Virus record (IMG/VR): IMGVR_UViG_3300021511_000003 | Location: 124,001-188,000 of that record | Length of the DNA: 64,000 bases | Direction: 5' to 3' (one strand) | Part shown: positions 1 through 64,000 of the stretch, piece by piece | Position numbering within the stretch: position 1 is the stretch's first letter | Layout: each line of letters begins with the position of its first letter | Translations under genes and position numbers: made by a program | Notes under the pieces: generated by a model | Databases searched by the model: none | What the model was told of the DNA's origin: nothing | The model's input: the letters and a program-made list of their open reading frames with translations, nothing else

Positions 1-158
1 TGAAACAGTTAAAAGCTCATATAGGAATGTGTGCACAAGCAAAGAATCCAAATAAATGTAAAAAACAAGTATTGGATGCAATAAAATTGGATTTAAAGTT
101 GGCAGCTGTTTATGCCAAAAGAATAAAAAAATTGAAACCAAAACTGAAAAAAAATTGA
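1..158 (+). CDS. 3' end of a basic hypothetical protein (partial)
   Basis: Open frame 3 ...KQLKAHIGMCAQAKNPNKCKKQVLDAIKLDL...KN, TGA at 156-158. Confidence 0.6.
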   Translation, partial: KQLKAHIGMCAQAKNPNKCKKQVLDAIKLDLKLAAVYAKRIKKLKPKLKKN

Positions 159-196
159 TAGATTTTATATAAAAAATAAAAACGAAAGGAATTAAA

Positions 197-1483
197 ATGT
201 TAGTTGAGTCGAAACGTGGAATTTGGAGAGAAGACACAATTCAAAGAGATATATTACCAATACCCTCACAAATTATGCGACAATTTGGTATCTCTGCCGA
301 AAATGCAAAACATGTATTGAAATTAGAAGATTTAAGAAAAACACCACCTAATATTATTATTGCTGAAGCAAAAAAGACTTTTGGTTTTATGCAAAATTAT
401 TTCAGTAGACAACAATTAAAAAAGAAACAAAAATATGTAATGGGACTTGGTGTTTTCCAACAACTTTTTAAAGATAGAAAAAATAAAAAAATTAAGTTGT
501 TGAAAGCTACAGTACCAAAATTTAAAAATGTTTATAAGCCATATATTGGTCAGGATATAACTGACAAAACTATTCTTGTATTCCGAACTGGAGGAATAGG
601 TGATCTTCTATTTATTCAACCCAATCTAATATATTTAAAAAACAAATATCCCACATGCAAAATCAAATTTGCCTGTGGTCCGCAATATCAACCTATGGTA
701 AATAATTGGCCTTGTGTTGATGAAGTTTTAGAGTTACCATTCTTATTTAAACATATGATAAAGTCAGATTATCATATGTTATTTGAAGGTGTTATTGAAA
801 GGTGTGAAGAAGCAAGAACGGTAAATTCTTACCATCTTTTTACACGATGGCTTGGGTTAAATTTACCAGATAATTTACTTATCCCAAGACAAGATCCGAA
901 AACAGAACTTATTGATAAATGTTTTAATATATTAACAGAATGGGGGATTGTGAATAAATCATTTGTATTGATGCAGTTACGTGCAAGTTCTCCCATTAGA
1001 ACTCCAACACATGAATTTTGGGTTAAAATTATAGACGAACTGAATGAGAGAGGTCACTATGTTGTTTTAACTGATAGCCCAAGACAATCAGAAAAAATTG
1101 ATGAATTTATTAAAATGTTGAAAAAACCAGAAATGATATTTAACTTTTGTAAACATTCAAAATCTATTGCTTATACAATTGCTCTTACTAAATTAAGTAA
1201 ATGTGTTTACGCTACAGATTCAGCATTGATGCATATTGCTGCATCTATGGATATAAAATGTTTTGGCGTATTCGGGCCATTCCCTGGTTATATTAGATTG
1301 AGTACATATCCTTATGCCTCTTGGGTTGATGCAAAAAGAAAGTGCTCACCATGCTGGATTCATTCACATAAACCTTGTCCACAATCGAAAGATGGTTATA
1401 GTCCCTGTTATGATGAACTTGTAAATACTGATGATAAATTGAAAAAAGTCATTGATAAATTTGAGGATTTATTAAACAGATGA
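197..1483 (+). CDS. Glycosyltransferase family 9 (heptosyltransferase-like)
   Basis: RTGGIGDLLF and DSALMHIAA..GVFGP motifs, C-terminal CSPC cysteine cluster typical of GT9. Confidence 0.85.
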   Translation: MLVESKRGIWREDTIQRDILPIPSQIMRQFGISAENAKHVLKLEDLRKTPPNIIIAEAKKTFGFMQNYFSRQQLKKKQKYVMGLGVFQQLFKDRKNKKIKLLKATVPKFKNVYKPYIGQDITDKTILVFRTGGIGDLLFIQPNLIYLKNKYPTCKIKFACGPQYQPMVNNWPCVDEVLELPFLFKHMIKSDYHMLFEGVIERCEEARTVNSYHLFTRWLGLNLPDNLLIPRQDPKTELIDKCFNILTEWGIVNKSFVLMQLRASSPIRTPTHEFWVKIIDELNERGHYVVLTDSPRQSEKIDEFIKMLKKPEMIFNFCKHSKSIAYTIALTKLSKCVYATDSALMHIAASMDIKCFGVFGPFPGYIRLSTYPYASWVDAKRKCSPCWIHSHKPCPQSKDGYSPCYDELVNTDDKLKKVIDKFEDLLNR

Positions 1484-2430
1484 TTTTATGCGATTATGGG
1501 TGTGGTCGAGAAGCTAAATATCAATTTAAAAATGGTAAATGGTGTTGTAGTAAAAGTAAAAATAGTTGCCCAAAAATGAAGGAATATATGTTTAGAAATA
1601 GAACAGGAAAAAATCATCCTTTATATAATAAAGAACCTTGGAATAAAGGAAAAATAAATATCTATTCTAATATAACACTTCAAAAAATGAAGGAAAATAA
1701 TACTGGTAAAAAATTATCAATTAGTACAAAAGAAAAAATATCTAAATCTTTAAAAAATAGAACCCCTTGGAATAAAGGTAAGACGTATGATGAATTATTT
1801 GGAAGAAAAAAATCTGAAAAATTAAGATTAAAACATAGTATATTTATAAAAAAATTAATCAAAAAAAATAAATATACAACAAATACAATAAGTAAAATTA
1901 AAAATAAATATCCATTATTTTATAAAATTGAAGTAATGAGATATAATCCAAATAAGTCTGTAGAAAAAGAGATTCAAGTACACTGTAAAAATCATAATTG
2001 CCCAAATTCAAAAGAACAAGGTGGTTGGTTTACTCCAACAAAAACTCAACTATATGAACGTATTAGATGTATAGAAAAGAATGGTACTGATAATTCATAT
2101 TTCTATTGTTCTGAAGAATGTAAAAGTGAATGTCCTTTATATAATTCTAAAGGTGGTGATCCATTTAAAGATATTATAAAGCCATATACACAATCTGAAT
2201 ACCAAACTTTTAGAGATTTTGTTTTAAAAAGAGATAATTATAAATGTCAGTATTGTGGTAAAAAAGCAGAACATGTTCATCATGAAAGACCTCAAAAACT
2301 AGAACCATTTTTTGCACTTGATCCTGATCTGACTTGGTCTGTATGTAAAAAGTGTCATTATAAATATGGACATAAAACAAGTACAGAATGTTCAACAGGT
2401 AAATTATCTAATGTTGGTTGTGGAGTTTAA
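1480..2430 (+). mobile_element. Free-standing HNH homing endonuclease with NUMOD3-like repeats
   Basis: N-terminal CDYGCG..KYQFKNGKWCC, PWNKG repeats, C-terminal RDNYKCQYCG..HVHH...CKKCH. Confidence 0.85.
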
Positions 2431-2435
2431 ATAAA

Positions 2436-3272
2436 ATGATTAAAATATTTCTTACAGTAAGAAATAGACTTGCTATAACAAAAAAATGTATTACAGCAAT
2501 TCGAAAACACTCAACACTACCTTATCAACTTTATGTATATAATAATCAAACAAGTTATAAAATTGAAGAACATTTTACATATTTTATGAAATTGTATAAA
2601 AATAAACAGGTTACACAAATTACATTTAACACAGATGCGTCTACATTTAATGCATTTAGTAAAGGTAGTACATGTAATTTTTTTGGCAGGCAACATGAAG
2701 AAGATCCAATGAAGGATAAATATAGTTTTTTAGTAATGCTTGATAATGATATTATCGTAACGCCTGGTTGGGATACAAAATTATTAGCTGCTTGGAAATA
2801 TGTAAATGAAAATAATATTGATAATATTAAAGTAATAGGACAATTACCTGGTGGTATTAAACAAAGAACTGATGTTCTAAAAATAAACCCTGAGTTACAA
2901 GGAAAAAGTGGAAAATTGGGCGGGTCGGGTTTATGGAGTGTTAAACCTAATTTTTTTAGAAATGTTGGTTTTTTAGATTTGAAACTATTAGTTGGTCATA
3001 ATAAAAAACACGATCAATTATATTGGAGGTTATTAGATAGAGCTTCTAAAGGAAAACCATACATTCTTGGTTTAAGAAATAAACTTGGAATACATTGTGG
3101 GAAAATGACAGGGTCGGTCTGTAATAAATTAACTAGAGGTAGAAGTATGGAAATAAATAAAAAACTTAAAACAATTGAATTTGAAAATGCAGATAAAAAA
3201 ATAAATGCTTTAAGTTTTGATGAGTTTTTTAAACTATTAATAAATAATAAAAATTTACAGTCGGATTGGTAA
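2436..3272 (+). CDS. Glycosyltransferase family 2-like
   Basis: N-terminal IFLTVRNRL..TKKCI..YVYNN and LDND (DxD) motif; start moved to ATG 2436. Confidence 0.75.
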   Translation: MIKIFLTVRNRLAITKKCITAIRKHSTLPYQLYVYNNQTSYKIEEHFTYFMKLYKNKQVTQITFNTDASTFNAFSKGSTCNFFGRQHEEDPMKDKYSFLVMLDNDIIVTPGWDTKLLAAWKYVNENNIDNIKVIGQLPGGIKQRTDVLKINPELQGKSGKLGGSGLWSVKPNFFRNVGFLDLKLLVGHNKKHDQLYWRLLDRASKGKPYILGLRNKLGIHCGKMTGSVCNKLTRGRSMEINKKLKTIEFENADKKINALSFDEFFKLLINNKNLQSDW

Positions 3273-3276
3273 CTAT

Positions 3277-4206
3277 ATGGAAAAAGAAAATGCTATTTTG
3301 ATGGGGCCATTTGTAGGTGAGTTGTATTGGGAAGCTGGAAGATTTGCCCCAATGCTTCCAAAAATGTTTAAACAAAATAAAAAAAATCAACCAAAATATA
3401 TAATATTAACTAGATCTGACAGATTTGATTTGTATGGTAAGTTTGCTGATATATTAGTACCTTTAAGAATACCCGGTGATTATAAAGATAAATTTCCAGA
3501 GTGTTTTAGACTTGTTGGTTTTAGTATGGCTGAATATAATAAAATTATAAAAGAGTTTGCACAAAAATATAATGAAAAATATAATATTATAAGACATTTA
3601 TATCCAGATATCAGAAAGGGGAAATTTGTTCAGAAGAATCAATTTTCTAAAAATCAAATGGATTTTACCTTTAGACCAAGAGCTCAAAATTTTCAAATAG
3701 TTAAAAACTATTTACCTACAGATAAACCACTTGTAGTATTAGCTTCTAGATTTAGAAAAGGTTTTAAAAGAAATTGGAATCGTTGGCCTGACTTTTATGA
3801 TCTTATATTTCAAGATGATACTTTAATGAGAGATTTCAATTTTATTATATGCGGTAAGGAAGGAGAATATATTCCTGATAACAAAAATAGATTTTTTGAT
3901 CTAAATCAAATGAAACCAGGAAAGAAATCATCCCTCATTGGTTTATTATTAGTAATATTACAAAACACATTTTTTACATTTGGTTCTCAAAGTGCAATAC
4001 CCAATTTATCATTATTACACAAAGTTGATGTATTAGAATTTGGTTGTCAAAAAATGTATCATACAAGAACATATAATATACACAATAGTCCTATAACTTT
4101 TATTGTGGATAAAAGATATAATATTGCACCAAAACAAATATTTACAAAATTTAAAAGTCTGTTATATCAGAAAAGGAGAATTGAAAATGGCACAACAAAC
4201 AAATAA
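3277..4206 (+). CDS. Putative GT-B-like glycan-modifying protein, paralog of 4416-5180
   Basis: Shares GPFxGELxWE..RFAP and LTRxxRFDLYGxxADILVPLRI with 4416-5180; glycan cluster context. Confidence 0.55.
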   Translation: MEKENAILMGPFVGELYWEAGRFAPMLPKMFKQNKKNQPKYIILTRSDRFDLYGKFADILVPLRIPGDYKDKFPECFRLVGFSMAEYNKIIKEFAQKYNEKYNIIRHLYPDIRKGKFVQKNQFSKNQMDFTFRPRAQNFQIVKNYLPTDKPLVVLASRFRKGFKRNWNRWPDFYDLIFQDDTLMRDFNFIICGKEGEYIPDNKNRFFDLNQMKPGKKSSLIGLLLVILQNTFFTFGSQSAIPNLSLLHKVDVLEFGCQKMYHTRTYNIHNSPITFIVDKRYNIAPKQIFTKFKSLLYQKRRIENGTTNK

Positions 4207-4411
4207 TATATGGATTCAACAAAATAAGGATAAACTTGAAGCTTTAAAAAGACAGTTAATTGAATATAATTATCAAGGATCATATGGTGGTGCAATTGAT
4301 TTAATGAAAGTTAATAATATGATTGATGGAGCAATAATTGAAATTCTAAAACTTCAAACAGAAAATGAGGTTTTGGCTGGAGAAGTTCGAAGACTTACAG
4401 ATAAAGGGTAA
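4187..4411 (+). CDS. Small coiled-coil hypothetical protein
   Basis: AGGAG RBS before ATG 4187; 74 aa. Confidence 0.65.
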   Translation: MAQQTNNIWIQQNKDKLEALKRQLIEYNYQGSYGGAIDLMKVNNMIDGAIIEILKLQTENEVLAGEVRRLTDKG

Positions 4412-4415
4412 ATAA

Positions 4416-5180
4416 ATGAAAGCAAAAGCTTTTTTATTCGGACCATTTATTGGTGAATTATCTTGGGAATTTTTTAGATTTGCCCCTCATGCAATTTACT
4501 TAAAGAAGAAAAATCCGGGGTTGTGTATTATTGTTTTAACTAGAGAATCTCGGTTTGATTTATATGGCCAATATGCTGACATTCTTGTTCCATTGAGAAT
4601 TAAAGATGATTCATCAATGGAAAGAGACTGCTATAAGTTATTGGGTTATAAGGAGGAATATTATAATACACTTGTTAAATATTTTAAAATCAAATTTAGA
4701 AAAAGATATAATATCATAAAACATTATTTTCCGGATATTAGACTTTGGAGATATAAAGTAAAATGGCAAATTCATAGAAATGAAATGAATTATGATTTTA
4801 AACCAAGAAAACCAAATATTGTTATGGCAAATAATGCGATTAATGGTTATATAGGTATAGTTGATAATTTAGAAACAAACGCAAGAACTAATAAAAATAA
4901 TATAATAAAATCAACTACCTTAATTAAAAAACTGCATAAAATAATTGAACCCCAAGCTACACTTATGGGAGGATTGATTGAATCTATTAAAAATGTTAAA
5001 TTTGTAATTGGGACTGTCAATTCTGATATTTCACAATTAGCATTACTATTAGGAATTCCGTTGATTCATATTGGTGAACCAATTACTTTGGATTATGTAA
5101 GTTTAATAAATCCTGGTAAAACACCAGTTATTATTGCCAAAAATATTAATGAAGGAATTAGAATTTATGAAACTATGTGA
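4416..5180 (+). CDS. Putative GT-B-like glycan-modifying protein, paralog of 3277-4206
   Basis: GPFIGELSWEFFRFAPH, RFDLYGQYADILVPLRI. Confidence 0.55.
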   Translation: MKAKAFLFGPFIGELSWEFFRFAPHAIYLKKKNPGLCIIVLTRESRFDLYGQYADILVPLRIKDDSSMERDCYKLLGYKEEYYNTLVKYFKIKFRKRYNIIKHYFPDIRLWRYKVKWQIHRNEMNYDFKPRKPNIVMANNAINGYIGIVDNLETNARTNKNNIIKSTTLIKKLHKIIEPQATLMGGLIESIKNVKFVIGTVNSDISQLALLLGIPLIHIGEPITLDYVSLINPGKTPVIIAKNINEGIRIYETM

Positions 5181-5259
5181 TTATGGGTGTGGTGAAAAGG
5201 CAAATTATGAATTTAAAAATGTGTTACTCAATTACATTTTTAGTAATGGAAAGGTTTAA
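5167..5259 (+). pseudogene. HNH endonuclease N-terminal remnant
   Basis: Encodes MKLCDYGCGEKANYEFKN, matching MILCDYGCGREAKYQFKN of 1480-2430, then stops after 30 aa. Confidence 0.8.
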
Positions 5260-6260
5260 TGACTATGAAAATAATATTTGATTTAAGACGGACTGGGTTA
5301 GGTAATAATGGTGGTTCAATGACATTAATCAGATCGGGTAATGCACTTGTTGATTTGGGTCATAATGTTACATTCATTGATAGTGGAAGGAACCAGCATA
5401 CATGGACTCCATTAAAATCCAAACATATAATATGTAATAGTGATGAAAATATTCCTGATTCTGATTTTATAATCGCTACAGGGTATAAATCGGTTATCCC
5501 AACGGTTCAAGCCCCAAAACGATGTGGTGTTAAAATACATTGGTTAAGAGGTTGGGAAACATGGATTATGCCTGAAAATAGAATAATAGAAACTATTTTA
5601 AAAGCACCAACAATTAAATTGGTGAATAGTATATGTTTACAAAGAAAATTAAAGAGATACGGAGTTGAATCAACAATTATAAGACCTGGTTATGATTTGG
5701 ATGAATTGTATCCAATGAATGTAAGAAATGATCGAAAAATAATAATTCTTGGTGGTCTTTATTCAAAAGGCAAACATTGGAATATTAAACGAACACAGTG
5801 GATTTTTGATGCTTATAATATTTTAAAAAATAAATATGATGTGAAACTATGGATGTTTGGAAATAGTTCAATGTCACATAAAGTTGATAAATATATTCAA
5901 AACCCATCAATTAATCAAAAAAAATATTTTTATAATAATATTAATATTTGGTTAGCGCCAGCTATGCAGGAAGGTTTACATATGCCACCTGCTGAAGCGA
6001 TGATGACCGGATGCCCAGTTGTTGGTACAGAAGCAGATATGTCGGGGATTGAAGATTATTTGGTTCATGGGCGTACTGGTTTTATAGCAGAAAATAATTT
6101 TGAATCATTTTTAGAAAATATTGAAAGATTGATAAATGATGAACCGTTGAGAATATATATGGGTGAATGGTCAAGGGAGATGATAGAACACTTAGGTACA
6201 AGACAATTTAATATGTCAAAACTTATTAAATATTTTATGAGAATTATAAATGATATATAA
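5259..6260 (+). CDS. Glycosyltransferase family 4
   Basis: EGLHMPPAEAMMTGCPVV (Ex7E) motif. Confidence 0.85.
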   Translation: MTMKIIFDLRRTGLGNNGGSMTLIRSGNALVDLGHNVTFIDSGRNQHTWTPLKSKHIICNSDENIPDSDFIIATGYKSVIPTVQAPKRCGVKIHWLRGWETWIMPENRIIETILKAPTIKLVNSICLQRKLKRYGVESTIIRPGYDLDELYPMNVRNDRKIIILGGLYSKGKHWNIKRTQWIFDAYNILKNKYDVKLWMFGNSSMSHKVDKYIQNPSINQKKYFYNNINIWLAPAMQEGLHMPPAEAMMTGCPVVGTEADMSGIEDYLVHGRTGFIAENNFESFLENIERLINDEPLRIYMGEWSREMIEHLGTRQFNMSKLIKYFMRIINDI

Positions 6261-7071
6261 AATAGATGATATTTTGGGGAAATTAGAAAAATGTATAATA
6301 TATAAAATTCCATTTTCACATATCCGGTTTGGTGATGGTGGTATTAAATTTCTTGATGCTATTCTTCGAGGTAATTTTGAACAATTGGAAATTATCATTA
6401 AAAAAGAAGGACTTCCCGCAACAAAAGTTGTTGAAATTTTTGAATTATGGGGTTATTACACAAGGCAAGCTGATTTTATTGATTGTCCTGAAATGTATTT
6501 TGATGATACATTCTGGCCAAGAATTAAAAAAAAAGGAAAATCAATCAATGAAATAACTAAAAGAAAAATGTTACAGTGGCCACAGTTGTATCATGATTCT
6601 GAGTTTGATATTAAAAATTATTGTAATCCAGAATCTAATTATTTAATGACTTTAAGAAGACCTGGAAATAAAAAGAATATTCTTGATTTAATGAAAAATA
6701 GAAAAATTGCTTTAATTACAGCGAAACCAAAAGTTAAAGAATATCTGTCAAAATATTCAATAGATATAATTAAAATTGTGGGTCATTATGAAAATCAATA
6801 TACCAATTCTTATCATGAAGTAATCGATATTATAAAACATCGAGCAACTGAATATGATTTTTGGTTGGTTGCCGCAGGTGAATTAGGACGTATTTATACA
6901 GGTACAATAAAAGAAAATGGTGGTAGAGCCGTTGATATTGGTTATATTGTTGAATTCTGGAGTGGTGAAAGTCTCCATCCGAGATTAACAAGTTTTTTAA
7001 GAAGAAACCCGAATAATAATCTTGAACTACAATTAACAGATGAAGGCATGACTTATATAAAAAATATTTAA
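6250..7071 (+). CDS. GT-D fold glycosyltransferase-like protein
   Basis: FSHIRFGDGG and LVAAG...AVDIG motifs of GT-D (DUF1792-like) domains. Confidence 0.65.
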   Translation: MIYKIDDILGKLEKCIIYKIPFSHIRFGDGGIKFLDAILRGNFEQLEIIIKKEGLPATKVVEIFELWGYYTRQADFIDCPEMYFDDTFWPRIKKKGKSINEITKRKMLQWPQLYHDSEFDIKNYCNPESNYLMTLRRPGNKKNILDLMKNRKIALITAKPKVKEYLSKYSIDIIKIVGHYENQYTNSYHEVIDIIKHRATEYDFWLVAAGELGRIYTGTIKENGGRAVDIGYIVEFWSGESLHPRLTSFLRRNPNNNLELQLTDEGMTYIKNI

Positions 7072-7082
7072 GGGGGAACATT

Positions 7083-7994
7083 TTGCAATTCATATTACCA
7101 GTAGAATCAATTATACAAAATAAAGGTGGTGTGATTTTATATGATCCAATCGCTAATAAAATTCTGAAGCAATATGTTCATGATAAAAAATGGACTCGAG
7201 TTGGATGGCGTGGAGGTAAAGTATATAAAAAATATTTAATTGCAACCGACTGGTCAGATTTACATTATTTTAATATAAAGTCTTGGAAATATGAAAAAAC
7301 ATTTAAAAAGTCAACATTTAATGATCTTCATTATGTTGAAGTATATAATGACAAACTTTATGTAGTTAATACTGGTCTTGATGCAATTGAAATTTTTAAT
7401 ACCCCATTAAACCCACAGTTTGAAAAAATTGAATTCTTATTTGAAAAAAGAGCGGATATTTTTAAACAACGAAACTTTGATTTAAACAAAAACTATAATG
7501 AACTCATGAAAGTGAAACCACATTCATGTCATCCAAATTGTATATCATTTGATAAAAAGAGAATTTTTATTACATGTTTTGGAAAAAACCAAAAACTTAA
7601 TTCAGGAGAAGTTATTGAATTAAATAACAATAAAAAATTATTTAATAGAAGGAATTATGATTGTCATGATGGTATATTTTATAACAATGATTACTATTTA
7701 ACTCATACACGACATGATATTATTCTTGTATATAAGGATTTATATACGAGCAAAATACCAATGGAACCAACTAAAAAAATTAGGATTGGTGGTGGTAAAG
7801 GTTGGTGGAGGGGTATGGTTATTGTTGATGATGTCATATATATATTTGCAAGTGATGGGTACAGAAATAAAAAAACTACAATCAGAATGGCGACAATAAA
7901 TTTAAAAACCAATAAAAAAACAAAAATTAAACTTCCGGTTGTTGATGGTATTCATTGGGATACTATATATCAACCAAATTTTTATGCGGGATAA
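7083..7994 (+). CDS. Hypothetical beta-propeller protein
   Basis: Repeated blade-like motifs (NDLHYV, HPNCI, HDG, WWRG); TTG start with GGGGG RBS. Confidence 0.55.
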   Translation: MQFILPVESIIQNKGGVILYDPIANKILKQYVHDKKWTRVGWRGGKVYKKYLIATDWSDLHYFNIKSWKYEKTFKKSTFNDLHYVEVYNDKLYVVNTGLDAIEIFNTPLNPQFEKIEFLFEKRADIFKQRNFDLNKNYNELMKVKPHSCHPNCISFDKKRIFITCFGKNQKLNSGEVIELNNNKKLFNRRNYDCHDGIFYNNDYYLTHTRHDIILVYKDLYTSKIPMEPTKKIRIGGGKGWWRGMVIVDDVIYIFASDGYRNKKTTIRMATINLKTNKKTKIKLPVVDGIHWDTIYQPNFYAG

Positions 7995-7996
7995 AT

Positions 7997-8764
7997 ATGA
8001 AATTACCTGACTTTATTATTATTGGAGCGGCAAAATGTGGCACCTCTGCACTATTTATGAATTTGGATAAACATCCAGATATATTCATGGGACAAAAAAC
8101 TAAAACTTCAATTGAATTTCATTTTTGGGGTTATCCGAAAAATTATAAAAAAGGACTCAATTGGTATAAGAAAGCGTTTAAAAAAGATAAAGTATGTGGT
8201 GAAAAAAGTATTGAATATTGGGTAAATCATAAATCAATGAAATTAATAAAAAGATACATACCTAATGTTAGATTAATTTTATGTGTAAGGAATCCAGTTG
8301 ATAGAGCGTTTTCAAATTACCAACTGCATCATCGAAAGGGTCGTGTTGGTGCTTTTACATATAAATTATTTAAACAACAAAGTGTATATTACAAAAGAGG
8401 TCTTTATTATAAAGGTTTAGTTACAAGGGTATTGAAATATTTTGATAAAGATCAAATTTATATATGTGTTACTGAACATATGAAACAAAATACAACAGAA
8501 GAAATACGAAAAATATATAAATTTCTTGGGGTTAAAGATTTTGTATTACCAACAAAAAAGATTTCAGGTAATGTTAAAGAGAGGGCATCTAGTTTTGGTG
8601 AGGACTTCATTAAAAGTAGGGAAGAAAAATTTTATCGTGTATGGGATAAAGGTACAATGAAAATGGAACCAGCACTACGAAATCAATTATTACAATATTA
8701 TCGTCAATCCAATGAAGAATTATTTGATTTTTTGGGGTATAGAATTAAGGAGTGGATGAGATGA
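7997..8764 (+). CDS. PAPS-dependent sulfotransferase
   Basis: PDFIIIGAAKCGTSAL (5'-PSB) and VRNPVDRAFS (3'-PB). Confidence 0.9.
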   Translation: MKLPDFIIIGAAKCGTSALFMNLDKHPDIFMGQKTKTSIEFHFWGYPKNYKKGLNWYKKAFKKDKVCGEKSIEYWVNHKSMKLIKRYIPNVRLILCVRNPVDRAFSNYQLHHRKGRVGAFTYKLFKQQSVYYKRGLYYKGLVTRVLKYFDKDQIYICVTEHMKQNTTEEIRKIYKFLGVKDFVLPTKKISGNVKERASSFGEDFIKSREEKFYRVWDKGTMKMEPALRNQLLQYYRQSNEELFDFLGYRIKEWMR

Positions 8765-9546
8765 TTATACATGCTTATTTGACAAGTGGATTTTTTCCTT
8801 GGGCTGAATTATTTCTTAAATCATTAAAGTACCACAATGGTTTATATATACCTGTTGTATTAAGCACAATAGGTTTAACACCAGAACAAGTTGATACATT
8901 ATACAAACATTATAAAAATTTAGATGTTAAAAATGATAATTTTAACATGGTTGAAATGGCAAAGACTGCTCGAATGTCAGTGGATAAATTATTAAGATTG
9001 AAAAAACAAGTAGAAGAAAAACATGTAACTGAACATAATAAAGTATGGAAGTTAATGATCGCTGCTGATGCTCGAGTGAAAAGTATTTTAGGAGTAATGT
9101 TGGAATACACAACAGAAGATTATATATTACATTTTGATATAGATATGTATATACGAGGAGATCTTAAAAAACTCATTGAATTTATAAAATCTAATGATAT
9201 TTCAATCAGATTAAGATTACATTCAAAACCAAGTAGAAAAACAATGATTGGTATACAAGGGTATAAAATAAATAAAACATCAATAAATTTTTTAAAGAAG
9301 TGGATATCATATGTTGAGAGTGTTCCACCTCATAAAAGACTACTTGGGTATGGTCAAACTTCGTGTTGGTATGCATACAAAGATTTTAAAAATAAAGTAA
9401 GGTGGGGGAATATTCCACGAACATTTATTTCACCACAAATGAACGATAAAGATATTATATGGAGTGCTAATACTAAAGAAGGAAAAGTAAGAAATTTAGA
9501 AATTTGTTATGATGATTTCAAAAGGATGACTAAAAATGACAATTGA
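8752..9546 (+). CDS. Putative GT-A nucleotide-sugar transferase
   Basis: ILHFDIDMYI DxD motif, GQ motif near C-terminus, cluster context. Confidence 0.55.
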   Translation: MDEMIIHAYLTSGFFPWAELFLKSLKYHNGLYIPVVLSTIGLTPEQVDTLYKHYKNLDVKNDNFNMVEMAKTARMSVDKLLRLKKQVEEKHVTEHNKVWKLMIAADARVKSILGVMLEYTTEDYILHFDIDMYIRGDLKKLIEFIKSNDISIRLRLHSKPSRKTMIGIQGYKINKTSINFLKKWISYVESVPPHKRLLGYGQTSCWYAYKDFKNKVRWGNIPRTFISPQMNDKDIIWSANTKEGKVRNLEICYDDFKRMTKNDN

Positions 9547-9737
9547 ACTTATAACACCATTTAGTAAATGTAAAGTTGAGAAGGATGTTAAACACGGTAA
9601 AAATCATGTACCCAACATATTACTTTGCATATTTTTGGAATCAAAGAATATATAGAAAGCTTCAAACTTAAAGAAATATTTAGAGATGAACGAATTAACC
9701 TTAATACTATAACAGGAATTTTTAGAAAGAGGTAATT

Positions 9738-10892
9738 ATGAAAATTTTAATATTGGGGTGCGATGGGTATATTGGAAATGCATTAACTCAACGACTTTTG
9801 AAAAAAGGTCATGAAGTTTTTGGCGTTGATAATTTTTTAAGAAGAGAATGGATTCATTCTGATATGGAATCTATATCAGCAATTCCTATACTTTCAATGG
9901 ATGAAAAAAAAGAATTATTTGAATCTATGGGTAAGTTCACATTTGCGTATTGTGATATTATGACGCAACCAGAAAAAATTGAAAATATCATTAGAGATGA
10001 GTGCCCAGGTACTATTGTTAATTTAGCTCACATACCATCAGGACCATATAGTCAAATTTCAAGAGAACATGCAAGCATCACACTTTTGAATAATTACATA
10101 GGAACTAATAATATATTATGGTTTATGAGACAATATTGTCCGAAGTGTCATTATGTCACAATTGGTACAACTGGAGAATATGATCATTATTCTAATATTG
10201 ATATCGAAGAAGGATATATTAAGATAAATCATAAAGGTAGAGAATCTGTAGAAATGATATATCCAAGACGTCCTGGTTCTATTTATCATTGTAGTAAAAC
10301 AGCATCTACATATTTGATTGATTTTCTTACAAGAGCATGGGATTTAAAATGTACTGATATTCAACAATCAGTTGTCTTTGGTGCATATACAGATGAAATT
10401 GATGAAACAAAAGTATTTAGTAGATTCGATAGTGATGAAGCTGGTGGAACTGTTGTGAATAGATTTATAGTTCAGGCTGTGCTGGGTGTACCTCTGACAG
10501 TTTATGGTGAGGGAAAACATCAAAGAGGTTTTCTTTCTTTGAACGATAGTATTCAAGCATTAGAAATAGCTATAAATCATGAAGCAGTCAATGGCAGGGT
10601 ACAAGTTTGGAATCAATTATCAGAATGGCATTCTATGAATGATATTGCTTTAATGGTTTCTGATGTTATTGGTGGAGTTAAAATTGATCATATTAAATCC
10701 CCAAGAAGTGAATATACAGGTGAGCATTATTATAAATATACTGTAAATATATTGAAGAATCTTGACTACAAACCAACGCGAAGTATTAAAAATGAGATAG
10801 AATATGTTTATAATATTCTAAAGCCATTATATGAAAGGGGTATGTTGGAGTGTTTAAGAAATGTTGTAAATCCAAAGATTACATGGAAATAA
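9738..10892 (+). CDS. sqdB: UDP-sulfoquinovose synthase (SqdB/SQD1/Agl3 family)
   Basis: GCDGYIG, GTTGEY, IEEGY, PGSIYHCSK, GTVVNRFIVQAVLGVPLTVYGEGKHQRGFL. Confidence 0.85.
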   Translation: MKILILGCDGYIGNALTQRLLKKGHEVFGVDNFLRREWIHSDMESISAIPILSMDEKKELFESMGKFTFAYCDIMTQPEKIENIIRDECPGTIVNLAHIPSGPYSQISREHASITLLNNYIGTNNILWFMRQYCPKCHYVTIGTTGEYDHYSNIDIEEGYIKINHKGRESVEMIYPRRPGSIYHCSKTASTYLIDFLTRAWDLKCTDIQQSVVFGAYTDEIDETKVFSRFDSDEAGGTVVNRFIVQAVLGVPLTVYGEGKHQRGFLSLNDSIQALEIAINHEAVNGRVQVWNQLSEWHSMNDIALMVSDVIGGVKIDHIKSPRSEYTGEHYYKYTVNILKNLDYKPTRSIKNEIEYVYNILKPLYERGMLECLRNVVNPKITWK

Positions 10893-10896
10893 TATT

Positions 10897-11481
10897 ATGA
10901 TTATCACAGCACCGCATGAACGAATATTGGAAATGTCAGCAAACTGGATTTCTCAAGATGAAAAGAGAGTTCTAGAAATTTTTTGTCATAGAGGAGAATT
11001 TGCAGATTATTTAAGAAAACGAAATATAAAAAATTATGTAGGCACTGATCCACTACAAAGAAACGTTGATATAGCAAATTTGAATATATCAGACTATAGA
11101 TTTTTATGTGTTGATATTAGAGAAAATTATCATTATTTAAGAAAAGTATCGTTGATTGTTGCCTTTAATTATTTACAGACTGTACGAGATGATTTGGAAT
11201 TAATTAATAATATCAAACCAAATACTAAACTGATTTTCTCTGTTCCAAATATTGAGGTTGAAGGTTGTAAGAGATGGTATGATCTTGAAGGGTGGGAAGA
11301 AAGATTTAAACCATATATTAATATAAATAAGATCATTACATTTCAGAATCCATTAAGAAAAATTAAACAAACATTTCTTTTTAAAGGCACAAGAAATGAA
11401 TATATTGTTAAAAATAAATTACAGGTTTTTCAACATGTCAAATTTGATATGACAGCTAAGATGATAAAAGGGAGACGATGA
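10897..11481 (+). CDS. Class I SAM-dependent methyltransferase-like (degenerate motif I)
   Basis: VLEIFCHRG, YVGTD, LIFSVPN. Confidence 0.6.
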   Translation: MIITAPHERILEMSANWISQDEKRVLEIFCHRGEFADYLRKRNIKNYVGTDPLQRNVDIANLNISDYRFLCVDIRENYHYLRKVSLIVAFNYLQTVRDDLELINNIKPNTKLIFSVPNIEVEGCKRWYDLEGWEERFKPYININKIITFQNPLRKIKQTFLFKGTRNEYIVKNKLQVFQHVKFDMTAKMIKGRR

Positions 11482-11484
11482 TAT

Positions 11485-12144
11485 ATGGTGCAAATATTAA
11501 TTTTAGGATTTCAATCATCAGGTACAAGTATTGTAAGGAAAATACTTACAACTCATCCACATATAAAAGGTATATTTTGTGATAAATTTTTATTGAAAAA
11601 GTATGATTTTAAAGACAAAATTATTGCATATTTAGATCAAAAATTTAATAATTCAAAGTGTAATTGGGGAGAAATAATATCATATTATGATATTAATGAA
11701 GGTATTGAACCAATTGAATATTGTAGAAAATGGAATGAATATTTTTTACCAACAGCTAAAATAATTCATATAGTTAGACATCCTTTAGATGTGGCTGCGA
11801 GAATTAGAAATATTAAAGGTGTGAAACAAAAAGAACCACTTGAATTATACTCAAATAGTATGAGAAGAATTGTACCAAAGCTTTGCGGTATGAAAAATGT
11901 TATGACAATTAAATATGAAGATTTATTATTAGATCCTGATTTAATTATACCACGCATATTTAATTTTTGTGGTTTAAGTGATGATATTGATTTTAGAGCT
12001 TTAATGAAAGTAAATAAAAATATTGATATATTGAACCCATCTGGTGTTTTTATACATCAATTTAAAAAACAACCTATACCACAAGTAGATTTATCAAGCA
12101 CTTATCAAGTATTAAATCAATATCTTTCTGGAGAAATATATTAA
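11485..12144 (+). CDS. Sulfotransferase family protein
   Basis: ILGFQSSGTS, IHIVRHPLD, IKYEDLLLDP. Confidence 0.85.
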   Translation: MVQILILGFQSSGTSIVRKILTTHPHIKGIFCDKFLLKKYDFKDKIIAYLDQKFNNSKCNWGEIISYYDINEGIEPIEYCRKWNEYFLPTAKIIHIVRHPLDVAARIRNIKGVKQKEPLELYSNSMRRIVPKLCGMKNVMTIKYEDLLLDPDLIIPRIFNFCGLSDDIDFRALMKVNKNIDILNPSGVFIHQFKKQPIPQVDLSSTYQVLNQYLSGEIY

Positions 12145-12164
12145 ATTAAAAGGTGCTTAAATAA

Positions 12165-12249
12165 ATGGTTTATTGGATAACTGGTAAATCGAGTTCGCCA
12201 AAAAAAGAATGGAGAACCTGATCATGAAGAAATGATGTGCGAAGGATAA
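12165..12249 (+). pseudogene. cysC: Collapsed adenylyl-sulfate kinase remnant
   Basis: MVYWITGKSS resembles the CysC start (VIWxTGxSGSGK); AAGG RBS; directly follows sulfotransferase; only ~85 nt left. Confidence 0.5.
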
Positions 12250-12260
12250 ACTATTATTTT

Positions 12261-12277
12261 AGAACAAAATATAAATA
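12261..12277 (+). promoter_or_regulatory. Phage promoter motif B (AGAACAWAA..TAAATA), representative copy
   Basis: AGAACAAAATATAAATA; related intergenic copies at 17296, 24584, 27231, 28829, 29364, 53469, 56626, 59880, 62994 (+) and 41153, 45316, 50821, 52054 (-). Confidence 0.65.
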
Positions 12278-12286
12278 CAGAGGGCG

Positions 12287-12530
12287 ATGATAGATGTAGT
12301 CAAGAGGCTACACACCAATTTAAAAATGGTAAATGGTGTTGTAGTAAACATGTCCTATGCGAAGAAAGATGATTAGTAATTTTACAAAAGAAAAAAATGA
12401 AAAATGAATCTATAGAATCTAAAAAAAGAAGATGTGAAAAACTTTAAGAAGATATTTAAAGAGTCTGTAAAGAACGGCATGCATAAAGAGAGTGTTAGAG
12501 AGAAAATTAAAAAAGATCTTGGGAGTATTA
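12287..12530 (+). pseudogene. Degraded HNH/NUMOD3 endonuclease remnant
   Basis: Encodes CSQEATHQFKNGKWCCSKH, homologous to the N-terminus of 1480-2430; stops and frameshifts follow. Confidence 0.75.
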
Positions 12531-12533
12531 TAA

Positions 12534-13229
12534 ATGGGATATCCTAAAAATCCTAATACTATAATTATAAAAAACAATTTTTATAAATCTGGACTGAGTG
12601 AATTGCAAGTATGGAATTACTATCAGAGTGTTAAAGCTCGATTCCTTCAAACAACGAAAAATAGAGATTTATCTGTTTTAATAATGACTGAATTAAATAA
12701 ACCTATAATAAGAAGAAATGTTGGTGGAAAAACTATAAGAATAACACCACAAAATTATGATAAGATTATAACGGGAAGAACAATCGGATTTTATTCTGCT
12801 ATGACTTCAATAGAGCAATATGGTATTATTGATGTTGATATCGATCCAGGAGATGGATTTCATTGGGCAAAAAAAGTTACAGCGGATGTTTATAATTTTG
12901 TTATGGATAAAATGCCTCTTGTAAGAAAAGTTCATATTATTTTTACTGGTAAGACTTCGTTTCATATTATCTGTGATTTTGGAAGAAAAATGAGAATTGA
13001 CACAATTAGATTTTTATTAAAAAAATTTCTTCAAAATTCAGAATTAAGTAAAGCATATACAATTGAAGCAAAAAGAAGACCAGGTATCCCGAATTTAGAT
13101 TTATCACCAAATAAAGTAAGAGGGAACTATATTACATTACATTCCTTGTCAATTATTGGTTTACGATGTATGGAAGTTCCTTATACACAACTTAAAAATT
13201 TTAATCCTATTAAGGGGAGAATAAAATAA
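12534..13229 (+). CDS. AEP superfamily primase-polymerase (LigD Pol-domain-like)
   Basis: IIDVDIDP (DxD), FTGKTSFHI (motif II), LDLSPN..G. Confidence 0.75.
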   Translation: MGYPKNPNTIIIKNNFYKSGLSELQVWNYYQSVKARFLQTTKNRDLSVLIMTELNKPIIRRNVGGKTIRITPQNYDKIITGRTIGFYSAMTSIEQYGIIDVDIDPGDGFHWAKKVTADVYNFVMDKMPLVRKVHIIFTGKTSFHIICDFGRKMRIDTIRFLLKKFLQNSELSKAYTIEAKRRPGIPNLDLSPNKVRGNYITLHSLSIIGLRCMEVPYTQLKNFNPIKGRIK

Positions 13230-13957
13230 TGGATTTAAAGTTTGAGATATTATATGATTTAGTTAAAACGGGATATATTCCTGTTAGTGAGATATCATTT
13301 TATACGTCACCCAGTGTGAAGAAAATTATAAAACAAACCCCGCTTGTAACAAAAAACGAATTTGTTAATAAAATGATACCAGGAGATATAGTTGTAGCAT
13401 TTTCTGCAAAGAAGCAATTTATTAAAACAAAACATGCCAAGTTTATGGCTAAATTAATGGCGACAGCTCAAGGAACGCCTTATACGTCTTCTAAGATGGT
13501 TATAGATAAAAATCATGTTGCAGGTTACGGAATACAAATTATTGATAAACCTGAAGAAAATAAAATAACGGTTAAATCACTAAAACAATTTGTTTCGGCA
13601 AGACCAGAGATGATGTTGCTTCGTATTCCAGAATTAACTGATGCACATATAAAGAAATCTATATCGTTTATAAGAAAAAGAATTGGTTTATCATATAATT
13701 CTTCTGCTTTGTTTAAAACTGCATGGAATAGATTAGTAGGTAGAAAACTTATACCATTAATGAAAGATAAACCTTTGAAACCCGATGAAGTTAATGCGAT
13801 ACAAGAACCATTATTTTGTAGTAATTTGATAACTTTAGCATTGATTTCTGCTGGTTTTACTAAGAGATTTAACAACAAAAATACATGGGATACATGGCCA
13901 AGAGATTTTATTATTTCTGATTTGACTAGAAAAATATGTAGAGTAGATTATACATAA
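13229..13957 (+). CDS. Permuted papain-like NlpC/P60 (YiiX-like) protein
   Basis: PGDIV, IGLSY, LFCSNLI, WPRDF; expected catalytic His not evident. Confidence 0.6.
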   Translation: MDLKFEILYDLVKTGYIPVSEISFYTSPSVKKIIKQTPLVTKNEFVNKMIPGDIVVAFSAKKQFIKTKHAKFMAKLMATAQGTPYTSSKMVIDKNHVAGYGIQIIDKPEENKITVKSLKQFVSARPEMMLLRIPELTDAHIKKSISFIRKRIGLSYNSSALFKTAWNRLVGRKLIPLMKDKPLKPDEVNAIQEPLFCSNLITLALISAGFTKRFNNKNTWDTWPRDFIISDLTRKICRVDYT

Positions 13958-14014
13958 GAATGTTTATATAGTAAAATAATTAATGTGTTGAAAAGATAAA
14001 TATTTTGGAGAGGG

Positions 14015-14935
14015 GTGGTTATGAAAATATCAAAAAAAATACATTGTGATAATATTATTATTTGTAAGAAAGATAGAATGCAAAAAGAGATTGATAGAAA
14101 ATTCAATGCACCAATATCAGTTGATGCTCTGTTATCAAGATTCCCATTAAATTATAGAAAAGACCCACCTGATAAACGAGATTATAAATTTTCTACTATT
14201 AAATCTAATGCTGATGTAAAACTTAAAGCACCACCTTTTATTGATCATTCGGATAGAATGTCAACGATAAAAAACCAAGGACGATTAGGGAGTTGTGTTG
14301 CTTTTGCTGTTACTGCTATGAAAGAATGGCAAGAACAAACTGAGCACGAACAAGAAGTATCTGAAGGAAAAAGAGATACAAGAAAAGAACAAGAATATAA
14401 TCTTTCAGAATCTTGGATATATTGGAAAGCTAAAGAAATTGATGCATGGCCAGATGAAGAAGGAACATCTATTCGTTATGCTATGCAAATTTTAAAAAAT
14501 CATGGGGTACCGACTGAAAAGGGTTGGGTGTATGATGATAAAAATTATGGCGAACCAAAACGATGGGCCAAAATGGTCGCAAAATGGTCATTAATTGATT
14601 CATATTGGAGAATTGAGAATCTCGAAGATTTACAATCGGCATTGTTAAATGGACCAGTACCAATTGGGGTTCCAGTTTTTTATGAATTTTTCTATCCTGG
14701 TTTTGAAGGAATTATTAGACTACCTAAAAACCCGAATAATATGTATGGTGGTCATGCTGTATGTGCTGTTGGATATAATAATGAAGATAGATTGATAAAA
14801 TTTAAGAATAGTTGGGGAAGTGATTGGGGTCAACAAGGATATGGTTATTTGACTTATGCATACATAAAGAATTATTTATGGGATGCTTGGGCATGTAAGG
14901 ACCTAAAAGTAACAAGAGAAATGTTAAAACGATAA
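14015..14935 (+). CDS. C1 (papain) family cysteine protease
   Basis: NQGRLGSCVAFA, GGHAVCAVGY, KNSWG..WG..GY. Confidence 0.92.
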   Translation: MVMKISKKIHCDNIIICKKDRMQKEIDRKFNAPISVDALLSRFPLNYRKDPPDKRDYKFSTIKSNADVKLKAPPFIDHSDRMSTIKNQGRLGSCVAFAVTAMKEWQEQTEHEQEVSEGKRDTRKEQEYNLSESWIYWKAKEIDAWPDEEGTSIRYAMQILKNHGVPTEKGWVYDDKNYGEPKRWAKMVAKWSLIDSYWRIENLEDLQSALLNGPVPIGVPVFYEFFYPGFEGIIRLPKNPNNMYGGHAVCAVGYNNEDRLIKFKNSWGSDWGQQGYGYLTYAYIKNYLWDAWACKDLKVTREMLKR

Positions 14936-14966
14936 ACACTTATTGTACAACTACAAAGGAGTATAA

Positions 14967-15998
14967 ATGAGAACACTTTGGTTATTTAGATCGAATATTA
15001 AAGAACTTGAATACTATCATGAATATAAAAATCTAAAAGTATTTGAAAGAAAATGTCATGATTTTTATTTACTTTTTCCTCTGTGGTTGCTTCGAAATGA
15101 TTATTTTGATAAAGTAATTATATGGAGATTGTCAGATAAGGTTCATTCTGATATTACTTTTGATATCAACGGAAAGAAATATATTCAAAGATGGGTTCGT
15201 AGTTTAGTTAAAGTTTTTAAAGAACCACCTCCAACTGTATCATTATGGCGAGGTGGTTTTAGAGAATATGATGCAATAACCAAAACTGACCATAATCTTG
15301 GAATTAAAATGTACTTGGGTACAGGTAAAAGGACATATCCACAGTATGGTGGTATATACGATGTAATTTTTCAAGAAGATAAAAAGGATTTTAATAATAA
15401 ATTTCTCTGTATGCCATTTTATAAAACAGCTTCTCCGTATATATTTTATGAAAAAAAGGAATGTGAAAAGATATGGGATATTTGTTGGCCATGTAATTTT
15501 TCACAAATAAGTCAGAAGGGTCAAGAAGAGTTTATTAAAGTAATATCAAATAGTTCTGATGATCGATTCCAAAAACTAAAAATTGTACATTGTGGAAATA
15601 AACCAAAAGTTGGTAAAAAATTATGTGAAAAGTATGATGTAACTAATATTGAATTTATGGGATGGCAAACAAGGAATGAATTATGTGATGTATTAAATAG
15701 AAGTAAATTTGGTTTGTGTATGAGCAATAGAAAGGATGGGTGCCCAAGAATTGCAACCGAAATATTAATGACAAAAACTCCTATGATTATTAGTGAAAAA
15801 ACACGATTACTCAATATATATAAAAAGAGAGGTGTTGTTGATGTTAATATAGAAAATATAGAATATAGAATTTTGTGGGCACTAGAACATTATGAAGACT
15901 TCAAAAAAGAAGTTGTATATGCTATAGATGAAACACTATCTTTTGAAAAAATATGCCAAAAAAATATTAATAGGTGGAAAGAAGAACTAAAAATATAA
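14967..15998 (+). CDS. GT4-like glycosyltransferase
   Basis: QKGQ, IEFMG, DGCPRIATE motif. Confidence 0.65.
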   Translation: MRTLWLFRSNIKELEYYHEYKNLKVFERKCHDFYLLFPLWLLRNDYFDKVIIWRLSDKVHSDITFDINGKKYIQRWVRSLVKVFKEPPPTVSLWRGGFREYDAITKTDHNLGIKMYLGTGKRTYPQYGGIYDVIFQEDKKDFNNKFLCMPFYKTASPYIFYEKKECEKIWDICWPCNFSQISQKGQEEFIKVISNSSDDRFQKLKIVHCGNKPKVGKKLCEKYDVTNIEFMGWQTRNELCDVLNRSKFGLCMSNRKDGCPRIATEILMTKTPMIISEKTRLLNIYKKRGVVDVNIENIEYRILWALEHYEDFKKEVVYAIDETLSFEKICQKNINRWKEELKI

Positions 15999-16038
15999 GC
16001 CCCCATAAGACTTATATTTTACAACCAGTGGTTGATTG

Positions 16039-16626
16039 TTAAGGATTCATAACATATTCTTTCACTAACTTGGGGATTTTGTTCATTTGTTTTATTTGCT
16101 TTTTAAGAAATATTTCAGTATTATAATTGTCTGTTTCAACTGCTGAAATATACATCATTTTAGTCATTGGCCATAGTAATGCTTTAATGGTCTTCTCTGA
16201 AATAGGACCAAGAATATTTCTAACACCGAGGTCAATCATATTGAGTCTTTTAAATAACCACATGTTATGAATGATCATATTAGTAAGTTTGTTATGCGGT
16301 AGAGGCCCATTTTTGTACATGATATCGTATTCTTTTTCTCGTAATTCAGTTAATCGTTCTTTTCTTGTTTGATGTTCCTCAGCATCAAATTTATTTGGTA
16401 GTTTTCCAGTTTTATTCCATCTTTCTTCATCGCTTCTTAATTTTTGAAGCATTGTATGTGCCTCATCTCTTTTTTTATCAGCTTCTTCCAATGAGTTGAC
16501 TATTAGTCTATAAATAGTTAATGCTTCCCCATAATTGTCGATTATAAAATTAACTCGATCTTCTATACTACCATAATGGAAGTCCGTACTGGTTAAGTCT
16601 TTAACTACGTTATAAACATCTTGCAT
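16039..16626 (-). CDS. Hypothetical protein
   Basis: 195 aa, AGGAGG RBS, own upstream motif A. Confidence 0.75.
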   Translation of the reverse strand: MQDVYNVVKDLTSTDFHYGSIEDRVNFIIDNYGEALTIYRLIVNSLEEADKKRDEAHTMLQKLRSDEERWNKTGKLPNKFDAEEHQTRKERLTELREKEYDIMYKNGPLPHNKLTNMIIHNMWLFKRLNMIDLGVRNILGPISEKTIKALLWPMTKMMYISAVETDNYNTEIFLKKQIKQMNKIPKLVKEYVMNP

Positions 16627-16653
16627 AATAAATTCCTCCTTTAATGTTTTATA

Positions 16654-16674
16654 TTCATTAATTAATATATATAG
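16654..16674 (-). promoter_or_regulatory. Phage promoter motif A (CTATATATATTAATTANTGAA)
   Basis: 21-bp motif found 6 times; upstream of gene 16626. Confidence 0.7.
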
Positions 16675-16708
16675 AATATAAAAAAATAAATAAAAAAAGT
16701 TTTATTAA

Positions 16709-16739
16709 AAAATAAGGAATCGAATTAATTCCTTATTTT
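16709..16739. terminator. Intrinsic terminator-like hairpin
   Basis: AAAATAAGGAAT-cgaatta-ATTCCTTATTTT just downstream of 16748-17173. Confidence 0.6.
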
Positions 16740-16747
16740 AGATGCAG

Positions 16748-17173
16748 TTATACTTGATCTGGTACCGGCATTTCCTCTTTACTCTCATTGAAATTCTTAT
16801 AAAGGATATATGTGAGAATTACCGTTCCGATGCTAGCTGTTGCTGTACCGACACCAACGAATACTTTTTTAACCGATAGTGTGGCTGGTTTTTTCTCACC
16901 GACATCTTTTTTCGGTGCTGTCTTGGTCTTCCTGGAGAAGAATTTTCTAACTTTAATCCATTTGGTTTCTCTTTTGGACCGGATGTATTCAGCTTTTTCT
17001 GAAAGATATTTATTCTCTGCTTTCTTCAGGCGAGTATTGGCAGCCTTTAAAAGTTTCTTTCGAAGAGCTATGTCTTTTTCACCGGTGGCAGTTTTCAACA
17101 TCATTTTTGCCTTTTTGACAGATGTTCGTGCTTTTTCTACTTTTAATTTCAAACTTTGTAAATGGTTTTCCAT
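16748..17173 (-). CDS. Basic coiled-coil protein with C-terminal membrane anchor
   Basis: AAGGAG RBS before ATG 17173; hydrophobic segment VFVGVGTATASIGTVILTYILY. Confidence 0.7.
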   Translation of the reverse strand: MENHLQSLKLKVEKARTSVKKAKMMLKTATGEKDIALRKKLLKAANTRLKKAENKYLSEKAEYIRSKRETKWIKVRKFFSRKTKTAPKKDVGEKKPATLSVKKVFVGVGTATASIGTVILTYILYKNFNESKEEMPVPDQV

Positions 17174-17225
17174 GGTTAAACTCTCCTTTTGTAAAGTAGT
17201 GGAATAAATAAGTAAATATTTATAT

Positions 17226-17246
17226 TTCACTAATTAATATATATAG
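17226..17246 (-). promoter_or_regulatory. Phage promoter motif A
   Basis: + strand TTCACTAATTAATATATATAG. Confidence 0.7.
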
Positions 17247-17361
17247 TTAACTTTTGTATAATGGATTGAAATATAAGATTTTATTATTAATTTTAGGAAC
17301 ATAATAATGAAAGTAATTTTAAATGATTTTGATAAATCGAATAAAAAATGAAAGGAAATTT

Positions 17362-17952
17362 ATGAGTGAATTTGTTATACCACCCAAACAAAAAAATGTT
17401 GTAATACTTTATAGCGGAGGAGCTGATAGTGTTCTAATGTTAAAACTCGCTCAAATGTCAAGTAGAAGTCCTCATTGTATTTTAATTGATTATGAACAAA
17501 AAAATATTGCTGAATTAGTTTTCGCCAAAAAACAATTAGATAAATGGGGAATTATACATCAAACAATCAAAATTGAAAATTTAAATGTTAATAGTGGACT
17601 AACCGGCGATTTAGTTGAATCACAATATAAAGATGTTCATGATATGCATGTTCCAGCAAGAAACACAATTTTTATTGCTCTTGCAATGAGTGTTGCTGAA
17701 AGTAAGAATATTGATGAAGTTTGGTATGGAGCGGATTATTCAGATCGTGAAAATTTATTTCCGGATTGTTACCAAGAATATGTTGTAAAAATGAATGAAA
17801 TGATGAAAGTTTCAGGACCAAAACCAATTAAATTAGTAGCTCCATTATTGGGTATGTCAAAAGAATTGATTCTTGAAATGCTTGATTGTTGTTGGGGTAT
17901 TGAAAATAACGATTTATATAGTGGTTATGAAGCACTCACAACATCTGAATAG
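17362..17952 (+). CDS. queC: 7-cyano-7-deazaguanine synthase (C-terminal Zn cysteines absent)
   Basis: ILYSGGADS, VPARNTIF, FPDC, APLLGMSK. Confidence 0.85.
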   Translation: MSEFVIPPKQKNVVILYSGGADSVLMLKLAQMSSRSPHCILIDYEQKNIAELVFAKKQLDKWGIIHQTIKIENLNVNSGLTGDLVESQYKDVHDMHVPARNTIFIALAMSVAESKNIDEVWYGADYSDRENLFPDCYQEYVVKMNEMMKVSGPKPIKLVAPLLGMSKELILEMLDCCWGIENNDLYSGYEALTTSE

Positions 17953-18016
17953 AAACTAAGACTTATCATTATGATAATTGTTCTTACAAAGATTGAAAAA
18001 ATAAGGAGAGTAACTA

Positions 18017-18214
18017 ATGAATGCTAAATTTAATATTAATAAAGGTGTACAAACAGGAACGATCATTAAAGAAAATAATAAAACAGTTTGGGTTAAATTT
18101 AAATATAAAAAGAATATTGCCGAAAAAGGAGCTGAAGCTCTTTATAAAAAATTTACAACTGTTATTAAACGTCATAAAATTAAACATAATGTAGTAATGG
18201 AGGAAGGCATCTAA
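18017..18214 (+). CDS. Hypothetical protein
   Basis: AGGAG RBS, coupled to next gene. Confidence 0.65.
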   Translation: MNAKFNINKGVQTGTIIKENNKTVWVKFKYKKNIAEKGAEALYKKFTTVIKRHKIKHNVVMEEGI

Positions 18215-18555
18215 TGGATTTCAATGAATATCAAAGAGAATGTAGAAAAACAGATGTTGGTACTGCAGCACAAAATTGTTTGGAACCTGGTTGGTTATAT
18301 TATGCTCTTGGGATTTCTGGAGAAGCTGGTGAAATGACAGAAAAAATCAAGAAACTTTTTAGAGATAAAAATGGAATCGTTGATGGTGAATTCAGATTAC
18401 ATTTGGTTAAAGAAATTGGAGACCAAATGTGGTATCAAGCTAGATTGTTGGATCAATTTGATATTAAATATGAGGATGTTGCAAAACATAATGTTAAAAA
18501 ACTTTTAGATAGACTTAAAAGAAATAAACTACATGGGGATGGAGATGTGAGATAA
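18214..18555 (+). CDS. MazG-like NTP pyrophosphohydrolase
   Basis: LGISGEAGEMTEKIKK, KEIGDQMWY, N..KL..R....GDGD.R. Confidence 0.9.
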   Translation: MDFNEYQRECRKTDVGTAAQNCLEPGWLYYALGISGEAGEMTEKIKKLFRDKNGIVDGEFRLHLVKEIGDQMWYQARLLDQFDIKYEDVAKHNVKKLLDRLKRNKLHGDGDVR

Positions 18556-18740
18556 CGATGAACTCTTTGAATATATATCACAATGTGAAATTAACTCCTC
18601 CTGAATTTGATGAGAATGCTGGTGATGGCAAATTTGATTTGATTTCATATATTACGGATAAACCTAAAAAATATATTTTTCACTGAACATCCAGGGCTGG
18701 TAATATACAAGGTATAAATGGTGTATAGATTGGAGATAAT

Positions 18741-19307
18741 ATGAGAACAGGAATGAAATGGGATGAATGGTATCTTGAACTTTGTAAAGTAGTTGGAAAG
18801 AAAAGTCAATGTCTTTCAAGAAAAATTGGGGCAATTTTAGTAAGAGATCGGGCTATTATATCACAAGGTTATAATGGTCCTCCAAGGGGAGTACAAACTT
18901 GTGATAAACGATGGTTAACTGATAAAAAAATGCGACAAGTAGCAGGTTTCGAAAATAAAGAGTGTGAAAACGATGAAATGTATGAATTATATAAAAGTAA
19001 ATTAGAAGGAATATGCCCAAGATATATTTCTGAAATGGGATTCAAATCAGGTGAAGGTCTTGAATGGTGTGTTGCTGGACATGCGGAAAGAAATGCATTG
19101 ATCAATGCTGCAAGAGCAGGAATTAAAACAAAAGATGCTATTATGTATATGGATTGTAATGTTCCTTGTACACCATGTCTAGTTGAAATTATCAATGCTG
19201 GTATAAAAGAAATTGTTGTTGTTAAAATATCTTATTATGATATATCTGCTCAGTACATTTTACAAGAGAGTGGATTAAAAGTTCGTGTGTATGATCATTT
19301 GAAGTAA
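18741..19307 (+). CDS. dCMP deaminase
   Basis: GYNGPP, HAERNA, PCTPC. Confidence 0.92.
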   Translation: MRTGMKWDEWYLELCKVVGKKSQCLSRKIGAILVRDRAIISQGYNGPPRGVQTCDKRWLTDKKMRQVAGFENKECENDEMYELYKSKLEGICPRYISEMGFKSGEGLEWCVAGHAERNALINAARAGIKTKDAIMYMDCNVPCTPCLVEIINAGIKEIVVVKISYYDISAQYILQESGLKVRVYDHLK

Positions 19308-19650
19308 AATATCATATGAAGAAATATATGAAAGAACAGGTATGAATTGTAGTTTAATTAGAAGAATTGAAGCAGCAGGGAATACCCAAGTTGCAATTGG
19401 TAATGTATTTGAAGTATGTTTTATTTTAGGAATTCTGTTGAAGGGGGTGTGATGAAAAACATATTTATAATTTATCAAAAATATTATTGTATATGAATAA
19501 ATTATTAACAGATAAAATATCAACTGAGAATATTTCATTTAATGATGATTTTAATACAACATATATTACGGATTAACGGTGTATTTGGTGGTTAATCCAC
19601 AACATATATTGTATTATTAATGATAGTTTAACTGATCATTAGAACGGTTT

Positions 19651-20454
19651 GTGATGTATTTAATTATCATTATGGGGGATACTGTGATAAAAAAAAGAAT
19701 GATATTGATATGTGGTCCATGTGTAATAGAAAATTTTGCATTTTTAGAGGCAGATGCTAATATTATAAAAAAAATAACTGATAGATACTCAGATATTGAT
19801 TTTTATTTTAAATCATCATGTGTTAAAGATAACAGATCTACATTACTAAATTACAGAGGACCTGGATTTGATGTGGGTATTGATTACTTACTCAAAATAA
19901 AATCTAAAGGAATTAAAATCACAAGTGATTTTCATAATATTGAGCAGATCAAACAGTATGGTCATTTAGTTGACCTCATTCAAATTCCTGCTTTTTTAGC
20001 TATGCAAACCAGTCTTATTAATGAAGCAGTTAAAATAAGAAAACCAATTCATATTAAAAAACCTCAATGGATGCCTCCATATGATGTGAAAAAGCCAATA
20101 TCTAAAGTATTAGAACAAAACAGTGTTGCAAAAGTTTTTATAACTGATAGAGGAACAACTTTTGGTTATGGAAATGTAATGTTCGATCCGAGACATATTA
20201 GAATGATGAAAAATAATGGAGCTAAAGTATTGGTTGATATAACACATCTTCAAAATCACTCTACCATATATGATCATACTTATGCTGAACAGGTTGGTAT
20301 GGCAGCAATCGCTGCTGGTGCTGATGGTTTATTTATGGAATCAACTTTTATTCCAAGAGATGCAAGATGTGATGCTGATGCTATGATATCCACAGGTGTT
20401 CTTTATCGTTATATAGATAAATTTATCAAATTATATAGGTTTATAAATGCTTAA
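19651..20454 (+). CDS. kdsA: KDO-8-phosphate synthase
   Basis: ICGPCVIE, KDNRS, QIPAFL, RGTTFGY, DITH, GADGLFME, CDA. Confidence 0.88.
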   Translation: MMYLIIIMGDTVIKKRMILICGPCVIENFAFLEADANIIKKITDRYSDIDFYFKSSCVKDNRSTLLNYRGPGFDVGIDYLLKIKSKGIKITSDFHNIEQIKQYGHLVDLIQIPAFLAMQTSLINEAVKIRKPIHIKKPQWMPPYDVKKPISKVLEQNSVAKVFITDRGTTFGYGNVMFDPRHIRMMKNNGAKVLVDITHLQNHSTIYDHTYAEQVGMAAIAAGADGLFMESTFIPRDARCDADAMISTGVLYRYIDKFIKLYRFINA

Positions 20455-21358
20455 TACAAATGAAGTAAGAATTGAAACTTGCACCAAGTGTAAATATTCA
20501 TGTATTTTTTGTCCATATTCTACTACCTTTAATAGAAAAAAGGAAGTTATGAGTTTGGATACATTCCATTTTATTGTTGATAAAATTAAAATAGAGTTGC
20601 CGAATATAACTGGTATAACAATTTCGGGATTTGGTGAATCATTCATTGATGATACTATATTAGAAAAAATTAAATATACAAGAGAACTTGGTTATAAAGT
20701 TTATATTGTAACTAATGGATATTTGTTATCACAAACTAAAATAAAATTTTTAAATGATATTGGTATTGAAAATTTAAGAATAAGTCTTCATTCGGTTGAA
20801 TCTGAAGCTTATAAAAAATTAACCGGTGTTACATCACAACACTTTAATCGTGTTATTAATAATATTCAAACTATAATTGAAAGAACAGATATACCTTTAA
20901 TTTTAACATTTGAAATTATTCCTGGTATTAATGATGATCAAATTGAAAAAATTAAAGAAATATATAACGATAGTGCTACTGTAGAAATTTGGAAACCTCA
21001 TAATTGGGTGTCATCTTATAAATATAGAAAAGGAGAAATAATAAAGAAAACTTGTAATAGACCATTCAACAGTCCATATCAGATTCAAGTAGATGGGACT
21101 GTTAATATGTGTTGCTTTGATTATAATGGTGAATTGTTATTGGGAAATTTTTTAAACCAAACAATGAAAGAAATCTTTACAGGTGATGTATATTTAGATT
21201 TAAAAGCACATCATAAAAATGGAACTTTGGATCAAACTGATTATATTTGTAAAAATTGTGATCAAAGAAAATCCCAGGATGATATTATTTTGTATAATAA
21301 TAAATTTACAAACAATTATAGAATAGGACGGACTTCAACAAATTATGCAAAAATCTGA
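20447..21358 (+). CDS. Radical SAM/SPASM domain protein
   Basis: CKYSCIFC and C-terminal CNRPF...DG.V..CC...CKNC. Confidence 0.9.
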   Translation: MLNTNEVRIETCTKCKYSCIFCPYSTTFNRKKEVMSLDTFHFIVDKIKIELPNITGITISGFGESFIDDTILEKIKYTRELGYKVYIVTNGYLLSQTKIKFLNDIGIENLRISLHSVESEAYKKLTGVTSQHFNRVINNIQTIIERTDIPLILTFEIIPGINDDQIEKIKEIYNDSATVEIWKPHNWVSSYKYRKGEIIKKTCNRPFNSPYQIQVDGTVNMCCFDYNGELLLGNFLNQTMKEIFTGDVYLDLKAHHKNGTLDQTDYICKNCDQRKSQDDIILYNNKFTNNYRIGRTSTNYAKI

Positions 21359-22085
21359 TCAAAAACTTATTGTTATACATGGTTCTCATAATTGTGGAAA
21401 AACTATTTTATATAATTTATTTAAGAATGAAGGTGGATATATTTGTTTAGATTTGTATAAACCACATTATAAAGTATATGAACAACAATCTTTAGAACAA
21501 TTAGGTAAAAAAAATTATGAAAGATTAAAAAAATACATTCTATCTAATAATACTTCGTCGACTGTTGATTTGTGTAATGAAATTACTTTTATGATGAATC
21601 AATTTTCTGATTATGATTTTGTTATAAAACCTGGTATGTCATGGGCCAATTGGAATTATTTTATGGAATTTTCACCGGTTAAACTAGAAAATATTAAACA
21701 CTTTCATGTATTTAGACATCCAAAAATATGGTTGGCTACATGTTATAATAAGAAGTTAAATATAGAAGACTTTATTTTAAACGTCATTGGTAATTATCAA
21801 GATTATAAAGACTCACCGGAAACACATCATTTAATTAAAATTGAAGATATTAAATATAACAGTTTACTAAAAACATTACTTAAAAATACTAATTTAGATA
21901 ATTTATTACCTTATACTATTTTTGATTTGAATATATATCGCACTAATATATTTAACAGTTTTGATGATTTCAAAAACGATTTGAAAATTATTGAAATAAA
22001 GTTAAAAGAAGTATTACAATATTTAAAGTATGATATTGAAGATGTGAACACACTAATTTATTTAGAAAAATTATATAACTTATAG
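21345..22085 (+). CDS. P-loop/sulfotransferase-like protein, paralog 1 (ends in TAG)
   Basis: IHGSHNCGKT, FRHP, IKIED; aligns with 22098-22859. Confidence 0.6.
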   Translation: MQKSDQKLIVIHGSHNCGKTILYNLFKNEGGYICLDLYKPHYKVYEQQSLEQLGKKNYERLKKYILSNNTSSTVDLCNEITFMMNQFSDYDFVIKPGMSWANWNYFMEFSPVKLENIKHFHVFRHPKIWLATCYNKKLNIEDFILNVIGNYQDYKDSPETHHLIKIEDIKYNSLLKTLLKNTNLDNLLPYTIFDLNIYRTNIFNSFDDFKNDLKIIEIKLKEVLQYLKYDIEDVNTLIYLEKLYNL

Positions 22086-22097
22086 GAAAATTTTATT

Positions 22098-22859
22098 ATG
22101 AACTCTAAAAATGATCAAAAACTTATTATAATAAATGGATTATTAAATAGTGGTAAAACTATATTATTTAATTTATTAAGAAAAGAAAAAAACTTTATAT
22201 GTTTAGATATATCACCACATCATTATAAAATTTATGAGCAAGAAACAATAGATCAAATAGGAAAGGAAAATCTTATTGGATTGAAACCATATGTTGAAAC
22301 AACTGATATTTTTATTACTGAAAATTTTTTAAGGGAATTTGGTTTGTTAATGCAAAAATTTCCGGAGTATAGTTTTGCTATTAAACCAGGAAATTATAAC
22401 TGGGTTGCAAAAGAATATAATGATAAATGGTTAAAACTAAAAGAACAATATATGCCTGGTGTAAAATTGAGTAATATTCATCACGTATTCGCAATTAGGA
22501 ATCCAATGATATCATGGACCACAACATATATGAAGAATATGACTAAGTTTCTTGAATTGTGGGGAGGACAGAATTTAGAAGACCTAAATTTATATGAAAT
22601 AATCAAAATTGAAGAAATTAAAGATAATAAATTATTTAATCAAATAATTAAAAATAACGACTTGAAACAGGTTGTGCCTTATACCATATTTGATTTGAAA
22701 CAAAAACCTTTCAATAATTATGACAATCTTATGCAACAATTAAAAATAGTTGAAAAAGAATTGAGAGGGTTGATGGAATTTTTAAGTTATAAAAAAGAAG
22801 ACTCTGCTATTCAAATGTTTTTGGATGATGATTTGGATAAGTACACAGGAGGAATTTAA
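22098..22859 (+). CDS. P-loop/sulfotransferase-like protein, paralog 2
   Basis: INGLLNSGKT, IRNP, IKIEE, PYTIFDL shared with paralog 1. Confidence 0.6.
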   Translation: MNSKNDQKLIIINGLLNSGKTILFNLLRKEKNFICLDISPHHYKIYEQETIDQIGKENLIGLKPYVETTDIFITENFLREFGLLMQKFPEYSFAIKPGNYNWVAKEYNDKWLKLKEQYMPGVKLSNIHHVFAIRNPMISWTTTYMKNMTKFLELWGGQNLEDLNLYEIIKIEEIKDNKLFNQIIKNNDLKQVVPYTIFDLKQKPFNNYDNLMQQLKIVEKELRGLMEFLSYKKEDSAIQMFLDDDLDKYTGGI

Positions 22860-23467
22860 TGAAGTATATTATTGATACAGCATTTCAACCAGATATTAAT
22901 ATATGGAAAGATCATGTCGTGGGTGTTACAAGTAATCCAATCCTTTTACATAACTCAAGAATAACTGCTGTTAATTTTTTTATTAATAATAGACATCTAT
23001 TCAATAATGTTTTTGTACAGGTTAATTCACAAAAAGATATTGATGAATTACTTACAGTGGATTTAAATAGAAATAGGATAATCTTTAAAGTTCCTCTTGT
23101 ATTAAAACATGAATTTAATGGATATAAAATGCTACAATATTTAATCAATAAAGGATATAGAACATGCGCAACTATTGTTTATGATATTGAGCAGTTTGAT
23201 TATGCATGTGAAATTGGATCGGAGTTCAGTATTGTATTATATGCTAAAAATTCCAATAATTTTATAATGAGTCAATGTTGTAATTTAAAACGAAAAATGG
23301 GTTATAAAACCAAAATTATTGCAGCAAGTTTCAGATATGCTGATCATGTATTTGACTGTATAAAAGCTGGTGTTGATTATGCTACAGTACCACCAAAAAT
23401 TATGGAGAAAATATTTCATAATAAAAAAGCAATTGATGAATACAATAGATTTTACGGGATTGAATAA
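22859..23467 (+). CDS. Transaldolase / fructose-6-phosphate aldolase family
   Basis: IDTA, GVTSNP, FKVP, IIAASFR, TVPP. Confidence 0.88.
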   Translation: MKYIIDTAFQPDINIWKDHVVGVTSNPILLHNSRITAVNFFINNRHLFNNVFVQVNSQKDIDELLTVDLNRNRIIFKVPLVLKHEFNGYKMLQYLINKGYRTCATIVYDIEQFDYACEIGSEFSIVLYAKNSNNFIMSQCCNLKRKMGYKTKIIAASFRYADHVFDCIKAGVDYATVPPKIMEKIFHNKKAIDEYNRFYGIE

Positions 23468-24198
23468 TGAAAACAGTTGCTATTATATCAACAAGATTAA
23501 CTTCACAACGATTTCCTAATAAATTAATTCAAATATTTAATGGGAAAAGAATAATAGATCATGTAATTCAAAACACAAAAAAATTAGATTTTGTTGATGA
23601 TATTATAATTGGAAGTAATGATAATCAGTTTGCTCAGCAGTTATGCAAGAGCTATAAATTTATAAAGAGTAGTCATACATCTGAAGCAACTTGTGGAAGT
23701 CAGAGAGCGTATAACTTTTATTTAACTGATCCTAGTTATGATTTTTATATGTCTGTACCTGCTGATGAACCAGCAATTAATCCAATTGAAGTGAATAAAG
23801 TTTTTAATAAAAAGACACAGTTTAATACAGATGAAATTATAACTTTTTACACAAAATTTTATTGTAATAGAGATCTGACCAGTCATTTATCTTGTAAAAT
23901 AGTTTCTGATGATAAAAACTTTATGATTTATAATTCAAGAGCTGTAGTACCTGTAAATAAAGATGGCACATATTTGAATTTGGAACAATATAAAAAACAT
24001 GTTGGTTTATTTGTTTTTCCGAGAGAAGTATTTACCAAACACGGTAATCTTTGGGAAAACACAACTGATATTGAATCTCTTGAGCAAAATAAATTTATGC
24101 AGAGTTTTGTACATGTTAGATTAGTTGAAATGAATCATATTGGTTTTGGTATTGATACACCAGACCAAATAAAACAATTAGAAAGTAGGTTAAAATGA
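23467..24198 (+). CDS. kdsB: CMP-KDO synthetase (cytidylyltransferase)
   Basis: RLTSQRFPNK, GSQR, DEP, SR..VP, KHVG, ESLEQ, IDTPD. Confidence 0.85.
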   Translation: MKTVAIISTRLTSQRFPNKLIQIFNGKRIIDHVIQNTKKLDFVDDIIIGSNDNQFAQQLCKSYKFIKSSHTSEATCGSQRAYNFYLTDPSYDFYMSVPADEPAINPIEVNKVFNKKTQFNTDEIITFYTKFYCNRDLTSHLSCKIVSDDKNFMIYNSRAVVPVNKDGTYLNLEQYKKHVGLFVFPREVFTKHGNLWENTTDIESLEQNKFMQSFVHVRLVEMNHIGFGIDTPDQIKQLESRLK

Positions 24199-24584
24199 AA
24201 AATATTGGGATTGTTGGTACTCGAAGTAGAAATACATCAATGGTTCGTACATTAATCGAAAAAAAATTTTGGAAAATATACGAAGAAGGTGATTTTATTT
24301 GTTCTGGTGGGTGTCAAAAAGGTGCTGATAGGTTTGCTGAACAAATTGCAAAGAGTGAGGGTATTCCGATATTAATTATATATCCTAACTATAAAAAATT
24401 CAAGTTGGGAGCCCCAATTATTCGTAATGGTTCTATAGCAGAGAATTCAGATGTTGTAATTGCTTGTGTAAAAAGACCACAAGAAGGAATAGAAGAAGTA
24501 TTAAAAAGAAAAAAAGGTGGAACAGAAGATATGTTAAAAAAGTTTATTAAGATGAAACCACAAGGTCAAATATTTTTGGTTTAA
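24195..24584 (+). CDS. SLOG/DprA-like Rossmann protein
   Basis: IGIVGTR, SGGCQKGAD, RN..IA, GGT. Confidence 0.75.
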   Translation: MKNIGIVGTRSRNTSMVRTLIEKKFWKIYEEGDFICSGGCQKGADRFAEQIAKSEGIPILIIYPNYKKFKLGAPIIRNGSIAENSDVVIACVKRPQEGIEEVLKRKKGGTEDMLKKFIKMKPQGQIFLV

Positions 24585-24666
24585 GAACAAAATTTAAATA
24601 AGATAGGAGAGTTATGTGGTTTTTTGTATATGAAAAATTAATGCCTGATTTGAAAGAGAGTAAATA

Positions 24667-25110
24667 ATGAATAATATAGAAGAACAAGAAAGCTTAGAAA
24701 TACAAATGTCAAGAGTTGTTGTAGAATCTCCTTATTCTGGTAATCATGATCTGAATGAAGCATATGCGGAATTTGTAATGTATGATTGTATTATTAATTA
24801 TCATGAAAGTCCTTATGCATCACATTTATTATATACACGAAGATTTGTTTTAAATGATGATGTAGAAAGTGAAAGAAATCTTGGTATTAAAGCAGGATTT
24901 TGTTGGCGAGATGTTGCTGACAAAACTGTTTTTTATACTGATATTGGAATGACGAAAGGAATGAAAAAGGGTATTAGAGATTGTATTACTAAAAATAAAC
25001 CATATGAAATTAGAATATTGCCTATTGATTTATGGATAAAATTTTCAGATTTTTGTATGGCTCAAAATTATATAGTTAAAAAGGATAATACACAGGAGGT
25101 ATTATTATGA
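24667..25110 (+). CDS. Conserved phage protein (deoxyribosyltransferase-like fold)
   Basis: VVESPYSG, ESPYASHLLY, ER.LGI.AG, Y.D.G...GM. Confidence 0.6.
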   Translation: MNNIEEQESLEIQMSRVVVESPYSGNHDLNEAYAEFVMYDCIINYHESPYASHLLYTRRFVLNDDVESERNLGIKAGFCWRDVADKTVFYTDIGMTKGMKKGIRDCITKNKPYEIRILPIDLWIKFSDFCMAQNYIVKKDNTQEVLL

Positions 25111-25403
25111 TAACAATTATAGAAAAGACAAAAGATGAACTTGAACCAAGATTTGGCTTAGCCAGATCAAAGCAAAGAGAAGTGTATATTCGAGAAGATT
25201 TACCCAAATGGATAAAAATGTCAGTAATTCTGCATGAACTTTATCATATTGATGATGATGCAACGAATGTATTTTGGCGTGAAATAAAAGCCATTATGTC
25301 TCAATTATTTATGACATTTTTTGGTGGTATTGGATGTATTTTTATGAGTTTATCTATTAAACGATTAAAGTTTTACATCCAACGGATAAAAAATAAAAAA
25401 TAG
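25107..25403 (+). CDS. Small HExxH metallopeptidase-like protein
   Basis: ILHELYH; GGAGG RBS. Confidence 0.55.
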   Translation: MITIIEKTKDELEPRFGLARSKQREVYIREDLPKWIKMSVILHELYHIDDDATNVFWREIKAIMSQLFMTFFGGIGCIFMSLSIKRLKFYIQRIKNKK

Positions 25404-25413
25404 AAAGGTAAAA

Positions 25414-25890
25414 ATGGAAACAATATATCTAGTAGGTCAGATTTCACCAAAATATAGAGAAACATATCAATGGAGAGAAAACTTAGAAAGTTATTTCAGA
25501 GATTCATCTGATTTTCAATTTATAAATCCTTGTAATAACCTATTTAATAGAAAGATATTAAAAGACGGAGAATATGTTATTACTAAAGAACGACGTATTA
25601 GTGGAATTGATATATTACCCTCAAAGGATTATACCTTCTGTAAACGGTCTTCTATGGCAATTGTTAATATGAATCATTATGATTCTAATAAACCATTATT
25701 GGGGTCATACTTTGAGTTAGCATGGTATTATACAATGCCTGAGAAGACTGTTATTGGTTTTGCAAATGATTTGGATGATTATGAATGTCAGCATCCATTT
25801 GTTCAACAAGCAGTAACTACATGGTGTAATGATGAATTTGAAGCTGCAGCACTTATTGATCAATATTTTTCATTTGCCTATGGGATGTAA
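25414..25890 (+). CDS. Nucleoside 2-deoxyribosyltransferase-like protein
   Basis: IYLVGQI, WRE, INP, GSYFELAW, HPF. Confidence 0.7.
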   Translation: METIYLVGQISPKYRETYQWRENLESYFRDSSDFQFINPCNNLFNRKILKDGEYVITKERRISGIDILPSKDYTFCKRSSMAIVNMNHYDSNKPLLGSYFELAWYYTMPEKTVIGFANDLDDYECQHPFVQQAVTTWCNDEFEAAALIDQYFSFAYGM

Positions 25891-25895
25891 TTAAT

Positions 25896-26741
25896 ATGAA
25901 ATATAAAATTGGTATTATTGGTTTTGGTTTTTTGGGGCGTGCCTTAGCACATGGTTTTGTGTTGCATGCTGATATTAAAATTTATGATAAATATGAAAAT
26001 AAATTTGATACACTTGAAGAAACTGTCAATGAATCAGATTTTATTTTTGTTGGTGTACCTACACCAATGAATGATGATGGTTCACAGAATTTATCTAATA
26101 TATATGATGCTATAAAAAATATTAATTCTGTTGCTACAACTAATAAGATAATTATTTTGAGAAGTACAATCATACCTGGAACAACTAGGAGTATTGCAAA
26201 AATATATCCAAATCATGATTTTGTTTTCTTCCCTGAATTTTTAACTGAAAGAACAGCAAAATTAGATTTTATTAATCCAGCTCGTTTGATTTTTGGTGGT
26301 GATGAAATAGTCATAGCAAGAATTGTTGAATTATTTCGATTAAGATTTACATATACTCCTATATTTCAAACCACATGGGAAGCAGCAGAGGTATCAAAAT
26401 ATATGGTTAATTGTTTCTTTGCTGTTAAGATTTCATTTTTAAATGAATTATATGATATTGCTGAAAGAATTGGAGTTGAATATAATGATCTAAGAGATAT
26501 GTGGCTTGCTGATTGTAGAATTGGTAATAGTCATGCAGATATCCCTGGACATGATAATCATAGAGGGTATGGGGGGAAGTGTTTTCCGAAAGATGTGAAA
26601 GCATTTGTTAATTGGGCAGAGGAACATAATTTGAATGTGGATATGTGTAAAGCAGCGGATAATGTTAATGAAAGAGTAAGAAAAGAAAAAGATTGGTTTA
26701 ATATTAAAGGAGCTACAACAAAAAATTTATATGAAAGGTAG
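25896..26741 (+). CDS. ugd: UDP-glucose/GDP-mannose dehydrogenase family (short form, no C-terminal domain)
   Basis: GFGFLG, VPTP, RSTIIPG, PEFL, GYGGKCFPKD. Confidence 0.88.
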   Translation: MKYKIGIIGFGFLGRALAHGFVLHADIKIYDKYENKFDTLEETVNESDFIFVGVPTPMNDDGSQNLSNIYDAIKNINSVATTNKIIILRSTIIPGTTRSIAKIYPNHDFVFFPEFLTERTAKLDFINPARLIFGGDEIVIARIVELFRLRFTYTPIFQTTWEAAEVSKYMVNCFFAVKISFLNELYDIAERIGVEYNDLRDMWLADCRIGNSHADIPGHDNHRGYGGKCFPKDVKAFVNWAEEHNLNVDMCKAADNVNERVRKEKDWFNIKGATTKNLYER

Positions 26742-27231
26742 ATATGTAATGCATGAAATTCCAAAAGAAAATGAAATAAAAGAGTATATCAGAAATACTG
26801 ATGAAGAAAAACAAATGGGTCAAAAAGTTGCTGGAAGATTCAGTGCTGGAAAAATTCGTCATGATTTAATTGCACCTTGGGCATTGAATGAACTTGCTAA
26901 AGTTTATACTTATGGTACACAAAAATATGATGATGATAATTGGTGGAAAGGATTGAAATGGAAACGTGATGTGTTTGGTTGTATTCTTCGTCATGTTTGG
27001 AGTTGGTTCCGAGGTGAAAAATTTGATGATGAAAGTGGAGTACATCATTTGGCTCATGCTGCGTGGAACTGTTTTACATTAATGTCTTACGAAAGACACA
27101 AACTAGGTATTGATGATCGAATACCATTTGAACTTGATTTATTGGATTCGCAAGAACGTACACGGAGAATTGTCATGTGGAAACAGATGGTTTCTGAAGG
27201 AAAAGAAAAAGAATATAACGGTCTTCTTTAA
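26731..27231 (+). CDS. dATP/dGTP diphosphohydrolase-like protein (DUF5664-type)
   Basis: GK.R.DLI, YG..KY..DNW.KG, D.ESG.HHLAHAAWN. Confidence 0.8.
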   Translation: MKGRYVMHEIPKENEIKEYIRNTDEEKQMGQKVAGRFSAGKIRHDLIAPWALNELAKVYTYGTQKYDDDNWWKGLKWKRDVFGCILRHVWSWFRGEKFDDESGVHHLAHAAWNCFTLMSYERHKLGIDDRIPFELDLLDSQERTRRIVMWKQMVSEGKEKEYNGLL

Positions 27232-27270
27232 GAACAAATATATGACTTACAAATTAAGTGAGGAAAAAAA

Positions 27271-27477
27271 ATGAAAAGACGAGTCGTTATAGAAATAAAA
27301 ACTGAATCATATATGGAGGAGCAGTTTATTCATGATAGACTTCCAGATGCTGTTTGGGTAGGTAATAGTGGGGGTGGAATGACTGTATTTTATATTGATA
27401 TTAGTGAAGAAGAACGAGTTTTAAAAGCATTAATAGAATGGAAGGAAATCGAAGAACAGGGGTATAAAGAAACATAA
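27271..27477 (+). CDS. Hypothetical protein
   Basis: GAGG RBS, 68 aa. Confidence 0.6.
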   Translation: MKRRVVIEIKTESYMEEQFIHDRLPDAVWVGNSGGGMTVFYIDISEEERVLKALIEWKEIEEQGYKET

Positions 27478-27490
27478 TTTATTTTTATGT

Positions 27491-27524
27491 AAAAAAATCC
27501 GCCCAGTTATAGGCAGGATTTTTT
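27491..27524. terminator. Bidirectional intrinsic terminator
   Basis: AAAAAAATCCGCC-loop-GGCAGGATTTTTT between convergent genes. Confidence 0.7.
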
Positions 27525-27531
27525 ATTTCAT

Positions 27532-28713
27532 TTATTCAAATGAGATTCCGTTATTGAAATATACTTGTGAAGGTTCGTTGATTGATGATGTGTTTGACAT
27601 AAATATATCTTTTAAACCATCATTATTGACATCTTCAACATTTAAAGTATCATCCCAGTTACCGGTAATGATTATTTCTTGATATAATACTACTTCTCCA
27701 TTACAATTGTTAATATAGACTTTTATGACTGATATATCTGAATAATAATTAGTTTGATATATAACTAGATCATCGTAATCATCATTATTAACATCACTTG
27801 CTACCATAGAAGTAATGACTGGAGGATTATCTTCATTAATATAAATATCTGAATAAGCATCTATAGTATCAATACTACTGAAAGTGAAACTGGTCATGTT
27901 ATTTCTCAAAATCGGTAATTCAGGAAATTCAGAAGAATTTAAATTTGGATCATTCGTTCCACCAAGTATAATTTCCTTAATACCATCATTATCAATATCT
28001 ATTGAAACGATATTAGTGAAAAACAGTTCACTATTACCCCTGTAATCATTTAATTCATCGATAGGAATCCAACTGTTATCAACTACAAAATTACCGTTAC
28101 CATCGTTGATAAAGGCATAAATGGTATCATGAAGTGCACTTGCCATGAAATCTAAATACCCATCATTATTGATATCTACTATTTCTAGGCCATGCCAGAA
28201 TTTATATATTTGCTGGACCTGATCGGATGCATCAATAAGACTACCATTTTGCTCTTGAATCAATAAACGAACATAATCATTACCAAATGGTTCTCTGTCA
28301 TAACCATGGTCAACAGATACAATATCATCTAAACCATCACCATTAAAATCAGCAACTTTTACAAATCGAGCAAACATTTTGATAGATGAAGTTGTTTTTA
28401 CATATTGATCGTTCCCATTATTGGTAAAATATACCATGGCGAAGTAATCACGAGTTTCAGTTCCGTAATTATCATCAGCGTTTAGGATTATGATGTCTTG
28501 ATCACCATCATTGGACAAATCAATTTCAAATGTATAAATCCACCCATCAACTTGATCTATATAATTATTAACTTCTGATAAATTACTAACACTCGGATTG
28601 GATTTGTTACTGGATGTATCTGAACTGCTGCCTCCACCTCCACCTCCACATGCACAAATCATTAAAGAAAATACTGTAATAATTATAAGTTTAATAAAAT
28701 TTTTCATTATCAT
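27532..28713 (-). CDS. FG-GAP repeat lipoprotein
   Basis: Signal peptide with CACGGGGGGSS lipobox; repeated DxNxDGxxD motifs. Confidence 0.85.
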   Translation of the reverse strand: MIMKNFIKLIIITVFSLMICACGGGGGGSSSDTSSNKSNPSVSNLSEVNNYIDQVDGWIYTFEIDLSNDGDQDIIILNADDNYGTETRDYFAMVYFTNNGNDQYVKTTSSIKMFARFVKVADFNGDGLDDIVSVDHGYDREPFGNDYVRLLIQEQNGSLIDASDQVQQIYKFWHGLEIVDINNDGYLDFMASALHDTIYAFINDGNGNFVVDNSWIPIDELNDYRGNSELFFTNIVSIDIDNDGIKEIILGGTNDPNLNSSEFPELPILRNNMTSFTFSSIDTIDAYSDIYINEDNPPVITSMVASDVNNDDYDDLVIYQTNYYSDISVIKVYINNCNGEVVLYQEIIITGNWDDTLNVEDVNNDGLKDIFMSNTSSINEPSQVYFNNGISFE

Positions 28714-28761
28714 TTTCCTCCTATTTTATAACATTAATATTAAATTATAAATAAAATCCTT

Positions 28762-28782
28762 ATCATAATTTAATATATATAG
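28762..28782 (-). promoter_or_regulatory. Phage promoter motif A
   Basis: + strand ATCATAATTTAATATATATAG upstream of lipoprotein gene. Confidence 0.65.
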
Positions 28783-28903
28783 CAGAACAGATATTACTTT
28801 AATATCTGAGATGTTATTTTGTTATTTTGGAACATAATTCAAATATAAGTATCATAATGAAAAATGTTTATACAGAAGAATCAATAAAAGAAACGGAGAA
28901 AAA

Positions 28904-29341
28904 ATGGAAAAAAACATGAGCGAACAGGCAAATGCTGGAATGACAAGAGATGATAGTTCAACTGCAACAAGATTACTTGATAAAAATTGGAGTCCTTTAA
29001 TTGTAAGAAAATATCAAATGGAAGGATGGCCTTTATTTGTATCATTAATTTGTGATGCTAATCTAAATGATCTTGATCAAACAGTTTACGAAATTCACGA
29101 TCAAGCAAAAGAAGCTGGATTTGTTGACGGAACAATTCAGGGGGGTAGAAATTATTGTGGTTTTTTGAGTGATAAAATTAAAGAACATTATGATGAAATA
29201 AAAAGAGGCTGTGTAGAAGGAGTAGCTATATTATGGTATATTGATAAATGTTTTATTTCTAGTCTTTATGGAGATTTTATGGTTCATAATTCATGTAAAA
29301 ATGAATTATTTCAAATAATTAATACACTACCACATATATAA
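28904..29341 (+). CDS. Hypothetical protein
   Basis: GGAG RBS, 145 aa. Confidence 0.7.
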   Translation: MEKNMSEQANAGMTRDDSSTATRLLDKNWSPLIVRKYQMEGWPLFVSLICDANLNDLDQTVYEIHDQAKEAGFVDGTIQGGRNYCGFLSDKIKEHYDEIKRGCVEGVAILWYIDKCFISSLYGDFMVHNSCKNELFQIINTLPHI

Positions 29342-29395
29342 TTTATAACAACCTTCATGATTTAGAACAAGATATAAATCATGGAGGTTGTTAGT

Positions 29396-29825
29396 ATGAA
29401 TGAAAATCCGTTGTGTAAATGTGGTTGTGGAAAAAGAGTTGTAAAGCCAAATAATAAATATATTTTAGGACATAATAAAACAGTTATGACTTTAGGGGCT
29501 AAAGAAAAACAACGTGAGAGAACATATGAAGAATTATATGGAGAAGAAAAAGCTCAACAAGTAAAGAAAAACTATGAAATTAATCCATATAAAAAAAGAG
29601 TTGAAGTAGTACCTGAAGTTAGAAAAATAGTTTTTGAGAGTTAAGTGGAGATGTCAAAAATGTGGGTCCTCCGAAAACCTTGAGTGTCACCATATTGATC
29701 CAATATCACAAGAACCATTTTTTGCAAATGACCCCGATTCTTGTATAACTTTATGTAAAGAATGTCATAAATTTATACATACTAAAATTGATGGGTGTAA
29801 ATATAATGAATTGAAAACGTGCTAA
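29396..29825 (+). pseudogene. Frameshifted, internally deleted HNH endonuclease
   Basis: ORF1 LCKCGCG..YILGHN..TYEELYG; ORF2 WRCQKCG..LECHHIDP..EPFF..CITLCKECH resembles C-terminus of 1480-2430. Confidence 0.75.
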
Positions 29826-29849
29826 AAAGTTAAATAATCAGGAGTAAAA

Positions 29850-30314
29850 ATGTGTTATGCGAGACGATTTGTATTTGAAAATTTTTTACGATTAAAAACA
29901 GATAATATTTTAGAGGAGAATGAAACACCAATGATTGTAGTCGATAAGAGTTGGGGATGGGAAAAATGGTTTGCTGACAATAGTTTATATTTTGGTAAAT
30001 GTTTATATGTTAAAAAAGGTAAATGGTCTTCTTTTGGTAATTTTCATTATCATAAAATCAAAGATGAAACTTTTTTTGTTATTTCAGGTAAGCTACATCT
30101 TGAGTATGTAATTGAAACAGAAAAAGAAATGGAAATTTTAACTTTGATTTTAAATAAGGGTGACTCTTTTAGAGTAAAACCGGGTGTGAAACATAGATTT
30201 ACATCGACTAGTTTTCTCGGTTGTAAATTTATTGAAGCATCTACCACACATAGGGATGAAGATTCATATAGATGTTATTGGGATGAGAATGGGAATAAAT
30301 GGGTTCTAGTATAG
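29850..30314 (+). CDS. Cupin (sugar isomerase-like)
   Basis: KSWGWE, HYHKIKDETF, PGVKHRF, EAST.H.DEDSYR. Confidence 0.8.
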   Translation: MCYARRFVFENFLRLKTDNILEENETPMIVVDKSWGWEKWFADNSLYFGKCLYVKKGKWSSFGNFHYHKIKDETFFVISGKLHLEYVIETEKEMEILTLILNKGDSFRVKPGVKHRFTSTSFLGCKFIEASTTHRDEDSYRCYWDENGNKWVLV

Positions 30315-30721
30315 TATTTACAAATGGGTGTTTTGATGTTTTTCATTATGGTCATCTGCATTTACTGAAAGAAGCCAAAAAATTTGCTGATTTTTTAATT
30401 GTTGGTATAAACAATGATGAATCAATTAGACATTTAAAAGGTGTTGGGCGTCCGATATTTCCTTTGAAGTATAGAATGGCAATATTATCATCATTAATTT
30501 ATGTAGATGAAGTCATACCTTTTAAAGATGACACACCACTTAAACTTATCAGAATAATAAAGCCTGATATTTTAGTAAAAGGTGGGGATTGGAAAGTTGA
30601 TGATATTGTTGGGGCTACTTATGTGATGAAACATGGTGGGAAAGTCAAAACAATACCATTCATTGAAGGATTTTCTTCAACTAAAATATTACAAAATAAA
30701 CAATATGAAAAAAATATATAA
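30299..30721 (+). CDS. rfaE2: Heptose-1-phosphate adenylyltransferase (RfaE domain II / HldC)
   Basis: VFTNGCFDVFHYGH, LKG..RP, PDILVKGGDW, GFSST. Confidence 0.9.
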   Translation: MGSSIVFTNGCFDVFHYGHLHLLKEAKKFADFLIVGINNDESIRHLKGVGRPIFPLKYRMAILSSLIYVDEVIPFKDDTPLKLIRIIKPDILVKGGDWKVDDIVGATYVMKHGGKVKTIPFIEGFSSTKILQNKQYEKNI

Positions 30722-30923
30722 ACGAAGAATATATTGGTTTAGTACAATAAAGGCTTGTGGTGCTGTGGCTGTTGATCAGAATGGTTTTGTTTATAATCTT
30801 GATACAGCACCAATTTTTAGGTGGATGGTAGGTAAAAAATTTGTAGTGATGAAAAACTTTTTAAGAAGTAAAAATCAATTCATTGGATGTAAAAAAATAG
30901 GTGAGGAGGTTGATCCATTCTGA
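30705..30923 (+). CDS. Hypothetical protein
   Basis: 72 aa, coupled to neighbours; APIFRW..GK. Confidence 0.55.
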   Translation: MKKIYKRRIYWFSTIKACGAVAVDQNGFVYNLDTAPIFRWMVGKKFVVMKNFLRSKNQFIGCKKIGEEVDPF

Positions 30924-31222
30924 TGATTTATTGTATTGATGTAGATGGAACAATATGTAATGAAACATGGGATGTTGGATATAAATATGCCAAACCAAAT
31001 CAGAAGATGGTTGATAAAATTAATCGTCTTTATGAGGAAGGACATACAATAAAAATATTTACAGCAAGGGGTCAAGTAACTGGTATTGATCACGAGCAAT
31101 TTACTAAAGATCAATTAAAGAAATGGGGTGTAAAATATCATGAATATCATAAAAAAACTCCTGGTGATTTTTATATAGATGATAAAGCAGTTACACCTGA
31201 AAAATTTTTAATAGGAGAATAA
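30923..31222 (+). CDS. Minimal HAD phosphatase (capsule-biosynthesis type)
   Basis: IDVDGTIC, FTARG, YIDDKA. Confidence 0.85.
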   Translation: MIYCIDVDGTICNETWDVGYKYAKPNQKMVDKINRLYEEGHTIKIFTARGQVTGIDHEQFTKDQLKKWGVKYHEYHKKTPGDFYIDDKAVTPEKFLIGE

Positions 31223-31223
31223 A

Positions 31224-31778
31224 ATGGCAAATTTTGATGAAGCATTTAATATAACGATGGGCAACGAAGGTATTTATTCAAATGATCCTAATGATGCTGG
31301 TGGTGAAACATATCGTGGTATTGCAAGACGTTATAATCCACAGTGGAAGGGATGGAAAATTATTGATGATACAAAACCAGATATTGATTTTTATAGAATG
31401 GATTCAATTGTCAGAAGATTTTATGAGACAAGATATTGGGATGTAAATCTTTTAGATGAGTTTCCACAATCAATCGCAAATGAAATGTTTGATACTGGAG
31501 TGAATATGGGCATTGGAAGGGCTGCAAAGTTTCTTCAAGAATCGTTAAATTATTTAAATCGTGATGAAACTTTGTTTACTGATCTTGTAGTTGATGGGGT
31601 TATTGGTTCAGCTACACTACATGCTCTTTCTAAAATGGATAAATCGGATAAAAAAATTATTTTGATAATGTTAAATGTATGCCAAGGTCGACATTATATG
31701 AATTATATGAAAAAATCTTCAACACAAGAGAAATATGCCCGAGGTTGGTTTAAAAGGGTGTTTCTTTTAAAAAATTAA
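31224..31778 (+). CDS. Glycoside hydrolase family 108 endolysin
   Basis: EGIYSNDPNDAGGET.RGI, FDTGVNMG, VDGVIG..T, RGW..R. Confidence 0.9.
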   Translation: MANFDEAFNITMGNEGIYSNDPNDAGGETYRGIARRYNPQWKGWKIIDDTKPDIDFYRMDSIVRRFYETRYWDVNLLDEFPQSIANEMFDTGVNMGIGRAAKFLQESLNYLNRDETLFTDLVVDGVIGSATLHALSKMDKSDKKIILIMLNVCQGRHYMNYMKKSSTQEKYARGWFKRVFLLKN

Positions 31779-31787
31779 GAGGGAAAA

Positions 31788-32165
31788 ATGACACAAGAAA
31801 AAAAATATACATATAATTTAAATCCTTTTTATAGATATAAAGGATTAGTTCTGAGAGTGATTGATGGTGACACTGTTGATGTTCTATTAGATTTGGGGTT
31901 TGGAATGTCAACTAAACAACGGTTGAGAATTGATGACTATGATGCTCCTGAATCATGGCGACCAAGAAATGAAGCTGAAAAAAAGCATGGTGAAGAAGCA
32001 AAAGCAAAAGCAAAAGAATTACTTGATGGTAAAACATTGATTTTTACAACATCAAAAGCTGTTGGTATATATGGCCGATATGGTGCGTCTATAACGCTTG
32101 AGGATGGTCGTAAGTTTAGAGATGTAATGATCAATGAAGGGCTGCAAAAGAGGGATGAATATTAA
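31788..32165 (+). CDS. Thermonuclease (SNase) family
   Basis: VIDGDTVD, RLR...DAPE, YGRY. Confidence 0.88.
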   Translation: MTQEKKYTYNLNPFYRYKGLVLRVIDGDTVDVLLDLGFGMSTKQRLRIDDYDAPESWRPRNEAEKKHGEEAKAKAKELLDGKTLIFTTSKAVGIYGRYGASITLEDGRKFRDVMINEGLQKRDEY

Positions 32166-32204
32166 ATAAGTGCCTTAAATATAAAAAATATATGAATATT
32201 TGGA

Positions 32205-32426
32205 GTGTATATGATAACAAAAAATAAAGCACAGTGTAAATTATGTAAAACTATAATTGAATCTAAACATCGTCATGATTTTGTTACGTGTAAATGTGGT
32301 GAAATTTTTGTAGATGGTGGATTTGATTACCTCAGATCTGGTGCAAAAGATTTTATTAATTTTATTGATTTATCTGAATCAGATGATAAAGAAAGATCTC
32401 ATATTGATGAATATAAGGAGTTATGA
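32205..32426 (+). CDS. Small Zn-finger phage protein
   Basis: NKAQCKLC..IIES.HRHDFVTCKCG...VDGG. Confidence 0.75.
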   Translation: MYMITKNKAQCKLCKTIIESKHRHDFVTCKCGEIFVDGGFDYLRSGAKDFINFIDLSESDDKERSHIDEYKEL

Positions 32427-32668
32427 TGCGAGAAACATTGAGTTTATTAAAACTCTACCACTGGAAAAAATCGTTTTGGACAGGTCATTACTTATGGTTA
32501 ATACGCCAATGGGGATGGAAGTATATCTTTATTGATACATGGGTGGAGATTATAAGTCTTGTAAAACGTAAAACTGGTGGAAGGTTGGCTATAAATCCCC
32601 AAGGCAATAAAAGAGATGTGTATTTATGGCCTTGGGAACAAATGCCAAGCGGGTATCGATGGTTTTAA
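32423..32668 (+). CDS. Hypothetical protein
   Basis: AAGGAG RBS, Trp-rich 81 aa. Confidence 0.6.
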   Translation: MMRETLSLLKLYHWKKSFWTGHYLWLIRQWGWKYIFIDTWVEIISLVKRKTGGRLAINPQGNKRDVYLWPWEQMPSGYRWF

Positions 32669-32688
32669 TCAATAACATATAATAGTAG

Positions 32689-32761
32689 TTCCCTCAGTGG
32701 GACTTGAACCCACAACCTTCTGATTAAAAGTCAGATGCTCTACCAATTGAGCTATGAGAGA
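32689..32761 (-). tRNA. tRNA-Lys(UUU), CCA not encoded
   Basis: Cloverleaf; anticodon arm TCTGA CTTTTAA TCAGA; 3' end followed by CTA. Confidence 0.92.
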
Positions 32762-32770
32762 ATGAGTCTT

Positions 32771-33181
32771 TTACAATAATTTCAAATGACTGGTAATTTT
32801 ATCAATATTTGAAATTTCATCTGGACCAATTGCCAATGCTGTATATGTTGCTACTCCGTGAAATTCAGTTAAACCAGAATCATGAATCAATGCATTGATT
32901 ATTTTATAATCATCAGCAGATTTTTTTAAAGATAACAATTCTTCTTCTGAATCACAACTAACAACAATTTTTGTAAATAAACCAGTTAACCACTGATATA
33001 AAGGTTTATCATGGTGCATTGTCACCCCTATTGTTGTATATTCCTCGTAAAATTCTGAATGATGCATTAAATCTAAAATAGCTTTCATAGAAGCGTGAGC
33101 TCCCTGAGCAATCATTTTACCCTTCCTCATATTTAAATCTTTTCTGATTACAATTACTTGTTTAGTTTTCATTATAATCAT
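32771..33181 (-). CDS. pth2: Peptidyl-tRNA hydrolase Pth2
   Basis: KQVIVIRKDLNMRKGKMIAQGAHAS, KIVV, DSGLTEF, TALAIGP, IT.HLKLL. Confidence 0.92.
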   Translation of the reverse strand: MIIMKTKQVIVIRKDLNMRKGKMIAQGAHASMKAILDLMHHSEFYEEYTTIGVTMHHDKPLYQWLTGLFTKIVVSCDSEEELLSLKKSADDYKIINALIHDSGLTEFHGVATYTALAIGPDEISNIDKITSHLKLL

Positions 33182-33196
33182 ATATTTCCTTTCTTG

Positions 33197-33273
33197 TGGA
33201 GTCGGTGGAGGGATTTGAACCCCCGATAACGGTGTTGCAGACCGTCGCCTTAGACCAACTTAGCTACACCGAC
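33197..33273 (-). tRNA. tRNA-Cys(GCA)
   Basis: ACGGT CTGCAAC ACCGT; U73-CCA. Confidence 0.92.
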
Positions 33274-33283
33274 TTAAATATAA

Positions 33284-33362
33284 ATAATAGGACTACACTA
33301 ATTTTCGTCAAAATTATACCACCATTGTCCTTTTGGACTTTCCATATACCTCGTCCTATTAT
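33284..33362 (-). ncRNA. Candidate 79-nt structured RNA A
   Basis: Perfect 10-bp closing stem ATAATAGGAC/GTCCTATTAT, internal hairpins GTCC-AAAA-GGAC and TAATTTT-GACG-AAAATTA; strand inferred from context. Confidence 0.5.
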
Positions 33363-33371
33363 GAAGGATAA

Positions 33372-33447
33372 TGTACCGGAAGTACTCTTTCGAGTGGCAC
33401 TTAATCCATTCAAAGGAGTGTCCTCGGATTTCAAGCATTCCGGTACA
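33372..33447 (-). ncRNA. Candidate 76-nt four-way-junction RNA B
   Basis: Perfect 10-bp closing stem TGTACCGGAA/TTCCGGTACA enclosing three hairpins incl. ACTC-GAAA-GAGT (GNRA on minus strand). Confidence 0.55.
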
Positions 33448-33452
33448 AGCTA

Positions 33453-33623
33453 TTAACGAGAAGCTTTTTTAGCAGCTTTTTTGGCAGCTTTTTTAGCTTC
33501 TTTTTTGGCACGACGTTCTTTATTTATTTCCCAACGACGTTCAATATTATAACGGGACTTGGCAGGACGACGTCCAGAACGTCCATGTTTGCGACTTTTT
33601 TTACCAGTTTTAGTATTAGACAA
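33453..33623 (-). CDS. 56-aa very basic protein with AAKK repeats (not in ORF track)
   Basis: AAAGGAGGTGA RBS, TTG start; MSNTKTGKKSRKHGRSGRRPAKSRYNIERRWEINKERRAKKEAKKAAKKAAKKASR. Confidence 0.8.
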   Translation of the reverse strand: MSNTKTGKKSRKHGRSGRRPAKSRYNIERRWEINKERRAKKEAKKAAKKAAKKASR

Positions 33624-33687
33624 GATGTTTCACCTCCTTTAAAATGAATTTACATCTTGATAATACCTCCTGCACTTAATAATTTAA

Positions 33688-34449
33688 TCATATTTTTTCT
33701 CCTTCAATTTCTTTTATATCATCTTTTACTTTTGTATAATCGACTCGTTTTTGATAAGTGCCTTGCAATTCTTTTGCTAAAGCATCTTTGATTTTTTGGA
33801 GGTCACCGAGTCTCATTACAACATCATCTAACTGCCCATCGCTCATTAAATCATTAATTGTATCTTCAATAATAATCAAAGGGTCAAACTCTGACTGACG
33901 ATTTTGAGCCTCTGATCTTGATCTTGCTTCTAGATGATCACATATCATTAAAATTGCTGATTCTATGCATGTTGGAATTGTACCTTTATAACGATAATGA
34001 TCCTCAACGTCGCTTCCTGATTTTTTAAAGAAGTATTTCATTACTGAAGTACCATGATGTTGAGTTGCAATTTTAATCAATTCAATGGGAAAAACACCTT
34101 CGTGTAATAATATAAAAGCTGTGTCCGAAATGTGTCTACTTATAATTTGAAAACTTATTTTTGGATCAAGGTTATCGTGTGCATTTTCACTATCTAATTG
34201 ATTTTCTGTAAAATAGTTGGGATTTATGATTTTACCAACATCATGATACAATGCCGCAACTTTCATAAATGTTATATCAAGACCTAAGTCAATTGAAATT
34301 GCTTCAACCATCGATGCCAAGTTTTGTGAATGTTTATAACTACCAGGGCACATTTCTCTAAATTTGTTTAATAAAGGATAAGAAGTTTCAAGTAGGTCTT
34401 TTAGAACATCTTTTTCTTTTTCATCATGTTGACTAATTTCATCGACCAT
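33688..34449 (-). CDS. Stand-alone HD/HDIG phosphohydrolase (PgpH-like HD domain)
   Basis: PGSYKHS, YHDVGK, YF.ENQ, QHHGT, YRY.G..P, MICD..EA. Confidence 0.85.
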   Translation of the reverse strand: MVDEISQHDEKEKDVLKDLLETSYPLLNKFREMCPGSYKHSQNLASMVEAISIDLGLDITFMKVAALYHDVGKIINPNYFTENQLDSENAHDNLDPKISFQIISRHISDTAFILLHEGVFPIELIKIATQHHGTSVMKYFFKKSGSDVEDHYRYKGTIPTCIESAILMICDHLEARSRSEAQNRQSEFDPLIIIEDTINDLMSDGQLDDVVMRLGDLQKIKDALAKELQGTYQKRVDYTKVKDDIKEIEGEKI

Positions 34450-34473
34450 TATATCTCCTAACTTTGATTAAAA

Positions 34474-34551
34474 TGGTACCCCCGGCAGGATTCGAACCTG
34501 CGACTTCCTAGTTCGTAGCCAGGCGCTCTATATCCACTGAGCTACGGGGGC
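34474..34551 (-). tRNA. tRNA-Arg(ACG)
   Basis: CCTGG CTACGAA CTAGG; CCA encoded. Confidence 0.92.
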
Positions 34552-34558
34552 TTATTTA

Positions 34559-35251
34559 TTAATAAGGATAATCAATAATTGTAATTTTATCCGAATAGTA
34601 CCACTCAAACATATTTCTTCTAAGTTTAGCCATATAGATTTTATTTTCAGCTTTTCTTCTCAGATTATAAAATACTATACCTTCTGCCATAATATCTTTA
34701 TTTCCTTGTTTTGTAGCAAACCGAGAAATAAGCCAATCTTTAAACCATAGACTCCAATTATCAAACGTTCTATCATGTTCATGAAATGATCTATATGATA
34801 GATGTTTAACTGCTTTTTCAAAAGGATACCAAATATGTGTTTTCAATTTATAAGGATTCCCCTGTAGTTTTGGTCCTATTAATTCGCCAGCTTGAACCCC
34901 ATCTTGTTTTACATACCCTTTTGAAATTGCTTGAAAAACACCTTCGATGATAAATGTTTTTCCTTTTATAATTTGTAATGGGTCAATTACATTTTTTCTA
35001 TTTTGAAGAGCAGTTAATCTACCATTTTCTGTCATGAGTTTTATATTGCTACCATCTAATTTTTCTACTGCAAAAGTATCTTTATCCTCAAATACCCACT
35101 CATATCCAGGAGTGATTTCAGTAGTTACTAAATATGCAGATGGTCTTCGTAATTGTAATTTTCTTCCATATTTTTTCCATTCAGTTATGTTCACGTCAAA
35201 GTCCTTTCTAATAAAAGGACATTGTAGTTTTGGAAAGTTTGTTAGTACCAT
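34559..35251 (-). CDS. ATP-dependent RNA ligase family protein
   Basis: Nucleotidyltransferase motifs EKLDGSN, GELIG, EGIV, AKLR. Confidence 0.8.
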   Translation of the reverse strand: MVLTNFPKLQCPFIRKDFDVNITEWKKYGRKLQLRRPSAYLVTTEITPGYEWVFEDKDTFAVEKLDGSNIKLMTENGRLTALQNRKNVIDPLQIIKGKTFIIEGVFQAISKGYVKQDGVQAGELIGPKLQGNPYKLKTHIWYPFEKAVKHLSYRSFHEHDRTFDNWSLWFKDWLISRFATKQGNKDIMAEGIVFYNLRRKAENKIYMAKLRRNMFEWYYSDKITIIDYPY

Positions 35252-35277
35252 TTTTACACCTATATGTATTATTGTGT

Positions 35278-36189
35278 TTATTCAGTTATTGTTCTTAATT
35301 TATTAATATACATTTCCATTTCATCAAGAACTGAATTGATTGAGATATTCGTTGTAATTGCATTTTTTAAAGAACCATAATGATGCTCGAGACATTGAAG
35401 AAGTAAAGATTTGATTTTATCTTCATCTGGAGAATGTTGTAATGAACTAAATGTATATAATGACTCAAGTTCTTTTTCTTTTATTTTAAAGTATTCAACT
35501 AATTGGTCTTGACTCCATTCACCACTTCTAATTGATTTTAACTGTTCTCTATTTCTTTCAAGATCAAGATTATGTTCAGTTAGTATTTGTTCTATTTCAT
35601 TTAATAAACGAACTACATGATATGCAAATTTTAAATCATATCCATATTTCTGAATCATATCATATCGTGAACTTCCAGGTTCAGGATTTTTAATTTTCAT
35701 TTTATGAAGTTGGCTATAAGCATACCCTTTAAATCTATACCATGCTCCTTTATGAAGAAACAATTTTCGGTTTTCTCTGACTAATTCACCTACAGCAGTA
35801 GAATGTAAAATACACCGTATAGGAACGAAAAGAGAGTCAATCATATTGGGATTATTTTGCATACACAATTGAAAATATTTAACAATTGAATATATAGTAA
35901 AATCATATTCTTTTTTAGCACTTATATCATTTACATGGTGTTGTTGCCATTGTTCAAATCTTTTATGTTGTTTTCCAAACCCTTGAATTATTCCATTTAA
36001 ATTAGGAAATACAACATGTTTTGGTGGAATACAAAATCCATAAATATCCATATCTGATGTATCAGATGAAACACCATAAGCAACAGACCCCATAATTACT
36101 TCATATTGTACATTGTTTTTTAGAAATCCAGGTGGTCGAATTAATTGCCTGGATGTTAGTCTATCAATAATTGATCCCATATATATCAC
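35278..36189 (-). CDS. Pol-beta superfamily nucleotidyltransferase (YcgL/RlaP-like)
   Basis: GSVAYG....SDMD, NPN..D.LF, GYA.SQ, K.AYH..RL, L..IR.G. Confidence 0.82.
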   Translation of the reverse strand: MIYMGSIIDRLTSRQLIRPPGFLKNNVQYEVIMGSVAYGVSSDTSDMDIYGFCIPPKHVVFPNLNGIIQGFGKQHKRFEQWQQHHVNDISAKKEYDFTIYSIVKYFQLCMQNNPNMIDSLFVPIRCILHSTAVGELVRENRKLFLHKGAWYRFKGYAYSQLHKMKIKNPEPGSSRYDMIQKYGYDLKFAYHVVRLLNEIEQILTEHNLDLERNREQLKSIRSGEWSQDQLVEYFKIKEKELESLYTFSSLQHSPDEDKIKSLLLQCLEHHYGSLKNAITTNISINSVLDEMEMYINKLRTITE

Positions 36190-36213
36190 CTTTTATATCA
36201 TGACCTATATAAA

Positions 36214-37560
36214 TTAAATTTTTATTCTCTTTATAATTTTAATAAGGTCTTTTTTATTATTCACTATTGGATTTTCAATCACTGCATCAAGTAATATCTT
36301 GAGAATTTTACCAACGTTTGGTCCTGGTGGAATATTTATACATTCCATTACATCTTTACCATTAATTGCTAAATCTGTAACATTAAATTCTCCAGATAAG
36401 GTTATGTGCCTAGCTTCATAAATCATCATAACCATTTTTTTCAATTCTGTTTTTGAATAATCAGAAACTCCCAAATTTCCTTTTTTATCAGCTACTTTTA
36501 ATTTAAACCAATCTTTCCAATTGACCTTATGTTCAGAAAAGAGTCGTAGCATTCTTCTTACCCCTTTTCTTTTTATATCTTTTGATAAACTTCTCATATG
36601 AAATCTTGTTAGATCACTTACTCGTTTAATTTCATCTTTACTAAATACATATTTGTTCATCCACTCTTTAACAAGTCTTTGACCAATATCTTCATGATCA
36701 ACAAAATTTTCTTCGTTTGATTCTATCCATGCATCAGGTTTGCCAATATCATGAATATATCCTGTTAATCTTAATATAGGATCTTTTGGTGAAATATTAT
36801 CACCAACTAATTTAAAATGTGTACATAAAGTTTCATTGTGATATTTACCACCAGGAAACCCATATAGTCTATCAAGTTCAGGAAATATATTTTTTAATAA
36901 GCCTGTTTCATGTAATACATCGAAAAATATACTTGGTTTTTTGTATGGCATTGCTTTCATAAATTCAAGTCTTATTCTTTCCGGTGAAACTTTTAATATA
37001 AGATCGCAATTTTTTTTAATTGCTAAAAAGGTAGATTGATCTAAGGTTCCTTCAATCAGGCAAGTAAATCTTGCGGCACGGATCATTCTTAAATAGTCTT
37101 CATAAATTCGTTGTTCAGCATTTCCTACAAACCTTATAATTTTATTTTCAAGATCTTTTCTACCGTTGAATTTATCTATCACTTCACCAGTATAAGGACA
37201 TACTGCCATGGCGTTAAATGTAAAATCTCTACGCATTAAATCATCATCTAAAGTTTCGCACGCAGTAGTAATACAATTATGACGCCCAGGTTTCATATTT
37301 TTATCAGATCTATATGTTGAAACCTCAATACTATCTATTAATGTTACAAGAAAGCTTGCTCCTACAAGATCTACTTTACGATCAGGAAAGATATGTGCAA
37401 GATCATCGGGGGTTGCATCTGTAACAATATCATAATCATGAGGATCAAAATCTGCAAATATATCTCGTACTGCTCCTCCAACTAAATACGCACTCCAACC
37501 ACATTCACATATTCTTTGAATTAACTTATCACTTAATTCTTCTTCAGTATTGCTTTTCAT
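36214..37560 (-). CDS. cca: CCA tRNA nucleotidyltransferase with HD domain
   Basis: LVGGAVRD, DYDIVT, DDLMRRDFTFNAMA, EDYLRMIRAARF, ERI..E, HDIGK. Confidence 0.92.
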   Translation of the reverse strand: MKSNTEEELSDKLIQRICECGWSAYLVGGAVRDIFADFDPHDYDIVTDATPDDLAHIFPDRKVDLVGASFLVTLIDSIEVSTYRSDKNMKPGRHNCITTACETLDDDLMRRDFTFNAMAVCPYTGEVIDKFNGRKDLENKIIRFVGNAEQRIYEDYLRMIRAARFTCLIEGTLDQSTFLAIKKNCDLILKVSPERIRLEFMKAMPYKKPSIFFDVLHETGLLKNIFPELDRLYGFPGGKYHNETLCTHFKLVGDNISPKDPILRLTGYIHDIGKPDAWIESNEENFVDHEDIGQRLVKEWMNKYVFSKDEIKRVSDLTRFHMRSLSKDIKRKGVRRMLRLFSEHKVNWKDWFKLKVADKKGNLGVSDYSKTELKKMVMMIYEARHITLSGEFNVTDLAINGKDVMECINIPPGPNVGKILKILLDAVIENPIVNNKKDLIKIIKRIKI

Positions 37561-37578
37561 AACATACCTTTTTATTTA

Positions 37579-37655
37579 TGGGGTGACCAACGGGATTTGA
37601 ACCCGTATAACAAGGGCCACAACCTTGCCTCTGAAACCATTCGAGTATAGCCACC
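37579..37655 (-). tRNA. tRNA-His(GUG)
   Basis: CAAGG TTGTGGC CCTTG; G-1 and C73. Confidence 0.9.
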
Positions 37656-37659
37656 ATAA

Positions 37660-38061
37660 TTAGTTTAACTTATTTTCAAATGGAACAAACCAACTTTTCC
37701 ATGATTTTTCTGTTACAATTTCTTTTAATTTTGTTGTTGTTAAATTCATAGGAATGTCTTGTAATTTTTTATACGTCCCCAATTTTTTTGTGGCTTCTAA
37801 AATGGGAATGTTTTCATTACATAACAAACACCTATATGTATCAGCGGTATTTATAATATTTTTAATTGAATTTGCAATATCTGGATATATGTATTCTAAC
37901 ATAGTTGCTCTAGTGAAAAGTTCTCCTGTTTGAACATGTATATTAATAAATTCTTTCATTAATAACCATATATTTTTATTTTCTCGTATTTTATATTCTT
38001 TTTTTATATATCTATCATTAGTTTTGACAGATATATATTTTCTATTCTTTCTTTCCAACAT
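37660..38061 (-). CDS. Hypothetical protein
   Basis: GAGGTG RBS, 133 aa. Confidence 0.7.
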   Translation of the reverse strand: MLERKNRKYISVKTNDRYIKKEYKIRENKNIWLLMKEFINIHVQTGELFTRATMLEYIYPDIANSIKNIINTADTYRCLLCNENIPILEATKKLGTYKKLQDIPMNLTTTKLKEIVTEKSWKSWFVPFENKLN

Positions 38062-38074
38062 CTGTCACCTCAGT

Positions 38075-38305
38075 GTTTATTTTTCAATACATTGTAGGGC
38101 ACATATATAACAGTAATATTCTCGGTTCGGCATTTTGTAAGTACTTTCGTTAAAAATTGAAGGCTTTCCACCTTATCGCCAGGTTTGCTCATTGAGTAGT
38201 TAGCACTTTATTAAGACGATTGGTCACGTCACCATTTCTGGCTTTGGTTGCCACTGGACTATTGCCAACGAAGATTGACCATATAGGGATATATCTTGAA
38301 GGCTC
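38075..38305 (-). ncRNA. Candidate ~230-nt structured non-coding RNA
   Basis: ORF-free, GC above background, stems GGTCA/TGACC, TGGC/GCCA, AAGTGCT/AGTACTT, AAGGT-GGAAA-GCCTT and possible pseudoknots. Confidence 0.45.
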
Positions 38306-38314
38306 ATTATTTTT

Positions 38315-38391
38315 TGGTGGAACTCCTCTGTATCGAACAGAGTTCTTTCGGGGATTCAACCGGACGATATGACCTCATTAGCTAGAATCGC
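38315..38391 (-). tRNA. tRNA-Phe(GAA), damaged 5' acceptor strand (possible pseudo-tRNA)
   Basis: T arm CTCTG TTCGATA CAGAG and ACCA intact; loop TTGAATC; acceptor GCGATTC/GAGTTCC with mismatch. Confidence 0.6.
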
Positions 38392-38647
38392 CTCCTTTTC
38401 CACCTTCATGTAAATTATAATAATTATTAGAAGATACACAGTTATATTTTTTATATAAAAAATCTCGAGTTTATTGAGTTCATCTTTACTTTTTGCTTTC
38501 TTGATAATTTTTATTTTAAACTTGGATTTCCATATTTTTTAATACAACACCACTACCAAGATTCAATGGTTTGAATTTTCCTTTGCTTTGCCCTATATAT
38601 TTTTTACCATTGATAAGGTTTGTTGTCTCGTATATATAACCGTACAT
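38384..38647 (-). pseudogene. GIY-YIG (Seg-like) homing endonuclease remnant
   Basis: MYGYIYETTNLINGKKYIGQ..LGSG, then frameshifted KKYG..DELNKLE..YYNLHEGGKGGD running into tRNA-Phe. Confidence 0.85.
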
Positions 38648-38913
38648 TATTTCCCCTTAACATTAGCCCAAGCGGTTACTCCCATATACGCACCAATTAT
38701 AGAGGTCATAGCAAAATAAAACCATGTAATTGTTTCAGATAATATATTAAGTTTTTCATTTGAAATTGGAGCGAATAAAAGAATTAATGTAAACGTTAAC
38801 ATAGATAACAGTGCAATCCAACCCATTTTTCTTCTACCTCTCCATTTATTCCGTTCTAATTCATATTCTTTTTCTTTTAAATCCAAATTATCTAAAGATA
38901 TAGGGTCTACCAT
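38647..38913 (-). CDS. Two-TM membrane protein (holin-like)
   Basis: RRKMGWIAL-TM1, TM2 ..IIGAYMG, basic C-terminus. Confidence 0.65.
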   Translation of the reverse strand: MVDPISLDNLDLKEKEYELERNKWRGRRKMGWIALLSMLTFTLILLFAPISNEKLNILSETITWFYFAMTSIIGAYMGVTAWANVKGK

Positions 38914-38938
38914 AGTATTACCTCTTATTATATTTAAC

Positions 38939-39013
38939 TGGAGCGGACAATGAGATTCGAACTCATAATCACCTGCTTGGCAAGCAGGTACTCTACCTTT
39001 GAGCTATGCCCGC
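38939..39013 (-). tRNA. tRNA-Gly(GCC)
   Basis: CCTGC TTGCCAA GCAGG; GCGGGCA acceptor, U73. Confidence 0.92.
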
Positions 39014-39145
39014 TGTGTTACTCATTGAAATTGTTAAATCATGATATTTTTGTGTTCTTACTTTTTTATGTTCAGCATTTATTGGATGAAGGGAACCAAA
39101 CACATGACCGAAACCATCCTGGTGTTGATGCATAATAATTTCAAT

Positions 39146-39188
39146 CTTTTTCATTTTTGACTTTTTCATTTTTGACTTTTTCATTTTT
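39146..39188. repeat. 15-bp tandem repeat (~2.9 copies)
   Basis: CTTTTTCATTTTTGA x2 + partial; encodes MKKSK repeats at the start of small minus ORF 38993-39184. Confidence 0.7.
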
Positions 39189-39245
39189 ATTCCTTTCTTG
39201 AATGTATAAAAACTTATCTACTTTATCAAAATTATTTAAACCTTT

Positions 39246-39611
39246 TTAGATTCCATTTTTAATACAGTTTTTTATGTCACCAATTTTAAATACAAATGTG
39301 ATCATTGATGGTCCACGCCCAAAATCTATTTCAACCCCTCCTATATGCCCGCCAACAAAAGTCATTCCTTTATTTATTTTCATACTATCAAGCTGCTTTA
39401 CCATGGCTGGTGGTATTGGAGGACCAACTGTGATAGTAATATCTTCAGGAACTATAACTGGTTTGAAATGTCGTACTGGTATAAATTGCATTACTTTAGA
39501 ATCTTTTTTTAAGATACAAGTTTGACCTTCTTCAAATGCATAAACAGAAGGTAATATACATATTGATATAATTAAAATTGATAATATTACTTTAACAATA
39601 TTTTTTAACAT
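39246..39611 (-). CDS. Secreted hypothetical protein
   Basis: Signal peptide ending SVYA. Confidence 0.7.
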   Translation of the reverse strand: MLKNIVKVILSILIISICILPSVYAFEEGQTCILKKDSKVMQFIPVRHFKPVIVPEDITITVGPPIPPAMVKQLDSMKINKGMTFVGGHIGGVEIDFGRGPSMITFVFKIGDIKNCIKNGI

Positions 39612-39620
39612 AATTTAACC

Positions 39621-40115
39621 TCAATCCCACCAACTTTCTATATGTTTACTCATTAATTTAAATAAGTATTTAAGATCATTACGTTTTGAGTATTGTTCAT
39701 GTTTATAAGATGCATGAAAATCTTTTTTTTCCTGAATTTTGTCTTTTTCGGTTTTAACATTCGGACGAGTTAGGTGAAGCTGATGCAAGTCAGAATTATT
39801 TTTACACACTGTGTATGACATTTTAAGTTCACCCCATTTTTTGTCTATATCTTTATATGCCATTATATGATATTCATCTTTGATTAATCGGTCCAGAAGA
39901 TTAATACATACCTTTATTTTATTAGCATCATGTTCTGCATTTAAACTTATTCCTTTATATCGAATAAATTGTTCAGTGAGATGAAGTTTGTGTCGAAGAA
40001 TTATATAAATATAATGATTGTCCCAATTTCTATCTTTCCATATAACAGGAAACCATTTTATTAAATTTTTAATACCATTTTTAAAATTGTATAATAATTC
40101 TTTAATTTTCTCCAA
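39621..40115 (-). CDS. Conserved phage hypothetical protein
   Basis: NLIKWFPVIWKDRNWD ... C-terminal WWD; AAGGAG RBS. Confidence 0.75.
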   Translation of the reverse strand: MEKIKELLYNFKNGIKNLIKWFPVIWKDRNWDNHYIYIILRHKLHLTEQFIRYKGISLNAEHDANKIKVCINLLDRLIKDEYHIMAYKDIDKKWGELKMSYTVCKNNSDLHQLHLTRPNVKTEKDKIQEKKDFHASYKHEQYSKRNDLKYLFKLMSKHIESWWD

Positions 40116-40137
40116 TTTATCTCCTTTTTAAGAGTTT

Positions 40138-40223
40138 TGGAGCGGGCGGCGGGATTCGAACCCGCGATGCATAAATGCGTCAACGTGGAAGGCTGATGGA
40201 GTACCGGACTCTCCAACGCCCGC
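40138..40223 (-). tRNA. tRNA-Gly(UCC) with long variable arm
   Basis: TCAGC CTTCCAC GTTGA; 14-nt variable region CGCATTTATGCATC; GCGGGCG/CGCCCGC-U-CCA. Confidence 0.85.
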
Positions 40224-40328
40224 TATTTATTATTTGATAAATTATATAATTCTTCCATGATTTTTGGATTATCTATCTATATATTCTTCTGTTGCTTTTA
40301 ACAGTTCCTTTCATTTGAAATTAAATGA

Positions 40329-40961
40329 CTAAGTTTTTGGAGTTAGATAAAAATATTTTCGTTCGTTATTATATTTACCCATGAAATATTGTCTTTCATA
40401 TGTATAATATTTTTTTGTATGTTTTTTCATGTAATTAATTGTATTCATTGAATGAAAAGATATTATTAATATTGGACAATGTTTTGAAAAATCAAATGTA
40501 CTGAGTATTTTATCTTCCCAATTCTCTACATCCATTTTTATTAAATCTGGAAGAGGTAGATTATTTTGTTTAATAAAGTCATAAAGAACAACTGTTTGTA
40601 CTTCACTTTTATATATCCTTGAACGATTATCTGTAGGATATTTTATTGAGTCATCATCCCTTCCTAATAAAAAGTTTTTGTCAAATGATGAACCCCCATC
40701 TTTTACAGGTACATTATATAATGTTAATTTTTCATTTTTATTACTTACGCCAATATTGAAACTATTAATTTTATTTCCAAATTTACTGACTAATAAATTA
40801 TATGGATTTGAAGCAGGATCAAATGCATATATATTGACATTGATTTTTATTAATTGATTGAATAAGTTAATTGTATCTCTATTTGGATATGCACCTAAAT
40901 CATAATAATTTTTATAATTATGAAGTTTACATAACTTAACTATCAACTCTTCTTTTGTCAT
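40329..40961 (-). CDS. FkbM-family methyltransferase
   Basis: YDLGA, IYAFDP, PDLIKMDVE..E. Confidence 0.8.
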   Translation of the reverse strand: MTKEELIVKLCKLHNYKNYYDLGAYPNRDTINLFNQLIKINVNIYAFDPASNPYNLLVSKFGNKINSFNIGVSNKNEKLTLYNVPVKDGGSSFDKNFLLGRDDDSIKYPTDNRSRIYKSEVQTVVLYDFIKQNNLPLPDLIKMDVENWEDKILSTFDFSKHCPILIISFHSMNTINYMKKHTKKYYTYERQYFMGKYNNERKYFYLTPKT

Positions 40962-41060
40962 ATTTTATATGTCCAGATTTTCAATGTTATTTTGTATAAT
41001 GGTTCTCCATTAACTGAAATTGGGATTATTTCTGATATATTCAAATCCTTTATTTTAAAA

Positions 41061-41137
41061 TGGTAGCGACAACTGGAATTGAACCAGTGACCTATGCCTT
41101 ATCAAGACATTGCTCTACCCGACTGAGCTATGCCGCT
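41061..41137 (-). tRNA. tRNA-Ile(GAU)
   Basis: ATGTC TTGATAA GGCAT. Confidence 0.9.
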
Positions 41138-41171
41138 ATTTAATATTTGTTCTAATTATTCTATAATAATG

Positions 41172-41251
41172 TGGCTGACGGGGTGGGAGTCGAACCCACA
41201 TCTTCTTGGTTAACAGCCAAGCGCTTCACTGCCATTCTGAGCTACCCGTCA
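41172..41251 (-). tRNA. tRNA-Asn(GUU)
   Basis: CTTGG CTGTTAA CCAAG; G73. Confidence 0.92.
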
Positions 41252-41440
41252 AAAAACATTAATACCATTATCAATATGTTTTGCTTCAATGACCATTTTG
41301 ATATAATCTTCTTCAGATTTGACTTTCCAATATTTTACAACATATGGAGAATTAAAATATTCAGGATCCGATTCGACTACAATAAAAGGCTTCCAAATTA
41401 TTTGACCATTTGTATGTAAATAATAATAACCTGGTTTCAT
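41249..41440 (-). CDS. Small hypothetical protein
   Basis: AAGGA RBS; MKPGYYYLHTNG..YFNSPYVVKYW. Confidence 0.65.
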   Translation of the reverse strand: MKPGYYYLHTNGQIIWKPFIVVESDPEYFNSPYVVKYWKVKSEEDYIKMVIEAKHIDNGINVF

Positions 41441-41458
41441 AAATATCCTTAAAAATTG

Positions 41459-41535
41459 TGGTAGTCCCGGGAGGACTTGAACCTCTCTTCTTACCGTTAT
41501 AAGCGATGCGCTCTGACCAGTTGAGCTACGGGACC
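41459..41535 (-). tRNA. tRNA-Ile(UAU)
   Basis: ATCG CTTATAA CGGT; A73-CCA. Confidence 0.88.
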
Positions 41536-41554
41536 ATATACATGATTTAATCAT

Positions 41555-41575
41555 CTATATATATTAACTAATGAT
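41555..41575 (+). promoter_or_regulatory. Promoter motif A in antisense orientation inside the tRNA array
   Basis: CTATATATATTAACTAATGAT, 19/21 match to the 16654 copy. Confidence 0.55.
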
Positions 41576-41597
41576 TTATATTAAATCATTTTTAAAT

Positions 41598-41673
41598 TGG
41601 TGGACCGGAAGGGACTCGAACCCTCAACCTTTGCCTTGCAGGGGCATTGCTCACCCAATTGAGCTACCAGCCC
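41598..41673 (-). tRNA. tRNA-Ala(UGC), C33
   Basis: G3:U70 pair; loop CCTGCAA. Confidence 0.88.
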
Positions 41674-41681
41674 ATTATGAA

Positions 41682-41761
41682 TGGCGCCCATGACGGGAAT
41701 TGAACCCGTAAATTAAGGTTGACAACCTTACGTAGTTCGCCTAACCTACTACCACATGGGC
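41682..41761 (-). tRNA. tRNA-Asp(GUC)
   Basis: TAAGG TTGTCAA CCTTA; G73. Confidence 0.88.
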
Positions 41762-42139
41762 ATTAAAATTTTATCTTTCTACTTTTGATCCAGCCTTTTG
41801 CTAACCATGATAAAAGGTCTATTGATAGAATAATTTTATTTTTTTCCTTTAAATAATATTTATATATCTAAAAAGTTTACATTAAAATGAAATATTTTTT
41901 TTCATTGAATAAATTTTTAATTACCTTCATTACAGGCATATTAATTTCCTCTGATTTCTTTTGTTTATAACATTCGACTATTAATCCTTGACTCAATGCA
42001 AATTTTTTTACCTCTTCAACAGTGAATATTTGCTCATAAGCAAAAATATCATTAATATCAAGTAATTTAAAAAAGTCAATATGATTTGTTAGAAATCTAA
42101 AATATCGTATTTTTTCATAATAAATCCTTTTTCAAAAAA

Positions 42140-42213
42140 TGGCAGGTCAGTGGGATTTGAATCCAACTTCTGGGTTTGGAGTCCAGTATTCTTACCGTTA
42201 GAACTACTGACCT
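42140..42213 (-). tRNA. tRNA-Trp(CCA), weak T-stem
   Basis: CTGGA CTCCAAA CCCAG; AGGTCAG/CTGACCT-G-CCA; short variable region and mismatched T stem. Confidence 0.7.
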
Positions 42214-42225
42214 GTAAATATTTTT

Positions 42226-42304
42226 TGGTGACCCCGACGGGACTCGAACCCGTGTATTGAGGGTGAAGGCCTCATATCCTTATGCCTATTAGGACTACGG
42301 GGTC
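42226..42304 (-). tRNA. tRNA-Glu(UUC), C33
   Basis: TGAGG CCTTCAC CCTCA. Confidence 0.88.
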
Positions 42305-42806
42305 ATTGTTTAACTTTTCTACACTTATCACATAATGTTGTAAGCCAACCATCACTATTTAATGTACCAGCTTTACCACATACTTCACATACATATTGAG
42401 ACAATTCTTCAGCATCATTAACAAAATCTTGAATTTTTTCCTCTGTAGATTTCCATATATATTTTCGTTTGAAATGTATGATACTATTATATTGTACACC
42501 TAATTTATGATTATACATGAAGTTTCGAAATTTGTTTGCCAAAGAATCAATATAAGTTGGTTTATATTCAAGATGATAGTAAAAATTTAATACACCAAAT
42601 TTTTCTTTGATTTGGTCAGCAATTATTTTTACTCCTGTTTTGTCAGATATAGTTTGAAGTTCTTGTAATAAATTTTCAAGAATAGCATACCAACCATCAC
42701 CATGACTCATACCCCATGCCATACAAGTATATCGCATATCACCACCATAGTCTTTGAGTATAACTGGGTATTTATTTTTTAGTTTCAATTCAAGTTCTAC
42801 GTTCAT
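42303..42806 (-). CDS. Conserved phage protein with C-terminal Zn ribbon
   Basis: GDGWY, QIKEKFG.L.FY, CEVCG..G......TLC. Confidence 0.75.
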   Translation of the reverse strand: MNVELELKLKNKYPVILKDYGGDMRYTCMAWGMSHGDGWYAILENLLQELQTISDKTGVKIIADQIKEKFGVLNFYYHLEYKPTYIDSLANKFRNFMYNHKLGVQYNSIIHFKRKYIWKSTEEKIQDFVNDAEELSQYVCEVCGKAGTLNSDGWLTTLCDKCRKVKQ

Positions 42807-43066
42807 GTGTATAATTCCTTTATATCAAAATAAACTATTTTCGAAGGTCTTTTTTTAAAGACCACTGGACGAAGATCATCCGGATGCCATAAATAAGTTT
42901 TTATTATTGCAGCACGGACATAATTTTCGGTTGTAATCTTGTCTATTTGATAAGGATGACCAGCCATTTTGCGCATAACAGAATTAACACCAAATAATTC
43001 TTTAGTAGTTTCTATATCCTCGTTTATAACAACTGTCATACCAACTTTCATTATATCTGGATGCAT
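42803..43066 (-). CDS. Hypothetical protein
   Basis: AAGGA RBS before ATG 43066. Confidence 0.6.
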   Translation of the reverse strand: MHPDIMKVGMTVVINEDIETTKELFGVNSVMRKMAGHPYQIDKITTENYVRAAIIKTYLWHPDDLRPVVFKKRPSKIVYFDIKELYT

Positions 43067-43084
43067 TTTTAAAATCCTTTTTAT

Positions 43085-43470
43085 TGGTGGACCAGCTGGG
43101 AGTCGAACCCAGTTCCGCAAAAATTCAAATTAAGTATCTACACTCATAGTCAACTTTTAGATTTAGTTACCCCCACGTTCAAACACGGAGTTGACATAAC
43201 AACGGAGCCAACGGTGTACATTTGCTGGTAAGTTTGAAAATAAGAATGCCAGTTTGCAGTACCATTGCCCATTCTTATTTCGATCTCTTTACGTCGATGC
43301 CCCATCCCAATTCAAGAGAATAATTGGGTGGAACAGATTAAGCAGCTTTTGCGAAATCGGTGTAATAATCGTCTGCAATTATTGTTAGTGATAATGTTTT
43401 TACGGAGTAACATATCATTCTCCGGAGTGCAACTTTTTTTTCTTTTCCACGTCGAAACCTTTTCTGGCCC
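43085..43470 (-). ncRNA. ssrA: tmRNA, tag peptide ADDYYTDFAKAA
   Basis: 5' GGGCCAGAAAAGGTTTCGAC, 3' CTGGGTTCGACTCCCAGCTGGTCCACCA with G3:U70; tag frame 43376-43338 ends AA-stop. Confidence 0.95.
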
Positions 43471-43478
43471 ATATAAAT

Positions 43479-44036
43479 TTATAAGTTCAATAATATATTT
43501 TTAATAAAGTTTCCATCAGATCCTTTAAATCGTTTCATGATTGGACCCATTGCTTGCATTTTATTCTTGAATCTACTCATATCAAGCCCTTTTATATATC
43601 TAATAATTTCTTCTTTATTTACTTGAGCAGGAAGATATTTTTTAGCGATTTTAATATTATGTGATATTAATTTATCGTCCAACTTTTGAATTTTATCTTT
43701 GACTATTTTTTTAACTTCTGCTGGAGTCTTACCAGATACATCAGCTTCTTTTAAAAATTTTAGCTCATACAATCTTCTTTCTTTTTCTTGATTTATATAT
43801 TTTTTCAATAACTTGATGATATCATCATCGGTAATATCTTTTGATTTTTTTCCAGTTTCAGGGAACATACTTATAATTGCTCTTGAAACTGTTTTTTGTG
43901 CAATCATAATGTTATATGCTGTTTTAGTTTCTTTACTGTTAGCCAAAAATACAATAACTCCTTTCTTTCTATATTTTATTTCAATTTCCATTGCGTATTT
44001 CAGATCAGCTCTTATTCTTTTTAATATTTTACTCAT
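43479..44036 (-). CDS. GatB/YqeY domain protein
   Basis: DLKYAM, DDDIIKLLKK, YLPAQ, MQAMGPIMK...DG. Confidence 0.8.
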   Translation of the reverse strand: MSKILKRIRADLKYAMEIEIKYRKKGVIVFLANSKETKTAYNIMIAQKTVSRAIISMFPETGKKSKDITDDDIIKLLKKYINQEKERRLYELKFLKEADVSGKTPAEVKKIVKDKIQKLDDKLISHNIKIAKKYLPAQVNKEEIIRYIKGLDMSRFKNKMQAMGPIMKRFKGSDGNFIKNILLNL

Positions 44037-44061
44037 TATTTTATCCCATTTATTTTCTGTA

Positions 44062-44133
44062 TGGCCCAGGTGGGGATCGAACCCACGAATGAGGGTTTTA
44101 GAGACCCCTGCTCTACCACTAAGCTACTGGGCC
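44062..44133 (-). tRNA. Amber suppressor tRNA (anticodon CUA), CCA not encoded
   Basis: GGCCCAG TA GCTT AGTGGTA GAGC A GGGGT CTCTAAA ACCCT CATTC GTGGG TTCGATC CCCAC CTGGGCC A. Confidence 0.9.
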
Positions 44134-44138
44134 TCTAA

Positions 44139-44462
44139 TTATAGTAGAAGACTCTTAAGATTATAACTATACATACAGTATGTATATACTAATATAACTA
44201 ATGAAAAACATTTAACTAAAAGAGTTGATTCCCTTTTAGTTAATTGTTTTTTTATTCCTTTGATTGTCAAATATAAAATTAATAATAGAAATGGTATTTT
44301 TGTTAATAACATTGTTGTTTGAATGCCAATAATTCCCATAAGGTAATTAATAATGGGGTTCATTTCTATAGCATCTTTGTCTAAAATAATTATAGTTGAT
44401 ATATAATCAAAAATATTTATGAGCCAGATAAATACACAACTGATAATTAAAAATTTATTCAT
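44139..44462 (-). CDS. Small membrane protein (DUF5658-like)
   Basis: NIFDYIST...EMNP; three hydrophobic segments; overlaps upstream stop. Confidence 0.7.
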   Translation of the reverse strand: MNKFLIISCVFIWLINIFDYISTIIILDKDAIEMNPIINYLMGIIGIQTTMLLTKIPFLLLILYLTIKGIKKQLTKRESTLLVKCFSLVILVYTYCMYSYNLKSLLL

Positions 44463-44749
44463 AATAAATTTAACCTTTCTGTAAACTTGCTATTCATATC
44501 AGTTGCTATTGCAGTTGTTTCATTATTCATATCTGGTTCTTTGAACTCAGTGTATGGAATTCCTTCTCTTTTAAATTTTATTTTTAAACTCTCTAACTGG
44601 TTCAAACCCTTAACACCCAAGTATATTAAGGTACCATTGTTCCAGCGAGAGAGAGGGCTGTGAAGCATATAGTCAGCAACCGCATGACCTGCTTGCACAG
44701 CCCTTTGAGATATTGAAATATCTTTACGCACAATTACGTAGAGCTTCAT
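44459..44749 (-). CDS. Pth2-like peptidyl-tRNA hydrolase (short phage type)
   Basis: KLYVIVRKD....QRAVQAGHA, F.EPD..NETTAIA, L.LL; start at ATG 44749. Confidence 0.8.
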   Translation of the reverse strand: MKLYVIVRKDISISQRAVQAGHAVADYMLHSPLSRWNNGTLIYLGVKGLNQLESLKIKFKREGIPYTEFKEPDMNNETTAIATDMNSKFTERLNLL

Positions 44750-45017
44750 CAATCTTACCTTCCCATGATAACATGTAATTTTCAATGACATGTTTACTTG
44801 GCTTGTCATTACATGAAATTTCAATCATATTATATGGAGTTCGATTAAATAATTGACAATAAGCTATATGTTTATGTCTATAGGTCCAACGATTTTCATC
44901 CAACCCATGAACAAAACCAAAAACTTTATCTTTTCTTGTCTTTTTCTGCTCTTTGATCTTTTGTGCTAAAGATTTTTGCTCTTCTTTTATCTTATTTTTT
45001 AATTCCTTGAATGTCAT
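44724..45017 (-). CDS. Hypothetical protein, first gene of the gated operon
   Basis: AGGAG RBS; YRHKHIAYC....TPY..IE; overlaps Pth2-like start. Confidence 0.75.
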   Translation of the reverse strand: MTFKELKNKIKEEQKSLAQKIKEQKKTRKDKVFGFVHGLDENRWTYRHKHIAYCQLFNRTPYNMIEISCNDKPSKHVIENYMLSWEGKIDEALRNCA

Positions 45018-45020
45018 GGT

Positions 45021-45088
45021 AATCTCCTTTTTATTTCAGTTTAATTAATACAAAATACAATGTTTTACATTATAACTGAAATAGGAGG
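45021..45088 (-). promoter_or_regulatory. SD-sequestering hairpin
   Basis: CTCC-TATTTCAGTT pairs with AACTGAAATA-AAAA-GGAG (SD of 45017); inner ATAATGT/ACATTGT stem. Confidence 0.75.
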
Positions 45089-45265
45089 TCCACGACATAT
45101 CTATGGAAATTGTGACTGTGCTAACTAGTCATCAGTCCACTCAAAGTGGCATTCTGACTCGCAACACTTATTTGCACCGTGAGATTTATTAATCTCTTCG
45201 GCGTCTTTGGCTTCATCTATTCGATGATCGCCAGAAATACCTTTATCCTCTGATTTTCTTTCCAT
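45065..45265 (-). CDS. Leader ORF with two in-frame UAG codons and RGPP motif
   Basis: AAGGAG RBS; MERKSEDKGISGDHRIDEAKDAEEINKSHGANKCCESECHFEWTDD-TAG-LAQSQFP-TAG-ICRGPPISVIM-TAA. Confidence 0.7.
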
Positions 45266-45300
45266 TATATTTTACTCCTTTGTTAACGTAATACTTCAAC

Positions 45301-45316
45301 ATTTATATTATGTTCT
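45301..45316 (-). promoter_or_regulatory. Promoter motif B driving the leader operon
   Basis: AGAACATAATATAAAT ~36 nt upstream of leader ATG. Confidence 0.6.
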
Positions 45317-45361
45317 GATAAATGTTGTATAATAGTTTGAGAAATTGATATGGAGTGAAAA

Positions 45362-45448
45362 TGGTGGGGGGTGGAGGAGTTGAACCACTTGCCACCGCCT
45401 AACATATTTTGGCAACGATTTTACAGACCGCAGTTAGGAACACCCCCC
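45362..45448 (-). tRNA. Non-canonical tRNA-Tyr(GUA): no D-arm, giant variable arm
   Basis: GGGGGGTG TT CCTAAC T GCGGT CTGTAAA ATCGT TGCCA AAATAT GTTAGG CGG TGGCA A GTGG TTCAACT CCTC CACCCCCC A CCA. Confidence 0.75.
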
Positions 45449-45657
45449 ATTATTTTAAGTCTTTACGTTTCCTCTCGATTACATATTCAATAACTTCTCC
45501 AAACTTATCAAATTCGATACATTTGAATTTTGTTCTTATATAAAAATAAAATAACCCAAATCTTTTTTTAACTCTATATTTACCCTTACCGTAATTAATT
45601 ATACGATAAGTTCTATTTGTATTTTTAACATGTGCTTTCCCATGATTTTATTCCTCC

Positions 45658-45876
45658 TTAACCTAGTTTTCTTCTAAAATCTTTATGATATATATAGTTA
45701 CATCCCATACGAATGCACCATTTTGTAGCTTGATTATTAAGATATAAAAGACCACAATATTGACAATATAACCATGGGGTATTCTTTAATTTAATCGGTT
45801 TATGCCGTTCATATGAATAAGTAAGAGAGGTGTCTTTAATATTGTCTACTGTAATCCACATTCCTTTTTTAGACAT
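45658..45876 (-). CDS. Small Zn-ribbon protein
   Basis: H......W.YC.YCGL.YL.N..T..CIRMGC. Confidence 0.65.
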   Translation of the reverse strand: MSKKGMWITVDNIKDTSLTYSYERHKPIKLKNTPWLYCQYCGLLYLNNQATKWCIRMGCNYIYHKDFRRKLG

Positions 45877-45971
45877 ATTATGCCTTTCAAAAATGATAAT
45901 GTACAAGTGCTGAGCTTAATCTCAGTTTCGTTACCATCAGGAGTTACCCATCACATGGCACTTGTACGTAT

Positions 45972-46049
45972 TGGTAGACGTGGTAGGACTCGAACCTACA
46001 TATACCATCTTGTAAGAATGGCGGCTAACCAATTCGCCTTCACACGTCC
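45972..46049 (-). tRNA. tRNA-Val(UAC)
   Basis: CCATT CTTACAA GATGG. Confidence 0.9.
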
Positions 46050-46376
46050 TTATAATTCATCTGTTAAAATTACAAAAGTTATAGAGCCACCTAAAAAAAT
46101 TGTTACACCTTGTAACCATCCAACTGATATAAGAAATATACAAAATAAAGCTAATTCCTGCCAAAATCCAAATGGGTCGATCATTAATCTTACTAATAAA
46201 TATAACCATAAAGGAATTAAAGCAATGATCCAGATGATTGTAATTATAACAAATTTTGCGATAATATTTAAATTTATAATTTTTTTTAATTTCTCTTTAA
46301 TTGAATCATTTATTGTCAATATTGTTTTATTTTTTTTTATATTCATTATCTTTCCCTTTGGTTTCATTATTACCAA
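46050..46376 (-). CDS. Small membrane protein
   Basis: TM segments flanking P.GFWQ. Confidence 0.6.
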   Translation of the reverse strand: MVIMKPKGKIMNIKKNKTILTINDSIKEKLKKIINLNIIAKFVIITIIWIIALIPLWLYLLVRLMIDPFGFWQELALFCIFLISVGWLQGVTIFLGGSITFVILTDEL

Positions 46377-46450
46377 AAACTTTTGTATAATTATCTCGAT
46401 AGTTTTTATTTGTTGCCTTATGGGAAGAGTTCATCATGTTTTTACTCATA

Positions 46451-46651
46451 TTAATCCTTTATATATCCATATTCTAAATCTTTTGGTGGTTCTTCTCCAA
46501 GACTAATCTTTAATTTTTCAAGGGCGATTTTAGCTTCTTCGGGCATTTGAAATCCACCAATTTTTGATCCTTGTCCTTCTGCGTGCCATCTCGGATCATT
46601 TTCTGAATATAACCACCAACTTCCTGTTGTACTTTTGCTATAGAAGCCCAT
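46451..46651 (-). CDS. Hypothetical protein
   Basis: AAGGAG RBS; WWLYS..DPRW...PPKDLEYGYIKD. Confidence 0.65.
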   Translation of the reverse strand: MGFYSKSTTGSWWLYSENDPRWHAEGQGSKIGGFQMPEEAKIALEKLKISLGEEPPKDLEYGYIKD

Positions 46652-46953
46652 GAATCATCTCCTTCCATTGGTAACCATTGATAATCGTCTTTTTGTAAAG
46701 TCATTCCACTCCAATATGAATAAAGTTTTGCATCAATAATGGGTTTGATGTAATTGAATAACTTGCTAGGTATTCCTTCATCTTTTGATACACTGGTAAA
46801 TCCAGTACAACCTGATTCCTTCTTAAATTTACAACGAAAAAGTTTAGTTGTTGGAAGACTATGAGTGGTGTCAACATCATCAACGTAAAGCATCCCACTA
46901 CATACTTTTAAAAAAGGACTAATATGGTCGAATTTAAATGTAATTCTAATCAT
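46510..46953 (-). CDS. Hypothetical protein (long overlap with next gene; 3' end uncertain)
   Basis: 147 aa ORF on island strand. Confidence 0.45.
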   Translation of the reverse strand: MIRITFKFDHISPFLKVCSGMLYVDDVDTTHSLPTTKLFRCKFKKESGCTGFTSVSKDEGIPSKLFNYIKPIIDAKLYSYWSGMTLQKDDYQWLPMEGDDSWASIAKVQQEVGGYIQKMIRDGTQKDKDQKLVDFKCPKKLKSPLKN

Positions 46954-47272
46954 ACTATATAATTCTTTTTTTTATGTATTAACTATTTATTTTTCTTTTT
47001 CTTTTGTTCTTTCCATTCTTGTTTGGAACAAAATTTATACCCGTCAGAATCAACTAAATTATGTGCTAGATCATTATTTACACGACGAATCTTTCCATTT
47101 TTTTTAATACACTTCATCAAGATTTCCTTTTTTTAGAATTTTATTTACGATTATTTTTAATTCAGGTCTTTTATTTTTGATTTAATTTAAGTAATTATCA
47201 GATTTTTCTTTAAGAAGAAATTCTATTCTTCTTTCTTGTGCTTTAGAACTAAACATAATAACCTTTTTTATA

Positions 47273-47360
47273 TGGCGGAGGGAGTAGGATTCGAACCCAC
47301 GGAGCTTTGACACCCAACGATTTTCAAGACCGCCGCCTTAAACCACTCAGCCATCCCTCC
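47273..47360 (-). tRNA. tRNA-Ser(UGA)
   Basis: GCGGT CTTGAAA ATCGT, long variable arm, G73. Confidence 0.92.
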
Positions 47361-47370
47361 ATAATTATTA

Positions 47371-47673
47371 TTATCCTATACCAAAACAACACACATTATT
47401 AAATCGTGATGGTTTCTCAATGAGTAAATCATACAATTCAGTTTGTGGATTCCATTTATACCATTTCTCCATTCTTGGGAAAAAATATATTCCAGGTTTA
47501 ACTTCCTCAATTACACAGTATGAATAATAACCCTCTTCAGATATATCTAAACTGTTATTTATTACTTCATCTTCTGCAATTTTGAGATTGAAAAAGAATC
47601 CAACACATCTAGAAAATTTATGTGGTATGCGTGGAATAGTTGTTATAGTATAAATAACTTCATTTTTCAACAT
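47371..47673 (-). CDS. Hypothetical protein
   Basis: AAGGAG RBS; RCVGFF..DISE..Y.YCVIEE..GI..C-terminal FGIG. Confidence 0.72.
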   Translation of the reverse strand: MLKNEVIYTITTIPRIPHKFSRCVGFFFNLKIAEDEVINNSLDISEEGYYSYCVIEEVKPGIYFFPRMEKWYKWNPQTELYDLLIEKPSRFNNVCCFGIG

Positions 47674-47692
47674 ACAGTACTCCTTTTAAAAA

Positions 47693-47778
47693 TGGCGGTG
47701 AGGACAGGAGTTGAACCTGCATGACTGTTACATCGACTGATTAGCAATCAGCTGCTTTACCATTCAGCACACCTCACC
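47693..47778 (-). tRNA. tRNA-Ser(GCU)
   Basis: GCTGA TTGCTAA TCAGT, long variable arm, G73. Confidence 0.92.
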
Positions 47779-48124
47779 GTTTGTTTTTAATATATTCTTT
47801 TCCTTCTATGAGAGCTTCTATAAAACCATCAATGTTACTTTCTTTTTGTAAAATGAAAGTTTCTTCAAGTTCAACATAACCTGTGAATAACATTATAAAT
47901 GAGCATTTTATTCGTTTCCACATACCTTGAAGCCAATTAAGTTCACCCCAATGAGAAGCCCATGCAATTGTTTTATGAAAGTTTAAGAAAATTATTCCTG
48001 GAATTTCTTTATCAATTTCAAACTCAATAACAACATCATGCTCATTGGAACCACAATCACATTCGACACGATAATATATAGAATCCTCAAAACTATGTGT
48101 TTTCATTACATTTTTACTAATCAT
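47774..48124 (-). CDS. Hypothetical protein
   Basis: AAGGA RBS; CDCG...H, RIK....LF.G. Confidence 0.7.
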   Translation of the reverse strand: MISKNVMKTHSFEDSIYYRVECDCGSNEHDVVIEFEIDKEIPGIIFLNFHKTIAWASHWGELNWLQGMWKRIKCSFIMLFTGYVELEETFILQKESNIDGFIEALIEGKEYIKNKR

Positions 48125-48262
48125 TATTTTTCCTTTTAAAGTATGCCCAACCTACCCTAATTGTATCAGTGGATATTCTTATAGAAAATTTTCCACTAAA
48201 ACCAACTCCCAAGGATTTCAATATCGGAAGTCTTTCATTACTCAACGATAGTAAAATATTAT

Positions 48263-48350
48263 TGGTAGCGGAGAGGGGATTCGAACCCCTGTTCTTATTA
48301 CAAGATCTGGCTTATGAGACCAGTGAGCTAGACCACTACTCGACTCCGCA
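48263..48350 (-). tRNA. tRNA-Met(CAU), initiator-like, long variable arm
   Basis: U1xU72 mismatch, A11-U24, CTGGT CTCATAA GCCAG, 16-nt variable region ATCTTGTAATAAGAAC. Confidence 0.85.
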
Positions 48351-48357
48351 TTAAGTT

Positions 48358-48963
48358 TTATTCTATATTTATAACGACAGCACGTCTGTTTGTTTCCAAT
48401 GTACTACCAAATATATCAGTTTCACCGAATGCTCGGTAGGTGATACGTTTCATATCAATACCTTTGTCAACCAATTCTTTTCTAACTGATTCAGAACGTT
48501 TATATGCAAGACCCATATTATATTTTTCAGATCCTTCTATGCTGGCATATGCCATAACCATTACTAAGGTATCTGGATACTCCTTCAACATATCAACGAT
48601 TTTATTAACCTTTACCATTTCAACATTGGTGATGATGGAACTATCATATGGAAAAAGGATTACTTCCTCTAATTCTGTAACCGTAATTGGTGCCGGTTTT
48701 AATTTCTTTAATGTCTCTACTTTCTTCAACCACTTGGAATCGGTAATCTCTTCAACTACTTCAGGAACTTCAACTTCTTTTGGACCATGATATAAAACAT
48801 TATTGTTGGTTTTCGCTATAATAACATTTCCTTCATCAGTAACAGTTGCTTGATCTGAAAGAGGTGCAGAAAGATCTGTATGTGAAAGAACACTTACACT
48901 ACTACAACCCATAAACATAAATGCTAAAGCAATTGTCAATGTGATATTAATAATACTTTTCAC
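48358..48963 (-). CDS. OmpA-family lipoprotein
   Basis: Lipobox FMGC; F.YDSS, AS.EGS..YN..LA.KR..SV, FGE, NRRA. Confidence 0.88.
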   Translation of the reverse strand: MKSIINITLTIALAFMFMGCSSVSVLSHTDLSAPLSDQATVTDEGNVIIAKTNNNVLYHGPKEVEVPEVVEEITDSKWLKKVETLKKLKPAPITVTELEEVILFPYDSSIITNVEMVKVNKIVDMLKEYPDTLVMVMAYASIEGSEKYNMGLAYKRSESVRKELVDKGIDMKRITYRAFGETDIFGSTLETNRRAVVINIE

Positions 48964-48994
48964 GTTATTTCTCCTTTTTAATTATTCGTTTGTT

Positions 48995-49082
48995 TGGTGG
49001 CCCAGGTGGGACTCGAACCCACACGGGAATATTTCCCACAAGATTTTAAGTCTTGAGCGTCTACCAGTTCCGCCACTGAGCC
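48995..49082 (-). tRNA. tRNA-Leu(UAA)
   Basis: CAAGA CTTAAAA TCTTG, variable arm, A73. Confidence 0.92.
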
Positions 49083-49086
49083 AAAA

Positions 49087-49311
49087 TTAGTTACTAAGTT
49101 TATTTTTTACGGTTTCATCAGTAATTGGAAATCTTCCTTGTATTCTACCACAATCAAGGCAGATTTCAAAGTTAACATAATCACCCTCTCCTATATTTAG
49201 ATCGGTTGGTACATGACCATCTCTTCCCATTTCATTATACATTACACAACACATATCATTACATTTTGCATCGACTTCCATTAAACGGGTACTACCACAT
49301 TTACATGACAT
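49087..49311 (-). CDS. Small Cys-rich protein
   Basis: AAGGA RBS before ATG 49311; CKCGS..AKC.D..GDY..F.ICLDCG.IQG.FP. Confidence 0.7.
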   Translation of the reverse strand: MSCKCGSTRLMEVDAKCNDMCCVMYNEMGRDGHVPTDLNIGEGDYVNFEICLDCGRIQGRFPITDETVKNKLSN

Positions 49312-49338
49312 TAATATATTCCTTTCAAAAATATGAAA

Positions 49339-49638
49339 TTGGATCCAAAAAGCAGCCAGAAGTGAATTGATGCTGATAAGAAGCTTCACTTAACCTGGAT
49401 TTATATTGGTGTTATTTTTAACACTCCCAAAACTTAATTCTTTATAACTTTAATCTTGACTGGCGCAATATTTATTCTCGTTGCGGTACGAGTTAAACTT
49501 AAGGCTTAATTCTTGAAACTTGATAATAAGTACCAATTTACATAGTAATATAGCTTTGTAGGCTATTATCAGTAAGATTCATATTTAACCCGATATGAGA
49601 GGGCTTATCTATTTCATTGTTTACACTAGTGAATCCAA
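49339..49638 (-). ncRNA. Candidate 300-nt structured RNA with 7-nt-periodic AAG tracts
   Basis: 9-bp terminal stem TTGGATTCA/TGGATCCAA, five or more internal stems, two runs of four AAG units. Confidence 0.65.
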
Positions 49639-49642
49639 AGTT

Positions 49643-50188
49643 TTAAGTTAATGACCGCGTTTTAGGTATGTCTTGAAGGTAGGTTGTTGCATTAATAACT
49701 TCAAGGCGTCCCTCAATAGTCTTTCCTGATGTTAAATCTTCCCATTTTCTTTGTCCTGACCGTTTAACATTTTCATTATATAATCTTATGATCGTTGGTG
49801 CTGCCGAATCTTTCTCTCTATAACGAACTTGATTTCGATTTGCTTCATTTGTTGATAAAGACCTGAAAGTCTGAATTAATCGCTGACCTGTCTTTCTCAA
49901 AACAGTTAACCAATTATGAATACTTCTTGTTTCATCATCAATTGTAACCATAGTAATTAGATTGGTGTAGTCGATCATTGCTTTGATATGACAATACTCT
50001 TTTTCTAAATCATTATTGGATTGAATCAGTTTTACAACCTCTTCACTTTGTGCCTGTTCAGTACCAAAAATTGGTTTTTCATTTGAAAGAAGTGAAGAAT
50101 ATTTTTCAATTTCATCACAGTTCTTTGCCATTCGTTTGTCAATGAGTTTTAATTTCTTAAGTCCTTCAATAATTGTCATATTATTCAT
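49643..50188 (-). CDS. Alpha-helical coiled-coil protein (DIP1984/DUF6847-like)
   Basis: MTIIEGLKKLKLIDKR, IDYTN..T.V, C-terminal LEVINATT; family call from recalled pattern. Confidence 0.6.
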   Translation of the reverse strand: MNNMTIIEGLKKLKLIDKRMAKNCDEIEKYSSLLSNEKPIFGTEQAQSEEVVKLIQSNNDLEKEYCHIKAMIDYTNLITMVTIDDETRSIHNWLTVLRKTGQRLIQTFRSLSTNEANRNQVRYREKDSAAPTIIRLYNENVKRSGQRKWEDLTSGKTIEGRLEVINATTYLQDIPKTRSLT

Positions 50189-50221
50189 TTTTACAATTTC
50201 CTTTTGAATAAAAGTTTAGTT

Positions 50222-50485
50222 TTAGATGTTATCAATAATAACAAATTTGATAACTGCTACTATAATATTAATTATTGACATTATTATACATAATGAATTA
50301 AATTTCATAAAATTAATATTACCATCTATATCACAATAACTCAAATAGTTTATTTTATTTTCACATAATACAGAACAACATGGTGAGACCAAACATTTTT
50401 TACATGGATCTTTAACAAAGAAAATATAAAAAATCCTATGACGAAAACTTTTTGGTTTATTAATGTTTATGCTGTTGTATATCAT
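50222..50485 (-). CDS. Small Cys-rich membrane protein
   Basis: DPCKKCLVSPCCSVLC, C-terminal TM. Confidence 0.6.
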   Translation of the reverse strand: MIYNSININKPKSFRHRIFYIFFVKDPCKKCLVSPCCSVLCENKINYLSYCDIDGNINFMKFNSLCIIMSIINIIVAVIKFVIIDNI

Positions 50486-50676
50486 TGAGTAATAGATTCC
50501 CCAAATTCAAATTTAGCAAAATCAACAAAATCTCTACATCGACATAATAAAGTTACTATATCAGATACGTTTATATTTTCTGCAATTATCGAATCCGGTG
50601 ATACACATTCTAATTTATCAGACATGTTTATTATTGATGATTCGAGTTCTTCTATTTTTTTTTCTTTCATAAACAT
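50482..50676 (-). CDS. Hypothetical protein
   Basis: AAGGA RBS, coupled to next gene. Confidence 0.55.
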   Translation of the reverse strand: MFMKEKKIEELESSIINMSDKLECVSPDSIIAENINVSDIVTLLCRCRDFVDFAKFEFGESITQ

Positions 50677-50694
50677 TCCTTTCAGAATCTAAAT

Positions 50695-50773
50695 TGGAAG
50701 CCCCTCCAGGATTCGAACCTGGGAAAATGACGGGTCCAAGGCCCGCCGTGTTAGGCCGCTTCACCAAGGGGCT
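50695..50773 (-). tRNA. tRNA-Gln(UUG), C33
   Basis: GCGGG CCTTGGA CCCGT. Confidence 0.85.
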
Positions 50774-50844
50774 ATAATATTACCTTTGTCTTTAGAATAT
50801 TTAAATACAGAATTATGTTCTAATTCACCTATATGGATTAAAGA

Positions 50845-50919
50845 TGGAACCCCCAGCAGGATTCGAACCAGCGACTATGAGATTAGAAATCTCATGCTCT
50901 TCCTCTGAGCTACGGGGGC
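50845..50919 (-). tRNA. tRNA-Arg(UCU)
   Basis: TGAGA TTTCTAA TCTCA. Confidence 0.9.
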
Positions 50920-51164
50920 ATTTTTTAAAACCAAACTACTGGAAATTCTATTATTCTATTATTTTCTAATTCATCATTTGCTTTTTGTATAATATTATGT
51001 AACTCTTATTTTCGAAATGTAATACCCATAATACATATACCAAGCAAATATATAAAATATGATTATATTCTTTTTCCCAACTATGCTCCAATAAATAAAA
51101 AAATAAAGGAATGAGTAGATCAAATCACGAAATATGAATTATTATATATATTTCGTTATAATTA

Positions 51165-51241
51165 TGGAGCCGCTGAGAGGATTCGAACCCCCGACCTTCT
51201 CATTACAAGTGAGACACTCTACCCAACTGAGTTACAGCGGC
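51165..51241 (-). tRNA. tRNA-Thr(UGU)
   Basis: TCTCA CTTGTAA TGAGA. Confidence 0.92.
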
Positions 51242-51468
51242 TTATATATATCTTAATAATTGTTTAATTTTTATTTCAAGATCACATTTATCAAATTTAT
51301 ATTTTTTCTCCTTCTCTCCAACCAATATCAGATGATTTACCACATACAGTTTCATATAATTGTAATGGATCAACTTTGTTGTTAATGATACCATGAACAA
51401 CACCGGTTAAATTATTTTCTGATTTTTATATGATTGATTTCATAATTGCGGTCCTTTATTTAAAAAAT

Positions 51469-51555
51469 TGGTACCTGCGGAGGGAATCGAACCCACAAGT
51501 CATTTAAACACTAGATCCTAAATCTAGCGCGTTTACCTAGTTTCGCCACGCAGGC
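51469..51555 (-). tRNA. tRNA-Leu(UAG)
   Basis: CTAGA TTTAGGA TCTAG, variable arm. Confidence 0.92.
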
Positions 51556-51563
51556 TTATATTT

Positions 51564-51910
51564 TTATTCTTTCGGGTTATCTTCTGATGGGTTTTCGTCA
51601 GGATCTGATTGAATCTCGTCAGTTTTCGGGAGGACTTCATCAACATCGTTTATACCATCATCATCAAGATCACAACTCAGAAGCTGTTCAATTTTTATCA
51701 TAGTTGATTCTGACTTGTGAATTTCCATATTACTATCTTTTATGTCTGATCTTTTATCTTTTATTTCACTTTCAAGCTGTTTGATTTCAGTTTCAATGGT
51801 TTCAATAGTGTTTCCCTGATCTACAATGTATATTGACAGTTCAGATTCTATCTGTGTTAATGGAGAACAATACTTGCATAACTCTTCGGTGCTGCTTTAA
51901 AAATTCCCAT
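51564..51910 (-). pseudogene. Coiled-coil/acidic-tail gene broken by a 1-nt deletion
   Basis: MGIFKAAPKSYASIV then other frame PLTQIESEL...EDNPKE-TAA; span 347 nt (3n-1). Confidence 0.65.
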
Positions 51911-51951
51911 TTTCGCAATTCCCTTTCGATGGTCAGATTAATTCTTAATGT

Positions 51952-52028
51952 TGGTCTGGATGAGAGGATTCGAACCTCCGACTCCCTGATCCCAGGTCAG
52001 GTGCGCTACCAGACTGCGCTACATCCAG
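51952..52028 (-). tRNA. tRNA-Pro(UGG), C33
   Basis: CCTGA CCTGGGA TCAGG; C1-G72, A73. Confidence 0.9.
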
Positions 52029-52042
52029 ATGATTTTGATATT

Positions 52043-53209
52043 TTAATTATGTTCTAAGTTAAATACGGTTTTTAAGTAAGAAACGAACTGCTTATTTTCA
52101 CACATACCTTTACCAGGGGAATTTGAAATTTTTGCTACAGGTTGACCATTACATTTGGTCATTTTGATTACCATATTGAGAGCAGGATTGGAAAAATTAT
52201 TTGTTAGTTTTGTTCCGATACCAAAAGAAACTCCAATATGCATGTTAAGTGCATTGTAAATTTCTTTTGCTTTTTCAAAATCTAATCCATTGCTAAAAAC
52301 AATGGTTTTTGTCAACGGTTCAATTCCTCTATTTTTATAGAATTTAACCATACGAAAACCAAACTGAATAGGGTCAGGTTCGGAATCCTCACGAACACCA
52401 TCAAATAGTTTATACAATAATGGATCGTCAAAATCATGTAAGAAAGCATCTGTATTAATAACATCGGACAATGCTATTCCTAGATCGCCACGATATACTT
52501 TTATCCAATTTTCAAAAGCCATTTTTTGACTGAGATCTAATCTATATTCAAGTTGTTGATGTGCTTGCAACCATTCATGAGCCATAGTACCGATTGGTTT
52601 TACATTGTACTTCATAGCCAATAATAAATTACTAGTGCCAATAAAATTATTGGTTGCATAGTTTTTACAATATTTTACAACTTTAGAATGCCATCTATAA
52701 CTTCTTCTTCTTCTGGTACCAAAGTCTGCAAACTTCAATCCTTCTGGTAAATAATAAAGATTTTCACTCAGTCTCATCTCGGCATCTTTGTAATTGGATA
52801 TACTAAGATTACAAAATATTTCACTAATAATAGACATTAAAGGAACTTCAAAAAGAATAGTTTGAAACCAAGGTCCTTTGATATCAATATTCAGTTCACC
52901 AGTATTTGTATTAATTGATGTTTTAACTAAATCTGTATTAAATTTATATTGTTTTAAAAACTCAATATATTCTTCACTAAAAAAACGGAGACTTCTTAAA
53001 TAATCAAGTTCATCTCTATGAAAATATAGACTGCGTAAGGCATCAATATTAAGTTCAATATCTTGTATTGACTTTTTAAAATTTACACCTTCATAATTTC
53101 TACATTTGAATTTATATTCAACTGGAGTTGCTGCATAACCTAATTTTAATACTGCCTGTTGCATAGTAAATTTATACTGGTCATTATCAAGTAAACTATT
53201 CTGAATCAT
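52043..53209 (-). CDS. pncB: Nicotinate phosphoribosyltransferase
   Basis: SLLDNDQYKFTMQQ, DFGTRRR, GTSN, GTMAHEW, GVREDS, FGIGT.LTN, AKIS..PGK; AAAGGAG RBS before ATG 53209. Confidence 0.92.
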   Translation of the reverse strand: MIQNSLLDNDQYKFTMQQAVLKLGYAATPVEYKFKCRNYEGVNFKKSIQDIELNIDALRSLYFHRDELDYLRSLRFFSEEYIEFLKQYKFNTDLVKTSINTNTGELNIDIKGPWFQTILFEVPLMSIISEIFCNLSISNYKDAEMRLSENLYYLPEGLKFADFGTRRRRSYRWHSKVVKYCKNYATNNFIGTSNLLLAMKYNVKPIGTMAHEWLQAHQQLEYRLDLSQKMAFENWIKVYRGDLGIALSDVINTDAFLHDFDDPLLYKLFDGVREDSEPDPIQFGFRMVKFYKNRGIEPLTKTIVFSNGLDFEKAKEIYNALNMHIGVSFGIGTKLTNNFSNPALNMVIKMTKCNGQPVAKISNSPGKGMCENKQFVSYLKTVFNLEHN

Positions 53210-53429
53210 TGTTTCTCCTTTGTTATAGTTAAATAAGAAAATATAGAGAATGGATTCTATTCCGGTTCGCCAATTAGCCACCGGGGAAAATCCAGCTGGA
53301 AGCCTCAATCGTTTTGGGAGGCAACGGGTAAATATGTAGCTATTTTGTTAGTGTCACATAACGTTAGTTCATCTTGATATTCTGGTGGAACACCCCATAT
53401 TAATTACTTAAAAAATATAATAACTCTGC

Positions 53430-53450
53430 TTCATTAATTAATATATATAG
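53430..53450 (-). promoter_or_regulatory. Phage promoter motif A at head of the translation island
   Basis: + strand TTCATTAATTAATATATATAG, identical to 16654 copy. Confidence 0.7.
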
Positions 53451-53581
53451 ATATAATTTTTAAAAATAAGAACATAAAAATGTAGGGTAGGTACAGACTA
53501 TTTAAGTTTGTTTCCTTCCATTTATCTTAAACAATCAATTGGTTAAAAAAAATGTTTTGAGTAACAAAATAATAAAAGGAG

Positions 53582-54061
53582 ATGTTATTTATGGATAATG
53601 TTGTAATTGCTGCACCTCATCCTGATGATGAAATAATTGGTTGTTATGAAGTATTAACAAATAGTATAAATCCAGTTATTATTTATTCAGATGAAACAGA
53701 TGCAGATAGACGTGAAAAAGTATTGAAGTTGAAAGAACATGTTGATTGTAAATTACAATTATTTCAAATGTCAATTCCACAAACATTTATGAATAAAATA
53801 AATGTTTTTTATTTTCCAGATCCAATTTATGAAACTCATCCTTTACATAGACAATGGGGTATTATGGGTGAGACTATGGCAAGGAATGGATTTAATGTTA
53901 TATTTTATTCAACAAATATGGCATGTCCATATATTCATGAAGTAAAGTTTCCAGACAAAAAGGAAGAATTGTTAAATAAAGTGTATCCAGATCAAAAAAC
54001 GTTGTGGCAGTATGAAAAGAAATATATTTTATTTGAAGGGTATAATAAGTGGTTGTTTTAA
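53582..54061 (+). CDS. PIG-L/LmbE family deacetylase-like protein
   Basis: APHPDDEIIGC and ETHPLH. Confidence 0.8.
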   Translation: MLFMDNVVIAAPHPDDEIIGCYEVLTNSINPVIIYSDETDADRREKVLKLKEHVDCKLQLFQMSIPQTFMNKINVFYFPDPIYETHPLHRQWGIMGETMARNGFNVIFYSTNMACPYIHEVKFPDKKEELLNKVYPDQKTLWQYEKKYILFEGYNKWLF

Positions 54062-54095
54062 TTATGATTTATTAAAAATAATGGAGATATTTAAA

Positions 54096-54371
54096 ATGAG
54101 CGCAGGCCCAATATTGATGAAGGAATTAAAGTTTAAAAAATATTATCATTTACGGTTAACAAAAAAAGATTGGTGTACATATTCAGGTAATTGCCCAACA
54201 GAAGAAAACCTTGTTGACGATTCTTATTGTTGGTTATGTAAGTATGCTAAAAAACTTGATTTACCGAAACTGTTATTAGAAAGGGGAATTTGTGAAAAGA
54301 ATAATTTTGATACCACAATATCCGACAGCGATGAGATACCAAGAGTGGTGGTTTTGGAAGCTAGAGGATGA
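54096..54371 (+). CDS. Small Cys-containing hypothetical protein
   Basis: GGAG RBS; C....C ... CWLC; 3' end overlaps next gene. Confidence 0.5.
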   Translation: MSAGPILMKELKFKKYYHLRLTKKDWCTYSGNCPTEENLVDDSYCWLCKYAKKLDLPKLLLERGICEKNNFDTTISDSDEIPRVVVLEARG

Positions 54372-55248
54372 ATTTATAAAGGCTGGTTATGAAGTATTTG
54401 TTGTAGGAAAAGATAAAGCAAATAAAATGACAAAAATTGCAAGCAAAGCAGAAATGTTTTCTCCTATAAATGCAGCAATTGAATTTGAATGCGTTCAGAT
54501 AGAAGAATATATGTCTCTTGAATTAAGAGATGATGATATTCTATTTTTATGTGATATAAGTTTTCCGGGCGTGTTTTGTAATACACTATTTCATAAAAGA
54601 CCAAAAAAGATGTTCGCATTTTGTCATGCAACAAGCCTAAATATATTTGATTATTTTTCTAAAGATAGTCCTATCAAATTTTCAATTGAAACTGCACATG
54701 CTAAATTATTTGATACTGTTTTTGTTGGAAGTAACTATCATAAAGAAAAACTTGGGTGGGATAATACATTTGTTACATATCTTCCATTTCATCCATTTGA
54801 TTCATTTAGTGGTATAAGAACTAATTTTATAGTTTCAGCCTCTCGTCCTACACCTCAAAAAGTTGATTCTGAATTAGAAAAAAGAGTTGAAAAAAGATTC
54901 TCGAAAATTATACGAAAAACAACAAATTCTTGGGAAGAATATTTTAGATTTTTAGGAAATTCGAAAGTTCTTCTTATTACCTCATACGAGGACACATTTG
55001 GTTATCAAATTGTAGATGCAATCATGAATGGCTGTATTCCGATTGCTCCTAATAGGTGTGCATATCCGGAGTTATTACAGAATGAATATCTATATAATTC
55101 AGATGAAGAATTATTTAATATTCTTGATGCTGCTTTGTGGGGATTACTTGATGTACCTAAGTTGAAATGTAAAAATGAAATGAATAATTTTTATAATACT
55201 ATTGTGGATGAAATGAAGAAGGAGACTTATATTGGAAAGTCCATATAA
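54292..55248 (+). CDS. GT4-like glycosyltransferase
   Basis: EDTFGYQIVDAIMNGCIPIAP....YPE. Confidence 0.75.
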   Translation: MKRIILIPQYPTAMRYQEWWFWKLEDEFIKAGYEVFVVGKDKANKMTKIASKAEMFSPINAAIEFECVQIEEYMSLELRDDDILFLCDISFPGVFCNTLFHKRPKKMFAFCHATSLNIFDYFSKDSPIKFSIETAHAKLFDTVFVGSNYHKEKLGWDNTFVTYLPFHPFDSFSGIRTNFIVSASRPTPQKVDSELEKRVEKRFSKIIRKTTNSWEEYFRFLGNSKVLLITSYEDTFGYQIVDAIMNGCIPIAPNRCAYPELLQNEYLYNSDEELFNILDAALWGLLDVPKLKCKNEMNNFYNTIVDEMKKETYIGKSI

Positions 55249-55759
55249 AATTTTTAATACTTGGCTCTTTGATGGGAGTAAAACGTCACCAATACCACCA
55301 GCAAGAGGAAAGGTTGATATATTAAAATATAATTCTCCAATAACACATACTTATATTCTTAGTTTATTTATGAGAAATAATAGTCTAAATAAATATTTAG
55401 ATGAATATTTTAATAATATTAACTTAAGATATATTCCAAAAGAAGAACTTTTTAAGTTTATAAAAAAATGTGTTCAAGATTTTAGAGTTAGACGTAATCA
55501 AACTGTATTTTATAAATTCCAACGGCAGAATAAGCTGTATGGTATTTTAAGAGATAGATTCCCTCAATTAAAAAATAATGATGTTAGCCTTTTGTGTGAA
55601 TTGATTGAAAAGTCAGAAGAAAAAGAAGCTATATATAATTCGCTTGGAATGGAGGTACCAAAGAAGAAAAAAATAAAGACGGGTGTAAAGAAGCCAAAAA
55701 AAGGAAAAATACCATTGAAGTCCTTTTTGGCGGAGCACTTTTCCACTATTGCTATGTGA
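55232..55759 (+). CDS. Hypothetical protein
   Basis: AAGGAG RBS, TTG start, 175 aa. Confidence 0.7.
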   Translation: MESPYKIFNTWLFDGSKTSPIPPARGKVDILKYNSPITHTYILSLFMRNNSLNKYLDEYFNNINLRYIPKEELFKFIKKCVQDFRVRRNQTVFYKFQRQNKLYGILRDRFPQLKNNDVSLLCELIEKSEEKEAIYNSLGMEVPKKKKIKTGVKKPKKGKIPLKSFLAEHFSTIAM

Positions 55760-56035
55760 AAAAGTGCTCTATCAAATCTACTTTATATCAAATGACTGTT
55801 GAATTTTTGCTGCAAGATCTGAGGATAAAACCGGATTACAAAGCTGTTTTTTTATTGTTGGTTTCTTCATTTTTTGTTTGACGACGATATTATTACTGAT
55901 GAAGCCAAGTTGGTCACAATGTTTGCATGGGGTAGTTGACTTTATCATATGACTGGTAACGAGCTTTTTCTTTTCCCCTTTACCACGGCATTTCTCACAT
56001 TTTATATAAATTGTCTTTTTGGCGGAGCACTTTTC
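55723..56035 (+). repeat. Exact 21-bp direct repeat pair
   Basis: CTTTTTGGCGGAGCACTTTTC at 55723-55743 and 56015-56035. Confidence 0.85.
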
Positions 56036-56473
56036 GCATGGTTTATTAATTATACCATCATGCTTCCAACTTTCAAGGTCTCTCCCGCTTCCGTTGCATG
56101 TTGGACATTTAATTTTGATATGGCCTTTTCCGCCACATATATGACATTTAACTACAACAGTCTTTCGCTCAAATTTGTAAATTTCTCCAGTACCATGACA
56201 GGCAATGCATGAATTTTTGTACGGGGACTCGATTTCAAAATATCGCCTGGCTTTCATTTGCTCAGAGATCAAATGCTGAATCAACTTATTTTTTGCATCA
56301 ATTTCTGGTCCGATTTCATCAAGCTCCCCATTTTCTTTTCTGACCCAATGGGTAATCTCAAACGATTTGAGAATACCTTCGGGAGTAAAGTTGTTTTTAC
56401 TAAGTTTAAGAATTTTCTTATAATCCTCAATTGATTTTTTTGGTTCGCTTGTTTCTGTCTGCATAGTTGTCAT
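55778..56473 (-). CDS. DnaJ-type CxxCxGxG zinc-finger protein without J domain
   Basis: CIACHGTG, CHICGGKG, CPTCNGSG, CEKCRGKG, CKHCDQLG. Confidence 0.8.
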   Translation of the reverse strand: MTTMQTETSEPKKSIEDYKKILKLSKNNFTPEGILKSFEITHWVRKENGELDEIGPEIDAKNKLIQHLISEQMKARRYFEIESPYKNSCIACHGTGEIYKFERKTVVVKCHICGGKGHIKIKCPTCNGSGRDLESWKHDGIINKPCEKCSAKKTIYIKCEKCRGKGEKKKLVTSHMIKSTTPCKHCDQLGFISNNIVVKQKMKKPTIKKQLCNPVLSSDLAAKIQQSFDIK

Positions 56474-56586
56474 AAGACTCTCCTTCTAATAATGTAATTG
56501 ATGATAAAAATTAAGTGATTTGATTTTTGGTTCAATAAAATGTAAAACTTTTTATCCCTCCTATATTTATTAAATAAAATTATTGA

Positions 56587-56607
56587 TTCAGAAATTAATA
56601 TATATAG
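56587..56607 (-). promoter_or_regulatory. Phage promoter motif A
   Basis: + strand TTCAGAAATTAATATATATAG. Confidence 0.65.
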
Positions 56608-56652
56608 ATATTAATCATTAAAATAAGAACATAATAAAAAGGAGGTAAGTAT

Positions 56653-59600
56653 TTGTTTTCAATAAAAAATTCGTTTTCGAATTGTTCAATATGCGATTTA
56701 CTTGAAGAAGGTTCTTGTATACTTGAAACAAATTGCAAAGGAGATTTGAAAAAGGTCGATGTTATTTTTGTTGCAGAAAATCCTGGTAAAGAAGAAGTAA
56801 AAATTGGAAGACCTCTTATAGGAAAAGCAGGTAAAAAATTCCGACAGTATTTTAATAAATTCGGAATCAATAAAATGAACTATTTATTAACAAATGTTGT
56901 TATGTGTCAAACAATTAATGAGGATGGAACAACTGGGAATCCAACTCAAGAAACAATTGAATTATGTAAAAATAATTGCATGGAAATAATAAGAAATTGT
57001 AATCCAAAGCTTATTGTTTTAATGGGTACAAGTCCAATGTCTGCCTTTGGTATTGCAAAAGTGGGTATTACAAATATTCATGAAAGATATGAATTGTTTG
57101 AGTGGGAAGGGTTTAAAACGATGGTTATTGTTCATCCTTCTTTTGTAAATAGAAATCAATCATGGGATGGTAAATTTTCAGAAGCAATGTCTCGAATTGC
57201 TGAAATACTTGGTGGAAAATATGTTAAAATGCCAAAGAAAAGCCAAACCAAAACATTAGGTAAAGGTATATTCAGATATAGTATTCCAAAGAAATTTTAT
57301 ACAAATGATTATAGACTTATTGATGTTCAATTTTTAAATAGAACAAGTCAGGTTTTATATATTTTTAGGGATAAAGATAATAATAAAATTTTTCATAAAG
57401 AAAATGATGATCATGTATGTTATCAAGCTCCAAAGGATGTTGAAGCAAGAAAAATTGTTCCATATAGCAAGTTAGATAAAGTTATGATTAAGTATAGAGA
57501 TAGATATAATTTGGATCCGAATATTACATATGAGGGTGATGTTAGATTAGCATCTAAACATGCTATGGATTATTACTATAACAATAAAGGTGAATGTCCT
57601 AAGACTACATCAAATATTATGTTTTTTGATATTGAGATTGACACTGGAAATGAAAGAGTTTTTCCAAAACCGGAAGATGCAGCATTCCCAATCAATCTGA
57701 TAACAACAATTTATAATGGTACCACAATTTGTTATGGAGTTGATAATAAAACAGAAGAAATAAAACGACGTCCTGATATAACTTATAAAATATTTAATAA
57801 TGAAAAGCAGTTGATGTGTTCATTTATTAAGGATTATAAGAAAACTGATCCAGATTTTTTAGCAGGGTGGAATAGTATTAGCTTTGATTTGGCATATATT
57901 TATAATAGATTGCCACAGATCGGAATCCCTCAAACAAGTATGAATAAATTTGGGGAATTTTATGTTGAAGGTGCAAAATTTGTTTGTCATATCCCTGGTA
58001 CAGTTCCAATAGATCAATATTTTTTGTATCGTACATTTACATTTACAAACATGGAAAATTATAAATTAGGGTTTATTGCTCAACATGAATTGGGTATAAC
58101 AAAAATTGAATTACCATTACCAATAAATGAAATGTACTGGAAAATGCAAAGTTTGACATATGAATATAATATTCGAGATAGTGAATTGTTGGAAAAGCTT
58201 GATGATAAACTGGGTCATATTAATCTATTAAATGAACTAAGAATTATTTGTAATACTAATTTTGAAGCAACTTCATCATTCGGTCAAATTGATTCATTAA
58301 TGGTATCATATCTTAGGAACAAAGGTATAGCATCAAAAAATAGTGACCCACATATTATAAAAGAACGTTATCCAGGAGCATATGTACATCAACCAATTCC
58401 TGGTGTATATGATTGGATTACAGATTTCGATTTTACATCTCTGTATCCAAGTCTAATAATTACTTATAATATCGGTGTTAATAGTTTTGTTATGAAAACG
58501 AAAGATCCGCATATTGGTTACGATCTTGTATATGATAAAAAGAATGTTCCTGATGAAATTGAAATGATTATTGATCCATTATATAAAGCGAAGTCAGTTA
58601 AAATGTCATACAAGAAATTGTATGAAAACGTACAAAAAGATGATTTGATTCATACAATCAATGGTTGCTTTTTTCAACCACATAAAAAGGTATTATCTGT
58701 TTTCGGAGAAGTTGTTGACATGTTAATGGTCTCACGAAAAGAATATAAAGAAAAAATGTTTGATGCAATTGAAGCTAAAGATAAAGATTTAGAAAAGTTT
58801 TATTATACACGGCAGTTAGTATATAAAGTTCTAGCAAATACATTATATGGAGTTGTTGCAAATAAAGCATTTAGATTCTTTAATATTTCTTTAGCATCAG
58901 CTATTACACTTGCTGGTCAAGAAGTAATAAAAACATCAATTATTGAAGGCGATGCTTTTATGAGGCACCTTAATACAGGTAAACCTTATATATCACCAGC
59001 AAAACTTACAAAAAGAGAAATGTTTAGTGATGCAATGCCAGATAGAGGCAATGAATATATTCTTACAGGTGATACAGATTCAATATTTTGTTGTTTTGAG
59101 AAATTCAATGATGTATCAGTTGATAACATTCGTAGTTGGTGTAAAGAGATTGAATTATTTTTAAATGAAGATAAAATTCTTGATGTTGTAAAAAGACATA
59201 ATTGTGATCTTGATTTTAATAGAATGAAACTTAAAAATGAGTTGATTATTTCTCGTGGTTTATTTCTTGCAAAAAAGAGATATGCTATTCGTGTAATTAA
59301 TAATGAAGGAAAAGATGTTGATAAAATAAATTATATGGGCGTTGAAATTAAGAGATCAGATTATCCAAGTAAATCAAAAGAATTTTTATCCACATTATCA
59401 GAGTTAATTTTGAAATCTGAAAAAGTTTCAATAGGTCAATTAATGAAATTTATTAATCGTCAAGAGAATGAATTTCTTGAATCTATTTATAAGGGAGAAA
59501 AAGTTATTGCTCGACCTGTGTCATATGGTAAATTATTAAAGGATTATAAAAATATCCCTCAAGGAGTAAGGGCTATGGAAGCGTGGAATAAAATAATGTA

Positions 59601-59877
59601 TAATGTTCATAAAACAGGTAATAGAGCATATATGTATTGGGTTCAGGGTATTGATCTTGAAATAGCTCCTAAAGATGTAAGAGAAAAATATCATCAATAT
59701 GTAAAAGATGGAAATAAATTGGAAGTAATTGCAATACCAGATGAAGAAAAGAGGTTACCAAAATTCTTTATTCCAAATAAACAAGCAGCATTAAAATTTA
59801 CATTTAAAGATAGATATGAACTAATGTTGAAACCATTAGAGTTGAAAGTAAAAAAGCAGGAAGTTCTTACTTTCTAA
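56653..59877 (+). CDS. polB: Family B DNA polymerase with N-terminal family-4 uracil-DNA glycosylase domain
   Basis: UDG4: CSIC, AENPG.EE...G.P.IG.AG, TN.V.C, HPS; Exo FDIE, GWNS..FD, YN..D; Pol DFTSLYPS, K...N..YG, GDTDS, KKRY. Confidence 0.93.
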   Translation: MFSIKNSFSNCSICDLLEEGSCILETNCKGDLKKVDVIFVAENPGKEEVKIGRPLIGKAGKKFRQYFNKFGINKMNYLLTNVVMCQTINEDGTTGNPTQETIELCKNNCMEIIRNCNPKLIVLMGTSPMSAFGIAKVGITNIHERYELFEWEGFKTMVIVHPSFVNRNQSWDGKFSEAMSRIAEILGGKYVKMPKKSQTKTLGKGIFRYSIPKKFYTNDYRLIDVQFLNRTSQVLYIFRDKDNNKIFHKENDDHVCYQAPKDVEARKIVPYSKLDKVMIKYRDRYNLDPNITYEGDVRLASKHAMDYYYNNKGECPKTTSNIMFFDIEIDTGNERVFPKPEDAAFPINLITTIYNGTTICYGVDNKTEEIKRRPDITYKIFNNEKQLMCSFIKDYKKTDPDFLAGWNSISFDLAYIYNRLPQIGIPQTSMNKFGEFYVEGAKFVCHIPGTVPIDQYFLYRTFTFTNMENYKLGFIAQHELGITKIELPLPINEMYWKMQSLTYEYNIRDSELLEKLDDKLGHINLLNELRIICNTNFEATSSFGQIDSLMVSYLRNKGIASKNSDPHIIKERYPGAYVHQPIPGVYDWITDFDFTSLYPSLIITYNIGVNSFVMKTKDPHIGYDLVYDKKNVPDEIEMIIDPLYKAKSVKMSYKKLYENVQKDDLIHTINGCFFQPHKKVLSVFGEVVDMLMVSRKEYKEKMFDAIEAKDKDLEKFYYTRQLVYKVLANTLYGVVANKAFRFFNISLASAITLAGQEVIKTSIIEGDAFMRHLNTGKPYISPAKLTKREMFSDAMPDRGNEYILTGDTDSIFCCFEKFNDVSVDNIRSWCKEIELFLNEDKILDVVKRHNCDLDFNRMKLKNELIISRGLFLAKKRYAIRVINNEGKDVDKINYMGVEIKRSDYPSKSKEFLSTLSELILKSEKVSIGQLMKFINRQENEFLESIYKGEKVIARPVSYGKLLKDYKNIPQGVRAMEAWNKIMYNVHKTGNRAYMYWVQGIDLEIAPKDVREKYHQYVKDGNKLEVIAIPDEEKRLPKFFIPNKQAALKFTFKDRYELMLKPLELKVKKQEVLTF

Positions 59878-59892
59878 TTAGAACATAACATT

Positions 59893-59954
59893 AAATATGT
59901 GGGACATGTGATTGCAAACACTTTTCTTGCCCTATCAAGAATTACCACATATTT
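59893..59954 (+). ncRNA. Three-way-junction hairpin upstream of HNH remnant
   Basis: AAATATGTGG/CCACATATTT 10-bp stem enclosing GTG/CAC and TTCTTG/CAAGAA hairpins, directly after motif B promoter. Confidence 0.45.
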
Positions 59955-59983
59955 ATATCTAATATCTATAGGGAGATATCAAA

Positions 59984-60125
59984 ATGTCAAATCAATTATA
60001 TAAGTATGGATGCAGAAAGGAAGTAAATTTAAACTTAAGAATGGTGTTGTTCTGAAAAACATACTCACTGTCCAGCTTTTCAATCAAATGTAACATATGC
60101 TAAAAAAGTAATTACACAACATAAA
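59984..60125 (+). pseudogene. Degraded HNH endonuclease N-terminal remnant
   Basis: MSNQLYKYGCRKE.. then frameshifted KFKLKN / WCCSEKHTHCP resembling CDYGCGREAKYQFKNGKWCCS....CP. Confidence 0.6.
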
Positions 60126-60187
60126 TGTTCATATGGGAAAAGATTTGTATAAAAAGAATACAAAATTTTGTAGAAAGGAAAAAAAGA

Positions 60188-60847
60188 ATGAAAGAAAAGA
60201 CTGTTAAATTAATTGAATGTTTTAACACATATCAAGGTGAAGGACCAGATAGTGGTCAGGCAATGGTTATATTAAGATTTAAAACATGTAATTTAAAATG
60301 TCCTTGGTGTGATACTTCTGTTAAAATGAGAATAAGTATGGAGGCTGAATATGAATTGAGTAAAATTCAAAAAGAAATTTATAATAATCGCCTGGGTATT
60401 CTTATTACAGGTGGTGAACCAACAGTATCAAGACACATTAATGAAACATTATGGTTATTGAATGAATTGGATTATCCAATTGCCAATGTTGAATCAAATG
60501 GATTCAATCTTGAAGAAGTGATAGAACGAACCGATCCTTTGAAAAATGTTCGTTATATGTTCTCGCCTAAAATCTTTTCAGAAAAAGATCTTGGTTCTGC
60601 AAAAGCTAAAACAAGATCCCTCATAGAATATTCAAATTTATATATCAAAGTTGTTTACGAAAATAATGATCTTATATCTAACTATCTTGAGTGGCTTTCA
60701 CCTCAAGCTGCAAATAAAGTTTGGTTGATGCCAGAAGGTGTTAATAGAAGCGATTTAATCAGGAATTCTGAAAGTGTATTTGATGCGTGTGAAAAATATA
60801 AGTTTAATTTTTCATCGCGTAATCATTTAATATTTGGTTTTGTATAA
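60188..60847 (+). CDS. queE: 7-carboxy-7-deazaguanine synthase (radical SAM)
   Basis: ECFNTYQGEG, CNLKCPWCDT, ITGGEP, ESNG, SPK, WLMPEG. Confidence 0.85.
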   Translation: MKEKTVKLIECFNTYQGEGPDSGQAMVILRFKTCNLKCPWCDTSVKMRISMEAEYELSKIQKEIYNNRLGILITGGEPTVSRHINETLWLLNELDYPIANVESNGFNLEEVIERTDPLKNVRYMFSPKIFSEKDLGSAKAKTRSLIEYSNLYIKVVYENNDLISNYLEWLSPQAANKVWLMPEGVNRSDLIRNSESVFDACEKYKFNFSSRNHLIFGFV

Positions 60848-60855
60848 GGAAGGAG

Positions 60856-61245
60856 GTGAATACCATCAACGTAACTAGTTATTATAAACATTTTAAACCA
60901 GAAGAACAAAGCGGAATGTGTGTAGTTCGTCGAAGAGGTGAAAAAGACGAAGACTTTATTAAAAGATTTCGTAAAAAAATTTCTAAAAGTGGGGTCGCAA
61001 AAGAGTTTCGTGACCGAATGTATTTTGAGAAACCAAGTGATAAAAAAAGACGTAAGAAAGCTCAATCAATTAGATTGATAAAGCGTGATGCAGAAAAGGC
61101 TGAAAAAATGAATGAGCGTTATATACGCATGAAAGCTAAACAAAAACGTAAGAGAGAAAAAGAAAACTTATTAAAAGGAGAACGACATGATAGAAGCAGT
61201 AGCAGACAAAATCGTAGTCGAATATCTAAGACAGACAGTGAGTGA
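60856..61245 (+). CDS. rpsU: Ribosomal protein bS21 with extended basic tail
   Basis: FIKRFRKKISKSG..KEFRDRMYFEKPSDKKRRKK. Confidence 0.85.
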   Translation: MNTINVTSYYKHFKPEEQSGMCVVRRRGEKDEDFIKRFRKKISKSGVAKEFRDRMYFEKPSDKKRRKKAQSIRLIKRDAEKAEKMNERYIRMKAKQKRKREKENLLKGERHDRSSSRQNRSRISKTDSE

Positions 61246-61546
61246 AGCAGGAATTCTAATTCCTGAAATGGCCCAGGATCCACAGGGTTATGGTAAGGTT
61301 TTATCAGTTGGAGATTTGGTAAAAGATACTCCAATTGAAAAAGACGATATACTTATTTTTCACACAAGGGCAGGTATGGATTTTATTCAAGATAGAAAAG
61401 TAATGAAGTGTCTGAAATATGAAGAAGTTTATGGTATTGTTAGAGATGAAAAATTATCAAAGAGACTTCAACCTTTAGAATTTAAATCCAAAGAACAATC
61501 TAAAATCATTCAGCCTTCGAAAGGGGGTGGTATAGTTGTCGCTTAA
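61187..61546 (+). CDS. groES: GroES/Cpn10 co-chaperonin
   Basis: DKIVV, SEAGILIP, GKVLSVG, D.LIF. Confidence 0.8.
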   Translation: MIEAVADKIVVEYLRQTVSEAGILIPEMAQDPQGYGKVLSVGDLVKDTPIEKDDILIFHTRAGMDFIQDRKVMKCLKYEEVYGIVRDEKLSKRLQPLEFKSKEQSKIIQPSKGGGIVVA

Positions 61547-62339
61547 TTTACAATATATTAAAGCAACTAATCTTGATGATGCATGGCACCAAACATTATT
61601 TAAAATGCTTGAAGAAGGTAGTGTATTTAAAATTGATCGTGGTTCATATGCAGGACAAAAACGATTGGAATTTGACTGGATTACATGTCATATTAAAAAT
61701 CCAGGTGTTCGTCCATTACTGCCACAAATTCCAGACTCATATGGAGTTCCTAATCCTGTAGCAGAGGATTATTTGGATGATTATCTTCCTTATTTAATGA
61801 CTGCAGAATTGAAAGACGATGAGTCATATACTTATGGTCAACGTCTTAGTGGGTACCCAATTAAATATCCTTTATATTTATCAAAGGAAGGGCATTGGCC
61901 AAACATTCTTATTAAAGAAACTGATGAATTAATTGAAAAAGGTATTATTTATTCTACTGGCCAGTGGCATTTGAATCAAATTGAGCTTCTTATTTGGACG
62001 TACAAAAATAAGGGATTCAGAAATAATCAGATGGTATTACAAGTAGCACATCCAACCGATATGTTGCTTCAAGATCCTCCATGTTTGAGAAGTATTGATA
62101 CAAGGATTCAAGATGGAAAACTTCATTTCTATCCTTATTTTAGATCTTGGGATCTATGGGGTGGATTCCCTGCTAATTTAGGGGGTATTCAATTACTTAA
62201 GGAATATGTTTCAAGTGAGATTGGTGTTGATGATGGAGAAATTATTGCTACAAGTAAGGGAATGCATATTTATGATTATTCTTTTGACCTTGCAAAGTGC
62301 TTGAGAATGCGGGATGATATAAAATTAAAAGGGGAATAA
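61536..62339 (+). CDS. thyA: Thymidylate synthase
   Basis: YTYGQR, PPCL, FRSWDLWGGFPAN, HIY. Confidence 0.88.
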   Translation: MSLNLQYIKATNLDDAWHQTLFKMLEEGSVFKIDRGSYAGQKRLEFDWITCHIKNPGVRPLLPQIPDSYGVPNPVAEDYLDDYLPYLMTAELKDDESYTYGQRLSGYPIKYPLYLSKEGHWPNILIKETDELIEKGIIYSTGQWHLNQIELLIWTYKNKGFRNNQMVLQVAHPTDMLLQDPPCLRSIDTRIQDGKLHFYPYFRSWDLWGGFPANLGGIQLLKEYVSSEIGVDDGEIIATSKGMHIYDYSFDLAKCLRMRDDIKLKGE

Positions 62340-62342
62340 TAT

Positions 62343-62873
62343 ATGTCAACTGTTGTTGGTATTGTTAATAATGGTAAGGTCTGGATGGGTGCAGATAGTT
62401 TTGCAACAACAATTGATGGTGAACGTAGGCGAACTGTTTGTAACAAATTATTTATAAATGGACCATATCTTTTCGGTCATACTGGTAGTGTAAGACCTGG
62501 TCAAGTTTTAAGACGACAATTTTTTACACCACCGAAAAATGTGTTAGAATTACCAGACTGTATTCGTGACCATTTAAAAAAAAAGGAGTGTCTTATAATT
62601 AATCCTGATACTCAAACTCAGTTGTTAGAGGGCAATTTTTTGATTGCAACTAATCATGGGAAATTGTATGAATTTCTTTCTGATTTTCAAATGAATGAAG
62701 TTATAGATCATACTGCAATTGGATCTGGTGCACCCTTTTCTTTGGGTTCATTATATACAACCAGGAAAGTTTATAACAATACTCATAGACTTAAAGTAGC
62801 GCTTCATGCTGCTGCGGTATATGATCTTCATACAGGACCACCATTTATTATCAAAGAATTTCTTGAAGATTAA
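62343..62873 (+). CDS. HslV/proteasome-beta-like Ntn hydrolase
   Basis: N-terminal STVVG, GADS, K, AIGSG..F.LG, TGPPF. Confidence 0.78.
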   Translation: MSTVVGIVNNGKVWMGADSFATTIDGERRRTVCNKLFINGPYLFGHTGSVRPGQVLRRQFFTPPKNVLELPDCIRDHLKKKECLIINPDTQTQLLEGNFLIATNHGKLYEFLSDFQMNEVIDHTAIGSGAPFSLGSLYTTRKVYNNTHRLKVALHAAAVYDLHTGPPFIIKEFLED

Positions 62874-62893
62874 AAATATATTTGGCTATACAT

Positions 62894-62930
62894 CATTGAG
62901 TAGAAAATATTTAACTGGTTCTACTCAATG
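62894..62930. terminator. 12-bp inverted repeat (terminator or processing hairpin)
   Basis: CATTGAGTAGAA...TTCTACTCAATG right after 62873. Confidence 0.5.
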
Positions 62931-63031
62931 ATTACTTCCAACTGTATGTGTTATAGGAAACTGTGAAAATATAGGATATTATGTATAACATTAAGAACAA
63001 AGAATAAATACAAACCAATACATTGGGGGGA

Positions 63032-64000
63032 ATGATGGCTAGAAGTGGTTACGTTTTAGCGGGTTTCGAAACATTAGCAACAATATTGAAATTATTTACC
63101 GACGGTAAACGCGGGAGATGGAATGATAACTTTACAAAAGAAAGCGTCTCTAATTTTTTATCTGAGACATGTTCTGGGTTTTTACATTCATATGGTCAAA
63201 ATTTTCCAAACAAAAAGAAATATGATACATATAATTTAACTGAAGCAAATATGTTTAAAAAGTGTAGAGATTGGGGATTTTTTGATAAATGTAATTTTAT
63301 TGTTGATAGTGGTGGTTTTCAAATTTCAACAGGTAGATTAACAAGACGAGAATCTGATTTACTTTTTCATATGTATTATGAATTTTTAGAAGAGTATCAT
63401 GAAGTATATAATAGAGCTTTTATTTTAGATATCCCGCCAGGACCTGGTTGTGAAATATTTCATAATTTTGATGATGTATATAAACAAAATCTTGATTCAT
63501 ATGAAATAGCAAGAAACATGCCTGAGCATGTAAAGAAAAAAATAATTTATATTCACCATTTTAGAACTCCCAAATTATGGGAAATATATACAAAAATTTT
63601 AAAAGATGGTGAGATGTTTCCAGAATTTGAATATCACGGTACAGGTGGTATTGTAGCAAATATGTCAAGTGATATGTCAATACCGTGTATCATTTATGTC
63701 CTTCCTTTAATACCTCTTATTAATCAAGCAATTAAATATGGTAGAAATTATCTTAATTTTCATGTATTGGGTGGTGCAAATTTTAGAGATGTTTTATTTT
63801 ATGAACTATTTAGAATTACAATGAAAAAGAAACATAATTTTGATTTGAATATGACTTATGATTCATCTGGACCTTATAAACAGGTAATGCACGCTCGCTT
63901 TTTACATGCTAAAGATGATAACGGTTATATAAGAAAAATGAGTATTAAACCAAATGATATGGACAAGAGATTTTGGGATGGACGAACAGTTGAACAACAT
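63032..64000 (+). CDS. tRNA-guanine transglycosylase-like (DpdA-like) protein, partial
   Basis: Open to window end; FIVDSGGFQ, LDIPPG, FHVLGG, TYDSSG. Confidence 0.7.
   Translation, partial: MMARSGYVLAGFETLATILKLFTDGKRGRWNDNFTKESVSNFLSETCSGFLHSYGQNFPNKKKYDTYNLTEANMFKKCRDWGFFDKCNFIVDSGGFQISTGRLTRRESDLLFHMYYEFLEEYHEVYNRAFILDIPPGPGCEIFHNFDDVYKQNLDSYEIARNMPEHVKKKIIYIHHFRTPKLWEIYTKILKDGEMFPEFEYHGTGGIVANMSSDMSIPCIIYVLPLIPLINQAIKYGRNYLNFHVLGGANFRDVLFYELFRITMKKKHNFDLNMTYDSSGPYKQVMHARFLHAKDDNGYIRKMSIKPNDMDKRFWDGRTVEQH

What the first reader, a model, noticed from the sequence alone, without database searches (positions are those of the whole stretch)
197..31222. Phage pathway for an LPS-like, sulfated or sulfoquinovosylated glycan
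Seen: a GT9 heptosyltransferase-like gene, GT2, GT4 and GT-D enzymes, two clear and two possible sulfotransferases, SqdB, KdsA, KdsB, HldC-like adenylyltransferase, Ugd, transaldolase, a HAD phosphatase and a cupin. Established: KdsA/B make CMP-KDO, HldC makes ADP-heptose, SqdB makes UDP-sulfoquinovose. Inference: the phage either glycosylates its virion with an anionic LPS-core mimic or remodels the host surface. Having KDO, heptose and sulfoquinovose genes together in one virus is unusual.
Basis: partly seen in the sequence, partly recalled or inferred. Interest (0 to 1): 0.62.

Follow-up and report, generated by a model that had tools for sequence, protein, structure and literature searches.

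The report
Jumbo phage acidic-glycan gene cluster
A 31-kb block of a hydrothermal-vent jumbo phage does encode enzymes for three unusual activated sugars (Kdo, heptose, sulfoquinovose) plus about nine glycosyltransferases and several sulfotransferases; it is a richer, sulfur-decorated version of the 'LPS gene clusters' known from cyanophages, and which molecule receives the sugars (virion, host envelope or phage DNA) is still open.

Summary
Window 197-31222 carries an SQD1-type UDP-sulfoquinovose synthase, KdsA, KdsB, an HldC-type adenylyltransferase, a cupin and a small HAD phosphatase. It also carries a divergent FSA/Tal-like aldolase, a truncated Ugd-like gene and two clear sulfotransferases. 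Two further P-loop proteins could be sulfotransferases or kinases. There are 8-9 soluble glycosyltransferases: three GT9-like, two GT4, one GT-D, one GT8-like and one weak GT2.

The contig is viral. It is a 223-kb, about 71% complete jumbo myovirus from vent and sediment metagenomes, with tail sheath, baseplate, terminase and its own RNA polymerase genes. An HldA-like heptose kinase lies 46 kb upstream. The cluster is collinear, at 46-76% amino-acid identity, in 302-304-kb relatives. That makes it a conserved lineage trait, not a cellular island.

Kdo and heptose genes are already known in cyanophages, and the cupin/HldC/HAD trio is a cyanophage module. SqdB, the sulfotransferases and the GT9-like genes have no match in 50,697 GenBank phages.

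The acceptor is unresolved. I slightly favour O-glycosylation of a virion protein, because the genome encodes a collagen-like Ser/Thr-rich fibre. Host LPS-core remodelling and glycan hypermodification of DNA are serious rivals. I class it as a new variant of a known kind.

The parts
197..1483 (+). GT9-like glycosyltransferase (428 aa). It has an N-terminal extension and a conserved C-terminal CxxC...C...C/HSH motif.
   Evidence: PF01075 38.9 bits. Only 43 bits to WaaF-type equivalogs, cut-off 134.6. Weak match to WaaF 1PSW. The Cys motif is conserved in relative L041.
1480..2430 (+). NUMOD3 homing endonuclease inserted between two GT genes. It is not part of the pathway.
   Evidence: PF07460. 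At least 12 paralogs in the genome. Absent at this position in relative L041.
2418..3272 (+). Possible GT2-like glycosyltransferase (weak).
   Evidence: PF00535 17.6 bits, below cut-off. 60% identical ortholog in L041.
3277..4206 (+). GT9-like glycosyltransferase.
   Evidence: Atlas feature score 0.98, 216/256 shared, viral 'GT9 heptosyltransferase family' clusters. 62% identical ortholog in L041. No Pfam hit.
4416..5180 (+). Paralog of 3277-4206 (GT9-like).
   Evidence: 32% identity over 255 aa, E 2e-35.
5259..6260 (+). GT4 glycosyltransferase.
   Evidence: PF13692 58 bits, PF00534 50 bits. Orthologs in L010 and L041.
6250..7071 (+). GT-D-fold glycosyltransferase.
   Evidence: PF22882 39.4 bits. 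Orthologs in L011, L035 and L041.
7083..7994 (+). Conserved protein of unknown function inside the GT block.
   Evidence: No family hit in Pfam, NCBIfam or PHROGs. 68% identical ortholog in L041.
7955..8764 (+). PAPS-type sulfotransferase.
   Evidence: PF00685 71 bits, PF13469 54 bits. KxGTS and RNPxDRxxS motifs visible. No match in GenBank phages.
8752..9546 (+). GT8-like retaining GT-A glycosyltransferase and candidate sulfoquinovosyltransferase.
   Evidence: Atlas 0.98 'nucleotide-diphospho-sugar transferase'. Invariant HxDxD. AF2 pLDDT 77. Foldseek top hits are GT8 glycogenin, XXYLT1, GlyE and LgtC, E 4e-8 to 2e-6. Lies next to SqdB in L010 and near it in L011 and L041.
9738..10892 (+). 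UDP-sulfoquinovose synthase (SqdB/SQD1 type).
   Evidence: NF041015 363.6 bits over the full length. SQD1 1QRR 228 bits, with the catalytic T and YHxxK kept. 57-67% identical copies in 7 IMG/VR contigs and 4 low-GC 'MAG' contigs.
10897..11481 (+). SAM-dependent methyltransferase.
   Evidence: PF13489 39 bits. An ortholog sits in the same block of L041.
11485..12144 (+). PAPS-type sulfotransferase.
   Evidence: PF13469 60 bits, PF00685 37 bits. Orthologs in L034, L035 and L041.
12534..13957 (+). Two proteins of unknown role: 12534-13229 (weak Prim-Pol-like hit) and 13229-13957 (weak YaeF-type permuted-papain hit). Only the first has orthologs in relatives.
   Evidence: Sub-threshold hits only. 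12534-13229 is 58-62% identical in L034, L035 and L041; 13229-13957 gave no match there.
14015..14935 (+). Papain-family (C1) cysteine peptidase, conserved within the cluster.
   Evidence: PF00112 66.6 bits. 52-54% identical orthologs at the same position in L034, L035 and L041.
14967..15998 (+). GT4 glycosyltransferase.
   Evidence: PF00534 34 bits. 54-55% identical orthologs in L034, L035 and L041. No match in GenBank phages.
19651..20454 (+). KdsA, Kdo-8-phosphate synthase.
   Evidence: NF003543 212.5 bits (cut-off 242), TIGR01362 201.7 bits, DAHP synthase models at most 51 bits. 76% identical in L034 and L041. Absent from L035.
20447..21358 (+). Radical-SAM/SPASM enzyme, always paired with the P-loop protein.
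   Evidence: PF04055 and PF13186. 67-73% identical in L034, L035 and L036, always directly upstream of the P-loop gene.
21345..22859 (+). Tandem paralogs (21345-22085 and 22098-22859): P-loop proteins with a sulfotransferase-or-kinase fold.
22859..23467 (+). Divergent FSA/TalC-like class I aldolase. Its stop overlaps the KdsB start.
   Evidence: PF00923 54.7 bits. TIGR00875 51 bits. Present with KdsA and KdsB in L034 and L041, and lost together with them in L035.
23467..24198 (+). KdsB, CMP-Kdo synthetase.
   Evidence: NF003952 130 bits, NF009905 129 bits; next family PseF at 31 bits. 62% identical in L034.
25896..26741 (+). Truncated nucleotide-sugar dehydrogenase (Ugd-like), specific to this genome.
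   Evidence: TIGR03026 178 bits covering model positions 70-297 of 413. No C-terminal domain anywhere in the contig. GxGxxG and GGKCFPKD kept. Absent from L034 and L035.
29850..30314 (+). Cupin of the cyanophage 'cysteine dioxygenase'-annotated family. It overlaps the HldC start.
   Evidence: PF07883 35.5 bits. 41% identical to P-TIM68 gp194. Matches 35 cyanophage and marine-virus records, in the rows shown next to a nucleotidyltransferase or small HAD gene.
30299..30721 (+). [quoted passage not shown]
   Evidence: TIGR02199 179.7 bits (cut-off 181.5); TagD model 59 bits. HxGH motif. 40-54% identical in cyanophages and huge phages.
30923..31222 (+). Small cap-less HAD phosphatase (EcbF/BcbF type). 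Candidate sugar-phosphate phosphatase in a GmhB or KdsC role.
   Evidence: TIGR01689 27 bits, HAD-IIIA. PDB 9IQW 'capsule biosynthesis protein' E 1.4e-11, 1XPJ E 0.006. 44% identical to cyanophage genes annotated 'phosphoheptose isomerase'.

Best explanation
The block is a conserved, phage-encoded, purely cytoplasmic glycan-assembly toolkit of a vent/sediment jumbo myovirus.

Shown by sequence:
- The phage carries the committed enzymes for three activated acidic or unusual sugars.
- UDP-sulfoquinovose: SqdB, with a GT8-like transferase beside it.
- CMP-Kdo: KdsA and KdsB, with an FSA/Tal-like aldolase that is gained and lost together with them.
- ADP-heptose: HldC, a small HAD phosphatase and a cupin, plus an HldA-like kinase elsewhere in the genome.
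- It also carries 8-9 soluble glycosyltransferases (three GT9-like, two GT4, GT-D, GT8-like, and possibly GT2), at least two PAPS-type sulfotransferases and an O-methyltransferase-type enzyme.

Inferred:
- The host supplies UDP-glucose, sulfite, PAPS, arabinose-5-P or sedoheptulose-7-P isomerase activity, and CTP/ATP.
- The phage enzymes then build a heptose/Kdo/sulfoquinovose-containing, sulfated and methylated oligosaccharide.

My committed reading of the acceptor, held only slightly ahead of its rivals: the glycan is attached in the cytoplasm to a phage structural protein before or during assembly. This would be O-glycosylation of a Ser/Thr-rich fibre or capsid decoration, giving the virion a strongly anionic coat that resembles bacterial surface glycans.
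For: Phage identity: tail sheath, baseplate wedge, TerL, RNAP beta/beta' and SbcC/topo II lie on the same 223-kb contig. It is an IMG/VR record, 71% complete.

Enzyme identities.

Conservation:
- The whole block is collinear at 46-76% aa identity in contigs of 302 and 304 kb from other samples.
- Near-identical DNA occurs in at least 6 runs.
- Stable gene content over this divergence suits a phage-intrinsic structure better than the polymorphic host-surface clusters described for cyanophages (PMC7824862).

No membrane step:
- No protein in 197-31222 has more than one hydrophobic segment.
- No WaaA (GT30) was found, and the family scans of the cluster returned no flippase, polymerase or ligase.

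The family mix matches protein O-glycosylation systems:
- GT4, GT-D and GT8 are the families used on bacterial serine-rich-repeat adhesins. GlyE is among the fold hits of 8752-9546.
- From memory, GT9-like enzymes heptosylate autotransporters.

Candidate acceptor: a fibre-like ORF at G000:C1:221223-223015 ends in at least 29 collagen-like G-(S/T)-S triplets and matches collagens and BclA.

In other viral contigs SqdB sits among GT4, GT2, methyltransferase, radical-SAM and sulfotransferase genes, and in two of them directly beside the endolysin.
Against: - No direct evidence links any GT to a protein acceptor.
- The collagen-like ORF is 35 kb from the window's end (about 67 kb from the cluster's end), is cut by the contig end, and was not checked in relatives.
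- Kdo is not a known protein-linked sugar in bacteria.
- The Kdo + heptose + GT9 + GT4 + GT8 set equally mirrors an LPS core (waa) locus, whose enzymes are also soluble or peripheral.
- The Kdo and heptose genes are interleaved with nucleotide-metabolism genes, and heptose and Kdo on phage DNA have been demonstrated experimentally elsewhere.
- Several enzymes score below NCBIfam equivalog cut-offs, so substrates could differ.
- Expression timing is unknown; no RNA run holds the sequence.
Confidence: 0.33

Rival explanations
1. Host envelope remodelling. The toolkit acts at the cytoplasmic face of the inner membrane on the host's lipid A-Kdo or another lipid-linked acceptor. It builds an alternative, sulfated LPS/LOS-core-type oligosaccharide, which host MsbA/Lpt machinery exports. 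This masks receptors, giving superinfection exclusion or less loss of progeny on debris.
For: - Kdo, heptose, three GT9-like genes, GT4 and GT8 is the family composition of waa core loci.
- LPS core transferases are also soluble or peripheral, so the lack of TM proteins is compatible.
- The cupin/HldC/HAD trio and a PfkB kinase are shared with the cyanophage 'LPS/CPS' clusters, for which this role was proposed (PMC1079782; PMC7824862).
- The host is probably Gram-negative: OmpA-domain protein, GH108 endolysin, tmRNA.
Against: - No WaaA-type Kdo transferase, lipid A gene, ligase or flippase was found in the 71% of the genome held.
- The cluster is highly conserved and collinear between diverged relatives. 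Surface-masking clusters are expected to be polymorphic.
- The cyanophage hypothesis has itself never been tested.
- GT9-like scores are far below the WaaC/F/Q equivalog cut-offs.
Confidence: 0.25
2. DNA glycan hypermodification. The phage replaces thymidine by 5-hydroxymethyl-dU, made by its ThyA homolog from dUMP that the dCMP deaminase supplies. At least the heptose and/or Kdo modules, with one or more of the GT-B/GT-A enzymes, then glycosylate that base in DNA to evade restriction and other nucleases. The larger GT/sulfotransferase block may or may not belong to this.
For: Experimental precedent:
- Phage clusters of a HAD/kinase, a PF01467-type cytidylyltransferase and a GT-B put mono- and di-heptose on 5hmC. 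Another GT puts Kdo on it. Those GTs resemble LPS enzymes (bioRxiv 10.1101/2023.12.21.572611).
- RB69 and DLP3 use MazG, a dNMP kinase, GT4-like enzymes, a small 1XPJ-like HAD and a ThyA homolog (PMC13326640).

In this window:
- KdsA/KdsB and cupin/HldC/HAD are interleaved with QueC, MazG, dCMP deaminase, a DatZ-like dNTPase, and SLOG/NDT-like genes.
- The small HAD matches 1XPJ.
- The only ThyA homolog (61536-62339) has Asp at the E. coli L143 position, with D169 and N177 kept. That is a hydroxymethylase-like, dUMP-type signature (criteria from PMC13326640). No ThyX was found.
- The P-loop paralogs have a true Walker A motif and could be nucleotide or DNA kinases.
- Strong conservation fits a core DNA-protection trait.
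Against: - Eight to nine GTs, PAPS sulfotransferases and a sulfonated sugar on already anionic DNA would be unprecedented, and the added negative charge should make packaging harder (my inference).
- The GT next to SqdB is GT8-like, not of the TarP/JGT or T4 beta-GT types reported for DNA GTs.
- The ThyA homolog is 30 kb from the cluster, not adjacent.
- The same cupin/HldC/HAD module is in T4-like cyanophages, which from memory are not known to have hydroxymethylated DNA.
- No GT here matched any GenBank phage DNA GT.
Confidence: 0.2
3. There is no single product. The genes are independent auxiliary metabolic genes that merely boost host pools (CMP-Kdo, ADP-heptose, UDP-SQ for sulfolipid) or act on unrelated substrates, for example sulfotransferases acting on small molecules. 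They are clustered only because phage accessory genes accumulate in one region.
For: - The Kdo module can be lost on its own (L035).
- The Ugd-like and FG-GAP genes are genome-specific insertions.
- Pathways are incomplete: no SIS isomerase, APS kinase or HldD.
- Many scores lie under equivalog cut-offs.
Against: - Nine GTs without a product make little sense.
- SqdB is repeatedly next to a GT8-like gene and inside GT/sulfotransferase/methyltransferase blocks in unrelated viral contigs.
- The cluster has tight, overlapping, same-strand gene packing, and its collinearity is preserved across relatives.
- Three GT9-like genes accompany a heptose activation pathway.
Confidence: 0.1
4. Cellular island or chimeric assembly: the glycan block is bacterial DNA mis-joined to phage DNA.
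For: - The enzymes are of cellular type.
- SqdB-like genes also appear in contigs binned to bacterial and archaeal MAGs.
Against: - The block is flanked on both sides by phage genes on one contig with uniform GC of about 28-30%.
- The same junctions and order occur in independent 302- and 304-kb contigs and a 34-kb contig from other samples.
- At least 6 runs hold 71-100% of the sampled words of 5001-15000.
- The 'MAG' contigs are short and low-GC, come from incompatible phyla, and two of those MAGs also hold TerL homologs. They are therefore mis-binned phage.
Confidence: 0.02

Closest known systems
Cyanophage 'LPS / capsular polysaccharide' gene clusters (P-SSM2, P-TIM68, S-SM2, S-CAM1; Sullivan et al. 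2005, PMC1079782; Iyer et al. 2021, PMC7824862)
   Same: - Large lytic myoviruses with SDR enzymes, a PfkB kinase, a HIGH-type nucleotidyltransferase, a cupin, a small HAD and several GT families.
- The cupin (41% identity), HldC-like (40-45%) and small HAD (about 44%) are direct homologs with conserved adjacency.
   Different: - The host and habitat are not cyanobacterial; the phage comes from vents and sediments.
- The backbone is only about 27-30% identical in TerL and PolB.
- It adds SqdB, PAPS sulfotransferases, three GT9-like genes and KdsA/KdsB.
- The cluster is conserved rather than polymorphic among relatives.
- No SIS-type isomerase was found.
Synechococcus phage S-SCSM2R cell-wall synthesis and modification genes (PMC12801897)
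   Same: KdsA and KdsB are adjacent in a jumbo phage with 13 GTs, a Ugd and a sulfotransferase annotation nearby. Its KdsA is 32% identical to the window's.
   Different: It has no SqdB, GT9-like or heptose-module linkage at that locus. Its genome context is photosynthesis genes. Here the KdsA-KdsB pair is split by a radical-SAM enzyme, two P-loop genes and an aldolase.
Phage DNA glycan-hypermodification gene clusters (bioRxiv 10.1101/2023.12.21.572611; RB69/DLP3 arabinosyl-5hoC, PMC13326640)
   Same: - Same enzyme kinds: MazG, small HAD, PF01467 nucleotidyltransferase, kinase, GT-B/GT-A transferases, ThyA homolog.
- Heptose and Kdo were shown as DNA adducts.
- The GTs resemble LPS enzymes.
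   Different: - Those clusters have 1-3 GTs adjacent to the ThyS or 5mYOX gene.
- None has SqdB or sulfotransferases.
- Homology of the window's GTs to those DNA GTs was not shown.
Giant-virus glycosylation machineries (Mimivirus fibril glycans; CroV Kdo pathway), recalled from memory and not tested here
   Same: Virus-encoded nucleotide-sugar synthesis plus many GTs, used to glycosylate the virion independently of the host. CroV carries a Kdo pathway.
   Different: Those are eukaryotic viruses. No sequence relationship was tested here.
Bacterial sqdB-sqdD / plant SQD1 sulfolipid pathway
   Same: SQD1-type synthase with the conserved catalytic T/Y-H-x-x-K, followed by a GT8 (glycogenin-like) transferase. 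From memory, Rhodobacter SqdD is also of this type.
   Different: There is no sign of a diacylglycerol acceptor or membrane association. The synthase is embedded in a multi-GT/sulfotransferase block. The phage clade is only about 41% identical to the nearest clearly cellular (Bathyarchaeia) genes found.

Membership tests
UDP-sulfoquinovose synthase (SqdB/SQD1/Agl3) | Full-length homology to characterised SQD1, and best match among SDR families | tested here: met
   1QRR 228 bits, E 1.9e-66, residues 2-347. The next family, UXS, scores 51 bits. NF041015 is matched 1-384/384.
UDP-sulfoquinovose synthase (SqdB/SQD1/Agl3) | Catalytic Thr and Tyr-His-x-x-Lys (the His is SQD1-specific; from memory of the SQD1 structure papers) | tested here: met
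   The alignment to 1QRR shows GT(T/M)GEY and S(I/F)YH(C/L)SK aligned. These residues are invariant in 8 viral copies.
UDP-sulfoquinovose synthase (SqdB/SQD1/Agl3) | Score above NCBIfam equivalog cut-off | tested here: not met
   363.6 bits against a cut-off of 575. It is a divergent viral clade, so activity must be assayed.
Kdo-8-phosphate synthase (KdsA) | Matches KDO8PS models rather than DAHP synthase or NeuB | tested here: met
   212.5 and 201.7 bits to KDO8PS, at most 51 bits to DAHPS.
Kdo-8-phosphate synthase (KdsA) | Score above equivalog cut-off | tested here: not met
   212.5 bits against 242 (NF003543), and 201.7 against 314 (TIGR01362).
CMP-Kdo synthetase (KdsB) | Best match to KdsB among CMP-sugar synthetases; above cut-off | tested here: inconclusive
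   130 bits full length to the KdsB subfamily, against 31 bits for PseF. The cut-offs are 193-255.
Complete Kdo pathway (KdsD-KdsA-KdsC-KdsB) | Arabinose-5-P isomerase (SIS) and Kdo-8-P phosphatase present | tested here: not met
   There is no SIS domain in the 223-kb fragment; the best hit is 11.9 bits. Only small generic HADs are present. The FSA/Tal-like aldolase co-varies with KdsA/KdsB and could supply arabinose-5-P (FSA chemistry used in PMC9947464), but this is untested.
ADP-heptose pathway (GmhA-HldA-GmhB-HldC-HldD) | HldC-type adenylyltransferase with HxGH | tested here: met
   TIGR02199 179.7 bits (cut-off 181.5, marginally below). TagD scores 59 bits. HYGH motif present.
ADP-heptose pathway (GmhA-HldA-GmhB-HldC-HldD) | HldA-type heptose-7-P kinase | tested here: met
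   G000:C1:77591-78508(-): TIGR02198 250 bits (cut-off 345), with ribokinase next at 54 bits. It lies outside the window.
ADP-heptose pathway (GmhA-HldA-GmhB-HldC-HldD) | GmhA isomerase and HldD epimerase | tested here: not met
   No SIS domain. No heptose-epimerase match apart from a weak SqdB cross-hit. The fragment is only 71% complete.
GT9 LPS heptosyltransferases (WaaC/WaaF/WaaQ) | PF01075 domain above gathering score | tested here: met
   197-1483 scores 38.9 bits against 22. 3277-4206 and 4416-5180 are GT9-like only by Atlas features.
GT9 LPS heptosyltransferases (WaaC/WaaF/WaaQ) | Equivalog-level similarity to heptosyltransferase I, II or III | tested here: not met
   The best is 43 bits against a cut-off of 134.6. 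These are GT9-superfamily members, not WaaC/F/Q orthologs.
LPS core (waa) assembly system | Kdo transferase WaaA (GT30) and a link to lipid A | tested here: not met
   PF04413 was not found, and the family scans of the cluster returned no lipid A genes. The host enzyme could serve instead.
PAPS-dependent sulfotransferases | Sulfotransfer_1/3 domain above cut-off, with 5'-PSB and 3'-PB motifs | tested here: met
   7955-8764 scores 71 and 54 bits; 11485-12144 scores 60 and 37 bits. Motifs are seen. PAPS must come from the host, since no APS kinase was found.
PAPS-dependent sulfotransferases | The same features, for the P-loop paralogs 21345-22085 and 22098-22859 | tested here: inconclusive
GT8 retaining glycosyltransferases (for 8752-9546) | GT-A fold with DxD; closest structures are GT8 | tested here: met
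   Invariant HxDxD. Foldseek prob 1.0, E 4e-8 to glycogenin, also XXYLT1, LARGE1, GlyE and LgtC. TM-scores are only 0.4-0.5 and model pLDDT is 77.
Phage DNA glycan-hypermodification cluster | ThyA-homolog hydroxymethylase or hydroxylase (or 5mYOX) in the genome | tested here: met
   61536-62339: PF00303 38.6 bits. The catalytic PPC is present, Asp sits at the L143 position, and D169 and N177 are kept. It is the only ThyA homolog, and there is no ThyX. Its product was not assayed.
Phage DNA glycan-hypermodification cluster | A GT homologous to known DNA GTs (T4 alpha/beta-GT, JGT/TarP-like, RB69 Aat), adjacent to the base-modifying enzyme | tested here: not met
   GT4 14967-15998, GT8-like 8752-9546 and GT9-like 3277-4206 have no tblastn match in 50,697 phage records. 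The ThyA homolog is 30 kb away. The remaining GTs were not tested.
Cyanophage-type LPS/CPS cluster | Homologous cupin + HIGH nucleotidyltransferase + small HAD (+ PfkB kinase) module with GTs | tested here: met

The most novel reading that the evidence does not exclude
At least part of this toolkit glycosylates the phage's own DNA. A predicted 5-hydroxymethyl-dU, made by the hydroxymethylase-like ThyA homolog, would be decorated with heptose and/or Kdo. In the extreme version it would also carry sulfoquinovose or sulfate, giving the first sulfonated or sulfated nucleic acid and the most complex DNA glycan known.
Probability: 0.15. Interest if true: 0.9.

Novelty: new variant of a known kind. 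Interest (0 to 1): 0.55.

Why it matters
Phage-encoded glycan clusters have been known since P-SSM2 in 2005, but their products and targets have never been determined.

This lineage offers an unusually complete and conserved case. It carries three self-encoded activated sugars, one of them a sulfonated sugar otherwise tied to photosynthetic membranes and archaeal N-glycans. It also carries sulfotransferases and nine GTs, in a non-photosynthetic vent/sediment jumbo phage. This has three consequences:

- It extends viral sulfur-related auxiliary metabolism beyond cysH/dsr-type genes to organosulfur glycans.
- It gives a tractable set of enzymes for testing which macromolecule phages glycosylate. 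SqdB with its GT8 partner, and HldA/HldC with the GT9-like genes, could be expressed in E. coli.
- It bears on three questions: how virions behave on charged mineral and mucus surfaces, how receptors are masked, and how far DNA glycan hypermodification extends.

Tried and rejected
- Cellular island or chimera: rejected.
- Host identification by tmRNA: blastn of the phage tmRNA against 151 genomes of the class of the Arcobacter-labelled MAG found nothing. That is uninformative. The tag ending in AKAA resembles Campylobacterota tags only from memory. The host remains unknown.
- Single-sequence scans of IMG/VR with KdsA and with the P-loop protein found no relatives. Relatives were reached instead through the protein word search and exact-protein look-ups.
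- PHROGs gave nothing for ten unknowns in the cluster. NCBIfam gave nothing for 7083-7994, 4416-5180, 21345-22085, 22098-22859 and 2418-3272.
- Foldseek on the P-loop model could not separate kinases from sulfotransferases. VIA-wide leaned towards sulfotransferases without settling it.
- Sequence search did not link the GT9-like 197-1483 to the autotransporter heptosyltransferases; only WaaF matched.
- Timing the cluster by promoter motifs failed. A T[AT]AGAACA[AT]A motif (33 sites) and a CTATATAT motif precede many genes, but no temporal class could be assigned. No motif lies inside 197-12144.
- Family searches of the contig for SIS, APS kinase, WaaA, the Ugd C-terminal domain, ThyX and TGT/DpdA were all negative. 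The fragment is only 71% complete, so absence is not proven.
- The 302-304-kb relatives are not held as searchable records.
- Read laying and complex prediction were not used. One PDB search of the collagen-like fibre ORF listed animal and human collagen chains among its matches; none of those sequences was saved, compared or searched further.

Full report
**What the window is.** The 64-kb window is bases 124,001-188,000 of a single 223,015-bp contig with 30% G+C. The tools identify the contig as an IMG/VR virus record, linear, with a CheckV completeness of 71%.

Outside the window the same contig encodes a tail sheath, a baseplate wedge protein and a large terminase. It also encodes two multisubunit-RNA-polymerase beta/beta'-like proteins, an SbcC-like nuclease and topoisomerase II. 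The terminase and the family-B polymerase are only 27-30% identical to the nearest GenBank phages, which are Flavobacterium phage immuto and T4-like cyanophages and pelagiphages.

Near-identical DNA is present in at least six sequencing runs labelled hydrothermal vent, marine sediment or sediment metagenome. This is therefore a novel jumbo myovirus lineage from vents and sediments.

**Checking the observation.** The strongest assignments are these:

- **SqdB (9738-10892).** It gives a full-length match to the UDP-sulfoquinovose synthase model. It scores 228 bits against the crystal-structure sequence of Arabidopsis SQD1, with the catalytic Thr and Tyr-His-x-x-Lys aligned.
- **KdsA (19651-20454).** 212 bits to Kdo-8-P synthase, against at most 51 bits to DAHP synthases.
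- **KdsB (23467-24198).** 130 bits, against 31 bits for the next CMP-sugar synthetase.
- **HldC (30299-30721).** 179.7 bits with a cut-off of 181.5, and an HxGH motif.
- **Sulfotransferases (7955-8764, 11485-12144).** Both are well over the Pfam cut-offs.

- The GT2 is below cut-off.
- The 'Ugd' keeps its Rossmann motif and catalytic cysteine but lacks the entire C-terminal domain, which is nowhere in the contig. It is also absent from relatives.
- The 'transaldolase' is a very divergent FSA/TalC-like aldolase.
- The HAD is a 99-residue cap-less phosphatase.

New in this stage:

- 3277-4206 and its paralog 4416-5180 are GT9-like.
- 8752-9546 is a GT-A enzyme with an invariant HxDxD. Its model best matches GT8 enzymes: glycogenin, XXYLT1, GlyE and LgtC.
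- An HldA-type heptose-7-phosphate kinase lies 46 kb upstream of the window.
- The NUMOD3 gene at 1480-2430 is one of at least 12 homing-endonuclease paralogs and is an insertion.

**Anatomy.** The region has three parts.

- **(A) 197-15998.** A tightly packed glycan block, in this order: GT9-like, [endonuclease], GT2-like, two GT9-like, GT4, GT-D, a conserved unknown, sulfotransferase, GT8-like, SqdB, methyltransferase, sulfotransferase, two unknown proteins (the first conserved in relatives), a papain-family peptidase and GT4.
- **(B) 17323-27231.** A nucleotide-metabolism block holding QueC, MazG, dCMP deaminase, a SLOG domain, DUF7768, an NDT-like gene and a DatZ-like dNTPase. Set into it are KdsA, a radical-SAM/SPASM enzyme, the P-loop pair, the FSA/Tal-like aldolase and KdsB.
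- **(C) 29850-31222.** Cupin, HldC and HAD, ending at a GH108 endolysin.

No protein in the region has more than one hydrophobic segment. The family scans of the cluster returned no flippase, polymerase or ligase, and a contig-wide search found no Kdo transferase. The 10 kb upstream contains no glycan genes.

**Relatives.** The P-loop protein has only four homologs in the 5.8-billion-protein collection. Following them led to contigs of 302,134 and 304,386 bp and one of 34 kb, all from other samples.

These contigs are collinear with window 197-32771 at 46-76% amino-acid identity, gene for gene. Their size agrees with the 71% completeness estimate. The cluster is thus a conserved trait of the lineage.

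There is informative variation. The 34-kb relative lacks KdsA, the aldolase and KdsB together, but keeps the radical-SAM/P-loop pair. This ties the aldolase functionally to Kdo synthesis. FSA-type aldolases can make arabinose-5-phosphate from glycolaldehyde and glyceraldehyde-3-P, chemistry that is used in PMC9947464. The same variation shows that the radical-SAM/P-loop pair is a separate module.

SqdB itself forms a viral clade:

- Seven IMG/VR contigs carry copies at 58-66% identity.
- Four short low-GC contigs binned into MAGs of incompatible phyla carry copies at 57-67% identity. Two of those MAGs also contain TerL homologs, so these contigs are mis-binned phage.
- The best clearly cellular matches found were about 41% identical, from Bathyarchaeia. 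That scan was pattern-limited.

Across 128 neighbouring ORFs of these contigs the commonest families are methyltransferases, radical-SAM enzymes, GT4, GT2, Polysacc_synt_2 SDRs and sulfotransferases. The GT8-like gene is next to SqdB in L010 and close to it in L011.

**Comparison with what is known.**

- In 50,697 GenBank phage records, SqdB has no true homolog.
- The sulfotransferase 7955-8764, the GT9-like 3277-4206, the GT4 14967-15998 and the GT8-like gene have no match at all.
- KdsA matches four records. One is cyanophage S-SCSM2R, whose authors reported kdsA and kdsB as new for cyanophages (PMC12801897).
- HldC-like genes occur in 134 records and the cupin in 35, mostly T4-like cyanophages. 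In the cyanophage loci examined, the cupin, the nucleotidyltransferase and the small HAD sit together with a PfkB kinase, epimerases and a GT.
- In those cyanophage records, genes annotated 'phosphoheptose isomerase' (about 110 aa in P-TIM68) are homologs of the small HAD.
- This is the 'LPS gene cluster' of Sullivan et al. 2005 (PMC1079782) and the 'capsular polysaccharide modification system' of Iyer et al. 2021 (PMC7824862). Its product has never been determined.
- A putative viral UDP-sulfoquinovose synthase was noted once, in a Mu-like contig from the Cariaco Basin (PMC7785012).

**Mechanism.** The sequences show that the phage encodes the committed steps to UDP-sulfoquinovose, CMP-Kdo and ADP-heptose. 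They also show enough soluble transferases, sulfotransferases and a methyltransferase to build a complex acidic oligosaccharide. It is my inference that these genes work on one product, and that the host supplies UDP-glucose, sulfite, PAPS and the missing isomerases. No SIS domain and no APS kinase were found in the fragment.

The acceptor cannot be read from the sequence. I weigh three candidates.

*(i) A virion protein, 0.33.*

- The cluster is conserved and collinear over large divergence, which fits a phage-intrinsic structure.
- There is no membrane step.
- GT4, GT-D and GT8 are the families that O-glycosylate serine-rich-repeat adhesins.
- From memory, GT9-like enzymes heptosylate autotransporters. 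The 197-1483 protein has a conserved C-terminal four-cysteine motif that recalls their iron finger, but sequence search did not link them.
- The genome encodes a fibre-like protein ending in at least 29 collagen-like Gly-(Ser/Thr)-Ser triplets, which matches collagens and BclA. It is a natural O-glycosylation substrate. It is cut by the contig end, and I did not check it in relatives.

*(ii) Host LPS/LOS core, 0.25.*

- Kdo, heptose, GT9, GT4 and GT8 is the make-up of waa loci, and those enzymes are also peripheral.
- There is no WaaA, the GT9-like proteins are far from WaaC/F/Q, and the strong conservation is unlike surface-masking clusters.

*(iii) Phage DNA, 0.20.*

- Recent work shows that phage GTs resembling LPS enzymes put heptose on hydroxymethylcytosine, using a HAD/kinase, a PF01467 nucleotidyltransferase and a GT-B. 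Another GT puts Kdo on it.
- RB69-type arabinosylation uses MazG, a kinase, a small 1XPJ-like HAD, GT4-like enzymes and a ThyA homolog.
- Here the Kdo and heptose genes sit among nucleotide-metabolism genes, and the small HAD matches 1XPJ.
- The only ThyA homolog (61536-62339) has Asp at the position of E. coli L143, with D169 and N177 retained. By the criteria quoted in PMC13326640 this suggests a dUMP hydroxymethylase.
- Against this reading: nine GTs, sulfotransferases and a sulfonated sugar on DNA would be unprecedented. The transferase beside SqdB is GT8-like. The same heptose module occurs in cyanophages, which from memory are not known to have hydroxymethylated DNA.

A mixed solution remains possible, in which modules B and C serve DNA and block A serves a protein or lipid. 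It would, however, leave the three GT9-like genes of block A without their nearby ADP-heptose source.

**Verdict.** The phage origin is confirmed.

The finding is a new variant of a known kind, the phage-encoded surface-glycan ('LPS') cluster. It is distinguished by SqdB with a GT8 partner, PAPS sulfotransferases, three GT9-like genes and a Kdo module, all in a conserved block of a non-cyanobacterial jumbo phage lineage.

Interest is moderate to high (0.55). The gene combination is new and testable, but the target, which is the interesting part, is unresolved.

Noticed in passing
window 32688-52028 (- strand): A dense array of 23-25 tRNA genes plus a full-length tmRNA (43085-43470; Rfam 137.8 bits; tag ADDYYTDFAKAA) and a tRNA with anticodon CTA (44062-44133), i.e. 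an amber suppressor. TAG ends 25 of 277 crude ORFs, so partial TAG read-through or recoding is possible.
   Followed up: partly
window 56653-59877 (+): The family-B DNA polymerase carries an N-terminal uracil-DNA-glycosylase-superfamily domain (residues 32-178), making a UDG-PolB fusion.
   Followed up: no
window 61536-62339 (+); also 17323-19307, 26731-27231, 60125-60847: There are signs of hypermodified DNA. The only ThyA homolog has Asp at the E. coli L143 position with N177 kept, which is dUMP-hydroxymethylase-like. The genome also has dCMP deaminase, MazG, a DatZ-like dATP/dGTP diphosphohydrolase domain, QueC and a QueE-like radical-SAM enzyme. No TGT/DpdA and no ThyX were found in the contig.
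   Followed up: partly
window 1480-2430 and at least 12 other places in G000:C1 (e.g. 24086-25024, 97721-98734, 117712-118719, 196323-197252): An expanded family of NUMOD3 homing endonucleases, 31-70% identical to one another. One copy is inserted between two glycosyltransferase genes and is absent at that site in a relative.
   Followed up: partly
L007:7447-8490 (G000:C1:122447-123490), just upstream of the window: A 347-aa protein matches Pfam Volactin, an archaeal-type actin homolog, at 248.5 bits over its full length. This is a phage-encoded actin-like protein directly upstream of the glycan block.
   Followed up: no
L009:16223-18015 (G000:C1:221223-223015, contig end): A fibre-like ORF whose C-terminus is at least 29 collagen-like G-(S/T)-S triplets running into the contig end. 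It matches collagens and Bacillus BclA. It is a candidate O-glycosylation acceptor and the probable cause of the assembly break.
   Followed up: partly
L002:11964-14966 and L002:15637-18348 (- strand): Multisubunit RNA-polymerase beta/beta'-like genes of the kind seen in phiKZ- and AR9-type jumbo phages, here in a phage with a T4-like terminase and PolB.
   Followed up: no
whole contig; e.g. window 56624, 24582, 27229: The motif T[AT]AGAACA[AT]A occurs 33 times, mostly 20-100 nt upstream of start codons (PolB and others). A second motif, CTATATAT[AT], precedes other genes. These are candidate phage promoters of two classes.
   Followed up: partly
window 33688-37560, 52043-53308: An RNA repair and translation set (HD phosphohydrolase, RNA ligase, RlaP nucleotidyltransferase, CCA-adding enzyme) and an NAPRTase for NAD salvage. 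Relatives also carry RF-1-domain and PTH2 genes (L034).
   Followed up: no
L032:6751-7089 (P-TIM68 gp195) and the cyanophage records: Cyanophage genes annotated 'phosphoheptose isomerase' (about 110 aa in P-TIM68) are homologs (about 44% identity) of the small HAD phosphatase, not SIS-type GmhA. This looks like a propagated mis-annotation.
   Followed up: partly
L018, L019, L020, L021 (MAG contigs labelled Parcubacteria, Woesearchaeota, WOR-3, Arcobacter): Short low-GC contigs carrying the viral SqdB clade are binned into MAGs of unrelated phyla. Two of these MAGs also hold TerL homologs on other short contigs. This looks like phage contamination of the bins.
   Followed up: partly
window 25896-28713: The truncated Ugd-like gene and an oppositely oriented FG-GAP-repeat protein with an N-terminal hydrophobic segment are absent from both relatives examined. 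This is a genome-specific insertion inside the conserved block.
   Followed up: partly
window 1370-1480 (C-terminus of 197-1483): A CxxC-x8-C-x10-C motif with an HSH triplet sits at the C-terminus of the GT9-like protein and is conserved in relative L041. It is a probable metal site and recalls, from memory, the iron finger of autotransporter heptosyltransferases.
   Followed up: partly

Follow-up and report, generated by a model that had tools for sequence, protein, structure and literature searches.

A conserved phage leader in which in-frame amber codons precede a predicted ribosome-stalling motif and a Pth2-like gene

Introduction

Arrest peptides of the RAPP-like class (SecM, ApdA, and ApdP) are encoded by short upstream ORFs, and the ribosome that stalls at their C-terminal core (R-A/G-P-P or RAGP) opens a hairpin that otherwise sequesters the SD of a downstream gene. 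Among these cores, RGPP is the strongest and depends least on context, and RSPP and RDPP are permissive (PMC12992588). Members of this class carry an N-terminal signal or TM segment as a monitoring substrate, control a Sec/YidC-type target gene, and are released by pulling force. In the leader-peptide attenuators of amino acid operons (trpL, hisL, and pheL), the leader ORF contains tandem copies of the codon read by the tRNA being monitored, and the position of the ribosome selects between terminator and antiterminator structures. Stop codons can also serve as sensors: an early in-frame UGA in prfB (RF2) reports termination capacity through an autoregulatory +1 frameshift. In engineered leader switches, amber codons have been placed in tna/trp-type leaders, such that translation beyond the UAG by a charged tRNA(CUA) turns on downstream genes via Rho or transcription attenuation, and doubling the UAG lowers leak from near-cognate readthrough (PMC6412442). 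In the eukaryotic AMD1 C-tail, only ribosomes that read through a stop codon by basal near-cognate decoding reach a downstream arrest sequence, and the resulting stall represses the same mRNA by queueing (PMC13025110).

Here we analyze a leader in a 64,000-nt window (positions 124,001 to 188,000 of the IMG/VR record IMGVR_UViG_3300021511_000003, a 223-kb contig). The leader reaches its predicted ribosome-stalling end only if UAG codons are read through, and it precedes an operon that includes a Pth2-like gene and an amber suppressor tRNA. The design is conserved in about 70 phage contigs, and no earlier description of it was found in our literature searches.

Results and Discussion

Anatomy of the leader and operon

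All sequence elements of the preliminary description (a leader uORF with two in-frame TAG codons followed by RGPP, Pro codons that double as the anti-SD, a downstream Pth2-like gene, and a CUA tRNA) were confirmed on the minus strand (Table 1). The 141-nt region encompassing the hairpin has a predicted folding energy of -40.2 kcal/mol (z -5.15), and none of 200 shuffles was as stable. In addition to the pairing between the Pro codons and the SD, the Arg-Gly codons pair with the start codon of the next gene, which had not been noted in the preliminary description. The promoter assigned there ("motif B") is only plausible: related 16-mers lie upstream of other genes and tRNAs in the window, and a similar AGAACA..TAAT box precedes the leader in two homologous loci, and the pattern AGAACAWWAW occurs 12 times in the window against 5.3 expected, with about half of these occurrences in intergenic DNA (80% of the window lies in ORFs of 90 aa or more). 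A scan for sigma-70 promoters and terminators gave nothing specific.

Table 1. Coordinates of the leader, the operon that follows it, and neighboring features within the 64,000-nt window.
Position	Strand	Feature	Details
45363-45449		Class-II tRNA-Leu(CAA)	Called by relaxed ARAGORN
45301-45316	-	Promoter-like motif ("motif B")	AGAACATAATATAAAT
45275-45280	-	SD of the leader uORF	AAGGAG
45125-45265	-	Leader uORF	ATG at 45265; 46 sense codons; first TAG at 45127-45125
45101-45124	-	In-frame spacer and second TAG	LAQSQFP at 45124-45104; TAG at 45103-45101
45083-45100	-	Predicted arrest motif I-C-R-G-P-P	RGPP (CGT GGA CCT CCT) at 45094-45083; the same bases form the anti-start and anti-SD strands
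45065-45082	-	Non-conserved tail	ISVIM, then TAA at 45067-45065; forms the 5' strand of the inner stem (45082-45074)
45015-45094	-	Predicted SD- and AUG-sequestering hairpin	CGUGG (45094-90) with CCAUG (45019-15); CUCCU (45087-45083) with AGGAG (45028-24); 45082-45074 with 45041-45033
44724-45017	-	A1	97-aa basic helical protein with a YRHKHIAYC motif
44459-44749	-	A2	96-aa Pth2-like hydrolase; start overlaps the end of A1
44139-44462	-	DUF5658 membrane protein	ATGA overlap with A2
44062-44133	-	Amber suppressor tRNA (anticodon CUA)	Starts 5 nt after the DUF5658 stop; ARAGORN and Rfam (69.5 bits)
43479-44036	-	YqeY-like (GatB/YqeY-type tRNA-binding) protein	Pfam YqeY 1e-5 (26.1 bits, cut-off 27); PHROG "tRNA amidotransferase"
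43085-43470	-	Phage tmRNA	Tag ADDYYTDFAKAA

The first gene of the operon, A1, has no recognizable fold relative: its AF2 model (pLDDT 94) gave no structural match with Foldseek, and the at least 162 clusters to which such proteins belong are all annotated as "hypothetical", none with a Pfam domain. A2 matches Pfam PTH2 (PF01981) with an E-value of 4e-6 and 27.5 bits against a cut-off of 23, covering profile positions 1-82 of 115, and a PDB profile hit is named "peptidyl-tRNA hydrolase" (E 0.002). In an AF2 model of an A1-A2 fusion (pLDDT 93), the Foldseek top hit is the archaeal Pth2 of M. jannaschii (2zv3), with a probability of 1.0 and a TM-score of 0.62 on the target, and the conserved VRKDL...AVQAGHA and EPD...TA(I)A blocks of A2 align with Pth2 blocks. 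A1 is fused to A2 in six loci, whereas the DUF5658 gene is present only in close relatives of the window. The amino acid identity of the suppressor tRNA could not be read from acceptor or discriminator features; the discriminator bases vary. A blastn search against phage genomes matched only the tRNA. A scan of genome contigs recovered a single MAG contig, so the cassette is not a bacterial or prophage feature.

Conservation of the leader

To assess whether this arrangement is conserved, as had been proposed as a test in the preliminary description, we collected homologs of A1 and examined the 49 distinct IMG/VR leaders upstream of them; the outcome was positive. The leaders contain a mini-ORF of 2 to about 60 codons (preceded by an SD of 4 nt or more in 45 of 49), followed by none or one further in-frame TAG, a Pro-rich end motif, and an SD-sequestering hairpin directly after the motif. 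The uORF stop is TAG in 49 of 49 leaders, while TAG ends only 52 of 406 (13%) ordinary ORFs in the same loci. A CUA tRNA follows in 44 of 49. The same arrangement was found in 11 of 11 metagenomic relatives of the window's clade, all of which keep the second TAG, with a spacer of 4-7 codons that usually ends in Pro or Thr; a CUA tRNA follows in 11 of 11. Furthermore, a blind scan of IMG/VR for the pattern M-X-TAG-V-X-K-P-P-TAA found 17 sites. In all 16 that can be evaluated, an ORF starts 50-65 nt downstream; in 15 of them it hits the A1 or A2 profile, the 5' end of that ORF sits in a predicted hairpin in 15 of the 16, and a CUA tRNA follows in 12 of 16.

Chance is excluded. A parser for an SD-AUG, TAG, and a Pro motif 15-140 nt before a gene fires on 45 of 49 homologous loci, on 1 of 260 other genes in the same loci, and on 1 of 980 shuffles, and with TAA or TGA in place of TAG it fires on 0 of 49. 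Across the leaders, 62 TAG codons lie in frame 0, against 6 and 20 in the other frames, and spacers vary in whole codons. The base after TAG is a purine in 60 of 62 cases, and Pro often precedes the TAG. Poly-Pro before the stop weakens RF1 termination, and the base after UAG also affects it (PMC6412442); a purine at this position probably favors suppression.

In several details the family departs from the preliminary description. Two ambers are present in 19 of 49 leaders, and the rest have one; the uORF is usually only M-X-TAG (29 of 46 parsed leaders have exactly two sense codons). RGPP is the commonest of several Pro motifs, the others being RAPP, RSPP, RDPP, RSP-stop, RGP-stop, and K/R-PP-stop; RGPP, RAPP, RSPP, or RDPP occurs in 19 of 46 parsed leaders, and in 30 of 46 a stop follows the motif directly, with tail length and sequence varying between loci. 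The Pro codons are themselves the anti-SD in only part of the family, and elsewhere the anti-SD starts 2-8 nt after the motif. In 32 RxPP leaders, Arg is encoded by 16 AGR and 16 CGN codons, and Gly and Pro by all synonymous codons, so selection acts on the peptide.

The SD of the downstream gene is paired in 48 of 49 leaders (median z -3.3), and in a comparison with 162 control genes the median z is -3.0 versus -0.27 (p = 5e-17). RNAalifold applied to a MAFFT alignment of 15 divergent leaders gave no consensus structure, because loops of very different length were misaligned; support for the structure therefore comes from folds of individual loci, with controls, and from a count of pairs within the close clade, in which compensatory changes occur in the inner stem.

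Inferred mechanism

Although arrest, hairpin opening, and dependence on suppression are inferred in the absence of any experimental measurement, we consider it likely that the leader is a translational switch whose input is amber suppression, in agreement with the preliminary description. In the OFF state, ribosomes start at the leader AUG and, if RF1 prevails at UAG, terminate 30-40 nt before the regulatory hairpin (measured to the first UAG; the second lies only 6 nt before RGPP). The SD and AUG of A1 remain paired, so that A1 and the overlapping A2 gene are not translated. In the ON state, charged tRNA(CUA) prevails at the UAG codons (twice in the case of the window), and the ribosome reaches R-G-P-P, where it arrests, or, in the K/R-PP-stop and RSP-stop variants, terminates slowly. 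Because the anti-SD lies within 6 nt before to 21 nt after the end of the motif, the paused ribosome would cover or unwind it and free the SD and AUG. As the tRNA(CUA) gene lies at the 3' end of the same unit, the cassette would report the activity of its own suppressor relative to RF1.

There are certain difficulties for this model. Some nascent chains would be only 7-9 residues long at the stall (for example, M-L-x-V-S-K-P-P), which is shorter than characterized arrest peptides, and EF-P may relieve plain PP pauses. Two successive suppressions would give low output unless suppression is efficient. Also, the window shows no other use of TAG as a sense codon, which leaves the presence of a suppressor unexplained.

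A link to suppression is also evident beyond the leader: TAG lies in frame inside A2 in six loci, and A2 homologs of cultured jumbo phages with CUA tRNAs (XacN1, RAS14, Serratia BF, and RsoM2USA) start with M-X-TAG, suggesting that the same hydrolase family is gated directly at the gene start. A possible ochre-gated analog in Lak-B4 (a UUA tRNA near its A2 homolog) is uninterpretable in a genome of 26% GC.

It is somewhat more likely than not that jumbo phages thereby carry a natural sensor of genetic-code state, in which UAG codons in contexts that favor suppression give access to an arrest motif that unmasks the start site of a dedicated tRNA-directed hydrolase pair (A1-A2), forming an autoregulatory loop that measures, and probably sets, the level of UAG suppression in the infected cell. 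On this reading, these genes would be the first identified targets of the "orphan" suppressor tRNAs of standard-code phages; it has been remarked for XacN1 (PMC5852040) and for the siphophage Summit that the targets of phage CUA suppressor tRNAs cannot be found. At least one target would be a Pth2-like hydrolase gene, gated either by this leader or by an amber at codon 3 or 4. More speculatively, A1-A2 might be a tRNA-directed esterase that recycles or limits the suppressor, as part of a homeostatic loop, rather than a general rescue factor. The pair may control the switch to, or the tolerance of, stop-codon suppression, which bears on how code-15 phages evolve. The leader is small (about 100-250 nt) and modular, and could serve as a compact reporter or controller of amber suppression in genetic-code-expansion work.

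Comparison with described systems

Like the SecM, ApdA, and ApdP leaders, the window's leader places an R-G-P-P motif, five codons before its stop, immediately 5' of a stem that occludes the SD of a co-directional gene, with translational activation by a stalled ribosome as the predicted output. It differs from them in lacking a signal or TM segment (the leaders of this family are hydrophilic), a Sec/YidC target gene, and pulling-force release, and in that the motif is reachable only after stop-codon readthrough; in addition, many variants are predicted to stall at PP-stop. As in trpL, hisL, and pheL, one or two copies of the monitored codon are present, but the codon is a stop, scarcity of the tRNA causes termination rather than pausing, and the output is SD unmasking; no terminator-like site lies between the leader and A1. 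As in prfB, an early in-frame stop codon is inferred to set expression of a translation factor, but the stop is UAG, there is no frameshift, the sensed quantity is suppressor against RF1, and the output passes through arrest and hairpin opening in a separate leader; the direct M-X-TAG arrangement in XacN1, BF, and RsoM2USA is closer to prfB in layout. The leader resembles the engineered UAG switches, which were built independently, in its inferred dependence on translation beyond a UAG, but it is natural, translational, and coupled to an arrest motif; if the inferred mechanism is correct, it would be the first natural regulatory leader whose input is nonsense suppression. By contrast with AMD1, the predicted stall activates a downstream cistron.

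Alternative explanations

The alternative that survives best, although we regard it as unlikely, is readthrough coupling without arrest, in which ribosomes that pass the UAG codons run into, or terminate at the foot of, the hairpin and open it in passing. The Pro motif would then be a by-product of the CCUCC anti-SD, which gives Pro-Pro in one frame in any case. Consistent with this, the Pro codons are the anti-SD in the window and in many other loci, and in 30 of 46 leaders the extended frame stops right at the base of the hairpin. However, this explains part, but not all, of the motif: in about half of the leaders the anti-SD is a separate element after the Pro codons, yet PP is kept; Arg two codons before PP is kept through AGR/CGN switches; and the motifs match the experimentally defined arrest cores RGPP, RAPP, RSPP, and RDPP.

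It is very unlikely that the phage uses code 15 (TAG = Gln) throughout or late in infection, with the leader being an ordinary arrest-peptide ORF that happens to contain TAG sense codons. The nearest database relatives of A2 include TAG-recoded Lak phages, six loci carry a TAG inside A2, and recoded phages commonly encode CUA tRNAs (bioRxiv 10.1101/2021.08.26.457843). Nevertheless, within the 64 kb examined of the 223-kb contig, TAG behaves as a stop: it separates two complete tandem paralogs that each have their own start, 80% of the window lies in standard-code ORFs of 90 aa or more, and treating TAG as sense adds less ORF length than treating TGA as sense, with no gain beyond chance. In 46 very short leaders, TAG makes up 62 codons, far above any sense-codon usage, and sits at codon 3 in 29 of 46. 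Even in a phage that switches code, the leader would still report the switch.

Equally improbable is that the element senses RF1 activity (host RF1 depletion or inhibition, or a competing phage) rather than the phage tRNA. Readthrough depends on the tRNA(CUA)/RF1 ratio, so RF1 loss would also induce, and the TAG contexts weaken RF1; however, the cassette is physically tied to a CUA tRNA gene in most loci, and without a cognate suppressor two UAGs would rarely be passed.

A minigene model, in which the M-X-UAG mini-ORF acts like the lambda bar minigenes (which appear to be linked to Pth) and generates dipeptidyl-tRNA drop-off that ties the leader to peptidyl-tRNA hydrolase demand, is suggested by the two-codon uORFs and the Pth2-like gene, but is highly doubtful, because uORF length ranges up to about 60 codons and the model does not explain the exclusive use of TAG, the in-frame second TAG, the in-frame Pro motif, or its position against the hairpin. 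A pure RNA element (an RNase III or processing site, or a tRNA(CUA)-binding leader), for which the strong conserved hairpin in a transcript that also yields tRNAs and the complementarity of UAG to the CUA anticodon could be cited, can be all but dismissed, given that the TAGs are always in frame with an SD-AUG and with the Pro motif, spacing varies in whole codons, synonymous codon turnover is seen, and no Rfam family matches the leader.

Genomic neighborhood

The YqeY-like gene next to the suppressor tRNA in the window is a possible accessory of the cassette, and is also adjacent to the cassette in two other loci. The tmRNA has the same orientation as the operon, and a tmRNA also lies near the cassette in five other loci.

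Genomic context and leader architecture

The window belongs to IMG/VR contig UViG_3300021511_000003 (223 kb) and has a GC content of 29.6%. It is a jumbo-phage region that encodes a DNA polymerase, a CCA-adding enzyme, a NAMPT-like protein, and glycosyltransferases, as well as a tmRNA and a co-oriented array of 24 tRNAs identified by ARAGORN, plus three more that were missed at default settings and were detected by Rfam or by relaxed ARAGORN. The leader and the genes that follow it lie inside this array on the minus strand (see the table). The preliminary description, which had noted an SD and a 46-codon uORF ending in TAG, a second in-frame TAG, an RGPP motif whose codons pair with the SD of the next gene, and a downstream unit comprising a Pth2-like gene, a membrane protein, and a CUA tRNA, is correct in every sequence statement. 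The RNA from 45140 to 45000 folds at -40.2 kcal/mol (z -5.15). In addition to the pairings noted previously, CGUGG (the Arg and Gly codons) pairs with CCAUG, which contains the start codon of the first downstream gene (A1). A1 overlaps the Pth2-like gene (A2), which matches Pfam PTH2 above its cut-off; A2 in turn overlaps a DUF5658 membrane gene, and the CUA tRNA starts 5 nt after that gene. A YqeY-like gene and the tmRNA follow with gaps of 25 and 8 nt.

A shared motif, AGAACAWAATWYAAAT (the "motif B" of the preliminary description), lies before genes or tRNAs at five positions and is co-oriented with them; it is a candidate phage promoter, although its enrichment is modest (15 matches against 8.2 expected at up to three mismatches).

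Coordinates of the leader, the associated genes, and related features in the window and in homologous loci
Feature	Location	Coordinates	Strand	Remarks
SD of the leader uORF	Window	45280-45275	-	AAGGAG
Leader uORF	Window	45128-45265	-	ATG at 45265; 46 sense codons
First TAG	Window	45127-45125	-	Followed by LAQSQFP
Second TAG	Window	45103-45101	-	Followed by I-C
RGPP	Window	45094-45083	-	CGT GGA CCT CCT; followed by ISVIM
TAA of the extended frame	Window	45067-45065	-	
Anti-SD and SD of A1	Window	45087-45083 with 45028-45024	-	CUCCU paired with AGGAG
Inner stem	Window	45082-45074 with 45041-45033	-	
A1	Window	45017-44724	-	97 aa
A2 (Pth2-like)	Window	44749-44459	-	
CUA tRNA	Window	44133-44062	-	
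YqeY-like gene	Window	43479-44036	-	YqeY/GatB-type
tmRNA	Window	43085-43470	-	Tag ADDYYTDFAKAA
Class-II tRNA	Window	45363-45449	-	Just upstream of the leader; weak Rfam hit, called Leu-CAA by ARAGORN at a relaxed threshold
tRNA-Glu(TTC)	Window	42226-42304	-	Rfam, 51 bits
tRNA-Trp(CCA)	Window	42140-42213	-	Rfam, 46 bits
Tandem paralogous P-loop-like genes	Window	21345-22085 and 22098-22859	+	About 250 aa each
Candidate promoter motif (16-mers)	Window	12261, 24584, 45301, 45521, 52040		
Long uORF	L004	3470-3598		
YqeY/GatB-type protein	L124	2958-3297		
YqeY/GatB-type protein	L125	3071-3294		
YqeY/GatB-type protein	L100 (LR756500)	1001-1423		
Second amber-gated leader	L100 (LR756500)	about 1830-1935		
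ORF after the second leader	L100 (LR756500)	1936-2370		144 aa
tRNA with anticodon UUA	L099 (Lak-B4)	841-913		
Region before the A2 homologue	L099 (Lak-B4)	about 1390-1500		In-frame TAA codons

Usage of TAG in the window

As far as 64 kb can show, TAG is a stop codon here. Standard-code ORFs of 90 aa or more cover 80% of the window, and treating TAG as a sense codon lengthens ORFs less than treating TGA as sense. The one long TAG-joined frame comprises two complete tandem paralogues (P-loop-like), each with its own start, separated by TAG and a short spacer.

Conservation of the amber-gated leader

Protein-guided scans of IMG/VR with A1 and A2 gave 92 loci; after removal of duplicates, 49 distinct leader sequences were found to precede an A1 homologue, with A1 identity as low as 29% and locus GC of 27 to 49%. 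All 49 have the same plan. An SD and AUG start a uORF of 2 to about 60 sense codons that ends in TAG (exactly two sense codons in 29 of 46 parsed leaders), and the same frame continues through none or one further TAG (two TAGs in 19 of 49) to end in a Pro motif. RGPP is the commonest motif, followed by RAPP, RSPP, RDPP, RSP-stop, RASP-stop, RGP-stop, and K/R/I-PP-stop; examples are MFK-TAG-IKVPP-TAG-VRGPP-TAG, ML-TAG-SNFKPP-TAG-VFKPP-TAA, MH-TAG-VNRPP-TAA, and MK-TAG-IQLLRGPP.

TAG ends 49 of 49 uORFs, but only 52 of 406 ordinary ORFs in the same loci. A strict parser finds a TAG-gated leader in 45 of 49 cases, in 1 of 260 other genes, and in 1 of 980 shuffles, and finds TAA- or TGA-gated versions in 0 of 49. 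Between the AUG and the motif, TAG occurs 62 times in frame 0, against 6 and 20 times in the other frames. The base after TAG is a purine in 60 of 62 cases, and Pro is the commonest residue before it; poly-Pro before the stop is reported to weaken RF1 termination, and the base after UAG to affect it (PMC6412442).

Eleven further loci from the window's own clade were retrieved through close A1 relatives (60-68% identity). All keep the long Cys-rich acidic uORF, two TAGs, R(G/D)PP, the hairpin, and a downstream CUA tRNA. The conserved peptide encoded by this uORF before the first TAG (..CCxxEC..EW(T/A)DD; found in the window and in homologous loci L004, L009, L039, and L118-L128) may be a microprotein in its own right, or it may tune termination at the gate.

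As a blind test, the DNA pattern for M-X-TAG-V-X-K-P-P-TAA was searched across all of IMG/VR with no protein information. It hit 17 sites, of which 12 were new contigs. In all 16 sites that can be evaluated, an ORF starts 50-65 nt downstream; this ORF hits the A1 or A2 profile in 15 of them, and its 5' end sits in a predicted hairpin in 15 of the 16. A CUA tRNA follows in 12.

Selection on the peptide and the hairpin

Because CCUCC as anti-SD would yield Pro-Pro in one frame, we tested for selection at the peptide level. In 32 RxPP leaders, Arg is encoded by 16 AGR and 16 CGN codons, Gly by all four codons, and each Pro by all four. In about half of the leaders the anti-SD is a separate element after the Pro codons. 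Furthermore, the motifs coincide with experimentally defined arrest cores: RGPP gives the most stable and least context-dependent arrest, is resistant to EF-P, and is the most avoided tetrapeptide in many phyla, and RSPP and RDPP are permissive (PMC12992588).

In minimum-energy folds from the Pro codons to the AUG plus 9 nt, the A1 SD is paired in 48 of 49 leaders, the exception being a misassigned start; median z is -3.3, and the anti-SD starts 6 nt before to 8 nt after the motif end. With a fixed 72-nt upstream window, median z is -3.0, against -0.27 for 162 other genes with an SD in the same loci (Mann-Whitney p = 5e-17), and 71% of the leaders combine z below -2 with a paired SD, against 9% of controls. 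The stems differ completely in sequence between clades. Within the window's clade, the 7-bp inner stem is 93% paired, with C-G to U-A and A-U to C-G double changes; the covariation score is 0.146, against 0.084 in shuffles (5 of 500 as high), and sliding the partner columns drops pairing to 55% or less.

Association with amber suppression beyond the leader

A CUA tRNA lies directly after A2 in 44 of 49 loci, often within 10 nt. A YqeY/GatB-type protein (a tRNA-binding domain family) recurs next to the CUA tRNA in the window and in three homologous loci (L124, L125, and L100, the last from uncultured LR756500); YqeY domains appear to help GlnRS bind tRNA-Gln in other systems, and the protein might therefore assist charging of the suppressor. 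tmRNAs also sit near the cassette in homologous loci L004, L006, L018, L021, and L023. Six loci (L016, L021, L052, L055, L061, and L087) carry a single in-frame TAG inside A2, at different positions, which is either extra gating or a sign that these particular phages decode TAG as sense.

In cultured jumbo phages, the A2-family gene itself begins with an early amber behind a good SD: MK-TAG in XacN1 (ORF364) and RAS14, MTH-TAG in Serratia phage BF, and ML-TAG in Ralstonia RsoM2USA; uncultured LR756500 likewise has MK-TAG. As a result, these genes are mis-started or unannotated in GenBank, the gene being unannotated in BF, RsoM2USA, and the related Erwinia and Yersinia phages. XacN1 and RsoM2USA are reported to encode CUA tRNAs, and the XacN1 authors could not find their targets; the A2-family genes are candidate targets. 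In Lak-B4, a tRNA with the ochre anticodon UUA lies 600 nt upstream of the A2 homologue and in-frame TAA codons precede that gene, but this cannot be interpreted in a genome of 26% GC. In LR756500, a second amber-gated leader, MK-TAG-IKITIRGPTYLF-TAA, precedes an unrelated ORF followed by a CUA tRNA; the leader module may therefore be portable to other genes.

Inferred mechanism and comparison with known systems

The interpretation in the preliminary description, that only ribosomes reading through both ambers reach RGPP, stall, and switch on the operon, is supported by strong comparative evidence, although arrest, hairpin opening, and dependence on suppression are inferred. In the mechanism we propose, if RF1 wins at UAG, the ribosome leaves before it reaches the hairpin and A1-A2 stay off. 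If tRNA(CUA) wins (twice in this window), the ribosome would reach RGPP and arrest, its footprint would cover the anti-SD and anti-AUG strands, and A1-A2 would be translated. Two gates would square the dependence on suppression and cut leak from near-cognate readthrough, as engineered multiplexed-UAG switches show (PMC6412442). Because the tRNA gene ends the same unit, A1-A2 output would follow the tRNA's own activity.

The element, which is widespread in large phages, is proposed to work like SecM/ApdA/ApdP-type arrest leaders, but without their signal sequence and Sec/YidC target, and like codon-sensing attenuators, but without the terminator. We found no description of a natural amber-gated leader in six full-text searches of the literature. 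The closest analogues in logic are the prfB in-frame UGA sensor, engineered UAG leader switches, and the eukaryotic AMD1 readthrough-arrest tail.

The A1 and A2 proteins

The function of A1-A2 is unknown, but recurrent amber gating in three independent layouts argues that it is tied to suppression itself. We tentatively favor recycling or limitation of the suppressor, which would form a homeostatic loop; the alternatives are general rescue of the consequences of readthrough, or a feed-forward action against termination. A1 and A2 are fused into one protein in six loci, and an AF2 model of a natural A1-A2 fusion is confident (pLDDT 93, pTM 0.85); the C-terminal half of the model matches archaeal Pth2 (2zv3, probability 1.0) and Atu0240. 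A1 alone (pLDDT 94) is predicted to be a basic helical bundle, for which no structural relative was found. A1 has at least 162 clusters in metagenomes, all unnamed and without a Pfam domain, and is essentially absent from 185,579 bacterial and archaeal genomes, with a single MAG hit.

Follow-up and report, generated by a model that had tools for sequence, protein, structure and literature searches.

A phage tRNA-Tyr gene without a D hairpin, in which covariation supports a pseudoknot between the 5' connector and the variable arm

Our results show that a gene on the minus strand of a phage contig has the sequence of a tyrosine tRNA with no D hairpin, in whose place covariation supports a six-base-pair helix between the 5' connector and the loop of the variable arm. 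The same layout recurs in more than 160 distinct tRNA-Tyr genes, found in IMG/VR phage contigs and in bacterial genomes, mainly in dense Planctomycetota tRNA arrays, and ARAGORN and Rfam miss almost every member tested. We consider it likely that the gene encodes a working elongator tRNA-Tyr built on a non-cloverleaf scaffold, although in the absence of RNA-level data its expression, its charging and its three-dimensional fold are inferred rather than shown. The gene lies in a 64,000-nucleotide stretch of IMG/VR record IMGVR_UViG_3300021511_000003 (positions 124,001 to 188,000), which we call the window. An earlier sequence-only reading had described an 8-bp acceptor stem, a 4-bp T stem with one mismatch, a GUA anticodon arm and a 9-nt remnant of the D arm whose CCUAAC is complemented by GUUAGG in a 25-nt variable arm, and had proposed that the D stem is rebuilt from the variable loop. 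The description is correct to the base, and the interpretation is supported by the homologs. That said, the design is neither an oddity of one phage nor specific to Tyr. The parts of the gene, numbered along the window and, in parentheses, along the tRNA, are as follows.

45362-45448, minus strand: the whole tRNA-Tyr(GUA) gene, 87 nt including the encoded CCA (45362-45364) and the discriminator A (45365)
45441-45448, minus strand: acceptor stem 5' strand, GGGGGGUG (nt 1-8), of which nt 8 makes an eighth pair
45439-45440, minus strand: UU linker (nt 9-10) between the acceptor stem and helix A
45433-45438, minus strand: helix A 5' strand, CCUAAC (nt 11-16), the D-stem substitute, followed by a single U
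45415-45431, minus strand: anticodon arm, GCGGU-CUGUAAA-AUCGU (nt 18-34), with the anticodon GUA at 45422-45424
45410-45414, minus strand: helix C (variable stem) 5' strand, UGCCA (nt 35-39)
45404-45409, minus strand: A/U-rich linker, AAAUAU (nt 40-45), from the tip of helix C to helix A
45398-45403, minus strand: helix A 3' strand, GUUAGG (nt 46-51), lying inside the variable-arm loop
45395-45397, minus strand: CGG (nt 52-54), whose GG is the proposed equivalent of G18-G19 that docks on the T loop
45390-45394, minus strand: helix C 3' strand, UGGCA (nt 55-59), followed by a single A
45374-45388, minus strand: T arm, GUGG-UUCAACU-CCUC (nt 61-75), a 4-bp stem with one U.U and a canonical T loop
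45366-45373, minus strand: acceptor stem 3' strand, CACCCCCC (nt 76-83)

The gene is not called by ARAGORN, and the Rfam tRNA model (RF00005) does not reach threshold. The best Rfam match is tRNA-Sec (RF01852), with only 25.5 bits against a threshold of 47, and the anticodon is GUA rather than UCA. Other low-scoring Rfam hits, namely HPnc0260, mir-1175 and mir-1224, are well below threshold and only reflect the T-arm/acceptor end. Likewise, the minimum-energy fold of the single sequence is uninformative (z = -0.52) and cannot show a pseudoknot. In one sequence, a 6-nt match such as that between CCUAAC and GUUAGG has, by our estimate, roughly a 1% chance of occurring, and it is the evidence from the family that makes it significant.

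Homologs were collected in several steps. An exact 19-mer from the anticodon arm found the identical contig in IMG/VR (L002, 223 kb) and one relative (L004) with the same layout but with CCCAAC/GUUGGG, a compensatory U-A to C-G change. A pattern anchored on the anticodon loop, the variable stem and the T loop gave 20 loci, all with the same architecture and with further variants such as CCCUAC/GUAGGG, CCACAC/GUGUGG and CCCUAU/AUAGGG. Finally, a looser pattern that left both helices free (UUCC, 8-13 nt, CUGUAAA, 28-42 nt, GGUUCRANUCC) yielded, after filtering for tRNA-like acceptor and anticodon stems, 162 distinct sequences. It should be noted that these patterns fixed UUCC, the anticodon loop and the T loop, so that conservation of those parts is not evidence, and members that vary there were missed. 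The UU linker is found in most members, but two loci (L009 and L015), found with a pattern that did not fix these bases, have AU instead. Hits to Bordetella, Achromobacter and other Alcaligenaceae in the genome scan are a different tRNA and were discarded, while BLAST against the deposited phage genomes of INPHARED found nothing, either with 1.2 kb around the gene or with two common family members.

Is the long-range helix real? The looser pattern did not constrain its 3' strand, and yet, among the 162 sequences, 142 (88%) have a 6/6 complement (G-U allowed) of nt 11-16 inside the variable region and 19 have 5/6, whereas pairing the 5' strand of one member with the variable region of another gives 6/6 in only 12% of cases. 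What is more, 48 different 5' strands occur. On a gapless seed alignment of 33 sequences, using a structure that includes the pseudoknot, 95.7% of cells pair against 70.8% when shuffled, and RNAalifold on this alignment independently returns the 8-bp acceptor stem, helix A, the anticodon stem and the 4-bp T stem. A covariance model built from the seed, which did not contain the window gene, scores the latter at 79.7 bits (E 2e-20). Members score 41-96 bits with this model, as compared with only about 28-30 bits for two canonical phage tRNA-Tyr genes (L001 and L003).

The model was then used to align 101 members that are less than 86% identical to each other. On this wide alignment, 95.0% of cells are paired against 65.5% when shuffled, the covariation score is 0.778 against 0.198, with 0 of 500 shuffles reaching the observed value, and slid registers give only 43-54% paired. 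Helix A is 98.3% paired, with two invariant C-G pairs and four pairs that show many double changes (for example, CG 36, GU 24, GC 16, UA 13, AU 7). The acceptor stem is 99.6% paired and all eight of its pairs covary, including the eighth (8:65), which is paired in all 101 cells (GC 66, UG 17, UA 9, AU 6, CG 2, GU 1) and gives an 8/4 acceptor/T configuration. The anticodon stem is 99.4% paired, with all five pairs covarying, and the T arm is 94.8% paired. The core pairs of helix C are 85-90% paired and compensatory (for example, CG 38, GC 17, UA 15, AU 7), even though helix C was not part of the model and the alignment is therefore not fitted to it. Since helices A and C cross, the core is a pseudoknot. 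The linker between them is 4-10 nt long and A/U-rich across the family. One further member of the scaffold, at 727-826 (minus strand) of contig L062 and next to the Tyr gene of that contig, keeps the acceptor stem, helix A, the GG and helix C, but has about 17-19 nt in place of a 7-nt anticodon loop (45.7 bits), and could hold an intron or have a different function.

When the anticodon was freed in the pattern, the same scaffold turned up with the anticodons UAU (Ile), UCU and CCU (Arg) and, in a single member, GCA (Cys), each with a full acceptor stem, anticodon stem and helix A. The Cys member lies at about 8433-8520 (plus strand) of L342 (IMGVR_UViG_3300042991_000483), has an encoded CCA, and was the one true member among chance hits to ordinary tRNAs in a scan for other G-starting anticodons. 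A scan for GUB anticodons (His/Asp/Asn-type loops) gave no hits. The identity marks follow the isotype. Namely, the discriminator is A in 77/77 Tyr members and U in the Cys member, while the base right after the conserved GG is A in 15/18 Arg members, but in only 14/75 Tyr members and 0/5 Ile members (Fisher p = 4.6e-7 for Arg against Tyr). The GG itself is found in this segment in 75 of 77 Tyr members, usually as YGG directly after helix A. As A20 is, to all appearances, the main D-loop identity element for ArgRS, and U73 for CysRS, this pattern is what one expects if the GG stands for G18-G19 and these RNAs are charged by the normal synthetases. Some Tyr genes with the scaffold (L021 at 7975-8060, minus strand, as well as L022 and L027) have C1-G72 with A73, the archaeal/eukaryotic-type tRNA-Tyr identity pair.

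In the window, the gene supplies the only tRNA-Tyr in an otherwise complete set, as the sequence-only reading had also noted. ARAGORN finds 23 tRNAs, a tmRNA and a CUA suppressor, and two further tRNAs are seen only by Rfam, which we read as Glu(UUC) at 42229-42304 and Trp(CCA) at 42143-42213, so that 19 amino acids are covered and Tyr is the only one left. In phage contigs more generally, the gene sits in tRNA clusters, usually as the single rewired member among canonical tRNAs, although L021 has both a canonical tRNA-Tyr (7633-7718) and a rewired one, and contig L254 has a canonical Tyr and a rewired Arg. Among cellular genomes, 40 of 62 carrier loci are labelled Planctomycetota, including the complete chromosomes of Schlesneria sp. 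T3-172 and Lacipirellula limnantheis I41. There, the gene lies inside arrays of 20-39 tRNA genes in about 5 kb, in a fixed slot between Leu(CAA) and Glu(CUC), and in three such arrays (L187, L156 and L139) ARAGORN finds all 19 other isotypes and no Tyr, although a canonical tRNA-Tyr elsewhere in these genomes is not ruled out. These arrays match the horizontally spread L-arrays described in PMC8421152. The CCA is encoded in 88/109 viral copies and in 0/40 Planctomycetota copies, as expected for genes adapted to their genomes. Neither ARAGORN nor Rfam at its gathering threshold detects the rewired gene in any of the ten and six loci tested, respectively, while ARAGORN called one member, in locus L155, as a 98-nt tRNA-Tyr. 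Phage and array tRNA sets are therefore reported as lacking Tyr (or Arg, Ile or Cys) when they are in fact complete, which skews studies of phage codon compensation and of tRNA arrays.

The most likely explanation, in our view, is that the gene encodes a working elongator tRNA-Tyr, in which the 8-bp acceptor stem and the 4-bp T stem together make the usual 12-bp acceptor branch. Helix A is separated from the anticodon stem by one base, which often adds a seventh G.U pair, and should therefore stack on the anticodon stem where the D stem normally sits. In that inferred arrangement, its 5' strand would occupy the path of canonical positions 22-25, and its 3' strand plus the following YGG the path of positions 10-13 and of G18-G19, with the GG docking on the unchanged T loop to close the elbow of the L. 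In effect, the D hairpin would have been cut open and its second strand and loop grafted into the variable loop. This arrangement is, however, reasoning only. In particular, the GG sits directly against the tip of helix C, which limits how the variable stem can point, and a classical stacked H-type pseudoknot would bury the YGG instead. As for function, the host's bacterial TyrRS may charge the RNA through A73, the GUA anticodon and the retained variable stem, and the RNA would then serve as the phage's tRNA-Tyr within a full tRNA set.

The genomic context fits such a role. The tRNA cluster (32.6-52 kb, minus strand) is interleaved with an RNA-repair-type gene block (33688-37560, minus strand) made up of an HD-domain protein (33688-34449), a weak RNA-ligase-like match (34559-35251), an RlaP family RNA-repair nucleotidyltransferase (35278-36189) and a CCA-adding enzyme (36214-37560). 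The phage therefore maintains its own tRNA supply and repair functions. No tyrosyl-tRNA synthetase was found among the 30 ORFs scanned. Outside the cluster lie many glycosyltransferases and a 1074-aa ORF (56653-59877, plus strand) that fuses a uracil-DNA glycosylase domain to a family B DNA polymerase.

Could the gene be something other than a decoding tRNA? A tRNA mimic, be it a decoy that soaks up a tRNA-targeting nuclease or another tRNA-binding host factor, or a regulatory tRNA-like RNA, is conceivable, as phage tRNA-Tyr can act as a supplement or decoy against Septu (PMC13096335), the gene sits among RNA-repair-type genes, and L021 carries a canonical tRNA-Tyr as well as a rewired one. 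We nevertheless find this unlikely, although no charging data exist. Namely, it is the only Tyr adaptor in four otherwise complete sets (the window and the three arrays), the isotype-specific identity marks are kept, and the 12-bp acceptor branch, the canonical T loop and the anticodon loop are all retained, which a decoy for a D/variable-arm nuclease would not need. It is also improbable, in our opinion, that helices A and C do not coexist, with the RNA switching between two nested folds or with only helix A forming and the variable stem being incidental. In favor of this reading, nested-model energies for the window copy are similar (-25.6 kcal/mol with helix A, -27.4 with helix C and -21.7 with neither, approximate values because of the U.U pair), helix C is less well paired than helix A, and in Arg-type members it shrinks to 2-3 pairs. 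On the other hand, both helices covary in the same sequences, their strands do not compete for the same bases and, while the fifth pair of helix C is weak, its four core pairs hold.

A decayed tRNA-Tyr that lost its D arm by deletion is very unlikely. Although standard detectors reject the gene and its T stem has a mismatch, more than 160 distinct sequences across phages and bacteria keep the same layout with compensatory changes in every helix, a pattern that requires purifying selection on the structure. An assembly or sequencing artefact that removed a normal D arm is less likely still, with nothing in its favor beyond the oddity of the gene. The 1.2 kb around the gene is present in 11 marine-sediment and hydrothermal-vent metagenome runs from several studies, and contigs from four runs in four studies cover 45044-45579 with no differences and no indels. 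Short contigs in two of the runs match only the 3' end of the gene (45361-45393) and then diverge into a variable region with GUUGGG, and a related phage with a variant of the same tRNA therefore co-occurs in these samples.

How does the scaffold compare with known tRNAs? Like the D-armless tRNAs of mitochondria, it has no D hairpin and a short connector joins the acceptor and anticodon stems. In mitochondria, however, the connector is unpaired, the molecule is flexible, and the T loop and elbow contacts are degenerate, while here the connector forms a conserved 6-bp helix with the variable loop, a GG and a canonical T loop are kept, and the genes lie in phages and bacteria. With the (8/4) allo-tRNAs and the 8/4 tRNA-Ser and tRNA-His of bacteria and phages (PMC5389517), and with tRNA-Sec, it shares a 12-bp acceptor branch split 8/4, a long variable arm and a long (about 6-bp) D-type helix followed almost at once by the elbow contact, which is inferred here, a resemblance (PMC5389517, PMC7609411) that would also explain the weak tRNA-Sec match. 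Yet, those tRNAs have an ordinary D hairpin with a tetraloop, whereas here the two strands of the helix are 30 nt apart and the second one lies inside the variable loop. Tyr is, moreover, not among the isotypes listed in PMC5389517. Canonical bacterial class II tRNA-Tyr, finally, has in common with the scaffold the GUA anticodon, A73, mostly G1-C72, a variable stem and a canonical T loop, but differs in its 7/5 acceptor/T split, its D hairpin with G18-G19 in the loop and its variable loop of only 3-5 nt.

We found no published description of this fold in full-text searches and targeted reading that left out most subscription journals, so an earlier report cannot be excluded, and Rfam 15 has no matching family. 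One candidate structured RNA in a 2023 IMG/VR survey (DNAVirus_1423, PMC10690425), which sometimes overlaps Aragorn tRNA-Tyr calls, might be the same thing and may represent a partial sighting. The tRNA-array papers that we consulted describe gene organisation and list tRNA-Tyr among the rarest array isotypes, and in the term searches that we ran on them they do not report a non-cloverleaf Tyr tRNA. It is about as likely as not, in our judgement, that these genes define a third architectural class of functional tRNA, beside class I and class II, in which the D arm is assembled in trans from the 5' connector and the variable loop, giving a pseudoknotted core on an 8/4 acceptor branch. Such a class would serve at least Tyr, Arg, Ile and Cys, would have spread through phage tRNA clusters and horizontally transferred bacterial tRNA arrays without being seen by current annotation tools, and may be maintained because it escapes host nucleases or other factors that read the canonical D/variable region. 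The cloverleaf with a local D hairpin is treated as near universal outside mitochondria, and a widespread, selected alternative that rebuilds the D stem through a pseudoknot would show that the L-shape can be reached by a different chain topology, which bears on tRNA folding, on recognition by RNase P, synthetases, EF-Tu and modification enzymes, and on the design of orthogonal tRNAs.

As to why this design is kept, resistance to host nucleases that recognise or cut the D/variable region of tRNAs is no more than a tentative possibility. Septu and retron-Eco7 cut the variable arm of tRNA-Tyr, and the T5 tRNA-Tyr resists through a distinctive variable loop (PMC13096335, PMC11555353). Locking the variable loop into a pseudoknot and removing the D hairpin could block such recognition. 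That said, the scaffold also serves Arg, Ile and Cys tRNAs, so a Tyr-specific nuclease-evasion story cannot be the whole reason. The link to phage tRNA clusters, RNA-repair genes and mobile arrays makes a testable connection to tRNA-targeting immunity.

In the window, tRNA-Gly(UCC) (40138-40223, minus strand, 86 nt) and tRNA-Met(CAU) (48263-48350, minus strand, 88 nt) fold with long, class II-like variable stems, which is unusual for Gly and Met tRNAs, as these normally have short variable loops. The same cluster holds a canonical 72-nt suppressor tRNA with anticodon CUA (44062-44133, minus strand), labelled Pyl by ARAGORN, and a phage-encoded tmRNA (43085-43470, minus strand) with tag ADDYYTDFAKAA, and the suppressor hints at TAG read-through or recoding in this phage. 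In the Planctomycetota arrays, the tRNA-Met(CAU) genes (L134 at 7229-7297, plus strand, L187 at 4240-4310, minus strand, and the same slot in other arrays) are only 69-71 nt long, with a 4-nt D loop without GG and a T loop that is not UUCRA.
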